From the NCBI GenBank assembly GCA_030867685.1, contig JAQOWU010000007.1, positions 2,356,001 through 2,420,000 on the forward strand: 64,000 bases of DNA, given 5' to 3'. Shown one piece after another: positions 1-64,000 of the stretch. Positions within the stretch are counted from its first letter, which is position 1; the number at the start of each line of letters is the position of its first letter. The position numbers were made by a program, and so were the translations under genes. The notes beneath the pieces were generated by a model. That model did not search any database. It was not told the DNA's origin and saw only the letters and a list, made by a program, of their open reading frames with translations. This DNA comes from Wickerhamiella versatilis (taxonomy: Eukaryota).

Positions 1-87
1 ATAATATGCACGGAACCTTCGTTCTGTGCACCTTCTGAGCCATAGTTTATATCGTGTATAAGTATTATTACATAAGGGCGGGTGGTG

Positions 88-759
88 ATGTGTGACCGAA
101 GGTCAAATCAGAAGGATAGTGTGGACCAGGAGCTGGTTGAGTGGGCCAGAAATAATCTGGAAGGTATAATTGACGATGAGAACTACGCCAAGATGATTAG
201 TGGTGTGGGATATGAACCATTCCTTGAGCATTACGAATTGGCCCGCCTCGAGTCCAATGAGGCCACATATGAATACCAGAATATCCGACTGAAAGATTTC
301 AGTAATCAAAAAGAGTTCTTGGAGTACAGACGCCAGTGTATTGGAAATTTGTTTGGTAAGTGCGGCAAAAACACGTATGTGGAGCCCCCAATTTTCGTGG
401 ACTTTGGATTCAACGTATGTGTCGGTGATAACTTCTACTGCAACTTTAACACGACCTTCTTGGACAGTTCGCTCATCATCATAGGTAATAATGTCTGGCT
501 GGGGCCTAATGTCACCATTTCCTCAGTTAGCCATCCGCTCGAAGCCAAGGCCCGTCTGACGGCCATAGAGCATGCTCTTCCGGTACGAATTGGCAATAAT
601 GTTTGGATAGGGGCGAACGTGGTGATTTTGGGGGGTGTGACAGTAGGGGATAATGCCGTATTAGCCGCTGGGGCAGTTATATCAAAAGACGTTCCCGCCA
701 ATGTCGTTGCTGGCGGGGTTCCTGCGAAAGTTATTCGAGAAATAGATAATTCTGAATAG
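88..759 (+). CDS. Maltose/galactoside O-acetyltransferase (Mac domain plus hexapeptide left-handed beta-helix)
   Basis: First ATG at 88. Motifs EPPIFVDFGFN, IGNNVWLGPNV, IGNNVWIGANVVILGGVTVGDNAVLAAGAV and GGVPAKVIR are typical of the Maa/LacA family. Confidence 0.9.
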   Translation: MCDRRSNQKDSVDQELVEWARNNLEGIIDDENYAKMISGVGYEPFLEHYELARLESNEATYEYQNIRLKDFSNQKEFLEYRRQCIGNLFGKCGKNTYVEPPIFVDFGFNVCVGDNFYCNFNTTFLDSSLIIIGNNVWLGPNVTISSVSHPLEAKARLTAIEHALPVRIGNNVWIGANVVILGGVTVGDNAVLAAGAVISKDVPANVVAGGVPAKVIREIDNSE

Positions 760-992
760 ATAGAGGTGGTATTAATTAGCATATGTGATATTTCTTGATA
801 CAAGATTAGGATGCCAAATTGGGATTCGTATGTTTAATTATATGACATTAGAAAACAACCAAAGGGCAAAACACCACCAATGTTAATTGTGTTAAATTCA
901 CAGGATCTATCTATTAATTGACTATACCTCTCACTATATCTTAATTGGACTGCAATAGCAGCACCTTGCCTCTAAGTTTTACTGGGCGGCTG

Positions 993-1029
993 GTGGGCTA
1001 TCTTGCATTGTCCAACCAGTCTCAGGTAG
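993..1029 (+). repeat. Copy of the 41-bp dispersed repeat (37 bp)
   Basis: GTGGGCTATCTTGCATTGTCCAACCAGTCTCAGGTAG; overlapping matches recur at about 11 other sites in the window. Confidence 0.9.
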
Positions 1030-1055
1030 CAAGCTAAGCTAGGGGTTAGAACACA

Positions 1056-2183
1056 TTAAAATTTCGCCAGACCTAGTTCAATGAGATAGGCCAGGGCCAG
1101 CTTCACATGTTGAACCACGTGGTTAAAGTCAATACGGTCGATGGTGTCCAGCTCGTTGTGCCCCACTCTTGGGAATCCTGGATAATTCACAATCTCATTC
1201 GCGCGCTCCATGGCAAACGCGGCTGGATAGCCATGGATGTACGCCGAGTAGAAGTCCGAACAGGCATACCCACACGAAAAGAGGGTGTATGGCACATCGG
1301 TGTAATCAGTAACCAGCAGCTTTAGGTAGTTAGTGAGCTCAGGACTGACGTTGTCAGTAACTAGGCGGATTTCATCGCCCACTTCACCCCGGTACCGATT
1401 GGAGGCACCCGTCATGTCTTGTTCAAGCATCGCCTTCACACTCACGTTGCGCTCAGCATATTCTGCAAACACATCGAGCGATCCCAGCAACCCAATCTCC
1501 TCTGCACTGTACCAGTGGAGCTCTAGTGAGTTATTGGGCTTAAACCCAGACTTCGAAATGATCCTAAGCGCTTCCACAAGTGTGACGGAACCACTGCCAT
1601 TATCGTCGGCACCAGGAGCTCTTCCATTGTAGAAGTCGCCCAAATTAATTGAATCAAGGTGCGCACCAATAACTACCACATCATCGGGATTCTCGGTGCC
1701 GTCGATATGGACAATCAGGCTCTTCTGCTTCCAGTCGGCATGGTCCACTATTCGCACATCGATGTCAGGCCTTCCGGCAGTGACTTTCAGAATCAAGTTG
1801 TAGAGCCACAATGAGCTTTGAAGACCGAGCTCAGACTTGCAAAACCTTGTATAGAAGGATGAGAACTCAAAGAGGTTGTCAAATAGGTTTTGCCGCCTGA
1901 TATCGGCCTGCAACGCATGAACAAGGTCATGGTATACCGTTTTCTTGGGAAAGGAGCTGACAGTAGCAACGCGGCTTGATGCTAGCCCATCTGATGGCAA
2001 CTCGGGGTGGGCAGTCACATCAATGAATGGCGTTCTGGATGTGAGCAGCTCGTGAATACCAAGGAAATCGGTCCATGTACGAACCCCACCATCAGTTTCT
2101 ATCAGTCTCAACTCATCGTGAAGCAATTGCTGCTCTGCTGCTATGAAACCCAGCCAGGGCCAGATCTTTGTGAGTCTCACCAT
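1056..2183 (-). CDS. Secreted M28E leucine aminopeptidase
   Basis: Short N-terminal hydrophobic leader. Motifs GAHLDS, GADDNGSG, AEEIGLLGS, DMTG and CGYACSD. Confidence 0.9.
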   Translation of the reverse strand: MVRLTKIWPWLGFIAAEQQLLHDELRLIETDGGVRTWTDFLGIHELLTSRTPFIDVTAHPELPSDGLASSRVATVSSFPKKTVYHDLVHALQADIRRQNLFDNLFEFSSFYTRFCKSELGLQSSLWLYNLILKVTAGRPDIDVRIVDHADWKQKSLIVHIDGTENPDDVVVIGAHLDSINLGDFYNGRAPGADDNGSGSVTLVEALRIISKSGFKPNNSLELHWYSAEEIGLLGSLDVFAEYAERNVSVKAMLEQDMTGASNRYRGEVGDEIRLVTDNVSPELTNYLKLLVTDYTDVPYTLFSCGYACSDFYSAYIHGYPAAFAMERANEIVNYPGFPRVGHNELDTIDRIDFNHVVQHVKLALAYLIELGLAKF

Positions 2184-2312
2184 CTACGATATTAGATTAT
2201 TCAAGGGATTCGTGGGCTCACGTGATGCTAATTGATAACCAAGCAAAGTCGAAGTCAGGAAAGCAGGTTCTGATTCATCTTTGCAGTTTTACACATGCTA
2301 GGGGTATCTATG

Positions 2313-2648
2313 CTAAAAGATCGGCTGGCCTAGAGCTGCGGGGTCCCGTGTGGTCAATGGGATCGTCCCACCTGCACCATTAGAGACTCCCAGTACCAAA
2401 ACTTCTGACTTTTCCGGCCCCATTTTCATAGTGCCAAGATTGATTATGCAGATAACCTGGCTTCCCTCGAGCTGTTCTGCCGAGTAGTTCGTGTAAGCCC
2501 CGCAGGATACCTTTGTCCCTATCTCCGGCCCAAAGTCAATTGTGATCCTCCAGGTGGGTTTGCGAGTTTTGCTTTCCTCAACCTTTACAATTGATCCGAC
2601 CCGGATATCCAAGGATGAGAATGAGTCAAAGGCTGCGATATCTTTCAT
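2313..2648 (-). CDS. csaA: CsaA / Trbp111-like OB-fold tRNA-binding chaperone, bacterial type
   Basis: LDIRVGSIV, IDFGPEIG, NY...EQL.G.QV...INL and SEVLVLGV in a stand-alone 111-aa protein. Confidence 0.85.
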   Translation of the reverse strand: MKDIAAFDSFSSLDIRVGSIVKVEESKTRKPTWRITIDFGPEIGTKVSCGAYTNYSAEQLEGSQVICIINLGTMKMGPEKSEVLVLGVSNGAGGTIPLTTRDPAALGQPIF

Positions 2649-2666
2649 TTACAGGGGATGACAAAC

Positions 2667-2684
2667 CTGCCTGAGACTGGTTGG
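2667..2684 (-). repeat. Partial copy of the 41-bp repeat, 18 bp upstream of the csaA ATG
   Basis: CTGCCTGAGACTGGTTGG matches the reverse complement of CCAACCAGTCTCAGGTAG at 17 of 18 positions. Confidence 0.8.
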
Positions 2685-3087
2685 TGCATCCATCTGGCAA
2701 GGTGTCATTGGTTGGCGGTTTGTAGCATCAGGTTAGGAGAGTGAAGATCGTTGCTAACTATTAAATAAGTTTATGAAATGCAGAACTGCCAGATGTACCA
2801 GATGCAGCTGGGCATTGCCAAACCTCGGAAAAACTTTCCTTGTATCTTTAATAATCACTAACCGAAGTGCATACGTCTAACTATCTATTCTTGGCATAAT
2901 AAACTTAAAGATGAGCAGAGAATAAACTGGATGGCCAGTAATGGAATGCCAGTAAAACACCGTATGACGTAGCGAATCAATTTGACGAAATACAGGTGCC
3001 TCGGAAAAAGCTGCCGTATACGGACATAGTTACCACCCCACCCACCTTCTCGTGATCTCATCTCAAACGCCTAACAACTGAAAAAAA

Positions 3088-4572
3088 ATGGATCTGGATA
3101 ATATGTTTAGCCAGGAGGCTACCCGTCGTGAGCCCAACCAGCTCAAGGACTCGCATAAGTACATCCATCTCCCCGGCATGCGGTCCTTGGGCAGTGGCCA
3201 GCCCACACCGTCACTTTTTCCGTTTGATAAATTGACTCTTGAAAGCCATGCATCTCCATTCCATCATGGAATCGATATAGAAATTGGGGGCCCCAATTCA
3301 CTCAAGGTGGAAATTCACAAGGACGTGGAGAAGAGCCCGCAGGATATTGCGTTAGCGAAAAGCCTGCAGTATGGCCCGACGATGGGGGAGCCTAAGCTTC
3401 AGAATTTTGTAAAAGAACACACCAAGCTGATCCATAATGTTCCCTACAAAGACTGGGACCTCCTGCTCACTGTCGGTAATACCTACGCATGGGACTGTGT
3501 GCTGCGCACGTTTGTCAATCCCGGGGATAGCATACTGGTGGAGGAGTTTACGTTCTCGCCATCAATAAATGCAGCACATGCAAATGGAGCAGTCTGTGTT
3601 GCGGCCCAGATGGACCTTGATGGTCTGTTACCTGAAGCGCTTGAAATCCAGCTGGACCACTGGCGCGGGCCCAAGCCTAAACTACTGTATACAATCCCTA
3701 CAGGCCAGAATCCTACAGGCTCCACACTCAGTGCAGAACGACGAAAGAGGATTTATGAGGTCTGTAGGAAGCACGGCGTTCTCATTGTGGAGGACGAGCC
3801 GTACTATTTTCTGCAAATGCCTCGGTACGGCAACACCTCTGTCAAAGGGCCTCATGGCAGTGGTAGTGGAGGTGCGCTTGATGACCTGAAATCCACGTTA
3901 GTGCCAAGTTTCTTGTCGTTGGACACGGAAGGCATCGTCGTCAGGCTCGAGAGTTTTTCGAAGGTGCTGGCACCTGGTGTACGCCTGGGCTGGATAGTCG
4001 CACGTCGATGCATTGTGGATCGGCTGGCCCTTCTCACTGAGACGTCACAGGGTGCACCCTGTGGGCTGATCCAGTCCGTGGTTTATGGACTGCTTCGACG
4101 GTGGGGACAGCAGGGCTACCTTGAGTGGCTGGTGAATATTCGCGATGTCTACACGAAGAAGCGCAACCATTGCGTTGACTGCATCAAGGAGTACCTTACT
4201 GACGACCTCTACCAAATGACCGTTCCGACCTCGGGCATGTTCTTCTGGATAAAGATGGATGCGAGGAAGTTCAGGTGCTTCGACCAGTGCAATCGCGATC
4301 CGATCGAGGTGGAAAAAGCCCTGTGGCACACTGGGCTCAAAAACAACGTTCTTTTCGCGCCAGGCCAGTGGTTCCGGGCTAAGGATACCACGGATCCTCC
4401 GCAGCCAGTGCTGGGTCTTGGTGATACTGGCGAAAGGCAGTTCGCCATCTACATGCGAGGGACCTTTGCCAGTGTTTCGTTCGAAGATATGAAGTCGGCA
4501 ATGAAAACATGGGGAGAGGTCCTACGGGAGGAAACTGGACGGGACAGCCCAAGCTACCAGCTGGCTGGCTGA
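3088..4572 (+). CDS. ARO8: Aromatic/aminoadipate aminotransferase, Aro8-like, PLP class I
   Basis: LQYG, YTIPTGQNPTG, EDEPYYFLQM and SFSKVLAPGVRLGW (contains the PLP lysine). Confidence 0.88.
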   Translation: MDLDNMFSQEATRREPNQLKDSHKYIHLPGMRSLGSGQPTPSLFPFDKLTLESHASPFHHGIDIEIGGPNSLKVEIHKDVEKSPQDIALAKSLQYGPTMGEPKLQNFVKEHTKLIHNVPYKDWDLLLTVGNTYAWDCVLRTFVNPGDSILVEEFTFSPSINAAHANGAVCVAAQMDLDGLLPEALEIQLDHWRGPKPKLLYTIPTGQNPTGSTLSAERRKRIYEVCRKHGVLIVEDEPYYFLQMPRYGNTSVKGPHGSGSGGALDDLKSTLVPSFLSLDTEGIVVRLESFSKVLAPGVRLGWIVARRCIVDRLALLTETSQGAPCGLIQSVVYGLLRRWGQQGYLEWLVNIRDVYTKKRNHCVDCIKEYLTDDLYQMTVPTSGMFFWIKMDARKFRCFDQCNRDPIEVEKALWHTGLKNNVLFAPGQWFRAKDTTDPPQPVLGLGDTGERQFAIYMRGTFASVSFEDMKSAMKTWGEVLREETGRDSPSYQLAG

Positions 4573-4916
4573 GGAGCATCCGAGTCGAAGTCGGAGTCAT
4601 GGAGCAAGTCTTCAGGAGCCTGCTATGGGTCCAGGAACTGCTCCAGCACGGAAATCATCATAAGGCTAGGCGACACCTAGAAAATAACGTAGAACAACTT
4701 TGTGCGTTCTAACTGAAATGGGGTACAATTTAAAAGCCATCGGACGCCCGTCTAGCTCGTATACGCACAGCGGAGCGGCTCTGGAGCGGCTCTGCACTTG
4801 CTCCAGAGCGCTGATCCAACAGATTAGCGGTGTACAGCGTTAAGGCAGCACTAATACTGAGTTACCATTTTTTTCGTCGCTATCATCCTTTTATTACACT
4901 AAATTGAGCCTATTTT

Positions 4917-6020
4917 TCATTCAACACTCTTGCTCAACTTATCTGCGGCGAATATCGCATCCCTTACATGTATTGGCTGGATCCGAACGTCAAGGTTGTG
5001 CAGCGTGTCTCTTTTCGAACAGGCAAGCTCGGCTACCTTCATGATATCGTCACGACTGGCATTCCCGAGGTGCATATCCTCAAGCGTTGTGGGCAGTCCG
5101 ACCTTACGATAGAACCGCACAAACCTCGCAAAGTCCTCCAATGGCGTGAACTGCAGGACCAGCTGGACAAGCGTGCCGAATGCCACCTTCTCACCATGCA
5201 TAAGGAGATGCACGTCACCCTGCAGCGCCGTGAAGCCATCATGGATCGCGTGGGCCGCTGAAAGCCCGCCATTCTCGAATCCCAGGCCCGACATCAGGGT
5301 GTTTGCCTCCACAACCGCTTCGACGGCTGGGGTGACGACGTGCTGTTCAGCAGCCAGCAGGGCCGCATAACCGTGCTTGAATATCGTCCTTTCACATGCA
5401 GATGCAATGGCCATTCCCGAGATACTTGGCCATCCGCCCAGCATCGAGTTTGCATGGCCCTGCAGCACTGAGAACGCCTCCACGTTCGTAGCCAATGCAT
5501 CGCCCATTCCAGATGCAAACATCCGGGATGGTGCCCTTACACAGACCGCAGTGTCAATGAGCACGAGGTCGGGGTTCGAATTATAGAATCTGTACGATTC
5601 AAACGACCCATCTGGCGTGTAGATCACAGACAGTGCACTGCAGGGAGCGTCAGTTGATGCCACACTGGGCAGGATAGCCACTGGCTGCCTGAGCTCGTTA
5701 GCCACGCCTTTGGCAGTGTCCAGCGTTTTGCCACCTCCCAGCCCAATCACATAGTCCGTTGCTTGTGCCCGAGCCACTTTAGCCAGCCTGTCGATTTCCT
5801 GAGCCGATGACTCGCCATGGAACACCTGGTGGTGAAACTTCAGCTTGTAATTCTCAAAAGATTCGGTGAAATCGTCCTTACAGCTCTGCCAAACGGTGTC
5901 ATCGGCAATCAGCAGGGCAGTCTCGCCGAACGGGCTCACGAACTTGCCGATTTTCTTCAGTGTGCCAGCACCTTGGATGTACTTCCGCGGTGAGGCAAAA
6001 ATTAAACGTCCTGTTCCCAT
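4917..6020 (-). CDS. gldA: NAD-dependent glycerol dehydrogenase, bacterial GldA type
   Basis: SPRKYIQG, GLGGGKTLDTAK, ASTDAPCSALSVIY, GMGDALAT, SGLGFE, AAHAIH and HGEKVAFG. Confidence 0.93.
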   Translation of the reverse strand: MGTGRLIFASPRKYIQGAGTLKKIGKFVSPFGETALLIADDTVWQSCKDDFTESFENYKLKFHHQVFHGESSAQEIDRLAKVARAQATDYVIGLGGGKTLDTAKGVANELRQPVAILPSVASTDAPCSALSVIYTPDGSFESYRFYNSNPDLVLIDTAVCVRAPSRMFASGMGDALATNVEAFSVLQGHANSMLGGWPSISGMAIASACERTIFKHGYAALLAAEQHVVTPAVEAVVEANTLMSGLGFENGGLSAAHAIHDGFTALQGDVHLLMHGEKVAFGTLVQLVLQFTPLEDFARFVRFYRKVGLPTTLEDMHLGNASRDDIMKVAELACSKRDTLHNLDVRIQPIHVRDAIFAADKLSKSVE

Positions 6021-6884
6021 GTGAATGGTAAATTAAATGGCCAGGACTGCTGGGCTTTTGTGTCAACTCCCCACACGGGGTTAGGTCTGGGTGCATGCAG
6101 GTTGTAATTTTGCAGCCATAGCGATTATGGCTGAATACTATGGAGATAAAGCACATGTATAAGACTAGGGTGTCGGCTTAAATACTGTGAGGGTTGGAAA
6201 GATGAAACTCGCTCTCTCAATCTCGCAGCAAAACCAGAATCGCTAGTTACATAAGGGTCGGATCGGGTAGATGGCAGGGAATACGATAGATCTTTGAGGA
6301 TGTGGCGAGAAATGACAACATGTTGGGAGAGCAGTGGGATGCTCAACCTGCTAGCCATACACTTACGTTTCTCCAATTGCCCGGGTAGCCTTATCAAAGT
6401 GTCAGATCTTTAACGGTTGAGTTACATAATGGTATAATTTTTATGATTTCCCTGCTAATAAATAAGAAAATAAAATGTACAGAAAAAAAAAGGAGAATAG
6501 AGGGAAAATAGAGGGGAAGGAATAAAGTCCCCTGTGATAGGAAACCCGTGTTGCACCAGGGATCCCTTGTGCAGGCACAACTATTCTCGAATACGAGTAC
6601 GAGATCAGCAACTGTGAGTGAGAAAGGCGTACCCCGAAACCGGTCATGATGAGCCTGACTTCCCGCTGGTGGGCATATCAACCAAAAGTTTGCTGAGGTG
6701 ACACTTAGGGTGATTATCCAGGAGCATATGCTAAGGCTCATTAGGAGCGAGGCCATCCGAGAAATTCTATCCGCAGCCGAGGTGGTGAAGCAGCTAGCAA
6801 CATCATGTAAAGCTATTTTGATTTACTGCATATGCACAGTTTTGCTTCACAAGTAGCTGTATACTAATACCTGTTTCATGTCGT

Positions 6885-8516
6885 TTAACGCAACTTGATA
6901 TAGGATGCTACCTCGGCAGCAGCAATTCGGCCAAACACCACACATTCGAGCAGAGAGGATCCACCTAGTCGATTGTCACCATGTATGCCTCCTGTGATCT
7001 CGCCAGCAGCCCACAGACCGGCGATGGGCTGCTTTTTTGTGTCCAGCACCTGGGCCCGCTCATTGATCGTGGCCCCACCCATCGTGAAATGGACAACTGG
7101 GGTGACATGGCCAATATACAGTACGGTGTCGTTGGAAATGGTGCCATTGGTGGTGGTGAGCGACCAGTGGCCAAACGACTGGCGTTGGAACGGGTCCTGT
7201 TTCGAGCCCTGCACGATATCAGAATACTCACAAGCAGTTCCAGCTATCGCATCTCCCAGTTCCCCGACAGTGGCTTTGCGAATAAGACCTTTCCACTGGT
7301 AGAATCCCAGGTGCGAGGCCGTGGCGTTTGCCGTGGCCTCGTCCAGCACAATACGAACGTCCCATTGGTGTTCAGCAGCACCTTCCTGGTCCTGATCACT
7401 ACCATGCTGGTGGTTCATTACGCCGGCAGCCTGAATGATGGCGCTTGTGACTTTTTCCCGCGTATCCAGCTCATTCACAAACCGCCTCCCTGCCTGGTCC
7501 ACGAGGATGCTACCTTCTCCCCGTAACATCTCAGCAGCTAGGATTTTTACGGGTGCCCACGGATTTTTGGGATCCACAAACCCCGTGGGATGCACCTGCA
7601 CGCGGTCCATGTCCACTAGACCCGCGCCCACCTCGGTCAAGATTGACTGGGTTCCCTTCCTGGCATCGTTCGTGCTGGGATAGCCAAGCAGGTCAGGCCG
7701 GTACTCAGCCAGCATGCCATGGGCATCACCGGCAAATCCACCTGATGCAAAAATGACGGGCCCCTCTATGGATTCAGCACGGCCTTCGCCCTGCTGGTAC
7801 TGGACACCTGCCACATGGTCATCCTCCACCAGTAGGTGGCTGACCTTGGCGTTTGTGACGAGTTCAAATAGCGGGTTTTCATTAAGTACGGCCAGCAGGG
7901 CACCTATGATAGATGCCCCAGGTGGCTTTTGGCCTAGCCCGCCCCGATGGGTCCTGGGAAACGAATGGCCTCCCAGCTGCGAAACGGTGCTCAGGTCAAT
8001 ACCAATGTCACCAGTGAGCCAGTCAATGGCACTGGCTGAATGGTTGGACAATACCGAGATGAGCTCTGTGCGCAGGCGCTGGTCGTCTGGTGACGAGCTC
8101 GCGAATGCAGTGCCTGCTGATCTCAAAGTGTCGGCAAAGAATGCATCATCAGGGCCATGCTCCACGGGCTGGAACTTTGTTGGTGCCCCGTTGATCCCTG
8201 AGGATGCTTTGATAGAGTTTCCTCCGGGCCTTACCGATTGTTCAAGGACGCGAACTGAGACATCGTGCCTTACAAGTTCCAGCGCTGCAGAAAGCCCAGC
8301 CAGGCCCGATCCCACGACGATTGCCCTTGATTCACCCAAATCCACCCCTTTAATACCACTATACGCACCAGCATTGCCACCACTACCATTATTATTCGTG
8401 GCACCACCAAAAATTTTCAACCGTTGATCTACATCCACCACGGCCTCTGTATTATTGCTTCCACCTACACTAGCAGCTATTAGCAAGGCAGATATAATTG
8501 AATTTAGCATAAGCAT
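6885..8516 (-). CDS. Soluble FAD-dependent fumarate reductase (Osm1/Frd1-like) with N-terminal signal-like segment
   Basis: VVGSGLAGL, GGNSIKASSGING, QLGGHS, VQVHPTG, HFTMGG and HGDNRLGGSSLLECVVFG. First ATG at 8516. Confidence 0.9.
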   Translation of the reverse strand: MLMLNSIISALLIAASVGGSNNTEAVVDVDQRLKIFGGATNNNGSGGNAGAYSGIKGVDLGESRAIVVGSGLAGLSAALELVRHDVSVRVLEQSVRPGGNSIKASSGINGAPTKFQPVEHGPDDAFFADTLRSAGTAFASSSPDDQRLRTELISVLSNHSASAIDWLTGDIGIDLSTVSQLGGHSFPRTHRGGLGQKPPGASIIGALLAVLNENPLFELVTNAKVSHLLVEDDHVAGVQYQQGEGRAESIEGPVIFASGGFAGDAHGMLAEYRPDLLGYPSTNDARKGTQSILTEVGAGLVDMDRVQVHPTGFVDPKNPWAPVKILAAEMLRGEGSILVDQAGRRFVNELDTREKVTSAIIQAAGVMNHQHGSDQDQEGAAEHQWDVRIVLDEATANATASHLGFYQWKGLIRKATVGELGDAIAGTACEYSDIVQGSKQDPFQRQSFGHWSLTTTNGTISNDTVLYIGHVTPVVHFTMGGATINERAQVLDTKKQPIAGLWAAGEITGGIHGDNRLGGSSLLECVVFGRIAAAEVASYIKLR

Positions 8517-8638
8517 CACAGGCTAGCAAAGCCGCCCGTAAATCTCGCACTCCAGTTATGTCATCTCGTTAAATATGCAAAGTGATGTGTAAACGAATCT
8601 TCTCGGTCCTATGGATACGTATGATAGCTTTAAGTGAG

Positions 8639-8666
8639 CAGAAACTGGTTGGCTGAAATCAAGATG
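8639..8666 (-). repeat. Degenerate copy of the 41-bp repeat
   Basis: The minus strand reads ATCTTGATTTCAGCCAACCAGTTTCTG versus consensus ATCTTGCATTGTCCAACCAGTCTCAG. Confidence 0.5.
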
Positions 8667-8767
8667 ATATACTAGCTACAATATTAAGGGTCATACAACA
8701 CGTATAGTCGTTACTATTAGCTTTTTGCGGTGATTTATAAATAAGAAAGTAAGAATAACACCCCGAA

Positions 8768-9259
8768 CTACTCATCACTATAGCACGAGAGTATCGAGGT
8801 TTCCAGATCATCCTCCAGGAATGTGTCCAGCTTTGCCCATAGCGCAAAAACGTCCAATGGTTCCAAGTAATTGATCAGGGAATCGCGAGACGCCTGGTCA
8901 TCACAATAAGTGTGCTCAGCATCGACTGCGGTTGAAGAAGCCCTCGACAAGGAGATTGTGGATTCACTGAAGTCGAAAAAGTCCGGGGTATTTTTGTTAC
9001 GCTCACTGGGCTCCTTGGCCCGGTAGTCTGGATTGAATTGGTAGAGACTACTTCTCTTCCGGTTGTTAGATATAACAAAATCGTGGTCCAGATCATGATG
9101 AAAGCACATGCTATCATTAGTGCAGAACGACTTTAAACTTGACGAATGGCTGAGGGTTGGAGACGTACTGTCCCCTGCATGCTTAGTGCCTACCCTACTA
9201 GGCATAACCGAGGGCATGAACTCCCCCACAAGTTTAGGCCGACTAATGGAAGGAGCCAT
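8768..9259 (-). CDS. Hypothetical 163-aa Ser-rich protein
   Basis: ATG-initiated ORF in an otherwise empty interval; no family recognised. Confidence 0.4.
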   Translation of the reverse strand: MAPSISRPKLVGEFMPSVMPSRVGTKHAGDSTSPTLSHSSSLKSFCTNDSMCFHHDLDHDFVISNNRKRSSLYQFNPDYRAKEPSERNKNTPDFFDFSESTISLSRASSTAVDAEHTYCDDQASRDSLINYLEPLDVFALWAKLDTFLEDDLETSILSCYSDE

Positions 9260-9817
9260 GTGCTGCGAACTGTCTCGGTCTCAGGAATTGGCATTAAAAG
9301 TCTACAGCTTCGGTATGTACTATGGCTACCCTAACCGCGTCAGATAGCTTGTTGCATATCTTTTATAATATGTTCTCCTATGGATACCTTATAATGGTGA
9401 AAAGTATTTAAAGTGGTAGAATTTTTCTTCATTAATCCAACGTTTTTTGCCAGATTATATACTCCTGATAACCTTATTCCCTCCCTCGGGACTGGATCAG
9501 TGTACATAATATAAACATCTTTACCTAAGAAGTGTTGCCCACTGTTTACGAATATTGGCAAATCCCAACTATTTACAAGACATCGATAAGGGTAGATGGG
9601 AAATTTTATTCGAAATACACCTTAAATTGAATAGATCTGCATTAATACGTTAAATCTATAATCTTTACACCAGTGGAACTTGGTCACACCCTCACAACGT
9701 GTCAGATCAGAAGATTGCAGATCTTATTCAGATGAGACATGTGGAATAACCCCTCCGACGCTCAGACCTTTGTTGTCATCGATGTTTTATGAGTCGTATC
9801 ATTAGCGAATAGAATTG

Positions 9818-10310
9818 TAAGCTAGGTTTTGTCCAAGAGAGAGTAAGGAACGGTCCCGACACAGGATATTCACCAATTGCAACCGCCCTTTGGCGTGAGA
9901 TTTTGTAACGAGTAATCCCAAAATTGTGGCTATATCCGTCGCGCTTGACGAACTGGTGGTTACTGTCCGGCAGATCGCGGGCAAAGAGCTTGAATTGACC
10001 GAAGTCAAATGCTGCAAGTTTCGTCGAGGGAGAGCTATTTCCAGCCTACTAGAAACTACCACTAGCCAAGATCCGAAGTATATTTCGTGGATAGCATAGG
10101 GCATGTTTTCCACCAGACAGGATCCAATATACATGGTCTGTGAGGGTAATGATGGCATTCTTATCTTTCCCCTCAATGATCCATCCTGAGACTGGTTGGA
10201 ATCGGAATATAAGTTCAACAAGGGAAGTCCAACCGTTTTCTCGGTGCGGACATTTTCAATGCTCTATAGGACGTTTCTAACCCCATGGGGACCCCGTGCA
10301 GCGTGTTATC
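9818..10310 (-). pseudogene. Decayed tandem paralog of the neighbouring aldose 1-epimerase
   Basis: DNA aligns colinearly with 11297-11870 (e.g. AGAGAGAGTAAGGA.CGGTCCCGACACAGGAT). Translation gives GYSHNF...RAVAIGEYPVSG versus GYDHNF...RVVAIVEDPVSG, and NTLHGVP versus NALHGGP. Contains stops and indels; boundaries approximate. Confidence 0.85.
10185..10200 (-). repeat. Partial copy of the 41-bp repeat inside the galM pseudogene
   Basis: CCTGAGACTGGTTGGA, a 16/16 match to the reverse-complement consensus. Confidence 0.7.
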
Positions 10311-11110
10311 AAGGTCTTTGGTAGGCATGATAGTGCTGAAATACCCTGGGCAGCCACCGCATGCATCGTAACACTGCGCAGTCTTCAGGAAACAAGAGAA
10401 GTTGGTGTCCTGGCAGCAATAGTGAGAGTAGAAATACGCCATATTTGATTCTCTTGGTTCAAGCATCTTGAGGTTAGCAAAGACACTACGTTCGAAGCCG
10501 AAGCAATACGAAAGAGGATCGGGTAATACAGTTAGAACCAAATGCATTTTGCAATTGCTTTGTCCTTATTTATGGCTGATTTTCAGCCCTATTCAAAAGT
10601 ATTTCCTGGTCTATAGCCGTCCCACATTGTTACTAAGCAATGACTCCCCGCATTTTCCCCAGCAGGCCATGCAAGGAACGGTTACGGTGATTAAAAGCAT
10701 TAGCAGAAGCTTTAAAGAGGAAGTAAATTGTTGGCTACGTATAGATTTAGGTTTTGCTCACTGTGCCCCAAATTTTGCAGGGTGATGATGATGTGTCGTG
10801 GGTCTATGTGCTGATAAGAGACACCGCACAACGATAAGACCTGCCCGTAGCATGAAGCACTGCTTGCTATCCACATGAGACTGAGCGCTGAAATCATGGA
10901 ATGTATGCGCAGTAGATCCCGGTATTTCAAGTTGGGGATTCAGGTGGATGAAGTACTACATAACGTCGTGTATTTTGTTTGCTCAGTAGTCGTTGTGAAC
11001 GCTTCACGAATTACATCTGCTGCGATGTCTTGGCTTAGACATGCTTTTGTACTTGTGCTTGTGCTCACGCTTGGGAGTGCACTGTTGGAGCTCTCACAAA
11101 AAGAGTTGAC

Positions 11111-12235
11111 TTACTTGGTACTGAACTGGTACGTGATGTAGTTTTTGTAAACTTCCCCAGGTTTCAAGAGAGCGGAACCAAATTCAGGTCTGTTCGGAGT
11201 GTCGGGGAATATTTGGGGCTCGAGCACAAATGCGTCGCCTTGTCGATACTTACGGCCACTCGTGCCTACAATTGTCCCATTGAATCCATTGCCGGAGTAG
11301 AACTGAAGACCTGGCTTTGTAGAAGAGAGAGTAAGGACCCGTCCCGACACAGGATCCTCAACAATGGCAACCACCCTTTGCTCTGCAGCCTCGTGGCGAC
11401 TGATCACAAAATTATGGTCGTATCCCTGGCCATTAGTGAGCTGCTCATCGTTAACGCGGACGTCCTGGCCAATAGGCTTGGGCTTGCGGAAATCGAACGG
11501 TGTACCTGTGACATTATTGAAATCGCCGGTGGGGATGCCTGTGGAATCCACTGGGAGATACTCATCTGCATTGATTTGAATATAGTTATCATAGACAGTA
11601 CGAGACCCTTCGCCAGAAAGATCCCAGTATGCGTGGTTAGTGAGATTGATGATGGTTGATTTATCCGTTTCGGCCGTGTAGTTGATGTGTAACTCGTTGG
11701 AGTTCGTCAACGAATAGGTTACCACCACCTTAAGATTTCCCGGGAACCCCTGATCGCCATCAGGGCTAAGATAGCTGAGATTCACACTAATCGCGTCCTT
11801 TGTTTCGTCAATTCCGGTGATGTTCCATAGAACGTTGTAAAACCCTTCAGGCCCCCCATGCAGCGCGTTCCCCCTATCATTCGTGGGAACCTGGTATTCG
11901 TGATCCCCTATACTGAATTTTCCCTTATGAATGCGATTCGCATACCTCCCCACACAAGATCCGAAGTATTGGGGATTCTTGACGTCGTCCGTTATGTTTC
12001 GGTAGCCCAGCACGACGTTGGCTAGGTTTCCTTCGCGATCTGGAACATACAGAGCATGTAAAGCTGCACCCCAGTTGATGATCTCGGCCTTCACACCGTT
12101 TTTATTGGTTAGTGTCACACTGGTAACCTGTCTGCCATCGGGAAGAGTGCCAAATACACTCCGATGAGAGCTACCTGAGGCAAAGGTTGTGGCTGCCGCA
12201 CCGCCGAGCGAGGGCAATAAACTAGAATTCTTCAT
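11111..12235 (-). CDS. galM: Aldose 1-epimerase (mutarotase), stand-alone bacterial type
   Basis: GRYANRI, LHGG, DGDQGFPGNL, NLTNHAYW, GYDHNF, PGLQFYSGN and LEPQ.FPD.PN. Confidence 0.93.
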   Translation of the reverse strand: MKNSSLLPSLGGAAATTFASGSSHRSVFGTLPDGRQVTSVTLTNKNGVKAEIINWGAALHALYVPDREGNLANVVLGYRNITDDVKNPQYFGSCVGRYANRIHKGKFSIGDHEYQVPTNDRGNALHGGPEGFYNVLWNITGIDETKDAISVNLSYLSPDGDQGFPGNLKVVVTYSLTNSNELHINYTAETDKSTIINLTNHAYWDLSGEGSRTVYDNYIQINADEYLPVDSTGIPTGDFNNVTGTPFDFRKPKPIGQDVRVNDEQLTNGQGYDHNFVISRHEAAEQRVVAIVEDPVSGRVLTLSSTKPGLQFYSGNGFNGTIVGTSGRKYRQGDAFVLEPQIFPDTPNRPEFGSALLKPGEVYKNYITYQFSTK

Positions 12236-12441
12236 GATGCTATTTCATTATTCTTACGAAAACTCTCTTATATCGTAGCTTGTCACATGCATGGCACGGC
12301 ATCAGATGCCCTTACCTATGACTAAATCAGGTATGGTCCCCGCATTTTTGACGAGGGACCCGAGCAAAAATTAACAGTCACTTTTTATTACCTTTTGAAT
12401 ATTGCCTTTCTATGCTGGCTAGTTTTGTAAACCAGACGTAG

Positions 12442-13959
12442 CTAGCCTATGCACTTCTGAAGAGTATATAGCATTCCAGTGGCATTATTCGTTATGCCTT
12501 CGCCTGAGACGCTGATGTGCGTTAATGGGTCTCGCGGAAATACTGCTAGAGTAGCCGTATGTAGTCCGTTCATTGCATAAACTTCTAACGTAGATCGGTC
12601 GAGCACTACCCGCAAATCCAGGATGGTTGTCTCTCCAAGGGCTGTTGAGAACTTATCAGTGAAAAATGGATTAGAAAACCCAGCTAGATGGCCCCGATCA
12701 ACCCAGAGACTAGTTGCGGATACATCGTAGCCGATAGACACGAACTCACCACCTTCATTCTCTATTCTCATTTCAAAATACCCATTTCCTGCCGGGCTGG
12801 ACATGTTTGCTTTTAGCACCAGCTCTACCGCCTTCCCGTCAGCAGGCAACGAATAATATTGCGAACTATTCGCTGAAGGGGTTATCGACGTAGAATTCCC
12901 GCGTAATGCCTCTATACCTCGGGGCTGCTGGTAAAGTTTCAGATTGCCGAATTGATCTGGCCCAAGCCGCAATGTTCGAGGGAGACTCATTGCACTTCTC
13001 CATCCCTCCTGCGCTGTGGGAGTCTTTTGACAATATTGCCAGTTGCCCAGCCACGTTATGTATACTGCCTCCCCTCCAGGCATATCTGTCCAAAGCTTTC
13101 CAGCATAGTTATCCTTAGCAAAATCAAGCCAATTGGTGACAGTTGTTGTGGGGGTGAAAACTGTACCATTGAAATCGCCAATAAAGTACTGCGTTGCACT
13201 ACCGCCCTGAGGCGCACCTGGGTTCACACTCACCAGCAGGACCCACTTACCGTCGACATAGAAAATGTCAGGGCATTCATAGTCGATACCCACCGTCCCA
13301 GAAGGACCGAAGTCCGACTGGTGCTGCCAATGCAGCAAGTCTGGTGAGGAGTAGAAAGCAATTTTGTGTTCCCTGCTTTTAGCAACTGACATTATCCAAC
13401 GGTTAGTCTCTGCGTGCCACTTAACATCTGGATCTCGGAATTGGTCACTACCAATATCAATGACAGGGTTTAACGGATAATCCACAAATGTTTTTCCGCC
13501 GTCATGCGATGAAGCAACCCATTGTGACTGGTTGGCTCCAAAGGCCCGGGTATAGATAGCTACGAGTCCGCCGGGCTCCCCTGCTGACCAGAGCCCGCTG
13601 GTGTTGTTTCTATCGTAAACACAGCTACCAGAAAATGCATTTCCTTCACCATCGGGTGAGACATCAATAGCTGTGGGGCCCTGAACCCAATGCAGCAGAT
13701 CATTGCTTGTGGCATGGCCCCACCGTGGACTACCTGCGACCACCTTTTCCGTTTCATGCTGGAAATATAAGTGGTAGACAGATCCATCCCATATCAGGCC
13801 ATTCGGGTCATTCATGAAGCCAAACTTAGGAGTGAAATGTACGTTGGGTCGATACAAATTTGTTTGGTTCGCAGATTCCTGGGGAAAAGCGGCCTTATCT
13901 TCCGACCATGTTGAGCCATCTACTCCCAGAAGCATTGCCATCAAATTAAAAGCGTACAT
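12442..13959 (-). CDS. GH32 invertase / beta-fructofuranosidase
   Basis: Catalytic motifs FMNDPNG, WGHATS, FSGS, FRDP and ECP. First ATG at 13959, followed by a short hydrophobic leader. Confidence 0.92.
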   Translation of the reverse strand: MYAFNLMAMLLGVDGSTWSEDKAAFPQESANQTNLYRPNVHFTPKFGFMNDPNGLIWDGSVYHLYFQHETEKVVAGSPRWGHATSNDLLHWVQGPTAIDVSPDGEGNAFSGSCVYDRNNTSGLWSAGEPGGLVAIYTRAFGANQSQWVASSHDGGKTFVDYPLNPVIDIGSDQFRDPDVKWHAETNRWIMSVAKSREHKIAFYSSPDLLHWQHQSDFGPSGTVGIDYECPDIFYVDGKWVLLVSVNPGAPQGGSATQYFIGDFNGTVFTPTTTVTNWLDFAKDNYAGKLWTDMPGGEAVYITWLGNWQYCQKTPTAQEGWRSAMSLPRTLRLGPDQFGNLKLYQQPRGIEALRGNSTSITPSANSSQYYSLPADGKAVELVLKANMSSPAGNGYFEMRIENEGGEFVSIGYDVSATSLWVDRGHLAGFSNPFFTDKFSTALGETTILDLRVVLDRSTLEVYAMNGLHTATLAVFPRDPLTHISVSGEGITNNATGMLYTLQKCIG

Positions 13960-14844
13960 CCTTTTTTTGTCGCTTAATAAATCCGATGGACGATCAGCTG
14001 TCACAACCTTATTCTTTTGCGTTAATAAATAATCTCGAGATATTATTAAATATCTGCCTGTAGCAGCCAACTAGCTGTTTTCCGGAGTCTAATTCGGGTA
14101 AATTTAAAGCAACAGGCATGAATTATATATAGCAATAGCCAGAAATGAATTTCATACGGTGGAAGGCGCTTCGCCTAGGATTGCTTCCAACTAGGATTGG
14201 ATCACAGCAAGCATTAGGGTAGGGGTTGGTTGCTGTCCTTACTAACCTTTGAATATCCAAAAAACAGACCTTGGCATGTCCAAGGGCTTTATGTTTTCTG
14301 CTGTATGACTACTCCTAAGCTTCCTCTTTGGCTTTGGAATTATTGAAAGTACAACTGGACGTTCTCACCGCGTCACTCTTAATATTTCGCATATGTGTTA
14401 AGTAGAGCAATACCCTGGGTCAAAGATCTCACATCGAAATGGCATCGTATAATCACTATTTTAGGGCTACTAATACGAAACAACAAATAATGATTCGCGA
14501 TTAAGAGTGACTTATAAAGAGCGTCTAGTGTACTCCGAGCAATGGCTCCGCAGGCATGCCTGTGGTGTCGTCCGGCGTTAGCTCCTATCTGGGACTGGAA
14601 ACTGAATTGGCGGTTTTATGTATCTTAATTACTATCTTTGTGAAATATGTCTCGTCAGGCCAGGACACCTGCCGAATTCAACTAGGTTTTTCGCCTTCTA
14701 TAGTCTAATTTCCAGGTGAAATCAGTTGAATAGCTTTCTTTGGTACATTGGACGCAAAATTTTGGTACTATCATCTGCACCAGGTGTATTAACGGTAGAC
14801 TGGCCATTGAAATAGCTAGTTAGCTGTTTGAACTTCAGCATCAC

Positions 14845-15279
14845 CTACTCTGCTCGAATAGCGCCGCGCTTCGCAATGACCTCAAACTCGACATGCATGC
14901 GTTCATCTATGAGCTGGCATATCAGGAGGGCACCAGATGCCGGCCTCGGCTCGGAAATAACCTCTGTCAGAACTGCGTCCATTGGCGCTGCGTAGGACCT
15001 ATCAGTGATGTACGGCTTGATTTGAACGACTTCACTGAAAGAACTTCCTGCCTTGTTGAGCAGCTCTTCAACGTTCTTGAGCGCCTGGCGCGTCTGTTCT
15101 TTCGTGTCCGGCGAAATGCTGTCCGTACCTGGAATATGGCCACCAACCCCAGTTACAAATATCCAATCCTCGCTGAATAGTGCTGGTGGAAATGGATGTG
15201 TTTTCTCTGTGGTCGAGATGGGCTGCCACTTATCCACGGCGCTCATATTGGCCCTCTTCATTGTCCCTGTGCCGGTCAT
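14845..15279 (-). CDS. Rid (YjgF/YER057c/UK114) family protein, type lacking the catalytic Arg
   Basis: IFVTGVGG, QTRQALKNV..LL..AG, RPAS and VEFEVIA. Start uncertain (15279, 15261 or 15246). Confidence 0.85.
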   Translation of the reverse strand: MTGTGTMKRANMSAVDKWQPISTTEKTHPFPPALFSEDWIFVTGVGGHIPGTDSISPDTKEQTRQALKNVEELLNKAGSSFSEVVQIKPYITDRSYAAPMDAVLTEVISEPRPASGALLICQLIDERMHVEFEVIAKRGAIRAE

Positions 15280-15912
15280 TGTAGACAAAACAATTAAATT
15301 TTGTTAGTCAGCTGCCCCGCTCGATACACCGCACAATCGGATCTACGTAGAGAATGCTTCGACAATATCTAGGCTGCTATAAGGTAAAAAATGCTTGAAT
15401 TTCATACCTTAACACTATGAAGCAAGCTGATTTGACCTTCCTACGTTGACTTGTGAGTTCTATCGTCAATTTTAGCACGTTGCTCCTTGTTGTTCGGTGG
15501 AAGAGTTGTTCGATAAGAGCTCTAATAAAATATTGTTGATAAATATTAATTAAATGTTTTGTTTACCAGCAATGTCAATGAGCTGGAGTACCACAAAGCT
15601 TTCAAACTCGCAATGCATACGTATGGTCATATATGTCAGCCCTCTATCCACTTCACTTAAGCACAAGCTGTAAGATTTGTATTCTGCGAATTTAAAATCA
15701 CATGTGCCCCAGCTGGCCTTCTCTTGATAAGGTAGGATTAACCCCATCAAAACTAGGCCTGGCCGAGCTAGACAAAGCCTAACTGCACCTATTAGCCAGG
15801 AAGTATTCATAAGCTTCTGAGTCTAATGCTTGCCTTTTTAAAAAAAATTCTATGGTCCAATAATCAATAAAAAAAATGCATAAAACATATGCCCATTAAT
15901 GACACACTGATG

Positions 15913-17628
15913 CTAATGAAACGGGGGATAATACTCATCAAGAAGCTCAGCAAGATCTCGAGCTACTTCGCCCTCGTCTTCATGGGTAGAAAGTTTCTCC
16001 CACAACTCGTTTTCTATTTGATGCATGGCTGTCACAGTGCCACTCGCATTGAAAGACTCTATCGAAGGCCTATCACACGTATCAAATGTGTCAAAATCAC
16101 ACTGATCTTCTGGAAGATCCTCTTTGGGGAAGCAGAAGACACGTGCATCTCCAGCGAAGATCTTGAGATAGTCACTGCATGGTACTGTAATCTGCCAGAG
16201 CCTGATTTTGTCATTAAAGGCCCACTTAAAATAACTGTGACTTCTGAACGCCTTGTACTCTACCTGCAGCATCCTCTCATTTTCCTTGGGAACCATTGAA
16301 GCTACCCCTTCAAACAAAGATCGACGAAGCGGAGATATATCCTGAACACTGTAAATGTGATTATTCTTGCAGTTAACTTTCTTTTTCATTTTGGCATAGG
16401 CCAGGCCCGTGATGTCGATATAAGTCCCTCTCTGAACATCAATAAAGCGAGCATCGATTAGATTATGACCGTTACCTTGAGTACGTTCCACATAATAAGG
16501 ACTAACGTCAATGTAATACATGTTGTAGTCCCCATTTTCATGAGTCACAACCATTGATCCATTAAAGATTTTCGCAAAACGGTCGAGCTCCAGGATCGGC
16601 ATTTGGATATCATGGTCGCTATCCCAGGGCATGGTAAGGCCATTCCACCACCAGCCAAGAAGGGAACCATGTGCATACCAGTATAATATTCCCATCGTAT
16701 CTGCAAATTGAGACCAGGCTCGCGCGATGTTTTGAACGCTCTTCACGTGGTCCTCAAACCCCTTGATGCCACGAAAGAAACGCCAATCATAATGTCCACC
16801 ATATGATGCTGGGTCATTTTTTAGTGGGACCTCATAAAAATGTTTTTTTGAATTGGGGATATTTGCCAGTGCCTGCTCCAAGGTGACAACATGGGACCGG
16901 TCCCCTGGTTTTATATCACGCGACTTTGCCTTTTCCCGGAGGTCTTGTTGATTCAAATTCCAAGCATAGAGGTCATTGGGTACATCCACTGTCAGGCGAT
17001 CAATACTTTTAATGGCCGTGCTATTATTGAGCTGCTCGACCAAAGGTTCACTAATATTCTGAGGCAGTGTGCATTCGGAATGGCCGAACTGCTTGTGGCA
17101 CTTATCCTTAGGCGGATCATTCAAATCAAATATCTCCATCCCACCCTTGGTCTCCGGATTTGATGGGTCAGCGAGCACGATGATACGCGATGGATGTGAC
17201 ATGTTATACTTCGCAAAGAGACTTCCAATCATTGCATTCTCAAGACTACTTGACTCTTTTCGAGGCGGGAACTCAATCTCGCCTAAATTGCATTCGACCA
17301 GATGCGGATAAAGTTTGGCATCAAGATCCTTGTTATAAAAAAACTTGGTCTTGTCTAGGTTAAGCCAGTCGTTCCAGTCGAAGGTCCGTTTCCCTGTTCT
17401 AAGAATGTTGATTAGCGAACCGATATCTCTAGGGGTATCCCAGTCCAAATCCTCATCAGCCTTCCCAGGGCGGACTAGAGTCTTTGGGGCAATAGCAGAG
17501 GCCTGTGACATTGTTAAGACCGTGGCAACGATCAACGCTACCAGGATAGCCATCCGCAATAACGCCATGGCACTTACCGATTTTGGCAGACAGGCCGTCA
17601 TATTGCATGCTCTAGGCCTCAACTTCAT
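15913..17628 (-). CDS. Mnn4/LicD-family mannosylphosphorylation protein (type II membrane)
   Basis: N-terminal TM segment. Motifs HYDWRFF, AHGSLLGWWWNGLTMPWDSDHDIQMP, NLIDARFID and YIDITGL. Confidence 0.88.
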   Translation of the reverse strand: MKLRPRACNMTACLPKSVSAMALLRMAILVALIVATVLTMSQASAIAPKTLVRPGKADEDLDWDTPRDIGSLINILRTGKRTFDWNDWLNLDKTKFFYNKDLDAKLYPHLVECNLGEIEFPPRKESSSLENAMIGSLFAKYNMSHPSRIIVLADPSNPETKGGMEIFDLNDPPKDKCHKQFGHSECTLPQNISEPLVEQLNNSTAIKSIDRLTVDVPNDLYAWNLNQQDLREKAKSRDIKPGDRSHVVTLEQALANIPNSKKHFYEVPLKNDPASYGGHYDWRFFRGIKGFEDHVKSVQNIARAWSQFADTMGILYWYAHGSLLGWWWNGLTMPWDSDHDIQMPILELDRFAKIFNGSMVVTHENGDYNMYYIDVSPYYVERTQGNGHNLIDARFIDVQRGTYIDITGLAYAKMKKKVNCKNNHIYSVQDISPLRRSLFEGVASMVPKENERMLQVEYKAFRSHSYFKWAFNDKIRLWQITVPCSDYLKIFAGDARVFCFPKEDLPEDQCDFDTFDTCDRPSIESFNASGTVTAMHQIENELWEKLSTHEDEGEVARDLAELLDEYYPPFH

Positions 17629-18136
17629 GTTGAGAGATAGTGGAGAGAGCTCAATATGTCTAGATCTTGGCTGATGACACAGCCTCGGATTACTGACCTA
17701 ACCCTCAAATCGATTTCGGGATTAGTCTCCGTGCTCACGCGACAAAATATCCTGGGGTAAATGATCAACAGGGCACAAATTGCTTGGTTAATCGTTACTT
17801 CAAAGCAAATTAAATACCTGAGCTAAACGCCCTATTTACTCGATCTGGTACCCTGGGGTGTCTGTATTTTCTTTTTAACCCCGCCAAGCTCCATTCCTTG
17901 ATACTATGTGTCATCATGAAACAACGTGCATGTTCCGGATACATGTGTATCATGTATATTCCTACAAGAAAGGTTATGTAGTAGAATTAAAGGAATAAAT
18001 GCGATAGCACTACGTCTTTTATCTCGTGAATACAAAACATGATGGTACAGTATATTATGTGATATTATGTTATATTATATTATAAAATATTAAGAGCGTA
18101 ATGTTCGAAGCTTGAAACAGAAAGACATGAGTGAAC

Positions 18137-20713
18137 CTAAGGGAGTGGACCTGGTGGACCGAAAAATCCTGATTCTGGGATTTTCAGACGACGGGCTTCA
18201 TAATCTGCATCAAGCCCCTTACTGGCGACGTGGTTACCCCACCAACTGATGCTTGCCTTGTGATTATATTCGGTGGAGAAAAACATGATGAGGGCGGAGT
18301 AGGCCACACCTACCCCTAGCGCAGCCCAAATGATATGCACATACTGGGTATGCCAGCGCGGATAGCGTCGCTTTACGAAATAGCTAAAGAACCAGCACAA
18401 AAATGCATTCGGTGCCGTATACTGGAGAGAATCGGGAGCCCAATATTTTGCTCCAGCAAGTAGAGCAAGCTCATTAATAGAGTTCGTCCACTGCAACCGT
18501 GTCTGCCACACACTCGAGAAGCGAGGCAAACACCACCGCCTAAACACATATATAGGTAGTGGCAGCAGTGCTCCATACAAGAAACTCCACTTTAGGCCAG
18601 GATAAATGTTCCTGAAAAGGCGTACCGTCCCAATCGTTCCGAAATTTACTCCAGCATTGAAGTACTGGCGTGCGCTACCACATGTGAAACGGCTACTTGT
18701 ATTACCCGTACTACACATGTCCGGAATTCCACCTTCGAATTGTTGCCAGTATATGATACCAGATTGTACAAAGCAAGAAACAAGACACGCGATCATCTGC
18801 AATCGGAAAACAGGCCTCATTGGGATCGAAACGTAGTGGGCCTGCTTCAAGGACATCAGGAAAGCCTCTGCCTGGTTCGTCAAGGTTGTTGCATACGCTT
18901 TTGTGATCATATTTGATTGTGCGTCGCCAGGCCTTAGGGCACCCATAACAACTTCCATTATTTCATTAGGGTCAATTTGGTAGCTCGTGGCCTGATACAA
19001 ATATGCAAATGGGACGATGAGAACTAGTGAAATACCAATGGATAGCACGATCGACCATACAGGTGTGTTCGTGCTCTTGTAACCTTCGACCATACCAACC
19101 GAAACCACAAAAGAAGCTATAAGGACACAGATATACCACCATTCCGGAACTTCCTTGAACTGTTTCATTGCACGACTGAATCGGTCATTCTGTCCTGCTA
19201 AAACCTTATCGGCGCGCAAGAATCCAAGGGCAAGTTGCTTCATTGACCGCAGAATATGCTTGCCATGATACAGAATAGCGTACGTCACAGCTGCAGGATA
19301 CAGAGCAAGGTTGCAACCATATCCAATAAGAGCACCTGCTGTGAAGTATGGATACGAATAAGATTTGTATTTGTCGTATGCGAAGCCACCATTGCTATCC
19401 AGAATTTTGGTGACATTGTACTTCTTACCAGTGTTGGCATATAGGTTATTGGAATTTATCGGCAGGTACCCTGTATTATTGATATTGGTATACCAAACAC
19501 CGACAATCGCGCAGAATGAGATTACGAGTCCAAATATAGTATTGGCTTGTGACCACCACGGCATGATCATACCGTATCTGTCCGCGATATTCCAATCAAA
19601 AGTGGTCAAGAATGGAATTGGATTAAGACCCAGTCCACTTGTATTGCCACAGATTGCCGCCAAATGTACATTATTAGGGTTACACCAGACAGGCCAATCA
19701 AAGTTCTGAAGTCCCTTAAATACAAATTCTGTGATCCAGAACCACCCAAAGCTGAGCCAAGCAACTATCCAAAAAATCTCAAGACGAGTAATTCGCCAGT
19801 GATTCACCGTTTGCCTGACTTCAGGCCGAATGAGTGAACGGGACAATACGATATTTGGTAAAGCCTGGTACCAGATGGCATCTTCAGGGTATACCAGCAT
19901 CACTCGCAGAAGACCAGATACACCAAAGCCCATAAATGTGGAACTAAGAAGCAGAAGAATGACGTATCCATAACCAAGTCCAGGAAAATCAAAGAAGTTC
20001 TTGTTGGCCTGAGCCGTTATGACATAGTACACGTAGGGAGCTCTTGCTGCTACATTCACCGCGCATGTTGCAAGAACCTGCTCTTTGAACCTCCATGGTC
20101 CTGGATTAAGCCACCGCCACCGGCTGTCCTCGGCAGGCTGTGGTAGAAAAGCCCAGAGCCGGCCAGTGAGTGCCACAAGAATTTGGAGCGATATGCCACT
20201 CATTTTAATATCGGGGAACCGGTTATTAAAGAATGTATCCAAGCAGCTGCCGGCAGCTGCCCAGACAATACCAATTAGGTAGACACGCAAGGTTTCACAC
20301 GGTTCATCCTTCTCACCGATGGGGCGAGTGGCTGCACGTACCTCAGAATAGATAGACCACTGCGAGATCACGAATGCCTCAAACTTTACATGATACTCGA
20401 ACTCTGACTCGCTAAGATACGCAGGCTTTTCCGGGGCTGCCAGGGCTTGTAAATGCTGAAGGTATGGAATTGGGAGACCAGCATCGTTCTTGTGTTCCTC
20501 TGCGGCATTTCTAACGATAACTAGTGCTTCTTCAAGGCTGAGATCGTCTAAATGAGCTGCAATGATTTCCAAGTCCTCTGCAGTGAGAGACCCATCCGCA
20601 TACCAATCAGTCGTTCCACCAGATATCGAATCCGGCCCTATATACTCACCCTTCTCTCCTATCTGCTTTTCCTTTGACGAGTAACTCTGTGATTCAGAGT
20701 CACTGGACGACAT
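18137..20713 (-). CDS. OPT-family oligopeptide transporter
   Basis: S(P/I)YSEVRA, ETLRVY, NPGPWRFKEQ, EVPEWWY and ISWWGN; many TM segments. Confidence 0.92.
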   Translation of the reverse strand: MSSSDSESQSYSSKEKQIGEKGEYIGPDSISGGTTDWYADGSLTAEDLEIIAAHLDDLSLEEALVIVRNAAEEHKNDAGLPIPYLQHLQALAAPEKPAYLSESEFEYHVKFEAFVISQWSIYSEVRAATRPIGEKDEPCETLRVYLIGIVWAAAGSCLDTFFNNRFPDIKMSGISLQILVALTGRLWAFLPQPAEDSRWRWLNPGPWRFKEQVLATCAVNVAARAPYVYYVITAQANKNFFDFPGLGYGYVILLLLSSTFMGFGVSGLLRVMLVYPEDAIWYQALPNIVLSRSLIRPEVRQTVNHWRITRLEIFWIVAWLSFGWFWITEFVFKGLQNFDWPVWCNPNNVHLAAICGNTSGLGLNPIPFLTTFDWNIADRYGMIMPWWSQANTIFGLVISFCAIVGVWYTNINNTGYLPINSNNLYANTGKKYNVTKILDSNGGFAYDKYKSYSYPYFTAGALIGYGCNLALYPAAVTYAILYHGKHILRSMKQLALGFLRADKVLAGQNDRFSRAMKQFKEVPEWWYICVLIASFVVSVGMVEGYKSTNTPVWSIVLSIGISLVLIVPFAYLYQATSYQIDPNEIMEVVMGALRPGDAQSNMITKAYATTLTNQAEAFLMSLKQAHYVSIPMRPVFRLQMIACLVSCFVQSGIIYWQQFEGGIPDMCSTGNTSSRFTCGSARQYFNAGVNFGTIGTVRLFRNIYPGLKWSFLYGALLPLPIYVFRRWCLPRFSSVWQTRLQWTNSINELALLAGAKYWAPDSLQYTAPNAFLCWFFSYFVKRRYPRWHTQYVHIIWAALGVGVAYSALIMFFSTEYNHKASISWWGNHVASKGLDADYEARRLKIPESGFFGPPGPLP

Positions 20714-20793
20714 TTGCAGGAAAAATAAGCTTGGTACTTCCTATCGATAAGTCATCGCAAAGTGCTGAAAATGACGCATGAGATGACGCGTTA

Positions 20794-20801
20794 TCACGTG
20801 A
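20794..20801. promoter_or_regulatory. Possible bHLH (Cbf1-type) site TCACGTGA upstream of the OPT gene
   Basis: Perfect palindrome about 80 bp upstream of the ATG, with GATAAG and TGACGC motifs nearby. Confidence 0.35.
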
Positions 20802-21064
20802 CACGAAACTGATAAATTTTTTTCCGTATTTTTTACTTTCTCATATGAAGCATAAATTATCATGTTTTTTTTTGAAATTGACAATTTAAATTTTTTTATT
20901 AATCCAGAATATTCTACTTGAATTCTCTATCCCTTTATCCTAGACTTCGTCATTTGCGGGCTCTTTGGACCACCTCCTTCATATGAGTTTCAACATGTAA
21001 TTTCCGGGTTCTCAGTTTACGACTGCAGAAGCTACACGTGAGCAGCCTTCATCAGCAATAGCCC

Positions 21065-21083
21065 GCAAGATTGCCCACCCCAC
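21065..21083 (-). repeat. Degenerate partial copy of the 41-bp repeat
   Basis: GCAAGATTGCCCACCCCAC versus GCAAGATAGCCCACTTCAC (16/19). Confidence 0.5.
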
Positions 21084-21157
21084 GATTACGATTACGTGGG
21101 ATCAGGAAGATTCCTACAATCTGTTGGCTGTCTTCACCTTCTAATGCATTAGACGCA

Positions 21158-23005
21158 CTACATAGAACTGATAGCTTTCTCAGTAAGTTCTTTTGACCAC
21201 TGGTAGTATTTCCTTGCAGTAATTCTTCGAAGTTTCTTTCCGTATTTGATTACGGGGATGGCAGTGATCCAGAACGCCAGTCCCAGGACGAATCCTACCA
21301 CAAGAAAGGTGTTTTGCAAACCTTGATTCTCCACCCACGGAGTGATCACAAATGCAAATGCGAAAGAAACGGTATTTCTAACCAATATTATCGCCACAAC
21401 CGCATCAGACCCCAGATTACGGCATGCATCTAATGCGTAAACGTAAGGAATGTTGGAAGAGACCATCATCGTGAATTCTACCACACCCATCCCGAATATG
21501 GGACCAGACCAATGAAGTGAGTGTGCTGCCCCAATCCCGTAAAGGAAAAAGCCAAACGGTTGGAAGAGAATGTTGATCAGACCCAAGTATAGACGATTTT
21601 CCGCCTCGTGCATTCCTCCCCGTCGCCTAGCAAGCTGAACACAAAACCAGTCTGAAATAGGTCCGCTGTAGATGCACCCGAGACATGTTCCGATGATTGG
21701 TCCGATGTATGTTAGTCCAATGCTCTGTATCCCAAAATTATACGGCGCAGCACCAAATACCATTGAGACAGTGCCTAGCATGATTTGAAATGAGATTATA
21801 GCTGTAGCAACAATAGCCCCGGCCCAGGCTATTTGAGGAAAATATGTAAGAACAAGAAATGGACGCAAAAAGTCATTTGCCGACGGAAACGGTCTCAATT
21901 TTCTGATAAGACACATTCGCTCACCGTACGTCATTCGTCCTACTGCTTCATATTCATTTATCATTGACGCAGCCTCTCCGCATAGATTGGCTGCCGCTGA
22001 ACCAGTATTGGATGTGTCCTTATTTTGCTTCCTCTCGTTTTCTGCATCGATATCGGGAAGCGTAGTCTTAAGGCCTTGTAGAACCGAAGTACTTCGATTG
22101 TATCCTGTTTCTTCTGCTAATAATAGCATTATAATTGCCATAGCGCCGCAAAATATAGCATGAAAGTAGAATACCCACCTAAAACTCATATTTGTTAAGA
22201 CAAATGCACTAGCAAGAGGACCTGCAACGCTTCCGAAGTAAAGGGCAAACACATAAAACCCCATCCAGAACGCCCGTTCATGTTCAAAAAAAAGATCCTC
22301 GACAACAATCTCAATCAGCGATTCGTATGGCGCACCAAAGACGCCATGTACAATTCGAGCTCCGTAATAACTACCATCTGAGCTCGCATAACCTAGCCAA
22401 ACCATGCATGCGCCTACTCCAATAAGGGCTATTATAAGCACCGGACGTCTTCCATAGGAGAGAGCTAACGGTTGTAGTATGAGGTTTGACCATGCTAAGA
22501 AAAGAAAGCAGCAACCGTTGCCCCGAGTTAGTGCGGTTTCAGAGACATTGTTTGCTACAAAACTATCAGTACAGACACCGAAGATGCTTTCGCTACTTCC
22601 CACGATAATTGTTGCAATAATCATCCAAAACATGCAGAACGCTTTTCTAGTGAAAGTCCAGTTCAGCGGATCGTCTGGATGCTCAGACGGCTGAGGTACT
22701 AGTAAGATGTCTTTATTTTGGTGGTGTTTGTCAGAATGCTTGTCAATTTCAACCAATTGAACCGTACCAGGAATTATTTCTGGTTGCATGAGCTCTTCAC
22801 CTTCTAGTAAATCTGACGAGATGACCGCTGTGTTGCTTGGCCTCATACTGTTACTAGTATTTTCCTGATTTTGGTGATTTTGATAATACTCCATGAGTTT
22901 AACTTTGCTATTACTGAGTTCCAGTCCTTTAATCCCAAGCACTTTCCAGTTGGGCAAGGACATTACAGTACCCCTTGTACCAGTTTGCTCAATGAGGCTA
23001 TCCAA
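21158..23005 (-). CDS. MFS transporter, Hol1-like
   Basis: LVPQPSEHPDDPLNW, YGRRPV, DLFFEHERA, EETGY and E.ENRL; about 12 TM segments. The true start may be a downstream Met. Confidence 0.88.
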   Translation of the reverse strand: MDSLIEQTGTRGTVMSLPNWKVLGIKGLELSNSKVKLMEYYQNHQNQENTSNSMRPSNTAVISSDLLEGEELMQPEIIPGTVQLVEIDKHSDKHHQNKDILLVPQPSEHPDDPLNWTFTRKAFCMFWMIIATIIVGSSESIFGVCTDSFVANNVSETALTRGNGCCFLFLAWSNLILQPLALSYGRRPVLIIALIGVGACMVWLGYASSDGSYYGARIVHGVFGAPYESLIEIVVEDLFFEHERAFWMGFYVFALYFGSVAGPLASAFVLTNMSFRWVFYFHAIFCGAMAIIMLLLAEETGYNRSTSVLQGLKTTLPDIDAENERKQNKDTSNTGSAAANLCGEAASMINEYEAVGRMTYGERMCLIRKLRPFPSANDFLRPFLVLTYFPQIAWAGAIVATAIISFQIMLGTVSMVFGAAPYNFGIQSIGLTYIGPIIGTCLGCIYSGPISDWFCVQLARRRGGMHEAENRLYLGLINILFQPFGFFLYGIGAAHSLHWSGPIFGMGVVEFTMMVSSNIPYVYALDACRNLGSDAVVAIILVRNTVSFAFAFVITPWVENQGLQNTFLVVGFVLGLAFWITAIPVIKYGKKLRRITARKYYQWSKELTEKAISSM

Positions 23006-23613
23006 TGGACCAAAACTTTGTTTTTACGGACATTGAAGCTTCGGAGGAACCTATTTATCAGATATTCTATTCACAACTTTAGAGGAAATATTTCTGTGCG
23101 CGAAGGGACTCTGCAGACATCGCATTACTAAGGACTTTATCTCCGTCCGTGCGTCCGCACACACATGTCTGCCGAATCGCCGAAATACGTAATTGCTGAT
23201 TGTTCAACCCTGCAACACATAGATTGACCTATGATGTGTCCATTGTGTATGAAATCGAAAAAGAGTTTCCTCAGATTCTGAAAAGTAATCACCGGAGTTG
23301 CGGGATATGGTATGATAGCACTACCTGGTAAATTGAAAATTAGTAATATGACCTGAGTAGTAGGCTGAGTTAGGGACTTCGTGCTAACCAATTATCTCAC
23401 TTTCCATATGTAAATTCGTATATCGACTATGAATACGGACAGATACTGAGTAACTGGTTCTTGGAAATGGTTCACTTAATATATTAATGTGTGGATGCAC
23501 ATAACTTTTATCTTGAATTGTAGAAGTCTTATACAAGGTTTGAAACGAATAAAGACTGAATATTAAAAAATGCATAAGCTTACTTCTCACCCAAAAGGGG
23601 AGTATTTTTGCAT

Positions 23614-23640
23614 AGTGGGCTATCTTGCATTGTCCAGCCA
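23614..23640 (+). repeat. Partial copy of the 41-bp repeat, about 58 bp upstream of the GH3 ATG
   Basis: AGTGGGCTATCTTGCATTGTCCAGCCA, 26/27 to consensus. Confidence 0.88.
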
Positions 23641-23697
23641 ACCTTACATATAAATATTTTGGGTGTGATTTCGCCACATAATTTTTCCATTCCCCTA

Positions 23698-26141
23698 ATG
23701 ATTCCATTGGCATATCCTGCACTAGTGGCAGCATTACCAGCCCAGGCGGCTGGTAATGCCACTTGGCCAGACGTGAGCAATAATACACAGGCCGAGCTGG
23801 ATTATCTCCACAGCTTGCGATACGTTGGGTTGGACGCAGATAACCACCCGTATGAGCCCAAAAAATACGATGCCCCAGCCATTAGGAACCCGCATCCCAA
23901 GGCCGTGGATCTGTTAAACCAACTCACCACCGAAGAAAAAGTGGATCTGGTGACGGGAAGGCTATATCTCGGAGCCTCAGGTAATATTCCACCTCTCGAA
24001 AGGCTTAATATTAGCACAATTCGATACCAAGATGGCCCGGCAGGCCCTCGTGCAGTGCTGGGAACGAGTGGATTTGTTCCAGAGCTTACATTGGCGGCTA
24101 CATGGGACCGCAACCTAGTTCAGCAGCATTCCGAGGCGATGGGTGCTGAAAACCGTGATAAAGGAATTCATGTAGCACTTGGACCTGTTACTGGTGGTCC
24201 ACAGGGACGATCGGCATTCAATGGCCGGGTGTTTGAGAATTTTGGCAATGATCCAGTGCTCACAGCTGAGCTTAGCTATGTTGCAGTGCAAGGAATCTAG
24301 TCCCAGGGCGTACATGTGACTGCTAAGCACTTCCTTGGCTATGAGAAGGAGACATTCAGGCTTAACCAGGCGTACGCTCCAGCCCGGGGTACATTCTCCT
24401 GGGAGTACACACCGTTCCCTTTGGGGAAGCAAATGCAGATCGATTCTATCGTTGGAGATAGGGCAATACACGAGGTTTATACATGGGCATTTTCCGAGGC
24501 AGTGCGTGCTGGTGCATCTTCAGTGATGTGCTCGCACAACCGCGTCAATGGGACCCAGAGCTGTGAGAACTCTTACACCTTGTTAAAGATCCTTAAGACC
24601 GAAATGAACTTCCAGTGATACGTTTTATCCGACTGGGGTGCGCTGCAGTCAACCAGAGAGTCCATTATGGCCCGATGCGATCTTGACATGGGTGGTCAGG
24701 AGGTAAGCATGGTGAACGGTGACATATGGGGACCCACTCTGTTGAAGTTTGTTAAGAATGGCACAGTTCCCGAAAGCAGGCTTAATGATGCAATTCTACG
24801 CATTTTCACGCCGTACTATTCCTTAGGAGAAGACTCCTGGGGCCCAGAGACGAAGTTTAACAGTACGATCATCAAAAAATACTACAATGGTACCCTGGTG
24901 AACCCGCTCATTGACGTCACAAGGAATCACAGCGAGGTTATCCGCGAGGTTGGTACGGCTGCCATCACATTGCTTAAAAACTCTGGCGGCCTACCCCTAA
25001 AGAAGGACTCAGCACTTGGTCTGTTTGGTACCGATGCTGGTCCTTCTCCTTATGGTACAGGATGTCCCAGTGTATATGAATACTGTCCAATCGACTCAAA
25101 GAATAACGGTCCCACTTGGACCGGCGGAGGGTCCGGTGTCTCGTCATCGTCTCGCGTTGTCACACCACTGGAGGCCATCAATAGCCGTATTCTCGCTAAT
25201 GGCGGTACAGTTGTCTATGATCTTACCGACGACGGCTACATGCAACAGCCTGGCAATGGTACCGGTGCCATAAATGCTTACAACAGGACGATCGGATACT
25301 CTGACACCGCCATTGTATTCGTGTCGATAAAATCGTTTGAGGGACAGGATCTTGAGTCTCTTCATTTAGCCAACAATGGCGACGAGTTGATCAAGCAGGT
25401 AGCGTCGCTGTCTAATAACACAATTGTGGTCATTCACTCAACCAATCCACCCATAGTTTCCGATTGGATCGACCATCCCAACGTGACTGGTGTGCTTAAT
25501 GCCTACATTCCTGGTGACCAGAGCGGAAACTCTCTGATCCCCGTTCTGTTTGGGGATGTCTCGCCCTCAGGCAAGCTGCCTTACACCATTGCCAAGAACG
25601 GATCGGATTATATTCAACCCATGAAGGAGCCCGAGATCGATCCTAAGGATTTGTTCGACGACGACCTCCTTCTAGACTACCGTCGGTTTGATGAAGAGGG
25701 TATTGAGCCACAGTTTTCATTTGGATTCGTTTGAGCTACACATCATTCGACTACACATCGTTCGACTTTAACACCAACCTCACAAACTCAAACTTGACGG
25801 CTGGCTGGAAGAACTCCTCCACACCTAGCCTTTATGATACCGCCGCCACGGCAAAGGTAGAAGTAAAGAACACAGGAAATGTCACTGAAAGTGAAATTGT
25901 TCAAATATACGTTCAATACCCTGGCTCGGCAGGAGAGCCGCCCAAGGTTCTTCGTGGGTTTGAAAAGATTAGAGACATTACTCCTGGCCATTCAAAGACA
26001 GCTAGCATCAATCTTAACCGCAAGAGCTTTTCGGTATGGGACGTGGCAAGCCAGGAATGGGTGATACCCCACGGCACATATATTGTGTCTGCCGCTGCCC
26101 ACTCCCGTGACTTGAGACTGGATCAAACACTTACTCTGTAA
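23698..26141 (+). pseudogene. Secreted GH3 beta-glucosidase, inactivated
   Basis: QDGP.G, GR.FENFG.DP, KH, MCSHN, SDWG, PSGKLPYT and an Fn3-like tail. In-frame TAG at 24298-24300, TGA at 24616-24618 and a 1-nt deletion near 25729 (FGFGLSY broken). Confidence 0.9.
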
Positions 26142-26739
26142 TTTATTTGCCACGATGAACCCGCCTCGTGGCCACAATATCACCTAGCAGATACATTATA
26201 CTACTGTGCTTGTTCTTTCTGTAAGATAAATAGTTTCTTGACACAAGCCCATATTGTATTGTAGACTAGCATTATTATTGCACACGAGAAAAAAGCAACT
26301 ATGGCATACAGAACTGTACTCTCACCCATGATTCCATTAGCTCATTGCATTATTACACCCCTGTTTCCACGCATTCCATAATCTTATTGGTACATGTAAT
26401 TGTTACAAATCCGTACCCATGTTATTCTAAAATGGATAAACAGAGCACCAAGCCCTCAACTTAGGTCCCTTTCATTACAAATTGCCTATAAATCCCAGTT
26501 TGCATGGAGATGAAAATAAAAAACCTGAAAATTGTGACCGTTCCGAATCAGGATCATGGTAGGTTACTCTCGTGATACCCTCGTATCGTCGCAGCATGAA
26601 ACCACCATGACTAGTCACAGAGACACATGCCGATTGGTAGGCCGAGCGGGTTGCAGTTACCTCGCTTAAATTACCAAATGCATCTATAAAATCAAATGAA
26701 GCGGGGGTAAAAGAAGACAATCCATCGCTGGCTCCGTAA

Positions 26740-26958
26740 ATGGCATACTATGCTGGCTGGTTTATTAACCGTGTATTCTGGTGTGGTCTCAACAGCTGCA
26801 CCTTATTGTGCTTGATCCCCACATTTGCAATGAGTTCCTCCCCAATGTTTTTGTGGCTTATTATATTCAAATATGCCGGTCTAATTCCTGAGGACTGGCG
26901 GCCCTCGATCTTTTTAAAGGTGTCAGTCCGTATAAATGAAATAACCAAAATAATATAG
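26740..26958 (+). pseudogene. Possible remnant of an Aur1/Ipt1-family inositol-phosphoryl transferase
   Basis: PMFLWLIIFKYAGLIPEDWRPSIFLKV resembles the conserved P..W...F....IP..WRP.I.V segment; no full-length ORF. Confidence 0.4.
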
Positions 26959-28696
26959 TCCCAATGTATCGTGGACATTACAATTATCATCCAACAATGC
27001 GGGAAATGTACAAATCGCAACACGCAAATTGCAATCAAGTTACCATATGTACTCCTAGTTTTGGCCTGTACTTTCTCGCTTTTAGAAAACCTACACCTCC
27101 TAACGTTCCTCAATGTTTTTTTATATTAAGGTAGTTTGCCTTGATCTGGTCTTTCTAGCCGATTGTCTACATATACATTCCTACATTATGATAAGGCAGT
27201 GAAATACCCAGAGGCCCGCGTTCAAAAGGAGATACAACACTAGGCTCCAAAGCATAAGCAACTACTAATCTATTTTCCCAGCTTTTCAGTGTGTAAACAG
27301 TCCAAACCTCTCTAGTATAGTGTCAAATCGCTGCTAAAAATCATAAATTATTCGTCATCACGCCATTTTAGCTGTGTTATATAATCATTTGATCCTTATG
27401 AGATAATGACAAACTGCATGAAACTTCTCCAGAGATAAACAGTACAATCTGTTCAACTTGTGGCTTCGACTACTCCTTTCGCTATAATTTTCTTGTATAA
27501 AGTGATATCAGTAAAAAATCACTGCCAGAGACAAAATGGTCGCCCAAATTTCTTGCGATTCGACAGCACCAGCAATATCATTGGTGTTCACTGCTTATGT
27601 TATCATGTTTTGTCTGTAGTCGGAGAAAATTGAGAGGGAATATATTATTAACTTGTGGGAGACTGAAAATCATCTTGATACAGTATGTTTCTGACATTAT
27701 GTCTATCATGTCTTACCACTTACGTCTCTGAACAACGTGACATTTATTTCTGTAGTCCAGCCTGCTCATTATCATCAAGTAAGACTATAGCGAGCATGAC
27801 ATAATATACTTGAAAAATGATTAATATTTTTCTGGATTTTCCAAGAGAGTCCATATGCCGAGAAATTAAAAAAGAATTTCTACGCTAGTTTCTTAGTCGC
27901 TAATTTTCGTACGTAAAACATATTTGCAGCTTGTTTTTTAACTTGTTTACTCTGCACTAAGTAGGCTGGTGTGGGGCGGTGCTCGATTACGGACGGCTAA
28001 GTTCGGAGTTTCCTTATAGATCAGTGGTGCCCAGCCCCACGCGGCACCAACTAATACAAGCCTTCCCGTATAGTAATATGGCTTTTATGACATTATGCTG
28101 CGAATTCTTTCTAATTTAGAGCCACAGCTAACTGCAACTAAAACATTTAATTATATCGGGATGATACCATCCGGCAATGCAGCTTAATGAGCTTGGGGTA
28201 AGGGTTGAAGGTAAAGAATCTTATTGAAAGTCTCACGATGCTTTTAGCGGAAGTTTTATTAAATTTAACGCAATCCTAGCTTTATTTCAATGACCATAGT
28301 TTCATCATAACTTCGAAATTAGACGGGATAGAAAACTCCGAATGGAGCTGCAAGGGTCTGCCAAGTGATGTAATTATTACCTTCCTAATTGGGTAATACA
28401 AAAACGCTGGGGTGCCGAAGATATTTATAGTTTTTCTAGCTGGAGCGTCAACAATACGTACTGTGGATAGCTTTAACTTGAACAATATTTATTTAAGATT
28501 GTATTTTTGCTCTAGATTATACAATAGATCCATAGAATCCATACTTTTGCTTTTAAACCTATACGAGCTAATCATGCAGACCTGGTTATTTTTGGCATTT
28601 TGTCAGCAGATCACTTAGGTGGTTGGTTTTGCTATCACAGCTATATAAGTACGGGCAGATCTCCCTAATTTTGACAAGCACACAGCTCAACTTCTC

Positions 28697-29686
28697 ATGA
28701 AATACACTTCTTTCATCAGTTCTACTGCCATTCTCAGCGTTGTAGCTGCGGCTCCTACTGCTACGATCTCTAATTTCTGGCACACACTGACCCCAAGCGG
28801 TTCGTTCCCCAGTGGTGCTCACTCCGACTTCTCGGGTAGCTTCGGTATTTCCATCAAAACTGTTCGTAACGACACTGCATCAACTATTGCACCTGAGTCT
28901 GCCCAGCTAAGCGGCACCTCTATCGCTACTCCTGCCGCCCAGATTAGCGATGGTCAGATCCAGCACAAGAGTTCTGTCGTTGCTACTGCTACTGCTTCGA
29001 ACGCCAGCCCTGTAGCTCAGATCAGCGACGGTCAGATCCAGCACCAGACTGAGGCCGCCCCAACCGCATCTGCCATTGCCCAGATCAGCGACGGTCAGAT
29101 CCAGCACCAGACTGAGGCTGCTCCTACTGCATCTGCTGTTGCCCAGATCAGCGACGGTCAGATCCAGCACCAGACTGAGGCCGCCCCAACCGCATCTGCT
29201 GTTGCCCAGATCAGCGATGGTCAGATCCAGCACCAGACTGAGGCTGCTCCTACTCCTACCGCATCTGCCATTGCCCAGATCAGCGACGGTCAGATCCAGC
29301 ACCAGACTGCCTCAGCTATCCCTAGCGCCTCTGGTGCTTCTCAGATCGCTGATGGTCAGATCCAGAACCGTGCTGCCGAACTTCCTAAGTTCTGCGCGGC
29401 TCCTAACACTCTCACCATGACTCTTAAGGACTCTGAGCTTAGAGACTCTCACGGCCGTGTTGGTGCTATTGTTGCCAACCACCAGTTCCAGTTCGATGGC
29501 CCCCCTCCTCAAGCTGGTAGCATCTATGCCGCTGGCTGGTCTATCTACGAGGGTGTTCTCGCTCTTGGCAGCAACACCAAGTTCTACCAGTGCCAGTCTG
29601 GTGATTTCTACAACTTGTACGATGAGCCCCTTGGTGACTACTGTGAGCCAGTTCAGCTCGAAATCCTTGAATTCATCGACTGCTAA
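28697..29686 (+). CDS. Pir-family cell wall protein
   Basis: Signal peptide, seven QI(S/A)DGQIQ repeats, [30 protein letters not shown] and a four-Cys C-terminal domain. Confidence 0.95.
29010..29310 (+). repeat. Coding minisatellite (about 60-bp units) encoding the PIR repeats
   Basis: Near-identical GCCCAGATCAGCGACGGTCAGATCCAGCACCAGACTGAGG units in tandem. Confidence 0.9.
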
Positions 29687-30344
29687 GTTTTTCAATAGAA
29701 AAACTTTCCTAATGCATCGCCAACTTGGCGTTAAGCTCACAATGACAAACATTTTTTGTAGCATAGTGTAGACATCTATATAGTTTTTTTTTGTTTTAGA
29801 AGTCTTAAGTAAATTCATCATATCATTAACAATGGATAATTGGTATTCGACAAAGAAGATCACTTCAAAGTACCTCTATTGGAGGTGCACATCATCGTCA
29901 TCATCATCATCATCATGCCGCTCATTTCTCCGTGACATCAACGCACAAGCCGACAGGAAGGGAATCATCACTTAGACTAGCATTTGTGTATCCATGTTCA
30001 TCAATGAGCACTTATGATCTTCAAATATCCAATATCTTCTCCAGTTAAACTTTTCGGTATAAGCCGACATTGCACTTCAAGACCAGTGATTAACATTTCC
30101 AGCATTATTCTCGTACAAAAATCGAATGTCACGTGGCAACCATGGACACCTTCACCCGTAAGAAAAACAGTACAAAATTTCACCATATAGTATTTTTTTA
30201 AGGTTATGTATAAAAAAGAATAGCCAGAGTGTTTTCATTGAAGATCATAGTGATGTAAGTAAGCGCAATCAAAAACGAGGCCCAAAATGCTGCTACCATA
30301 ACTTCGTTAAGTTATATACCTAGTATTATCATTTAAACATTCAA

Positions 30345-31271
30345 TCATGCAACCCCACTATTTCGAGCTTTTAATACACTGGACAAGTAGCTGATATGAT
30401 CTGGGGTTATACCACAACACCCACCAATAGCTGAGGCACCCATATCTAGCCATACCTGCGCTATGTCTCCATATTTTATGGGCTCCAAATCTTTGCGCAG
30501 GTCAGAAAGACCCGAATTAGCTCTAGAGCGAACTTGATCGTCGGTAAATGCATTAGCATATACCCCTAACTCTAGAGGGGCATCAAGTGCCTTGATCACT
30601 TTCCCTGCAGCAGAAACTGCTTTCGACATTATCTCCGGGTGGCTGCAATTAAATAAAAGCCGTTCTGTTCCTGAACTGATAGCAAATTTAACTACCTGCT
30701 CAATGGACTCTCCTGAGCGTAAAGCAACAACTTCATTTTCAGCAGCATCACTATCCCTCAAAGTGAATGAAAACCACTTTGGAAGGGATGTGCCGGCTAA
30801 TGAATCGTTAATTTCAGTTGCCTCTGCTATTGAGCTGATAGTTTCAGCTAGCCAAAAATCAACTAGCTGAGATTGCGCCTGTATCAATACCTTGTGGATT
30901 CTTTCAGCGGCATGTCGTTCAAAAAGATCTGGCCTATACGAGCCTAGTGCAGGGGGGATGGAACCAGCTACGAGAACCCTGTGATCAGCCGAGTCTGCTT
31001 CGCGGCGAGCTATATTAGCTGCCAAAATAGCTAATCGGCCAGCATCACGTTGAAATCTTTCTTCGCCTATGTGAAAAGGAACAAGGGAATAGCTGTTTGT
31101 AGTGATCACGTCTGCACCTGCATTTATAAAGTTTTGGTGAGCCTTAGCCACTAGTTCAGGAGCCTCATAAAGGGCTAGAGCAGACCACTCCGGTTGCTTA
31201 AAAGGGGCATTAATACGCAAAAGTTCACGTCCCATCCCACCATCTAGTATCATTGGTTGTTTAGCAGCCAT
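30345..31271 (-). CDS. Homocysteine S-methyltransferase family protein, proteobacterial type
   Basis: ILDGGMGREL..APFKQPEWSALAL, GSYRPDLF, LFNCS, GVYANAF and IGGCCGI (Zn ligands). Confidence 0.9.
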   Translation of the reverse strand: MAAKQPMILDGGMGRELLRINAPFKQPEWSALALYEAPELVAKAHQNFINAGADVITTNSYSLVPFHIGEERFQRDAGRLAILAANIARREADSADHRVLVAGSIPPALGSYRPDLFERHAAERIHKVLIQAQSQLVDFWLAETISSIAEATEINDSLAGTSLPKWFSFTLRDSDAAENEVVALRSGESIEQVVKFAISSGTERLLFNCSHPEIMSKAVSAAGKVIKALDAPLELGVYANAFTDDQVRSRANSGLSDLRKDLEPIKYGDIAQVWLDMGASAIGGCCGITPDHISYLSSVLKARNSGVA

Positions 31272-31907
31272 AAGGGAAAGATCACCTGAACCCTTGCGTG
31301 ATCAATACCTATAGTACGCTTAGAAATCAACCTTACCCTTTAGTATGGCCAATGACAGCTAAACTGACCGATACCTATTCGAATCGGGTTCGTTCAGCGA
31401 AAAAAGCGAGTAGGTCGCTGCTGACCGCAGCAAATATTACATATGCACAATATAGTACGACATATGAAAAAAATTATGTTTATCCGTCGAAGTCAAGCCT
31501 ATAGTTCAAATTAGTTAAAAGAAACCTCGGTATAATGTTGAAAAAATCCTGTATAATTGGAAAATATCTCTATCCACTGGAGCTCGCTTGAGCTTACCAA
31601 GTTTCTTATCAATGGGCTAGGTTGCTCTATTCCTGAATATACCCGCATGGTTTTTTATTTGTTCTGGAAAAGCCCAAGTACCTCAAAAAGCAATGTTTCT
31701 AGACTATGCAAAATATGATGAAACCTATGATGAACATATCTTGCCATAGATCCTCTATTCTCGTTGTCGTATCTTCTGTTTTGTTGTTTATTCCTAAGGT
31801 TTGCCTAGCCCATTTATTATGTAAAAATATTGTGAAACCCACTCAAATATAAATGATGGGTAAGTATAATCTTGATAGTTGTAGTCGTATCATAATTTGA
31901 GTTCACT

Positions 31908-33776
31908 ATGAGACTGGGTATATTCCTCTGGGCTTCAATAGGCCTATCAGCACCAGTGCGATTTGAGCGAAGATCGACATACTCGAATAGTACAGTTCAC
32001 GGACCTGAAAATAATGAATTTATCACTTTTACAATAGGAGAAACACCTTATGTTTCTCTCGTCTCACATAATGCCCCATTCACAGCCCCGGTCGAGCCAT
32101 TTGGAATAAATGCCTCTTCATCGCCAGTTTTAACTACAGTTGTTCACGGCTGCTCTATTAAAGACATGAATAAATTCTACGAAGATGACGTGTGGTCGGA
32201 AGAATTCGCAGAAAATATTCTTTTTGTCCCCAGTAGTAATTGTACATCTTTGGATGTGGGTATGAGCAATGACACAATAACACTTTTGCCCTACTCGCAA
32301 GCTTCAGTACCATCTGGGCCCTACCTAGCATACTCTGGAGGACTATATCCCGTTTATCGCCTATATAGGGATACCCAGGCTGCTTTTACAACTGGTCTTC
32401 TGAATGTTGGTTCGGACTCGTTCGTGGAGATGTCCTCGGTAAATGGAGGCAGCATCCCCGTACCCTCAAGACTCTACTTTGGACCAAAGTCAGACAGTAA
32501 GCCGTTGAATGGCGTTCGCGTGGGGGTAAAAGATCTTTATGATGTGGCAGGTGTTCGGTCAGGTTGTGGTAGCCGTCCATATTACGAGACTTACGCACCT
32601 GCTGCATCAAACTCCTATCCTGTACAAAAGCTATTGGATCTTGGTGCTATTATTGTCGGGAAAACAATAATGAATCCTTTTGCTAACATGGGTTGGGCTG
32701 AACAACTAGAGCCGTTCAATCCAAGAGGTGATGGTTTTCAAGATCCCTCAGGTAGTTCTACAGGTTCTGGTGCGGCAATAGCTGCATATTCATGGTTAGA
32801 TGCTACCATAGGAAGTGATACTGGTGGAAGCGTTCGTGGACCAGCTGGAATGTCCGGTGTTTTCGGAATACGACCTACTTTTGACATTATGGATTTGACT
32901 GGAGTAATGCCTATGTCTGATCTTTTAGATACCCCTGGCTTCTTTACTAGAGATGCGTCTAGCTTTCTTGAATTTGGCTCAGCATGGTACGCGTTAAACT
33001 CTAGTGACAAAGTAAGTTTACCCTCAACCTTACTGTCGCCTGCAGATTTCTGGCAAAGTTTATTCACTAATGACAATGTCACAGAAAAAGGAAGCAAAAA
33101 TCAAGCAAAAATATTTTCTAGCTTCCTAGACCAGCTTTCATCTTTTCTGGGAACAAACCAGACCACAGTTTCTTTCGATACCTATTGGAATAAAACTTCA
33201 GGAGTCAACGACTCGGTGAGCAACTATCTAAACGAGACTTATGTTGAGCTGATAGCCGACTATCAGCATCGTGTGCTGGGTTCTCCTTTTAACAAAACTT
33301 ATCAGGAAAAAAATCAAAGGTCACCTTTCATTGATCCTTCTGTAATGACTAGATGGAATTGGGCACAGTCCCAGCCTAATGGAACCTACGACCATCAAGT
33401 ACACCGGAAAGAGGTCTTTACAGAATTCATGGACAAGTTCTTACCCGGAGATTGCTCTAAAATACTAGTCTATCCACAGTCAAGTGGTGAACCTAGCCTG
33501 AGAGAGTCATACCCTGGAACACCCATAGCTGGACCACCATTTGGATTTTCAGCCCTTAGCCTGGCGAATTTGGGAAGCCATCCTGATATGGTTATTCCAA
33601 TTGGTGAGACAAGCTTCCATAGTAACATCACTCATAGTCAGGAATGGCTTCCTCTTACCCTGAGTCTTGTCGGGGGAAGCGGTTGCGACCTTCAATTGAT
33701 GTATTTGGCGAAGAACTTGGAGGATAATGGACTTATCCAACCAGTAAACACAGGTTCTTCGCTTTGGAAGCATTGA
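31908..33776 (+). CDS. Secreted amidase-signature protein (GatA-like)
   Basis: Signal peptide. Motifs VPSRLY, GVKDLYDV, PFNPRGDG.QDPSGSSTGSG and GSDTGGSVRGPA. Confidence 0.88.
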   Translation: MRLGIFLWASIGLSAPVRFERRSTYSNSTVHGPENNEFITFTIGETPYVSLVSHNAPFTAPVEPFGINASSSPVLTTVVHGCSIKDMNKFYEDDVWSEEFAENILFVPSSNCTSLDVGMSNDTITLLPYSQASVPSGPYLAYSGGLYPVYRLYRDTQAAFTTGLLNVGSDSFVEMSSVNGGSIPVPSRLYFGPKSDSKPLNGVRVGVKDLYDVAGVRSGCGSRPYYETYAPAASNSYPVQKLLDLGAIIVGKTIMNPFANMGWAEQLEPFNPRGDGFQDPSGSSTGSGAAIAAYSWLDATIGSDTGGSVRGPAGMSGVFGIRPTFDIMDLTGVMPMSDLLDTPGFFTRDASSFLEFGSAWYALNSSDKVSLPSTLLSPADFWQSLFTNDNVTEKGSKNQAKIFSSFLDQLSSFLGTNQTTVSFDTYWNKTSGVNDSVSNYLNETYVELIADYQHRVLGSPFNKTYQEKNQRSPFIDPSVMTRWNWAQSQPNGTYDHQVHRKEVFTEFMDKFLPGDCSKILVYPQSSGEPSLRESYPGTPIAGPPFGFSALSLANLGSHPDMVIPIGETSFHSNITHSQEWLPLTLSLVGGSGCDLQLMYLAKNLEDNGLIQPVNTGSSLWKH

Positions 33777-34039
33777 ATGTATCATGAAAATGTTCAATGT
33801 GAGTCTCCATACTACTTACTATAGTCGGACAACACAGTCAAAACTTTCACATCGGAATCTCAAAATCTCGGGATTTCTGTCACGTAAAAGCTGCTAATTT
33901 CAGTTTTCATTGCAGTGTTCTTCCGCGAACTTTATACCTATACGGGCCTGAATCGAAAATGATATAAAACATTAATAGGAGACGCTATGTTGTATAAGTC
34001 CACTAAAAGACCTAATTATCAGATAAATCGAGTTGTAAC

Positions 34040-35461
34040 TCACTCGGCAAGGGCTCCGCAAGGATCCCATGGTGGTAGATCAATTGGCTTTTTCTTGAGA
34101 TCAGCATCAAATTCGGACGCTTCATCACCCTCGATTACTACCTGGTACACATATTCTTTAAAGAAATCATGAGACATCGTGTAGAATCCTTTCATGCCAG
34201 TCTTGTCACCCCAAGAATTCTCGACTTTCCACCGAATCGGCTCACCATTTTCATTGAGGTGAACCCCAGTGAAAACCATTGCATGCGTCATCAAGGATTG
34301 CCCATAACGAAGGCGATTGGCTTTATCCTGGGTTGGCTTGAATCCCAAACTTTCAAAATCCCATAATTCGGTCGAGATGATTCCTGTACCATTGTGGTGA
34401 TATATTGGGGTATGTGTGCCAAAGAAAACCGGTTTGTTGGCTTTGATACGTTCAATAGCCTTTGAGGCTAATACGTCGATTGATTTATTGAGGTATGTCA
34501 CCTCAGGTGACTCTACAATATTACCAAGTCGTTCAATATGAATAGGAGTATCATACGTATTCCGAGGATCATTCAACAGTGAAACAGCACCACCCACATC
34601 AAAGCTAACAATTTCCTGCGCAAACTTGAGTGGAGTAGTGGTGACCGATCCAAATTTCTTGTTTTTGTCTACGTATTCCCAGATAATTTCATCATTAGGA
34701 CCTGGAGGTGAGCCCAAAAATATGACAAGAAGCTGATGTATCGTCTTCATCTGCTTCCTACGGAGAGCAGCAACATCCTTCTTTCGCGCAGCGGTTTCTC
34801 GTAGCTCCTGGGCGTACTGATGCAACAGAGTCTTTACCATTCGGTTTACCTGAGCACTGCGCAATGAATTATCGTTATCAGGGAAAACATCGTTTGGGAC
34901 AATACCATACTTGGCCACCACATTTGCAAGCATTCCAAATTGCCCACCATCTGAAATTGGATCACTCAGAAGATGTTGGACAATGCGCGAGTCCACATCC
35001 TCGTCTGCTGTGTCTATTATCTGCTCTAAGAAAAAATTCGCTTTCTCCAGTTTGTCATAAAAAAACAGGTACGTGGGGCTCAATCTTAGGTTCTCCAGTT
35101 CGTACTTCTGCATAATAGGAATACGGAATACATTGGTGCCGGCAAAGAGCCAACAACGTCCACTGGATTGTTGGTTCGTGATAGGGGCACCCTGGGGCTC
35201 AACAACGTTGTTAAAAATTCCAGTGGTGAGCTTGGATTTCACGTCACGCTTTATAAGTACTTCATCGACGTTAGTGTTGCCAACTACTGTGGCGGCCAAA
35301 GCCAGCTTAGGATCAGCCTTTATCTGACTATCCCAGGACTCGATTTCAGATGTTGACAATACATTGGTGTCCAATTTGGCGTTTGAACTCAATCTCCTGA
35401 GGAAGCTCATTGTTCGGTAGGATTTCAGGGGGGTGGTGGTCTTGAGGAGATTATAAAGCAT
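34040..35461 (-). CDS. LAP3: Bleomycin hydrolase / cysteine aminopeptidase (C1B)
   Basis: NQQSSGRCWLFA, DKLEKAN, DGGQ, MTHAM, VENSWG and C-terminal PPWDPCGALAE. ATGs at 35461 and 35410. Confidence 0.93.
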   Translation of the reverse strand: MLYNLLKTTTPLKSYRTMSFLRRLSSNAKLDTNVLSTSEIESWDSQIKADPKLALAATVVGNTNVDEVLIKRDVKSKLTTGIFNNVVEPQGAPITNQQSSGRCWLFAGTNVFRIPIMQKYELENLRLSPTYLFFYDKLEKANFFLEQIIDTADEDVDSRIVQHLLSDPISDGGQFGMLANVVAKYGIVPNDVFPDNDNSLRSAQVNRMVKTLLHQYAQELRETAARKKDVAALRRKQMKTIHQLLVIFLGSPPGPNDEIIWEYVDKNKKFGSVTTTPLKFAQEIVSFDVGGAVSLLNDPRNTYDTPIHIERLGNIVESPEVTYLNKSIDVLASKAIERIKANKPVFFGTHTPIYHHNGTGIISTELWDFESLGFKPTQDKANRLRYGQSLMTHAMVFTGVHLNENGEPIRWKVENSWGDKTGMKGFYTMSHDFFKEYVYQVVIEGDEASEFDADLKKKPIDLPPWDPCGALAE

Positions 35462-35989
35462 CGTATCTAGATTACGTGCTGAAGCAGGCAGCGTAAGCCT
35501 AAAGTGACCCAAAGGGTACGCACAGGGGGCAACACTTCTATATCTCGTATAATATCACAAGATAATTCTTAATATCTTCTCACTAAATTTTTTATATTAA
35601 TTATTCTACTTAGTCTTATACTGCTCAGGTTACAGGGACATTCTGATACCTAGGGCCGGTTAGGTCGTGTGCTTACTGACTAACAAACATATGATAAGTG
35701 AACAACAGAAATATGTTAAGTGAACCTTAAACACTGCGGTTTCTCACTCTGGGATTCTATTTCATATGCAAAACTAGTTTGATAAAATTAATTTTAAATT
35801 GATTCACTTGATGGCTAAGTTTTCAGACACTGCAATATTGTATGGCATGCTATTGAGTGACCTAAATACGAATCATATGTCTAATGTCTATCGAAGAATG
35901 CGAACTCATGCAAAGAAAATTCTCACCTCCACTGCCAGTAAGTATTTAGAAAAGGACTAAACAACAAAACAAGGAGGTTATTTAGGCTT

Positions 35990-38900
35990 TCATATCTGAT
36001 TCTTGATGTCGTAAAGAGTATCAAAATCGAAGAAATCAAACTTACTTTGGGAATTTTCAGGCCATAACTGGTTGAGGAAACCATCATACAGGAAGCCATT
36101 ACGCATAACCTTATCAATATGCATTGTATTGCGAATATTTTCCAATGGATCAAAGTTTAAGATGACCAAGTCAGCAAATTTGCCGGGCTCAATAGTACCC
36201 AAATCGTGTAGACGTCCAATTGCTTCAGCGGAGCCAGCAGTAGCTGCATGTAGCACATCAATAGGACTCATGCCTCCCATTACATGTGCCTCCATTTCCC
36301 AGTGAAAGCCTATACCGGGTACTTCTCCGTGTGCCCCGATCCCCAGTAGCCCACCGGATTGCACAACACGATTCGCATCTCTAGCTATATCCAGGAAATT
36401 GTAATCATGCAGCGGCAGCTGTGGTCGTCCAGTTAGCTTTTTGTCAATTGCCACAGATGGGTAAAAACGTCTTATTTTCTCATCATGGGCCGGATGACGA
36501 TGGGCCACAAACCAATCTGAAGCAGGTAGACCTCCATTTGTTATCATCAGAGTAGTTGTATAGCTCGTGCGCATGCTCTCCAGAAGGCCAAGTACATCAT
36601 CTCCTAGCGGTGTGGCAGTAAGTGCATGTTCACTACCAGAATATCCATCTAAAATTTGCGTGATATCAAGTTTCATCGATAGTGCACCTTCGGTGGTTGG
36701 CTGTAAGTCATTCTTAAGTGCAGACATTGCCATCCATTGGCGGACACGGCGATTACCGGTGCGATATTCTTTAACGTTCTTCAGCCCAGCTTGTTTGTAT
36801 CGCTGAAGAACAGCGGAGGTATCTTCAAGGGATGTGAATCGATTCATAGAAAAAACTGCCATACCCGTCGAACGTAGTCGCGGTCCTGTCATCAAGCCAG
36901 CATCTAGCATGTCTTGATAGCTCAGCATGTCAACGCTTAAGGTAGATGGATCGAAGCTAGTTGTCACTCCGTAAGCAAGACGGACTTTCAACCCCCAATT
37001 TTCGCGGCTTAATACCTCCCGGCGGATTTCTGCAATGTGGTCGTGCTCATCAATTAGCCCGGGAATAATTGTCTGGCCGGAAGCGTTTAACACGCGAGTT
37101 CCATGAGGTACTGGAAATGAGCCTCGCGAACCTACATTTGTGATACGATCTTGCTGTAACAGAATGTCTGCATCATGAATTATTTGGTTCTCATGGTTCA
37201 TAGTTAAAACATTACCCCCCCTTAAGAGCAGTGCCTTAGTTGGAATGGCGCGCGGCAAAAAAACTTGCATTTCCCGCGGCTTCGGATCTTGATCAGGTAT
37301 AACCGGCTCGCCTGTTGCAAGTGGCAATACATCCAAAAGAGACCTCAAATAAAGCTTATGCCCCATTGACCAATATATCTTTGCGCTATCTTGCCATCCA
37401 AAATAATCAACACCGCTTCTGGTAACCCGTCGCTTCAATATTGTGCTATCGGTCAAATCGATTAACTTGGTATCGCAAGGCATCTCAATGAGGAAAAGCT
37501 GCTGGGCAGCAGAGGCTAAAAGCCACTTACCATCTGGGCTAATTCTCAAATCATCCACAGGCTGGATAGTTCCTGGAATGAAATACCATCCAGGCCCCAC
37601 TACTTTTACCATTGATTCAACGGCTCCGGAAGACATATCTACCAAGGCTATACCACCATTCTCATTCACCACAATTTTACTGGGTGAATGCCTCAAAAAC
37701 TGGGGCAATCCACCAATTTCGCCCTGGGCAATAAAGCGGGAACTTACATGATCACTGAGAGGCAATAGTACCAATTCACTGGCCCGTACCTTGGGAAATT
37801 CGAAAATATCTTGCTGACGATTAAGTGTCGGAGAGCGAAAAACTGCAATAGCTTGGCCATCAGGTAGAAATGAAGGAGCAGTATAAAAGGCATTCCTGTC
37901 ACTAATTCGGCGGGGCGGGGTAGAACCATCTACAGGTGTAACCCACACAGCACCCCCAAATTCCTCATTCCAGCTAACATATACTACGTCTTTACCATCT
38001 GGGCTCCAAGCTGGCTGAGATAGAGAATCAGGACCATCTACTGAGAAGTGGGGGGTGACGGACCCGTGCCTAGTAGACTGCACATATATACGTCCCATAG
38101 CCATATTGGCAATATATCTTCCATCTGGGGAGAGCATAGGTGCTTGAACTAGATGTGCCTGAACAGATCTGCTCTCCTCAATAATATTTTGTCGCGTACT
38201 GGGACCTACATCTACCCTCATGTCTGCATCAATACCATGCCTACTTACAATTCCATTACGGAGGTCAACAACTTCGAATCCTCCATCATGGCTAAAAACA
38301 ATTGAATGACCATCAGGAGTGAAACAATATCGTGCTGCTATGTCCTGCCAGAATGAGGCTTGAAGCTGGTCACGATCAAGAGGCTTATAAACCTTCCTGT
38401 CCTCACCTGTCGATAGATTGCGTACTCTCAGAACATTTTCTCCATTTGAGTGGACTTGATATGCTAAAAGTTGTCCATCAGGTGAAATCGCGGGTCTGAA
38501 AGCTATTTCTTGTTTACCTTGGTCCGAAGGATTACCCACAATTAGTGTTTCATCACCGGTTTGTAAATGGCGTCTCACAATTCCCCAGCTATTTAATCTA
38601 TCAAAGTCAAGCCCACCTATACGCTTTGCATAGTAAATCCAAACCCCATCAGGTGATACTGCTACCCCAATCGAGCTCTGCCATACGTCACGAGAAGCCC
38701 CTCGATTCGGTACTATTGGCACAAGCAGTTCTGATACTCCATCTAGACCATATCTCCATAGTTGTACGTTATTATAATCTGCCATGTAACGGCTGATGTA
38801 CACAGAGGTGCCGTCAGCACTCCAAGCTGGTGAGGCTAGAACGGTATCGTCGTTACCAAAACTCAGCTGTCGAGAATTGTCGCCCGTCAAGTCAGAAATC

Positions 38901-39271
38901 CAGAGGTTGTCAGCCCCGGAGCGGTCACTAACAAATGCTATCAGTTTCCCATCTGGTGAATAAGTGGCTTGAGTATCAAATGCAAGACCGCGCGTTATTT
39001 GCTTTGCAGGTCCGCCATAAATGGGCATGGTATATAAATCGCCCAGCATGTCAAAAATTAACGTATCACCATCCTTAGAAACATCTAGAGACATTTGAGT
39101 TCCAGTCTTTGCGTGGATTCGAAGTGTCCTCTCTGCTTTTAAGGGCAGAGTTTCTCCGGGCGGTTGCTGTGGTCGACCATCCGACTCTTCAGGGTATATA
39201 GGGAACCCAGAGACGAGTATTCGTGATAAAAAATATATAAAGATGCAGAAATAAGAATTGAGAACCATCAT
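35990..39271 (-). CDS. Large amidohydrolase with N-terminal PD40/TolB-like beta-propeller repeats, bacterial type
   Basis: Repeated P.(W/Y)SPDG motifs, then IIPGLIDEHDH, GAHG and GTIEPGKFADLVIL..DPL; N-terminal signal peptide. Confidence 0.9.
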   Translation of the reverse strand: MMVLNSYFCIFIYFLSRILVSGFPIYPEESDGRPQQPPGETLPLKAERTLRIHAKTGTQMSLDVSKDGDTLIFDMLGDLYTMPIYGGPAKQITRGLAFDTQATYSPDGKLIAFVSDRSGADNLWISDLTGDNSRQLSFGNDDTVLASPAWSADGTSVYISRYMADYNNVQLWRYGLDGVSELLVPIVPNRGASRDVWQSSIGVAVSPDGVWIYYAKRIGGLDFDRLNSWGIVRRHLQTGDETLIVGNPSDQGKQEIAFRPAISPDGQLLAYQVHSNGENVLRVRNLSTGEDRKVYKPLDRDQLQASFWQDIAARYCFTPDGHSIVFSHDGGFEVVDLRNGIVSRHGIDADMRVDVGPSTRQNIIEESRSVQAHLVQAPMLSPDGRYIANMAMGRIYVQSTRHGSVTPHFSVDGPDSLSQPAWSPDGKDVVYVSWNEEFGGAVWVTPVDGSTPPRRISDRNAFYTAPSFLPDGQAIAVFRSPTLNRQQDIFEFPKVRASELVLLPLSDHVSSRFIAQGEIGGLPQFLRHSPSKIVVNENGGIALVDMSSGAVESMVKVVGPGWYFIPGTIQPVDDLRISPDGKWLLASAAQQLFLIEMPCDTKLIDLTDSTILKRRVTRSGVDYFGWQDSAKIYWSMGHKLYLRSLLDVLPLATGEPVIPDQDPKPREMQVFLPRAIPTKALLLRGGNVLTMNHENQIIHDADILLQQDRITNVGSRGSFPVPHGTRVLNASGQTIIPGLIDEHDHIAEIRREVLSRENWGLKVRLAYGVTTSFDPSTLSVDMLSYQDMLDAGLMTGPRLRSTGMAVFSMNRFTSLEDTSAVLQRYKQAGLKNVKEYRTGNRRVRQWMAMSALKNDLQPTTEGALSMKLDITQILDGYSGSEHALTATPLGDDVLGLLESMRTSYTTTLMITNGGLPASDWFVAHRHPAHDEKIRRFYPSVAIDKKLTGRPQLPLHDYNFLDIARDANRVVQSGGLLGIGAHGEVPGIGFHWEMEAHVMGGMSPIDVLHAATAGSAEAIGRLHDLGTIEPGKFADLVILNFDPLENIRNTMHIDKVMRNGFLYDGFLNQLWPENSQSKFDFFDFDTLYDIKNQI

Positions 39272-39802
39272 AGGGCCCGTTTTCCCCAGTTAGCTGTGTC
39301 ACTAACAGGCCTACTGGAAAAGAATGTTATGTAACAAATTAGCCAAAAAAAGCCGGCCGTCTTTGTTTAACTTGGAGGACCTCTATTGCGGATACAAACA
39401 GATTCTGATCTCGGCAAGCTCCATTAATCCTCTTTGAAAGCTTTGTGAGTAATTAAGCCTTGTCTCGTGATACTTCAAGGCAGCCTACTGTAATGGTCGC
39501 CATTGTAATAAACGGGCACAAAATAGACTTTAACTGGCTGGAATCGCCCTTAAACTGCTTTACTTTGAGCTTGACTCATACGCTCAGCTTAGATAACTTG
39601 GATAAGGCTACTACCAGTAAACTATGATCACCATGAATAAGCGATTTACGGCAAATGATTGCCTTAAGGTTAGGAATGGCGATGAATGAGCTGGTTTAGG
39701 CAGTCATTGTCTAACTAAAAGCGATATACAATAAATCAATTGTGATAAGAGTACTCTTCTTGAACATTTCATCATGCAACCGTGAATTAACACTCAATCG
39801 GG

Positions 39803-40023
39803 CACGTGGAAAAAACATGAGATACCTGCATATGGGTTAAGGGTACTATGCACTGCTTTCGTTGAGGGTGGTCTTGGATTGACATTTTGCCAAAATAGAT
39901 TTGCTTTTTGGAAAAACAAAACTAATTTGAATTGTGATATCTACCAAAGAATATGCATTGAGAGTCTATAGTCATGGACAAAGAAGGCTCTGCAAAATAT
40001 GCATGGCTGGCGTCGCACACGTG
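39803..40023. promoter_or_regulatory. Two CACGTG E-boxes (Pho4-type) upstream of the acid phosphatase
   Basis: CACGTG at 39803-39808 and 40018-40023, upstream of a secreted phosphatase. Confidence 0.45.
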
Positions 40024-40157
40024 GAGTAGTCTTGACCAACCAGAGCAAAGCAGTTTCATGCAAAGTCATTCAGATTAGATTGTTGATAAATGGCCGCAAT
40101 TTTCCAAGTTCTGAGAGTTAACGAGTGAAAAACTGTATGAAGCAAGGTAATAGTATC

Positions 40158-42395
40158 ATGCTCTGGGCACCGATTTTGGCCGCCATACAAGCGGCGCCTA
40201 ATGTAGACACTCGTTTCCCCTATACAGGTCCTGATATTCCCATTGGGGACTGGGTTGATCAAACAGTGAATGGAAACGGCAAGGGCTATCCGCGCATTGT
40301 GGAGCCACCTGCAGTTCAGCCGGGATATGAAAACCCAACTAATAATGTTAACGTCATTGCGTTATCTTATGTCCCGAACGGGATGAACATTCATTACCAA
40401 ACTGCATTCGGCTTAGGTACTGAACCTGTTGTCGCATGGGGTACGGATAAAAACAACCTTGAACATACCACGTCGGGTCAATCCCATACCTATGACCGAA
40501 CTCCTCCATGTTCACTGGTTTCCGTGACCATGTGCAATCAGTTCTTTCATGAAGTTCAGCTGAAAAATTTGGAACCCGAAAAGACCTATTACTACAAAAT
40601 TAAAGCTGCAAATGGTACCACAGAATCCGATGTCCTAAGTTTCAAGACTGCTCGTGAAGCTGGTGCTGGAGGGAAGTTTACCGTGGCAGTCCTCAATGAT
40701 ATGGGATATACTAATGCAGAGGGAACATATAAGCATCTTGTTGATGCTGCCACTGGAACAGATCCTGTTGCGTTTGCGTGGCACGGTGGTGACCTAAGTT
40801 ATGCCGATGACTGGGCAGAGGGCTTCATGCCTTGCGAAGATAGCTGGCCAGTATGCTATAATGGATCTAGCACTAGGCTTCCTGGTCCTGCTCCGGTTCC
40901 TGACAGTTACAAGGTACCACTTCCATCAGGGGAGGTTCCCATCCAGGGCGGACCACAAGGTGGTGATATGAGTGTCATATATGAAACTAATTGGGACCTT
41001 TGGCAGCAATGGCTCAATAATATCACCATGAACATTCCCTATATGGTCATGCCTGGAAATCATGAAGCTTCATGTGCTGAGTTCGACGGCCCCAACCATG
41101 ATCTTTCGGCTTACCTGGTGAACAACCGCACAAACTCGACTAGTTCCAAGGATGAGCTGAATTATTATAGCTGCCCTCCCTCTCAGCGCAACTTTACTGC
41201 ATATCAGAATAGGTTTAGGATGCCGGGAGAGGAGACAAATGGTGTCTCAAATTTCTGGTACTCTTTCGATTATGGCCTTGCCCACTTCGTTACCTTGGAT
41301 GGTGAGACTGATTTTCCTTATAGTCCCGAATGGCCCTTCGTACGTGATGACCCTTCTGGCTTGCCTGACGAGAGCAAGACTTTCGTTACTGATAGTGGTC
41401 CATTTGGCGCAATTGATGGCAGTTGGAAGGATAACAAGGCATATCAACAATGGAATTGGTTGAAGAATGATCTTGCTTCAGTGAATCGTACCAAGACACC
41501 TTGGGTTTTTGCTATGAGCCACCGTCCTATGTACAGTTCCCAGACAGCAAAATATCAAGATAATGTCAAGGATGCATTCGAGCCGCTGATGCTCAAATAT
41601 GGCGTTGATGCATATCTCTCAGGTCATATACACTGGTACGAGCGACTCTTCCCGATTGGGGCCGATGGTAAGATTGATATGGATTCTGTTAAGAACAATA
41701 ATACCTACTATACCAATGAGGGTAATTCAATCACCCATATTATCAATGGTATGGCTGGAAATATTGAGAGCCATTCTACTTTATCCGATGATGAGAAACC
41801 TCTTAACATCACTAATGTGCTGGACTATGAGCACTTTGGCTTTAGTAAACTTACTGTGCACAATGAGAGCGCAGCTTACTGGGAGTTTATCAAGGGAGAG
41901 GACGGGTCTTTGGGTGATTACCTGTGGCTATTGAAACCATCTAATACCAGCAGTAACCCCACATCATCTGGTGCAAAGCATAGTAGTAGTACCCCGGTCC
42001 CAAGCAAGGCACCACACTCTACTGCTTTCAATTCTACGGAAGCTTCTAAGAATCCAGGCTTCTCCACTGTCGGACCTGCCTCCGCCTCCACACCTATATC
42101 GAGGTTGTCAAATTCAACAGGAGTTTCCAAAGGTCCAGGGATCTCCACCGCCGTAGCTTCCGCATCTGCTGCTCAATTGACCTCGTCAAGTAAACTTATC
42201 GGGAAATATAACTCCTCGTCTATTGGCAGTACTGGAGCTGCTCCTATTGAGTCTGCTAAGTCTTCATCAGTCTCACCGGCAAGTATCAGCAGCATTTCTG
42301 GATCTGTTGCAGTTGCCTCATCTGGAACGACTCATTCATACAGTTTGCTTAGTATTTTGGCAGCGGCAGTCATGGTATCGTTCATCATCGTATAA
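40158..42395 (+). CDS. Purple acid phosphatase (Aspergillus AphA-like) with Ser/Thr stalk and probable GPI signal
   Basis: Metal-ligand motifs DMG, GDLSYAD, GNHE, SHRPMY and GHIH.YER. Signal peptide from Met at 40158; hydrophobic C-terminus. Confidence 0.92.
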   Translation: MLWAPILAAIQAAPNVDTRFPYTGPDIPIGDWVDQTVNGNGKGYPRIVEPPAVQPGYENPTNNVNVIALSYVPNGMNIHYQTAFGLGTEPVVAWGTDKNNLEHTTSGQSHTYDRTPPCSLVSVTMCNQFFHEVQLKNLEPEKTYYYKIKAANGTTESDVLSFKTAREAGAGGKFTVAVLNDMGYTNAEGTYKHLVDAATGTDPVAFAWHGGDLSYADDWAEGFMPCEDSWPVCYNGSSTRLPGPAPVPDSYKVPLPSGEVPIQGGPQGGDMSVIYETNWDLWQQWLNNITMNIPYMVMPGNHEASCAEFDGPNHDLSAYLVNNRTNSTSSKDELNYYSCPPSQRNFTAYQNRFRMPGEETNGVSNFWYSFDYGLAHFVTLDGETDFPYSPEWPFVRDDPSGLPDESKTFVTDSGPFGAIDGSWKDNKAYQQWNWLKNDLASVNRTKTPWVFAMSHRPMYSSQTAKYQDNVKDAFEPLMLKYGVDAYLSGHIHWYERLFPIGADGKIDMDSVKNNNTYYTNEGNSITHIINGMAGNIESHSTLSDDEKPLNITNVLDYEHFGFSKLTVHNESAAYWEFIKGEDGSLGDYLWLLKPSNTSSNPTSSGAKHSSSTPVPSKAPHSTAFNSTEASKNPGFSTVGPASASTPISRLSNSTGVSKGPGISTAVASASAAQLTSSSKLIGKYNSSSIGSTGAAPIESAKSSSVSPASISSISGSVAVASSGTTHSYSLLSILAAAVMVSFIIV

Positions 42396-42814
42396 TATTC
42401 TAATAAACAGTTTACTTGAATATTGGAAACTCGCTCCAATTGTAGTTATAGTTAATCAATTAATTCGTCTAGTTCCTCTGCGATATTAACGCTGAGCAAA
42501 AAAACAGATCTTAAATGTTCATTTACGGTGCTCTTAGAGTGGTGTAGCCAATCCTCTACTTTTACTATACTTTATGGGCCTTTTTTTTTGAAATCTTGTA
42601 TTTTAGAATGGTGAGCTATCGCAATAGCTAGTCATAAGTAAAAAATACGACAGCCCTTAATCCGAGTCTTCAGATTATGAAAAATTGGATTAATATAATA
42701 AACTTGTGAAAAGTTTTATACAGTGATAAGCTTCACATCTTATTTTATTTCCTATTAAATCTCTTATCTATAGAAATACAACGCTTGCGAAAGTCAATTC
42801 TTTACAGTCGTACT

Positions 42815-43564
42815 TCAAGCCATGTATGTGTAAACTTTAACCTCATCGGACGCTATTGATGTGGAAACTGGAAGAACTTTACATGTCATTCCTTCATGAC
42901 AGGGAGAAGCATGCGCTGTATTCATGGATACTGATGAGACTTGTGTATATTCGGGCACTCCAATTGCCGCCTCCGTAGTGGATTCTGGTGCTGCAGTTGG
43001 AGATGATTCTGGGATAGCCTCTTCACTGGTGTCGACTGACTCACCCGTATCCTGCGCTGACAGGACGTTCAACTGTGACACTGTCGCTGTTTCAGTAAAG
43101 CCCGGATTTACATCTTGGGGTATGCTCATACCAGAATATATCTCCTGAGATGTGGTTAGACCAGTTTTGGTCAATCCGGGTATTGTAGATCCCGGGAAAT
43201 TAGACACATACGTAAGAAAACTCGAAAGGGTTTCTACTGCATATGGCGCATTTTGGTCCGAAACCCCTTGACCCATATCACTTTCTGCATGAAGAGCTTC
43301 AGAGCTTGGAAAAGAGGTTTCTCTAATGTTAGTGTAGGTTAGAGTATGAGTCCAACCCGGAAGTGTCGCCCCAGGTATTTGCGCACCCCCAAGTGTTGCA
43401 CCATTAATGGTATACCCATTTAGTGTCGCACCTGGAATGGTATATCCTGGTGTACTTTCCTTCCATGAAATGTAGCCCAGAGTTATAACTTGGGCCTCTT
43501 CAGGAGCGGCATCAATAGCTTGCAGCACAAAGACAACTGCGTAGATCGGGAACGAGAAGAACAT
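42815..43564 (-). CDS. Putative secreted Ser/Thr-rich protein with xG(Y/A/W)T(I/L) pentapeptide repeats
   Basis: Signal-like N-terminus; PGYTI-PGATL-NGYTI-NGATL-GGAQI-PGATL-PGWT. Confidence 0.7.
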   Translation of the reverse strand: MFFSFPIYAVVFVLQAIDAAPEEAQVITLGYISWKESTPGYTIPGATLNGYTINGATLGGAQIPGATLPGWTHTLTYTNIRETSFPSSEALHAESDMGQGVSDQNAPYAVETLSSFLTYVSNFPGSTIPGLTKTGLTTSQEIYSGMSIPQDVNPGFTETATVSQLNVLSAQDTGESVDTSEEAIPESSPTAAPESTTEAAIGVPEYTQVSSVSMNTAHASPCHEGMTCKVLPVSTSIASDEVKVYTYMA

Positions 43565-44609
43565 TTCCAAATTTGTGGACGAATCCCAAGACTATATAGC
43601 CTCGTTAATTCAAGCCCGCATAAAGATCTTCAGCCAGGCGCCGCCAACCTAAATCTTAAATTAAGGTAAATCAAACATTGCAAATAGTCGAAATATTATT
43701 CAGAGTAAACGAATGAATAATCGTAACGTTTGCACTTAAAGGAAGCAGTCGTGGGGTTAAAGAAATTAGCATATACCAATGCTACGCTTTAAAACCAAAG
43801 TGTTCCTAAGTACATAAATATTATGTAAGGTATTACTTCATTGATAATTCCTCAAATTGCGTCGAGCGCCGTGGAATAATACGTTATATTATCAGCAGAG
43901 GCTCGCCAAATCATAATTTGCATAAAATGGTATTTGAAGTTCCAAAGTAGAGAAGATGTAGATTGGTGTAAGAATTTGCTGTGTGAACATCGCGCGCAGG
44001 ATCATTTCAACGTCTGGAGAAATCACTTGTCCTGGCCACCCAATTTCCATACTTCTTACCTTTGAAACACGCACGAGACGTTTGCATCCCCCATTTACGG
44101 AAACGGTGTGATGTCTCACTCACAAATACCAGTAACTTGGTTCCACCACCTGACAGCTATCAACCATTGTTACTTCGACGGAACACACGGTAGTCTACTA
44201 TTCATTACAATTGCGTCATCCATGCTGTTTAACCTAGGGGATGAGACCACAAATAGAGTCTTTCAGACATTCTGGAAGGGTATATCCTAACTTCGATTTT
44301 TTGGTCCTGGTGGTGAATATGTGGGGGGAAACAAATAAGAATTTTATATCTTTTCATGATCAAAGAATACTGAATGAACACCCATGTCTTGCTTACGATA
44401 GACAGGGGAGCAAATTACAATGTCATAGTACTATTTTACGTGTCGCTCATGACTTGGTTGAATTGAGATGTTAAGCAACACCATTTTGAATCCTTTAAGA
44501 AATCAGACAAGAAAGCAACGCAGAGAGAAATTGCAGCTGTTTAAATCATTATATAAATAAATTATAAATCTTTTGTGGTAGTGGAGTAACTACCATAATG
44601 AGGTAATGC

Positions 44610-46160
44610 TTATGCTTTGAAGATCTTAACTTCTTTTCCACTTTTTTCATCATCATCGTCTTGCTGATTCGAATAAGATCCAACAGGAGATAGGCTAGAT
44701 GGTATATCCCTTCTCCACATATCAATAATAGTGAGTAATACAGCAAGAATAAAAGCAGCGCCCGCAAGAGCAACACTGAAGTACATGGCGGCGCGCCAAC
44801 TTCGAAGTTTATCATCTGGCCAAAGCTTTCCACATTCATTCTCAATAGTTGTAGCGAGACCAAGAAAGAAAGAGTTCGAGTAATTAACCACAGTATTTAT
44901 TAATGAGCCTGCCATACCTTGGCATTCATGTGGGAGATTTTCACTCAAAATAATAGCACCGGATGGAAAAGAAAGATCAGTTGAGGTGGTTGACAGAATC
45001 CAAGTGGGGAATGTCATGGCCCAGTATGTTTGATGAACAGGTGTGAATGTCTGCATGATACTAGCGCCCAGAAAGCATGCCATTGAAAGAAGTAACAGGA
45101 TATGTATTGGTACGTGACGAATAGCATATCCCACAGCAACAGCAGCCAGAGAGCCGAAAAACAAAGCATGAGCTTGTGATGCACCTGCTTCCAGCGGATT
45201 GTATCCTCGGAAATCCATGAGGAAGGTAAAGTAATGAAAATATAAGATTCCAAATGACCCCCATGCCAAGCTTTTAAGAGTGAGTATTAGAAGAATTCTC
45301 GGCGATCGCATCAGAGATGCAGGAATCAAGGGGAATTTGGGTATGTGGACCTCATACCAGACAAATATGGCTAGAAGTAATACTGACACCACTAGTAATG
45401 CAATAACATACGGGGTATTCCATCCCGCTACGGGCGCGTGGTTTACGGTAAAATCAAGAAGGACTAGTCCACTAATACATAGTCCACATCCAATCCAGTC
45501 GACAGATTTGACATGGTCCGATAATAGCGGAACATCGGGTACAGACCACCAGGTTAACAGCATGGCAATAATCATGGCGATCGCCGCCGCAAAATATGTC
45601 CAGCAAAAATATCTAGTTTCAACTGTAATAAGACCACTGAAGAGCGTGCCAGTAACACCACCCAATGGTGCACCCATGCCGATGAGCGAAAAAACCATAT
45701 TCTTTCGGTGAGTGCCAGGCTGATAGATTCTGCCTGCAATTCCCATGAGGTTAGGAAGAACAAACGCAATTCCCGAGCCTTGAAATGCACGGCAAAGAAT
45801 GTAGAATTTTATGTTTTTTGTGAAGTAAGACACACCAACTAATATGGTCCATATGGACGACCACAAATACCCGTACAATGCCGTCTTCTTGAGTCCAAAT
45901 ACATCACCAATTCTCCCACTCATTAGTATTAAAGAACCCGTACTTAAGGAAAAGCTTGCTTGGAACCAATTGCGCTCAAGAGGAGAAGCACCATAATGGT
46001 CGGTGATGGCGCTCAGCTGAACAAGGGGTGAAGTTGTGTTAGCTAATGTGAGCACCTGCGCTAAAAATCCTGATAATACAAAGACATATTCAAGCCAGGG
46101 GTTGGATGAAAAGTAGTCTGCATCGGTGAAACGTGTAGACATCCCCACTTTAGACACCAT
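44610..46160 (-). CDS. DHA2-family MFS drug/H+ antiporter (Atr1-like)
   Basis: SLILMSGRIGDVFG, RAFQG.G.AFVLPN, RKNMVF...G.GAP.G, DLSFP and QGMAGSL. Confidence 0.9.
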   Translation of the reverse strand: MVSKVGMSTRFTDADYFSSNPWLEYVFVLSGFLAQVLTLANTTSPLVQLSAITDHYGASPLERNWFQASFSLSTGSLILMSGRIGDVFGLKKTALYGYLWSSIWTILVGVSYFTKNIKFYILCRAFQGSGIAFVLPNLMGIAGRIYQPGTHRKNMVFSLIGMGAPLGGVTGTLFSGLITVETRYFCWTYFAAAIAMIIAMLLTWWSVPDVPLLSDHVKSVDWIGCGLCISGLVLLDFTVNHAPVAGWNTPYVIALLVVSVLLLAIFVWYEVHIPKFPLIPASLMRSPRILLILTLKSLAWGSFGILYFHYFTFLMDFRGYNPLEAGASQAHALFFGSLAAVAVGYAIRHVPIHILLLLSMACFLGASIMQTFTPVHQTYWAMTFPTWILSTTSTDLSFPSGAIILSENLPHECQGMAGSLINTVVNYSNSFFLGLATTIENECGKLWPDDKLRSWRAAMYFSVALAGAAFILAVLLTIIDMWRRDIPSSLSPVGSYSNQQDDDDEKSGKEVKIFKA

Positions 46161-47193
46161 AGCTCACTTTAAATTGGAATCCTGCAAGAAATCTTTTTTG
46201 GGTAATTACAAATTAATTTCCACTGGGTTAGGGCTTATTTGAAGACATTCATATCACTAAGATTTTATATAGTAGAAGGAGATATTTTAGTGTCAATGTG
46301 ACAGCAGATACATCCTTTAGCCCGCAAGAAATATCAATTGCGGGCACTGGGCCTCAACGTATCATTTCATATTATGTTAAGTTAAGATAACGACAGCTAG
46401 CGTCCTTTTCGCCGTGCGATAGTGCATAATGATAACCGAGCTTAAAGCGGTTTCTGTACCACTTTTTCGGCATAAAAGATTCAATACATAGCAATCAAAA
46501 ATTGCAATAACGAATGAGTTCCAAAAAAAGAGCAAGCTACTATTAGCCCCGTTTGATGAAATTATGACTCCAACCGATAACGAACCGCATCTCTCACAAC
46601 CGCCCGATCATTACGAAAAACATGGTAGTCACCCGAAAGTGACATGATTTATCTTAAAGGGAAGCATATCCAGCACCAGAAATTCCCAAGAGCAACAGAA
46701 TTTACATCTGCTCACTCCCAGTAAAGAAAGCTTAGGACAGTACTAAGTAACGTTTTTGTAAGTTACATCACTATGTTAAATTAAGCACACATACATGAAG
46801 AAGTTTCATTAAATTCACGATCGAAAATGTAAAAAGTATTATTTATATAGAAAGATAAGAAATGCCTGATTACGTGTATAATTTTGAGGCGAAGTTGATA
46901 AAAGTGGTGTTAGCACGAAGAAGGACATCAAATTTTGATTAAATTCCGATATTCAACAAGTTTACCAAACTTCATTAAGGAAACATTTCCAATGAGGTTA
47001 GGTTTCAATATTTCTTTCGGAGGAGGCGCGCTAAGCATGTCCATCAAAGTCCAAGTTTGACAGACCATGAATTTGTTTTTCAGCAGTGGAATTATTGACT
47101 GTGCTAGAGATGTCGCTAATCCGTATATGGGCTCCCAGCTCCTTTCTTGACCCGGATGCTGCGCCTCTTTGATTAATAATTGGCCGAATTCGG

Positions 47194-47562
47194 ATGTTTC
47201 GGACTGCTGCTAAAGCTCTGCCAACTAGGTCGTTTCACCAGAGTTCACGGCGGCTAATAAACCAACTGGCAAGTAAGGACGATTTTAAATCGGCTGTTGG
47301 GTCAGGCGTATCATTTGTCGACTTCTTTGCCACATGGTGTGGCCCGTGTCGTATGGTTGCTCCCCTACTTGAAAAGCTTGAGCCTGAGTATCCAGGAATC
47401 AAATTCCACAAAGTAGATATAGAGGAGGTTCCTGAGCTAGCAACTGAGTTTGAGGTCTCTGCTGTACCTACTTTTATTCTTTTCAAGGATGGCGAGCCAG
47501 CTAAGGTACTCAAGGGCGCGGTACCTGCCTATATCAAGCACACACTTGAACAGTACAAATAG
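47194..47562 (+). CDS. TRX3: Thioredoxin with mitochondrial-type presequence
   Basis: DFFATWCGPCR active site; Arg/Ser-rich leader MFRTAAKALPTRSFHQSSRRL. Confidence 0.9.
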   Translation: MFRTAAKALPTRSFHQSSRRLINQLASKDDFKSAVGSGVSFVDFFATWCGPCRMVAPLLEKLEPEYPGIKFHKVDIEEVPELATEFEVSAVPTFILFKDGEPAKVLKGAVPAYIKHTLEQYK

Positions 47563-48193
47563 ACTAGAAATTTGCATATAACTCATCGTATTTTTCGACA
47601 GTTTGCTACTACGACCACTCACAAGGTCTCCATCGTACCCGTCTCGCCTGTTGCGAATTCTGCAACGTAATATATCTACCACTGCTAACTAGAAATGAAA
47701 AAAAAACACGGTTGGCGTTATTTGCTATGCTACATATGTATTAACAGCAAATCTTTTAAACCGCTTTGTCTTATAACATGGATGAGCTAGGGTACACCTT
47801 AGTAACTTCCTTGTGCCTAACGCTTTAAAAAAGTGCGGGTACTCTGCGGCCACTAGTCAGTCATATCTTAGCGTAGTCCGAAATTGGAATCACGTCATAA
47901 TACATCTTTTGGTGGATTTTGAGAGAAAAAATTATCCAGGCTGCAACTGAGGCCACGATGAAATATTGCAGTCCCCTAAATCTTTTTCTTGAAAGGATTT
48001 TCAAAATTCGAGTCCGTGCTGGCTCATTTAGTACTAGCTTTAATAATTAATATTCTTTCTCACGCCTCTTAGATATGTATTTTCCTTAATTTTTGACTCT
48101 ATGCCCTTTGCCAGTCACCAGAAAAACTTTGAAAAAACAGCAAGTATAAAGTTTACGCCAGATGTGTGGTGAAGAAGTTCTCTACAGAGAAGC

Positions 48194-48222
48194 AGCCCTC
48201 TTCACTACCTGAGACTGGTTGG
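48194..48222 (-). repeat. Partial copy of the 41-bp repeat spanning the unit junction
   Basis: The minus strand reads CCAACCAGTCTCAGGTAGTGAAGAGGGCT (28/29), running from the end of one unit into the next. Confidence 0.9.
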
Positions 48223-48289
48223 CTAAGCGAACAATTTATAGTAGACGTTGAAAACTGGATAGCGGTATCCCGTGGCAGTTACTAGTTGG

Positions 48290-48320
48290 GACTGGTTGGA
48301 CAATGCAAGATAGCCCACTT
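48290..48320 (-). repeat. Partial copy of the 41-bp repeat
   Basis: GACTGGTTGGACAATGCAAGATAGCCCACTT, 31/31. Confidence 0.9.
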
Positions 48321-48620
48321 TGTAATCTATTCTGATCAATTATTCGTGACTAAATCTATCGCATTGTAATAGCAAGAGTAAAACGTAAGCTATTCGAGAG
48401 CAAAATACGTATCGGGCTAGGGTTATACATACTCATCATACGAACTTTGTCGAGTACTGTCAAAAAATGTATTGAATTTTAGTTACAGTTTGCTTCCAGG
48501 TTTTTAGTTGCGGATAGCAGCCATTAACCTCAAGAAAATTTGTTTTTTGCGTTTTTATGCCTCTATTACTAACTCTGTTTTCAACTATAAAAAGGATTTG
48601 CCTAATTACTAAACTTCAAT

Positions 48621-48878
48621 ATGAAATTCCTACCTTTGCTAAGTCCTGTGCTGTTTTTTACTTCGGGAGTTGCTAGCCAGTCTACCTCATGCGACGAAAT
48701 TAATGTCTTTATCGTCGGTGATATCACAAAATGTGGAAGCCAAGCTACGAAGACCATCTCGTCATTGGCCAGCACCCACACTTCAAATGCAACTAACCAC
48801 ACGTCCAACCAAGCAAACGCTTTGCAAAGTCATTTTAGTGGGGCTGTTCTACTTGGGGTACTTATGGGCTTCCTCTAG
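48621..48878 (+). CDS. Small secreted, probably GPI-anchored protein (85 aa)
   Basis: Signal peptide, two Cys, S/T/N-rich middle and hydrophobic C-terminus; TATA-like TATAAAA about 30 bp upstream. Confidence 0.65.
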   Translation: MKFLPLLSPVLFFTSGVASQSTSCDEINVFIVGDITKCGSQATKTISSLASTHTSNATNHTSNQANALQSHFSGAVLLGVLMGFL

Positions 48879-48960
48879 ACGTATCTCAAGTTCAGATCGA
48901 CAGTTCTTATCTCAGTATATAAGTTAGATCCGCTAAATTTAAACGGTAAATTCGATGTAA

Positions 48961-49725
48961 CTAACTAGACGAAATTTTGACGTCAGTCTCAGACCTAGAC
49001 TCAATTCGGCTGTATACCATTCCAGGATGAACTATACAAAGACAGAGCATCAGTAACACCATAAATGCCCCGTCAAAAACATATTCAAAAATAGCATGTC
49101 GGAAAATATATCCACCAACTCCTTGGCCATATTCAGCCACCCGGTACACGTACCGGACAAGGAGAAAGCACACAGAAATATATATCACAATGAAATACGA
49201 ATTCCAACTGTGGAATGCACGGTCTACTGGCCTCAGCCTGCGACGAAGCGTTTTATGCATTTTTATTACAAGGAAACAGAAGACTGAGAGAAAAAGGAGT
49301 TGAACAGTAAAACCAGAAATGACTAGTGCTTTTCCCAACGTCTTCCTGCTCATGGACCCCAGAACTATACCGGATATCTGCAGGCCTAGAGACGCAATAT
49401 CTCCAATAACAAATACTGTTGACTGTGTACAGCTTCGTGAAAATGATAAGATATCATGGTCGAGCTTTCTCAGAAGCTTACCAAAAGAGAGGTAAATCGA
49501 AGCAGCCAGAAAAATTGGAGCAATGATGACTTGCACGGATTGTGAACCATCACCAGCAGTTGTATCGGCATATCCACTTAATTCCAGTATACCACCTATC
49601 ACAAACCACAGGATAAGCCAGTTTCTTTTCAAGAACATCATAAGCAAGTGGTAGCCGCTTAATAGGCCAAATGCTACAGCGAAAAACGTTGAAGCACCTC
49701 GTGAACTGATAATACCATCCGACAT
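48961..49725 (-). CDS. RTA1/Rsb1-like membrane protein
   Basis: IAPIFLAASIY, FVIGDIASL.LQ..G, R..YRVAEY.QG and YVFDG..M. Confidence 0.88.
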   Translation of the reverse strand: MSDGIISSRGASTFFAVAFGLLSGYHLLMMFLKRNWLILWFVIGGILELSGYADTTAGDGSQSVQVIIAPIFLAASIYLSFGKLLRKLDHDILSFSRSCTQSTVFVIGDIASLGLQISGIVLGSMSRKTLGKALVISGFTVQLLFLSVFCFLVIKMHKTLRRRLRPVDRAFHSWNSYFIVIYISVCFLLVRYVYRVAEYGQGVGGYIFRHAIFEYVFDGAFMVLLMLCLCIVHPGMVYSRIESRSETDVKISSS

Positions 49726-50325
49726 CGTTCTTTGGGGTGTTGGTGTGTAGTGAAGTTATTTATACATGATTAGTACCCTTGTTTAGGGTTTTTGAAAGAG
49801 CTGTAGAATCTTGACATCAAGAGAATGTGAGTTGTGATACAACTGTAGAAAGGCTTTTTTTGTGCAGCCTCGACCCGAATTTCTATCCGATATTCTTCTC
49901 TCAAGACCCTTCTGTATCTTTTGGTCCTGTTCTAAATTTAGCTTATTTTTTCTCCTAGCGCTGAAGAAACGTCTCGTCGCCTTTGTTCTTAAAATTTTCA
50001 CCATAATAAGTTTTTAATTTATTTCTGGTTTCTATAAGCCTAGTATTAGAACATGGTATAGACGCAAAGCCTTCTAGAGTTGGGACTCCCCACCCACCAT
50101 AGTGGCTTGGCACAAGTTGTCAGCTGTGTATATAAAACCCCAACCCTCTGTTGTTAGAGAAGATATTATTTGCTGTGTAATTATCGGGTATCACGATTAG
50201 AAATATATAATCGGCTAGATGAAGCTCTGATTTTTTTTTACTCTTTTATGAGTGCTGGGTTTTCAGGCAGCATGGTTTATATTGTGTCCACATATACCGA
50301 ATTCCTAACCGTTGGATAAAAAAAT

Positions 50326-50413
50326 AGTGGGCTATCTTTATGCCTCGCTGGAAATTGTCTATCTAATTTCAAGACATAATTTGGCCCATGGCACATCTTG
50401 CATTGTCCAACCA
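50326..50413 (+). repeat. Copy of the 41-bp repeat split by a 56-bp insert with duplicated ATCTT
   Basis: AGTGGGCTATCTT at 50326-50338, then ATCTTGCATTGTCCAACCA at 50395-50413. Confidence 0.8.
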
Positions 50414-51692
50414 AGGTGGCAGATATGCGCGGCTTTCAATCGCCTTCTTCTCAACGTTCTTTTAATGCTATGGGTAAGGTTCCCAGTAATTAACAGATTA
50501 CAGATCACGTACCAGAAACTCGAATTTCGAGAAATGAACCTAGGTTTCAATGGAATAGCATTAGCTTTATGACAAACGAAAAATGAAGTAGTTGTCAGTC
50601 CTAAAAAGACTGAAAAGAGTCTTCTAGATATATAATTTCAGGTGAATGGCATGGTATAAAATCTAATACGATTAGAACACTATTTTGTCTTCTAGCTTCT
50701 TATCCTGATACCTAGAAACGCTCGTAGGTGTGATTATGGACGTGGTCCTATCCCACTTTAATTAGGACATAGAGCCATTCAAGAGTTACTAAATTTCAGA
50801 AGAGATACTTTATTATTTTCGGCCATTGCGGTAAACAGTGCCTATAGCAACCTTGTGTCATCGCAGTGTAGTAGTTCTTGGTTTCGCATAAGGTTCTCGT
50901 CACTTCCATACTATAGAAAGCTGTTGGGAGCTCATACCATCCTGAATCGGAATATGCAAACATACTATTCACACACGTGACTTACTTTTAACATCTATTC
51001 CGACCTGCCTTCATGCAAAGAGTGCGCGTTTTAACGAAGGAGGCGGTGACCTTGATGAGTCATCTATTCTTATTAAACTTGGTCTTGACTCCTGAGAAAC
51101 ATTTAAATCAAGGGGGTCAGACTCAACCAAAGCAAAGAGAAACTTTAAAGCTCTCGTGTTTTCGGAAGATTATATACTGAAAGGATGACCCCTGCTAAGC
51201 CCTTGGCTGCAGCAGACTACGAAGGCATCCTTATGTTGGAGCTTCCTCTAGTCTCGATAGTAATGTTTAAGTGTTTTATTCCGGTGAAAATAAAAGTAAA
51301 ACTATTGCGCAGTGATCTGTTAATACCAGTAGCATAAGTGATCACGACGACTATTTGAAGTAGCAGTAACAAAGGCTTTGAGGGGTATACAAAAGTTTTG
51401 AGACGCGACAGCTATGTACTCCTGGCACAGGAAGGTGCTCATCAAGTCGGCGTAGGTCAAGCTATCATACACATACCTTGAAACCAGTACCCCCTGTGAA
51501 GATTAGAAATTAGGTGCAACCCCTTACTCCCACCAACCACGTGCCAAGGCGATTTTTGCAAGCAGCTTGGTGGCCATCGAAATACTAGTTTAAGCAAATA
51601 AATAATAACAAACAATAAGGTTCCATTGATTTTCAAAAAACTACGTACAATGACCCACTATGTGTATGGTTGGTTCGTGATTGTACGTTCTG

Positions 51693-52439
51693 TTACATTG
51701 TCATCTTATTCTTTTTGAGCGTTCTTCGTGCCCGGCGCGACCACATACTCTCACATCCTGCTCGATTCCGGTAGCTGTCGACTGCATATTGAATCAAACC
51801 CTTTTTCTTCCGAATTTCTGGATTCAAGCTTGCGAGGCGCCATCCGAGCTCGTTGTACATCTTTTCGAAGTCTTGCCGTTTTCCCTTGTACTGCTGAGGG
51901 GGGAGCGTAGCTTTCGGATATATGCAATTCTCTTGCCGGAAAGTCGTCGTTAGCTCATTTGTATTGAGATCATCGATATTACAGCGGATTCTGTACTTAC
52001 GGGTGGCACCGGTATTCGGGTACGTTATCATGAAAAAAGAAGGAGTGATGGATGAAGAGGATGTGGTAGACGAAGAGAGATTTGGAGATAAATAATTAGT
52101 AGTAGCATTCTGCTCAAAATTTACGGAATTTGCATGTTGCACTTCAGGTAAAGTAGCCGCGGGGTTGACTGCAGGATCCAACCACATGGCGGGGCTTAAC
52201 TCAAACTTACCTTGGTCCTGAGACCAGTAGTCGTCAACGGCCAAGTCATTGTAGAGCTTAAAGTCGATGGACTCTTCGGGTGGAGTAGCCAGGGAACTGA
52301 ATCCAGGATGTAAGCAAACTTCGTCGCTTAGCTCAAATGTGCCGCTGTCATGGTATTTGAGATCCAGATTCCGCAAATCGAGGGGTATCCAAGAGTTGTG
52401 GTGGAGTAACAGTGTTCGTGTCGATGTAATCGAAGGCAT
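51693..52439 (-). CDS. Fungal Adn1/DUF8032-type domain protein, paralog 1 (possible transcriptional regulator)
   Basis: C-terminal Y.IRC.ID...F..ENCIYP.A......YKG.R..FE...N..GW.LA.LNP....KKGLIQ.AVDSYRN..SRR.RR. Family assignment is from recall. Confidence 0.75.
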   Translation of the reverse strand: MPSITSTRTLLLHHNSWIPLDLRNLDLKYHDSGTFELSDEVCLHPGFSSLATPPEESIDFKLYNDLAVDDYWSQDQGKFELSPAMWLDPAVNPAATLPEVQHANSVNFEQNATTNYLSPNLSSSTTSSSSITPSFFMITYPNTGATRKYRIRCNIDDLNTNELTTTFRQENCIYPKATLPPQQYKGKRQDFEKMYNELGWRLASLNPEIRKKKGLIQYAVDSYRNRAGCESMWSRRARRTLKKNKMTM

Positions 52440-53451
52440 CCGGTTTACCCATCATCCTCCAGTAATGGTAGTCTTGAGGCTCTCGCGCCCCTTTGAGAGC
52501 TTTGCTTGACACACGGTAAAGATTAGCAGAAGTCATCATTGTTGTGGAGATACACTCCAATGTGCGCGCCTATTTTATACTATAGCGTTGCTAAATTTAC
52601 CAAATCGAGATTAGCGTCTGACAGAATACCTAACCCATGTAGCGTCCTCGTCGGACACGTCGGCGAGCAGTTATCTGCTGCTCAAGGGAGTCATCTACAA
52701 GATATTATTCTTTATGGCCTCAATTGTATCAAGGTAATAAGTTATAGTGGCTCAAAAACTAGTTGAATTTGCTACCAGGTATCAGATACTATGCAAGGGC
52801 GGAACAGACCCATGAGTCGTGGCTAGGTTTCCTCTGATTGAGGCGGTAAGACAATCAGATCTAGGAGGCTGTGAGCAGGGGAATTCTGATCCTTAAAAAG
52901 CTATGAAGTTCTATTCATTCGCGCAACCTTTTGGCTTAGGTGTAAAAAAGAACTCACTTGAATTGTCCTAGCCTATAATGTCTGAAGAGATATCGGTAGG
53001 CTTAATTTCATCTAGAATGCTGACTAACTGAGTTGTTTTTCGAGGATAACGTCAAACGCATAACCTATTTGGTTACTTCAAGCGTTATAAAGAATCGTCT
53101 TCACAGGGAAGTTTATGGCGATTTCGTGCGGGAACATGAACATGGGTAGCTGTGATTCAGAATATTCGATTCTGGGTATAATGGCTACCTGATTCAGTAA
53201 TAATACTATCCGTAATTGTGATTTTGCATCCTACTAAGTCAAATACCGGCTTCAAAGCTTACATCCCTGGTAAAGACATTAAGAGTTCTATGATCTGCCG
53301 ATAGGTAACCCCTCTTTAGCAGATGACGTATCATAGAGTGATAGCAAGATATGTTCGGTAAAAATCAACAGCAGCACCATATAATGAGACGTATTGGAAC
53401 ATAAAAAGGGGTTTTACGGTCTGGCAGATGTTTTGCATCCTTTGCGCATCT

Positions 53452-53499
53452 TCCAACCAGTCACAGGTTGGTGAGGTGAGCTATCTTGCATTGTCCAAC
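53452..53499 (+). repeat. Copy of the 41-bp repeat longer than one unit (TCCAAC...TCCAAC)
   Basis: TCCAACCAGTCACAGGTTGGTGAGGTGAGCTATCTTGCATTGTCCAAC; period 42 here, with about 5 differences from consensus including one extra base. Confidence 0.88.
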
Positions 53500-53763
53500 T
53501 CACTCATGAAAAGGAAATCTCACTAACTCCAGAAATTTTCGTTACAGTATACTCTAACATCCAAAACTTATTGAAAAAAAATATATTATCCGTAAAGTAA
53601 ACTAATCTTATAAGCATACCCATGATTTCGCAAGACAGACTTCTCAGAGAAGTGCTGCAGCTTATCTATCACGGGCAGTCACATGTTGCTAAAATGCAAA
53701 TAATACTATAGCATGAAAGAATGACGTCTCTTGGACGAGTATGTGGGCTTGGTTGTGACTTTG

Positions 53764-54582
53764 CTATCGATGACTCTTCTTATTTTTGCACACGGACCTT
53801 CGAGCTCGACGCGACCACATGCTCATATCTCCGGTTCGGTTACGGTAGTTATCGACAGCGTACTGGATAAGACCTTTCTTTCCCCGGATTTGAGGGTTCA
53901 AGCTTGCGAGGCGCCATCCCAGTTCGTTGTACATCTTTTCGAAGTTTTGCCGTTTGCCCTTGTACTGCTGAGGGGGGAGCGTAGCTTTCGGGTATATGCA
54001 ATTCTCTTGCCGGAAAGTTGTTGTGAGCTCATTTGTATTGATATCATCGATATTACAGCGGATTCTGTACTTACGGGCGGCACCGGTATTCGGGTACGTC
54101 ATCACAAGAAACACAGGACTACTAGACGTTGATTTGTCCTTCTGCTGGTTTTTGGTCTCTTCCTCTTCTTCCAAATGCATAATGTTGTGATCACTTTCCG
54201 GTAACGGCGGCGTATTTGCATGGTATTGACTGGCACCGAATCCATCAAGCGACAAGTAGTTTCCAATATCAAACGGATTTTGAGGAGCTGTGCCTACGCC
54301 GCACATCACATCAGGAAGTTGCAATGTTGGTGGACTATTTTCAGGTGCTACTCCGTCAAAGGGAACGGAGAAATCAGTTTCACTCGGTGAGATTCCATAA
54401 ACCGGCAGATGTGTCGTTTCTTGTGTAAATTCAATAAAGGGGAGATCTAAGTCCAGCTCACTACCATCCATGGGTGGGGTTAGAACATGCTGCTGGTATG
54501 TTGAACCCCCTGAACTGATACTCGGCTGGTCAGCTTGTATCCACCAAGGATCCTGTAAAGTTTTTATGGGTTCCTCGTACAT
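53764..54582 (-). CDS. Fungal Adn1/DUF8032-type domain protein, paralog 2
   Basis: Same C-terminal domain as 51693-52439, nearly identical in its core. Confidence 0.75.
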   Translation of the reverse strand: MYEEPIKTLQDPWWIQADQPSISSGGSTYQQHVLTPPMDGSELDLDLPFIEFTQETTHLPVYGISPSETDFSVPFDGVAPENSPPTLQLPDVMCGVGTAPQNPFDIGNYLSLDGFGASQYHANTPPLPESDHNIMHLEEEEETKNQQKDKSTSSSPVFLVMTYPNTGAARKYRIRCNIDDINTNELTTTFRQENCIYPKATLPPQQYKGKRQNFEKMYNELGWRLASLNPQIRGKKGLIQYAVDNYRNRTGDMSMWSRRARRSVCKNKKSHR

Positions 54583-56931
54583 AGTTTCTGGTGGAACAAT
54601 GTCGCGACGTTTTCAGTATATGTTATATTCCTCGGCGTTCTCCGAGATAAACGCGGGTGGCTTATAGTTGTTAGGAGCCAAATTTTCGTGCATACCCTAA
54701 CCTTTTCGAGCTGTCGGATACCGCCCGCCGAGCAACTTCGCGTTTAGTTAGAAACTTTTTTGTTCGTCAGATAGCTTAAATACATTTTAGTGTGTATTAG
54801 TATTCCTCCAATTAGGCTCTCAAGTGACTGGTAGAGAAGATAACAGTAATCTCTCTATGCAAGTGCGGGACAATACCAACGGCCCGGTTAGGGTTGCTAT
54901 CTTAATGCTTGTTTTGATCAAACGGCTAACACGCGTGCCAGAAACTCCTAGGTTCAATTAATCGTTATTATACAATGTAATATAAAATTATATTATATTT
55001 TTTCGCTGTCTGGGCGTCATCATCTTGTTACCGAGTGATCTTACATGTGCTGACCTGGTCGATCACTAGATGATTAAGCTCGATGAGCAAATCTGGGGTT
55101 GTCCTCGTAAGGGAAACGCCGTATTTATACATAGTGAAACAGACATGGGAGTCAATGTAGCTAACAACCTTTATTTCCGTATTCTAGGCCTATGGTCGGA
55201 CGCGACATATATCTACAAGAATGTAGTGGTTGGAAAGACGCCGTGCGTTCTTAACGCTTTAATTACATAAACCTGACTATTTCGATCTTAAAAATCCTTA
55301 TAATACATGTCTGGCATCTAATTGGACAATATTGGTAGGTTGGACGCCTGGTTTTATAAAATTTATATTCACCACCAACTACCACAAATATTATTGGATA
55401 GCATAGTGCCTTCAAGAACTCGACGTTACATTACGCGGTACATGTAAATGACGTATAGTTAAGCAATGCTTAAGCATTGTGTGACGTCACTTTGGCCCTT
55501 GAAACGAAAACGTCGGGTTAAGCACTCAACAAGAACATAGCAAGACACTCTTCACGGAAAGAAATGTCATTTATTTAATAAAATATCCATACGAAACGAT
55601 TTCGTGGTTTCCTTTGCTTTTCGGGTGCCAGCCCAAGAAAATAGGTAGGACCTGTAATAACGGTTATTAACGTCTGTCGAGATAAAGGATCATTCCAGGT
55701 AATATTGGCCAGACAAGAAAATGATTAGTACGTCCAGTGAAATCATTCGCTTGCTGACTAGAGGTGGGTGGTGCTTTCATGTGACGGGTTAAGTAGTACT
55801 ACGAATACCTTTGTGAGACCCAATCCGGGCCTCTAGAAGATCGGAACATCCTGGATCATTGCCTGTCGCATATAGGTCTTTACCGTCAAAACATATGTAC
55901 CAAGATTCACTGTCATTGTCCTTAATCTATTTCATACTTGACTGCTTGGTATAATCAAAATTTTGTATAAAAGTATGATATCCTTCAATACCATTTACTG
56001 CCGAACTATTACCTGTAATCATTCAGGCATCACCACCATACCTGATACAGAATGACGGTAACTTCTGGTGAAAGCCCGGGCCAACCTAATACAGAGATAT
56101 GCTTTTTTCCCTGTGAAGAAGAACATAATCACAATAGCTAGCTCCAGAGGATGGCTGGTAGGCAGGGTTATATATCTCGAGTCGGTGGTTGTGTAACTCA
56201 GGAACCGCGGAACACACGACAAAGAGTGCATATGCATACAAGCGCGACTATCATCCAGAGGACATTAGCAGCATCCTCAGTATGCAAATAGAAAAACCAT
56301 ATGGTATTGTATACGCTAGTAATATGTTGAGCACGCTCTACTGGCTTATATTTTAGAACATTATAAGATAACAAATCGTTATATAATGTGTGGACCCTAA
56401 TCACACTTGAGCGCGTCCTGCGCACCACCCAAGGCCCTCTAATTTATTGTTTACAGATCTCCCCTTCCATAATAAAGCTTTGTATGGCACATGCGATATA
56501 TTTGTAGTTGATACTAAAATAGGCAGTGACCTCAAGCAGGTCACCAGGGTTGTGAATGTTCCCCGTAAACATCCTAAAATATACATTGGGCTGATAATGA
56601 GTTGGCGATAGGTGAGTGAATCAGTTGTGCTATATCTCCAAGAGAATATGAGGCACTAAATCAAACGCTACTTTTGTTTCGAGTCTAGACTTTTTTTGAA
56701 ATTCGCGACATTTTAGGCATAAGAGCTAGTGGCGCTTTCACTGATAGCTGTAGTTATGTTCAATTTAGTAAATAAGTATGTATGTCGGATATCACGAAAA
56801 TAAAAAAAAACTATTTCCTGATTTTTTTTCTCTAATTCAAGATAATGTGTCAAAATACCAGAGACCTCTATTAAAATCTGTTCTAGATAACCCTTTAATT
56901 AAATAGAATATAACCGAGTCCAGTTTTTCGG

Positions 56932-57957
56932 TCAATAATGGCTCATATCTATGACAACTTTCCCCCTTGCACGTCGACTATCAACTCGCGACCACGCTTT
57001 CCCATAGTCACTCAGAGCATAAACCGAGTCAATAGTTATTTTCGCCATAGGATTACTGAGGATCTCCTGTGCGCCTTTAATCCACCCTTCATCAGCAGTG
57101 AGGTGTATATGACTGTAATTTATTCCCAAATATGAGCCAAATAGGCCTCGGAAAATGGCTCTAGGTAAGCTGAATAGCACGGTCCACCAACGTGTATAAG
57201 GCCCGGAAGGACCAGCGTCGCTTGCAACGGTAACATATGCTGAGCCCGTTGAAGCCGGTTCTAGCAGACTAGGCCATACACGTAGAGCATCATACCCACC
57301 GATACAATCGAGGATGGCATGGTACTTTCCAGATTCAACTAACGCATTTGACAAATCCCGCTGTGAATAGTCAATAGTGCTGTCAGCTCCCAGTGATCTT
57401 ACAAAGTCCTGTGACGATTCGGAGCAGGTAGCAACTACTCTGGTGCACTTATAAAGCAGCTTGCATAGTTGAATAGTCCATTGCCCTACAGATGTTGCAC
57501 CACCTAATACAAGCACAGCTGAATTAGGATGCAAATTGGCCTTCTCCAACATCTGATATGCAGTCCCAAAAGTCATGGGAAATGCAGCAGCCTCCACATC
57601 ACTGAGACGTCCTGGCGGTTTGATTAGGCAATCTATAGCTGTGTCAACAAGCGCATATGTGCCAATGACACTCTTCCAGGTGAGCGTTCCAAGAGAAGTG
57701 CCGCATATGCGCTCTCCAGCCCCCCATCTCTTAAGCGCTTCGCTACCACCGCTCTCAACGTAACCGCAGAAGTCCATAAATGCATACCGGGTAAATCCCG
57801 GATCAATCTGTTTGAGCACGAGGTCCACAGGGTTCAGCGACACATGCGAGATTTTTAGTAAAAGTTGTGTTGGTTTAAGGCTCGACGGTAGCTCGATAGT
57901 CTTCAGCTCGAGCGGCGACCAAGCGCTTGTGTAGGCGAGCACCGTGGAGGTAGTCAT
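56932..57957 (-). CDS. Zn-independent medium-chain reductase (Yim1/Ast1, quinone oxidoreductase-like)
   Basis: SLNPVD, AAAFP..FGTAY, VLVLGGATSVG, LGAD..IDY and RARGKVVI. Confidence 0.85.
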   Translation of the reverse strand: MTTSTVLAYTSAWSPLELKTIELPSSLKPTQLLLKISHVSLNPVDLVLKQIDPGFTRYAFMDFCGYVESGGSEALKRWGAGERICGTSLGTLTWKSVIGTYALVDTAIDCLIKPPGRLSDVEAAAFPMTFGTAYQMLEKANLHPNSAVLVLGGATSVGQWTIQLCKLLYKCTRVVATCSESSQDFVRSLGADSTIDYSQRDLSNALVESGKYHAILDCIGGYDALRVWPSLLEPASTGSAYVTVASDAGPSGPYTRWWTVLFSLPRAIFRGLFGSYLGINYSHIHLTADEGWIKGAQEILSNPMAKITIDSVYALSDYGKAWSRVDSRRARGKVVIDMSHY

Positions 57958-58113
57958 TATCGCTTAGTCAATTGCTGGCGAGGTAGTAGCCGTACTCACT
58001 CGTACTGTAAACAGACAAGAACTCTTAGCTGTTCCAAGTGTTATAAATATCTGTCAAATATTTGTCAATAATACTATATAATGAATTAATTTTATGGTGA
58101 AGATTCATTCTAT

Positions 58114-59562
58114 TTAAATTTGCCTGATTCGATATAACCCAGTTGAATGGCGAGGAATATCTGCACTCCATGAGCCGTGAGGCTGAATTGTCCCAACCTT
58201 CGAGCCAAATAGTGCTGAGTTGTTGGTCTCAATGCCCTTAGCGTAACTAATGTCACTTGAATTATACGGAAGTGTGATGTTCCTTAAGCTGGTCCCTCTC
58301 TTACTGCTTGAACTATCGATGATTGCGGCAGCAGTGTCATTGCTCATTCTGTTTGCCCATAAATCATACACGTCCCATTTTTTAGATAATTGGTTCACTG
58401 CAGGCCACATATCCAGAAATAAATCATAAAGTTCAGCCTTCAGATTTGCTGTGCTATTTCCATTGTTAATGAGGGCAAAGACGAAGTCTCCGTTGTCCAT
58501 CTCACGAACCCATAGCTGGTGATTGCACTGACCATATTGATCCTTGTCATCACAATCTCTAAGCCATACGCGATATGCAGCGGTCGCAGAGGGGTCTTGG
58601 TTGAGAGCAATCACTGCAGGGTTTGAATAGATAGAAAGATCTTTGGGTGTAATCTCATGGACATTAGTGCCTATAAGAAGTGGTGATGATAAGAGTGACC
58701 ACATTGAAAAGTGTGTCACATACTCATTGTCGTCCTGTCCTCCATTGCCAACTTCAAGCCCGTCCATATCATTAAACCAACCCTTCTGCGTCTTTGACTG
58801 TATAGCAGCCATCATTCCAATAATATTCATAATACTGCAATGATACCCTGGATACTCGCATGGCGATTCTGTGCAAGGACATCGACTATCTGGTCGATTG
58901 AAAAAATCATATATGTCGCCACTCATACGCCCTGAGTTTGAAATTCCTGTAGCCCAAGTGTATGTCTGATCCTCACCCCAATTGCACAATGAATAAACTA
59001 TAGGCCGTCCAGTAGCATTAAGGGCTTCAGACATGGCATTATAGCGATCAAATGAAGTTTTCTGTGTGCCTGACTGTCCTCGGTTGAAACAATTGTCATA
59101 CTTTAGGTAGTCCACATTGTTATCAGCGAAAAATTGTGCATCTTGAGTTTCGTATCCGAGTGATCCAGGATACTTGCCACACGTATACTCCCCAGCACTC
59201 GAGTACATTCCAAATTTAAACCCGAGATCATGTAGGGTATCAGCTACATAACGCATACCGTGTGGGAATTTCAGGGGATTCGGAACCTGGTAGCCACTGT
59301 TATTTCGGCCAATTGACCAACAGTCGTCAAGAACTATGTAATTGTAACCCAAGTCTCTTAGCCCGTAATCGATAATAGTCTGTGCCGTTGACAATAGTAA
59401 TTCTTCACTCACATCGCATCCGTATGCATTCCAGTTGTTCCATCCCATCTGTGGTACTAAATTAAGACCGTTGTAGGAGGTTGCACCAGGTATGACTACT
59501 TGATTGTCCCCATTTAGGTATGCGATCACTTGATTCAGAAGAAATATGGATTTCAAAAACAT
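58114..59562 (-). CDS. MEL1: Secreted GH27 alpha-galactosidase (melibiase)
   Basis: NGLNLVPQMGWNNWN, LDDCW, YSSAG..TC..YPGSLG, DYLKYDNC, YSLCNWG and ND.D.LEVGNG. Confidence 0.93.
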   Translation of the reverse strand: MFLKSIFLLNQVIAYLNGDNQVVIPGATSYNGLNLVPQMGWNNWNAYGCDVSEELLLSTAQTIIDYGLRDLGYNYIVLDDCWSIGRNNSGYQVPNPLKFPHGMRYVADTLHDLGFKFGMYSSAGEYTCGKYPGSLGYETQDAQFFADNNVDYLKYDNCFNRGQSGTQKTSFDRYNAMSEALNATGRPIVYSLCNWGEDQTYTWATGISNSGRMSGDIYDFFNRPDSRCPCTESPCEYPGYHCSIMNIIGMMAAIQSKTQKGWFNDMDGLEVGNGGQDDNEYVTHFSMWSLLSSPLLIGTNVHEITPKDLSIYSNPAVIALNQDPSATAAYRVWLRDCDDKDQYGQCNHQLWVREMDNGDFVFALINNGNSTANLKAELYDLFLDMWPAVNQLSKKWDVYDLWANRMSNDTAAAIIDSSSSKRGTSLRNITLPYNSSDISYAKGIETNNSALFGSKVGTIQPHGSWSADIPRHSTGLYRIRQI

Positions 59563-60447
59563 CCTTAACCTGAGATCCTACAAGATGCGAAGAAGTGCTT
59601 GGGGTTTTATTTAAATAGCTCATCTTGAAAATGATTTGTCGTAAAGTACTGTGTGTGTAAGGCAATAATGCATAATACGAACTCACCATCCAAAAAGAGT
59701 CGACGTATAGGGTAGGGCTAGTAACGTATCTGATCTCTATTCTTCTATTACATGCTAATTCGTGGAAATAAGTGAAATGCTTCAGAGGATGATGCTAAGT
59801 CCCCTATTATCTGTTACTTTGAAAATATTTGTTATATTCTTCAAATATCTACAGCCAGCCTTTGACGAAGTTTACCCCGCATTGAATGACTCATATGCAA
59901 AGTAATGTCATGGCAAGTTGCTAGATAGTGTAAATAGAATACTTGCTTCTGAATACCCCTGAATACCCCTGAATTGGCCAAAATATGGGGATACTGGTTA
60001 TTGGCGCCTGTGTATTCATATACTGATGATATCTAGCTTCTTCCTATCCTAATACTTGAGATAATACAGGTATTCCTCCGTTATTTGAATGGGATCAGGT
60101 AATCAAAATAGGGTTGTGGTAGCCGGGGTATACTCCATTTGTCATTCTAAGAATACCTGGCAAACAGCTCCGCTAAATGCTTGATGGCCATTTGTAGACG
60201 CTTTTTTAACCGTATCAATTTAAAATAGCTTGATGAGAGCAAACCTCGTGTTCGTCACAGGTAGACAGTCTCGTTCAAAGTTTATTAAACGGCAGGTTTG
60301 TCTTTATGCCGCAGGACATAAAGCATCCAGTTGCATAATGAAATAGATCTAATGGAGGAGCATTTATTCGATACAGGTAGCAACAGTTATTGTAATGCTG
60401 GCTCAAATTGCATGGAATCTCGCTATGTACGAGCCAAAAGAGCCTTT

Positions 60448-60469
60448 CAACCAGTCTCAGGTAGTGAAG
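60448..60469 (+). repeat. Partial copy of the 41-bp repeat
   Basis: CAACCAGTCTCAGGTAGTGAAG, 22/22. Confidence 0.88.
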
Positions 60470-60656
60470 GAGGACATTACTTTGAATTGAGCTATCTTAA
60501 TTATCACTCGAATGGAATCAGTACTTTTCCTTAAAGGTTGTATCCATTATTATGAAGTTTCTTCAATGAGCGGCTGAGTGTCATATTGCGTTGCTAAGAA
60601 TTTATAGTTGATCTTTCACAGCACTTTAAATTCATCTAGCAATTGGATTGACCCTA

Positions 60657-62450
60657 CTACGTCACTATTGACTGGTTAGCACTAACATCACATGCATGTG
60701 GGTGTATAACACAGTATTTGGGCACCACGGGACCAGAAGGAATATGATTAGAGACTAAATATTCCCGAAAATTCAGTAGTCGCTGAGTGAACTCTGAAGT
60801 TCGCATCTGTCCAGTGCGCAGATCTCTATTGCCACTCCACATCAGCTCACCAAACGCAGCTGCACGAGGCCACGCTTTTCCAGTCACTACAGTATCGTCT
60901 ACCTGCTCAGACCACAGATTCACACTACCCCCAAGAACGTGTTTCTTTTCTTCTGCAGTGAGATTCGCGGTTACGTCCATATTGTAAATCCTCTGCCAGG
61001 AAACAAAAGAACACCAGCTTCCACCATTGCTGGGGTTTGGTTTCGTCATATCGTAGCCAGGATCATTCGTGAGGAATCCGCCGAAGCCGCAGTCCAGATA
61101 CAGGTAATCAGCACTGGACACAATTACATCATACCCGCTACTGGTGATATTCTTTATAATATCGGGTCCTCCGAGCCATATTTGGAGGATGACATCCTTC
61201 GGAACACTGTGAGCGGCGGTAGCGGCATCAAGGATATCTTCCCACATCATAACGCGCGTGCCGTTTCTGAGGCTTCTTGCAATCGGCACAATATGGTCAA
61301 TCCAGTACTGCAAGAGGTCTGAGTAGTCACGGGATGAGTCTTCAGCAAACCATTTTTGGGTACTGTAACTGTAATTATAGCACGCGGTATTTATTTCATC
61401 TCCTCCAATGTGCTGTATGAGTTCAGGGAAAATACCAATAAGTTCATTCCGGACCTTCTTTACCACCTCATATGTCTTATTATTAAGAATTTCAAGTTGC
61501 CCAGGGCTGGGTTCCCCGGCGGTGTCTCCCCAAAATGTGTCTGCGCAGGCAACGATATTGGGATCAACGCGCTTCCACCCAGCCGAGGCGTGCGCGGGCA
61601 TATCCAATTCGGGCACAATGCGTACCCCACGGGCCTTTGCGTATGCCACTAAATTTATTAAATCTGACTGGGTATAAGATTCACGAGGGCTGTACGAATC
61701 ATCGACCATCTCAGGGTATGCAGCAATGTGCATAGGCCAGCTAGTCGAATCAGAGAGGTGCCAATGGAGAACGTTAAGTTTTGCAAGTGCCATGGCATCT
61801 ATCTGTTCTTTCAATTTCTTTATTGACAAAAAGTTGCGCCCTGAATCAAGCATCATCCCTCGGTATGGGAACTGAGGCTTGTCTTCGATGACTACAGGAC
61901 CTTCCACAATCAAACCCGATGCGTCCGGGTCTGTTGCATTGTAGTTAGCGCTGGAGTCCACTATGACTAGCTGCTGGAATGTGGTGATGGCATGCATTGC
62001 ACCCCAGACTGTTTTGGCAGTAATTTGTATAGTATTGCTGTCTTTTCCAATCACAAGGGTGTATGACTCGTCCACTCCTTGTTGTAAGTCTGCGACGTCA
62101 TCCGACAGACCAATATTAATTGTCGTTAACGGAGGAAGCGAACTCCTCTTGGTCTTCGATGGAAATGTGAAGTTGAGGGCTGCCTCGTACGACGGAAATG
62201 GCGCTTCAACTGCGACCGGACTCCACTGTAGGTCTACTATAGTGTCATAGGCACGATTCCACGCATCCACGAGCAGTTCAGATGAGCTATTACTGATAAA
62301 TTGAATGTTCGAAGCAAGTACTTTAGCACCATCGCCTGACCATGTTGATTTAACTGGTTTGGGTAATGGGTTTACCTTTGGCGAAAAAGCTGAGGTGTTG
62401 GTACAGGCTACTGGACCTACTAGCAGAAGAAGCAGAGTAGCTGTTTTCAT
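60657..62450 (-). CDS. HEX1: Secreted GH20 beta-N-acetylhexosaminidase
   Basis: YRGMMLDSGRNF, KLNVLHWH, PELDMPAH, HIGGDE, YLDCG, LWSE and WPRAAA. Signal peptide from Met at 62450 and a KR site. Confidence 0.93.
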   Translation of the reverse strand: MKTATLLLLLVGPVACTNTSAFSPKVNPLPKPVKSTWSGDGAKVLASNIQFISNSSSELLVDAWNRAYDTIVDLQWSPVAVEAPFPSYEAALNFTFPSKTKRSSLPPLTTINIGLSDDVADLQQGVDESYTLVIGKDSNTIQITAKTVWGAMHAITTFQQLVIVDSSANYNATDPDASGLIVEGPVVIEDKPQFPYRGMMLDSGRNFLSIKKLKEQIDAMALAKLNVLHWHLSDSTSWPMHIAAYPEMVDDSYSPRESYTQSDLINLVAYAKARGVRIVPELDMPAHASAGWKRVDPNIVACADTFWGDTAGEPSPGQLEILNNKTYEVVKKVRNELIGIFPELIQHIGGDEINTACYNYSYSTQKWFAEDSSRDYSDLLQYWIDHIVPIARSLRNGTRVMMWEDILDAATAAHSVPKDVILQIWLGGPDIIKNITSSGYDVIVSSADYLYLDCGFGGFLTNDPGYDMTKPNPSNGGSWCSFVSWQRIYNMDVTANLTAEEKKHVLGGSVNLWSEQVDDTVVTGKAWPRAAAFGELMWSGNRDLRTGQMRTSEFTQRLLNFREYLVSNHIPSGPVVPKYCVIHPHACDVSANQSIVT

Positions 62451-63049
62451 GGCGTTTGTAAGGCTAAAGCTCGATAAATCCCACATCCTACATTATATAT
62501 GAAGGCCTCAAATACTTGCCGATCATTCCTAAAAAGGTAAGTGCCCGAACCCTACTGTTAATAATGATAATGTTAAGATAAGAGACATTCAGAGAGGATA
62601 GCAGTGTGTCGAGCATCTATATGTACGGGCTAGAAAGTAACGAATTCAGCAATGCGATTTAGGAAGGGACTTTATTTGTGAACCAGTGTGGTTTATCAAC
62701 ACACTGAGTTCCGCCTTAACTTCCTTTAGCCATTTTACATTATTATTTATTCAAAGCATCAAATGAGTCTGTTAATTAAGCATAACTCAGGTACACTATG
62801 ATAATTCTTATTTCCACTGCGATCATGACACAATCTGTAGTCAAGGTTGCCGTTCAGGCATATCCCTCTGATCGCAGCACGATTCCACCTAGTGACAGTG
62901 CACGAGAAATTTCAGACAGGAATCAAGTTAAAGGATCAGTAAATTGGTTGGTTTGAGGAGAGAATCAGTAACTGATGTCTAGTTCTCCCTATTTCTCAGT
63001 GTATGTAAAGGTAGTGAGTGGTAATATTATTTACTTCAAAAGCAAAATC

Positions 63050-64000
63050 CTAAGTAAACCTGTCGAACTTAAATGGAGACATATCAATACCTACATCCTC
63101 TCCCACAATTGTTTTGGCAACAGCTTCACCAACTCCTGCAGAATTCTTGAACCCATGTCCTGAACACGCCGATACAACAAACACATTTTGCATCTCTGGA
63201 TGATAATCAATCAAAAAATTACTATCTGGTGTAAAAGTTAAGAGACATGCAACTCTGTCTAAGACCTTATCAGAGACGCCCTTCAAATGTCCTTTTACGT
63301 GAGTCTCAACGATATCTCTTGCCTCCTCGTCCGTCACGACTCGGTCCAGCTTGTCAGGAGTTGTGACGCTATGAAGATTTTCACTGCCAATCTTGACCGA
63401 ATTTTCCTCGAGCACAGGCGGGAAGCCATAAAAGTAGCCGCTTTCGCCACAGCCATCTTCCCAGATATATATGGGTGAACCAGCTGGAAACTTGTACCCG
63501 TTCTCCAACTCCAACCAGAAAAGAGTCTGACGCCTTACCTCAAACAAATTTTTGTATTTATCTCCAAGCAAGTAAGATATCCAGGCCCCGGCCGCCACGA
63601 TAGCCTTCCCAGCATGTATAATCAAATTGTCACTACTGACTTTTACCCCCGATTCGGTCTCCTCAACTTTTCTTATGGGTTCATCCGTATATACTCTCGC
63701 ACCATTAGACTTAGCATGCTTGAGCTGGGTGTCAATGCACCTTTCTGGGAAGATATAGCCCGCCCCGGGCTCATAATACGCTATATCATCCTCACGCATT
63801 CCGGCAAACTGCGGATACCTCGATACAACACTGCTCCTATCAAGCTTCTCATGCTCAATGCCAAATTTTTCTGCGGCCTCAAAGGTATTTTTGAGGAAAT
63901 CTCCATCCAAGTGCCCATTAGGACCATTTCCCATGTTTCCTATCATGACTGCGCCACACTGCTCAAATAGCTTGGCCCCGGTCTCACTTTCTAGCTCTCT
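63050..64000 (-). CDS. Monomeric sarcosine oxidase / N-methyl-L-tryptophan oxidase family, bacterial type; 5' end lies outside the window
   Basis: Frame is open to the window edge (RELESETGAKLFEQCG...). Motifs AAGAW, FYGFP, C..T.TPD..F.ID and ACSGHGFK. Confidence 0.88.
   Translation of the reverse strand, partial: RELESETGAKLFEQCGAVMIGNMGNGPNGHLDGDFLKNTFEAAEKFGIEHEKLDRSSVVSRYPQFAGMREDDIAYYEPGAGYIFPERCIDTQLKHAKSNGARVYTDEPIRKVEETESGVKVSSDNLIIHAGKAIVAAGAWISYLLGDKYKNLFEVRRQTLFWLELENGYKFPAGSPIYIWEDGCGESGYFYGFPPVLEENSVKIGSENLHSVTTPDKLDRVVTDEEARDIVETHVKGHLKGVSDKVLDRVACLLTFTPDSNFLIDYHPEMQNVFVVSACSGHGFKNSAGVGEAVAKTIVGEDVGIDMSPFKFDRFT

Follow-up and report, generated by a model that had tools for sequence, protein, structure and literature searches.

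The locus and its repeat

The DNA analysed here is a 64,000-nt stretch of contig JAQOWU010000007.1 of Wickerhamiella versatilis (the window), and the host is a yeast of the Wickerhamiella/Starmerella clade. To our knowledge, no other yeasts carry as many horizontally acquired genes as these do, and we know of no mechanism that integrates foreign genes in them; the lineage is also poor in DNA-repair genes. Proteins encoded in this stretch are 63-88% identical to those of a sister isolate. The window has a subtelomere-like, decaying gene content with pseudogenes, and at least one of its genes is clearly bacterial-like; the clade is reported to gather its foreign genes in long chromosome-end domains (PMC13376923). 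Dispersed between the genes, across at least 60 kb of the window, is a 41-base repeat, whole or in pieces, which is a real family. Its copies, with their positions in the unit and their alignment scores, are as follows.

993-1029, plus strand: near-complete unit (positions 1-37), 37/37 identical, score 37; in the spacer separating two convergent genes, with the stop (1056) of an M28 peptidase ORF 27 nt away
1056-2183, minus strand: the M28 peptidase ORF
2667-2684, minus strand: right-half fragment (positions 20-37), 17/18 identical including an exact 15-mer, score 16; in a divergent promoter spacer
10185-10200, minus strand: right-half fragment (positions 19-34), 16/16 identical, score 16
23614-23640, plus strand: left-half fragment (positions 41-26), 26/27 identical, score 25; 58 nt upstream of the ATG (23698) of a broken GH3 gene's first ORF
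48194-48320, minus strand: composite locus, gapped alignment of 3.2 units over 138 columns, 70% identity, score 40; in a spacer between convergent thioredoxin and RTA1 genes
50326-50338, plus strand: first 13 nt of the unit, score 13, at chance level alone; 56 nt before a strong copy
50395-50413, plus strand: positions 8-26, exact, score 19
53446-53499, plus strand: 1.3 units head to tail (position 13 to position 24 of the next unit), 87% identity with one gap, score 38
60448-60469, plus strand: right half plus the first base of the unit that follows (positions 21-1), 22/22 identical, score 22; 188 nt downstream of a GH20 gene

The search model was a fourfold tandem of the 41-mer, aligned to both strands of the window, and six nulls (the reversed window and five shuffles) gave best scores of 13-17. 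Eight loci (993, 2667, 10185, 23614, 48194-48320, 50395, 53446 and 60448) reach or come near the top of this range, and we refer to them below as robust; those at 993, 23614, 48194-48318, 50395, 53446 and 60448 exceed all six nulls in the tandem-model alignment. The copies at 2667-2684 and 10185-10200 are borderline, at a score of 16 each, and contain an exact 15-mer and 16-mer, respectively; the former was kept despite scoring at the top of the nulls, because exact 15-mers are not expected by chance. An earlier note on this DNA had tiled a longer list of fragments onto one 41-nt circle, which holds for the eight robust loci; 8639-8666 (score below 12), 21065-21083 (score 13) and 50326-50338 are at chance level against the six nulls. 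The robust copies occur in both orientations, five on the plus and three on the minus strand, and the repeat blocks are about 96% identical overall amid unrelated surrounding DNA.

All eight robust loci lie outside intact ORFs, just as the earlier note had it, in a window of which ORFs of at least 120 aa cover 0.60. Their positions relative to genes are inconsistent and include promoters, 3'-3' spacers and one pseudogene. The proximity to start or stop codons (20-80 bp) that had been described for several copies applies to two robust loci, 993-1029 at 27 nt and 23614-23640 at 58 nt; other copies lie 188-1280 nt downstream of stops. A cis-regulatory promoter motif was considered and rejected for these inconsistent positions and orientations, in particular because two loci (993 and 48194-48320) sit between convergent 3' gene ends.

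Two loci have a more involved structure. The fragment at 10185-10200 sits inside a decayed paralogue of the adjoining aldose 1-epimerase gene, 14 nt from a 21-codon deletion and frameshift, and is colinear with the intact copy of that gene. This colinearity with paralogous coding sequence speaks against insertion at this site, which is not clearly an insertion at all. The composite locus contains one full unit, decayed in its right half (48279-48320), and a right half that continues 7 nt into the next unit (48194-48222), with about 56 nt of weakly aligning sequence between them. Perfect blocks of 29-31 nt adjoin barely alignable stretches, which is odd for a single decayed array. For this locus and for 50326-50413 we considered a single unit that an insertion had split while duplicating its target; at 48194-48320 this was rejected, since 48279-48320 is itself a full decayed unit.

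Polarity and head-to-tail structure

The starts of the copies fall at unit positions 41/1 (four loci) and 19-21 (four loci), and their ends are ragged. Of the differing registers described earlier, the ragged ends are therefore confirmed, whereas the starts are not random and group at these two points. Starts at two registers together with ragged ends fit polar copying off a short template. Read-through of the unit junction, previously seen in two copies, is borne out at 53446-53499 and 48194-48222, and head-to-tail iteration is found both in the 1.3 units of the former and in the 3.2 decayed units (70% identity) at 48194-48318.

Nothing beyond the unit is common to the copies. A comparison of 10 loci with 400-nt flanks confined the similarity to the unit, in agreement with the lack of common flanks first described, and no shared sequence beyond about 54 nt was found in the window flanks or in contigs from public sequencing runs. 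Target-site duplications were not found, the best flanking direct repeat being 6 nt, at one of nine intervals; as a control, direct repeats of at least 6 nt flank 245 of 2000 random intervals. Neither terminal inverted repeats nor LTR-type ends were found at the copies, the fixed end has no poly(A) or simple tail, and no hairpin was found, a copy folding no better than its shuffles (fold z-scores -1.4 to +1.6). Scans of the window for tRNA, tmRNA and Rfam families gave no matches at gathering score, and Rfam at E values up to 10 gave only noise at two repeat loci. A Pfam scan of 29 ORFs revealed neither a reverse transcriptase nor a transposase. A tandem or circular source, as opposed to a fixed-ended element, had been proposed at the outset; the absence of shared flanks, target-site duplications and inverted ends or hairpins, with read-through in both the window and public-run contigs, upholds it. 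The fragments come from a 41-nt source capable of head-to-tail copying and from no longer element, a conclusion that these data support.

Copies in public sequencing runs

Many more copies exist elsewhere in the genome, at dozens of loci. The copies at 48194-48320, 50326-50413 and 53446-53499 are present in each of four public runs, and about 100 further contigs with unrelated flanks carry the 41-mer. In one of the runs (X1), 115 contigs matched a 5.5-kb stretch of the window, 52 of them fitting only partly. In a consensus of 13 contigs from this run, the left half is followed by the right half and then by about 12 nt of the next unit, six contigs have a unit end immediately upstream of a unit start, and nine break off at AGTGGGC with unrelated sequence after it (agreement 0.48). 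Among the 24 of 121 rows listed for the four runs, consensus agreement at the loose ends is about 0.4-0.65 beyond the unit or beyond about 1.3 units.

Depth has to be read with care. Bin depths in X1 reached 1370 and 2766 against about 21 for a single copy; these are per-base means to which short, overlapping k=31 contigs contribute more than once. Some tens of dispersed copies could therefore account for the summed depths, which show neither that a tandem array exists nor that it is absent. An early estimate of 350-600 copies was dropped for the same multiple counting. Every contig that spans the joint of left and right halves has a depth close to that of a single copy (in X1, 21-35 per contig), and no high-depth contig across the unit joint was found in the four runs; in a branched repeat, contigs built at k=31 may lack the length to reveal one.

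Origin of the copies

What has to be explained is a family with head-to-tail iteration, clustered starts and ragged ends, lying at intergenic sites with unrelated flanks and carrying no transposon hallmarks. We tentatively favour, at somewhat less than an even chance, that the copies are templated break-repair inserts from a small template of 41-nt period, with telomerase as the most likely copier. Breaks in non-coding DNA would be repaired with short templated inserts left behind, each a polar copy of a single small template with a 41-nt period. Synthesis would begin at either of two registers, ...AGTGGGCTATC... or ...(T)CCAACCAG..., and would cover a distance that varies between copies, as a rule no more than about 1.3 units and now and then two or three rounds. 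If telomerase is the copying machine, the 41-mer would be the telomere unit of this yeast, with the copies as short interstitial telomeric sequences like those described in mammals. Insertion at breaks, the RNA nature of the template and the involvement of telomerase are what we infer in this explanation, and the fallback of the earlier note, a small template used in repair, comes close to it.

Several other explanations have to be weighed. First of all, the copies could be a non-telomeric mini-repeat, either the extreme 3' tail of a non-LTR retroelement or of a small retroposed RNA, or a minisatellite seed spread by ectopic conversion. The polarity of the copy ends would suit such an origin, for on the opposite strand the 3' ends of the copies are fixed and their 5' ends ragged, a pattern known from target-primed reverse transcription; so would the dozens of loci with unrelated flanks, the weak strand bias, the lack of likeness to known yeast telomere repeats, the lack of a high-depth tandem contig among the k=31 contigs of the public runs and the report that the repeats of W. 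versatilis are 'unclassified' only, at about 0.2% of the genome (PMC13376923). We nevertheless consider it somewhat unlikely, since there is no longer shared body, similarity ending at the unit and loose-end agreement falling to 0.4-0.65 past about 1.3 units, since the fixed end carries neither poly(A) nor a simple tail, and since target-site duplications, and a reverse transcriptase or transposase among the 29 ORFs scanned, were not found.

Second, selection around a core CCAACCA in non-coding DNA could maintain a functional protein-binding element, such as an insulator, a silencer or an origin-type site. CAACCA is indeed present in all eight robust copies in the tandem-model alignments, and the post-hoc probability, computed from their lengths, that five sub-unit fragments drawn randomly from the circle would all contain it is about 0.007; near-identical blocks amid unrelated DNA and a strictly intergenic location point the same way. 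A binding element is made improbable by conserved blocks of 26-37 nt, which far exceed the length of a binding site, by a core that lies at the edge of the half-copies and not at their centre, by inconsistent gene-relative positions in both orientations, and by the abundance of truncated copies.

Third, the copies could mark relic chromosome ends, places where telomerase capped a broken end that afterwards grew by capturing new, partly foreign DNA, the accretion model of the earlier note. The decaying, subtelomere-like gene content with pseudogenes, the bacterial-like gene, the foreign genes reported in the clade's long chromosome-end domains (PMC13376923) and the outward-facing copies that flank the RTA1 gene, at 48320 (minus) and 50326 (plus), are all in keeping with it. 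Stepwise accretion at one chromosome end is not supported by the robust copies, which face both ways instead of all pointing toward one end, and a capped end would need an array, whereas the copies are mostly of one unit or less; we regard relic ends as very improbable. Finally, a transposable element (MITE, solo LTR or retroelement tail) finds no support, as target-site duplications, terminal inverted repeats, LTR-type ends and a longer common body were not found.

The 41-mer as a candidate telomere unit

Within the preferred reading of templated repair, the 41-mer is possibly a telomere unit, and we treat it as putative. It would not be the longest on record, contrary to the suggestion that it would exceed any known unit, since Pichia norvegensis is reported to have a putative motif of 43 nt (PMC7857110); the unit reported for Pichia kudriavzevii is 28 bp (PMC6053246). 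A chromosome-level study of the clade, which describes assemblies of three Wickerhamiella/Starmerella species, looked for telomere motifs with k from 5 to 60 (PMC13376923), the default range of its tool being 5-30 (PMC10100673).

The candidate G-strand, that is the strand with fixed starts, has 11 G and 9 C, with G+T at 23/41; its direction is as expected for a G/T-rich strand, with a bias far weaker than that reported for the P. kudriavzevii unit (PMC6053246). Local alignment to tandem units showed no significant likeness to those of Yarrowia lipolytica and P. kudriavzevii or to TTAGGG (167-168 of 500 shuffles were as good on the forward strand), which is weak evidence because yeast telomere units diverge fast. 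The telomerase RNA gene was not found in the window (Rfam, 0 matches). The junction and left-half core gave 0 matches in metagenome, prokaryote-genome and viral contig collections, which probably do not include this yeast, and a search of about 8.4 million full texts turned up no strings of the 41-mer. A telomere unit of any Wickerhamiella or Starmerella species was likewise not found in the texts of papers; the supplementary tables of PMC13376923 and PMC7857110 probably list values.

Some observations speak against telomerase as the copier. One alignment site on one template would not predict two start registers, and the weak G-strand bias, the lack of likeness to known yeast units and the roughly single-copy depth of contigs spanning the joint also count against it. 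That the 41-mer is the telomerase unit, and that telomerase routinely patches breaks in chromosome-end domains rich in horizontally acquired genes, leaving single-round copies with template-defined starts, is in our view unlikely. Were it true, the same activity could cap incoming foreign DNA and help to fix it, and telomerase would be linked to the exceptional horizontal gene uptake of the clade.

Comparison with known systems

A polar templated repeat between the genes of a chromosome-end domain would be a concrete trace of DNA breakage and rejoining, and it resembles several known systems in part. Like MITEs, solo LTRs and the tails of 5'-truncated non-LTR elements, the copies are dispersed, multi-copy and intergenic with one sharply defined end; unlike them, they have no target-site duplications, terminal inverted repeats or hairpin and share nothing beyond about 54 nt. 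If the template is not telomerase RNA, they would constitute an unclassified repeat family, and the genome is reported to be nearly free of transposons. Interstitial telomere tracts occur at the boundaries of subtelomeric blocks, as at yeast X/Y' junctions and in human subtelomeric duplicons. The copies are similar in being short, putatively telomere-like tracts between blocks of a variable, gene-family-rich domain, and differ in spanning at least 60 kb in both orientations with flanking blocks that are not duplicated.

With the long telomere units reported for budding yeasts (28 bp and a putative 43 nt), the 41-mer shares a budding-yeast host and a length within their range; it differs in that no terminal array was seen, in its weak strand bias, in having no significant sequence likeness to the P. 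kudriavzevii unit and in a host of a different order-level lineage (Wickerhamiella/Starmerella). The main text of PMC13376923 uses none of the terms 'interstitial', 'healing' and 'double-strand break'. In mammals, telomerase is reported to insert short interstitial telomeric sequences at sites of double-strand-break repair (PMC2246262, PMC8537989). The copies described here agree with these, as reported, in being short head-to-tail copies of a single small templated unit, spread over non-coding sites unrelated to each other, facing either way and lacking both target-site duplications and shared flanks; they differ in starting in two registers and in having a unit of 41 nt instead of 6, which is why most copies amount to one unit or less. 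Should the template prove to be telomerase RNA, they would be the first budding-yeast counterpart of the interstitial repeats made by mammalian telomerase, with a unit long enough for each copy to record where its synthesis started and where it stopped.

The repeat and its copies

The dispersed 41-nt repeat family is real and still unexplained. The interval 993-1033 departs from the 41-mer of the earlier note at three positions, with no match of any kind in 100 shuffles, and mechanical repeat finding recovered the family independently (direct families D7, D9 and D10; inverted pairs I1, I2, I5, I7, I14, I16 and I21). A fourfold tandem of the 41-mer was aligned to the window on both strands; nulls from its reversal and from five shuffled versions gave top scores of 13-17. 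The first six loci listed exceed all nulls; the last two score at the upper end of the null range, and exact matches as long as theirs are expected far below once per window.

Robust loci of the 41-mer in the tandem alignment
993-1029, score 37, 37/37 identical to the unit
23614-23640, score 25
48194-48318, score 40, 3.2 units over 138 columns, 70% identity
50395-50413, score 19
53446-53499, score 38, 1.3 units, 87% identity
60448-60469, score 22
2667-2684, score 16, contains an exact 15-mer
10185-10200, score 16, an exact 16-mer

Three of the twelve fragments first proposed lie at chance level, namely 8639-8666 (score <12), 21065-21083 (13) and 50326-50338 (13), the last of which has the usual start and is 56 nt from a strong copy. 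The remaining matches scoring 12-14 are noise-like and mainly within ORFs.

The family is polar, with sharp starts and variable ends. Copies start either at unit position 41/1 (...AGTGGGC; 993, 23614, 48318 and 50326) or at positions 19-21 (...(T)CCAACCAG; 2667, 10185, 60448 and the distal piece at 48222), and end raggedly at positions 24-26, 29, 34-37 and then 1-7 of the next unit; CAACCA is present in all robust copies. The description of the copies as lying in different registers is therefore right in part only.

Position and flanks

All eight robust loci lie outside ORFs of at least 120 aa, which make up 0.60 of the window; the probability of all eight missing them by chance is about 0.4^8. 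Two loci, 993 and 48194-48320, are each between convergent gene ends; other copies follow stop codons at distances of 188-1280 nt or sit in divergent promoters, an arrangement incompatible with a simple promoter motif. The copies could be protein-binding sites, but this reading is forced in view of the conserved blocks of 26-37 nt, a common core at the edge of half-copies and the inconsistent gene context. The copies fold no better than shuffles, and the repeat matches no tRNA or Rfam family.

The robust copies divide into five on + and three on -, and these mixed orientations disfavour the DNA accretion that the copies had been taken to mark, if it proceeded stepwise at a single chromosome end. 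When ten loci were compared with 400 nt of flank each, similarity was limited to the unit, bearing out the view that the copies share no flanks, and flanking direct repeats were no longer than in 2000 random intervals. Derivation from a longer mobile element is unlikely, the copies being without a common body, target-site duplication or inverted ends.

Gene content

The window carries genes of subtelomere type: an invertase, an aldose epimerase with its decayed paralogue, OPT and MFS transporters, a broken GH3 gene, a PIR protein, an alpha-galactosidase and a GH20 hexosaminidase.

Selected features of the window
9806-10454, - strand, decayed aldose 1-epimerase paralogue with in-frame stops, a frameshift and a 21-codon deletion, adjoining the intact gene (11111-12235)
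23698-25734, + strand, GH3 beta-glucosidase-type gene broken into two or more ORFs, with the N-terminal domain at 23698-24300 and the C-terminal domain at 24667-25734, probably a pseudogene
28697-29686, PIR1-like cell-wall protein gene, its PIR repeats from seven in-frame 63-nt tandem repeats (28914-29377)
35990-39271, - strand, PD40-amidohydrolase, 1093 aa, named matches all Sphingomonadaceae at no more than 60% identity
51693-52439 and 53764-54582, - strand, two tandem paralogous ORFs of 248 and 272 aa, 84% identical over 300 nt

This content fits the long, AT-enriched, gene-transfer-rich 'end' domains described for the clade in PMC13376923, whose main text lacks the words interstitial, healing and double-strand break. 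Long stretches free of ORFs of at least 120 aa (25735-28696, 54583-56931 and 13960-14844) match the sparse and decaying gene content that such chromosome-end domains are reported to have.

For the bleomycin-hydrolase gene, the nearest named relative comes from Wickerhamiella sorbophila (64% identity), with Blastobotrys and Trichomonascus next. The PD40-amidohydrolase gene, judged by its Sphingomonadaceae-only named matches, was probably acquired horizontally, so that at least one window gene would be of bacterial origin; its best database match falls short of full identity (94%), suggesting divergence between strains. A related yeast (matches P0002 and P0122; window 34040-39271) has homologues of the bleomycin hydrolase (88% identical) and the PD40-amidohydrolase (63%). 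For each of the two, the longest contig listed measures 30,818 nt; they are probably on the same contig, in which case the bacterial-like gene would be syntenic and evolving much faster than its native neighbour. The tandem paralogous ORFs have no Pfam family, and in public contigs their copies collapse or branch at 51762-51998.

Copies in public sequencing runs

Ten runs each contain over half of a test stretch of 10 kb, including two of isolate type (~10-11 Mb) and several food-fermentation metagenomes. Contigs of four public runs were aligned to 48100-53600. In one run, X1, the two bins with the repeat have mean depths of 1370 and 2766, against ~21 elsewhere; these sums count short, overlapping k=31 contigs repeatedly and thus neither prove nor exclude a tandem array. 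Of 115 aligned X1 contigs, 52 fit in part only, and their loose ends are mutually discordant (agreement 0.41-0.65), placing the repeat at many loci with unrelated flanks.

A consensus of 13 X1 contigs runs from the left half of the unit through the full right half into ~12 nt of the next unit. Six contigs have a unit end immediately upstream of a unit start, and in nine unit similarity ends at AGTGGGC with unrelated sequence past it. Because every contig spanning the joint of the two halves is at about single-copy depth (21-35 in X1), no high-copy tandem array is demonstrated. In one contig, from another locus of the same genome, two left-half copies stand 53 nt apart, and the 35 letters between them bear no relation to the right half. 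Repeated left halves with foreign DNA between them, like those at 50326-50413, can thus occur.

By rough inference, other window loci (993, 23614, 60448 and so on) would figure among the ~50 partly fitting contigs, and the window therefore appears several-fold enriched in the repeat relative to a 10-Mb genome. Pattern scans gave no match in metagenome, prokaryote-genome and viral collections.

Proposed templated repair and comparison with telomerase

The best reading, held tentatively and at somewhat below even chances, is that the copies are templated break-repair scars. The polar pattern of the family, in which starts are defined, ends are ragged, length is usually capped at around 1.3 units and a second or third round occasionally follows, is what would come of copying from a short template of bounded length.

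Telomerase is the probable, though unproven, copier. The case for it is weakened by the weak strand bias of the 41-mer (G 11, C 9), its lack of likeness to known yeast telomere units, the two start registers and the lack of a tandem array in the public-run contigs. It is weakened too by the 16-nt copy at 10185-10200, inside the decayed epimerase paralogue; this copy is colinear with the coding sequence of the intact paralogue and appears to be no clean insert, although the 21-codon deletion with frameshift is only 14 nt away.

Telomerase is made plausible by the long telomere units of budding yeasts, 28 bp in Pichia kudriavzevii (PMC6053246) and, putatively, 43 nt in Pichia norvegensis (PMC7857110); the latter exceeds 41 nt, contrary to the suggestion that the present unit would be the longest. 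The clade study widened its telomere-motif search to 60 nt and 60 kb per chromosome end (PMC13376923), the tool's defaults being 30 nt and 1 kb (PMC10100673), a mere hint that telomere motifs of the clade are long. Plausible, too, is the mammalian precedent, in which telomerase leaves short interstitial repeats at break sites (PMC2246262 and PMC8537989). The pattern of the 41-mer copies is similar to that of a telomerase template, which comprises one unit and a terminal direct repeat.
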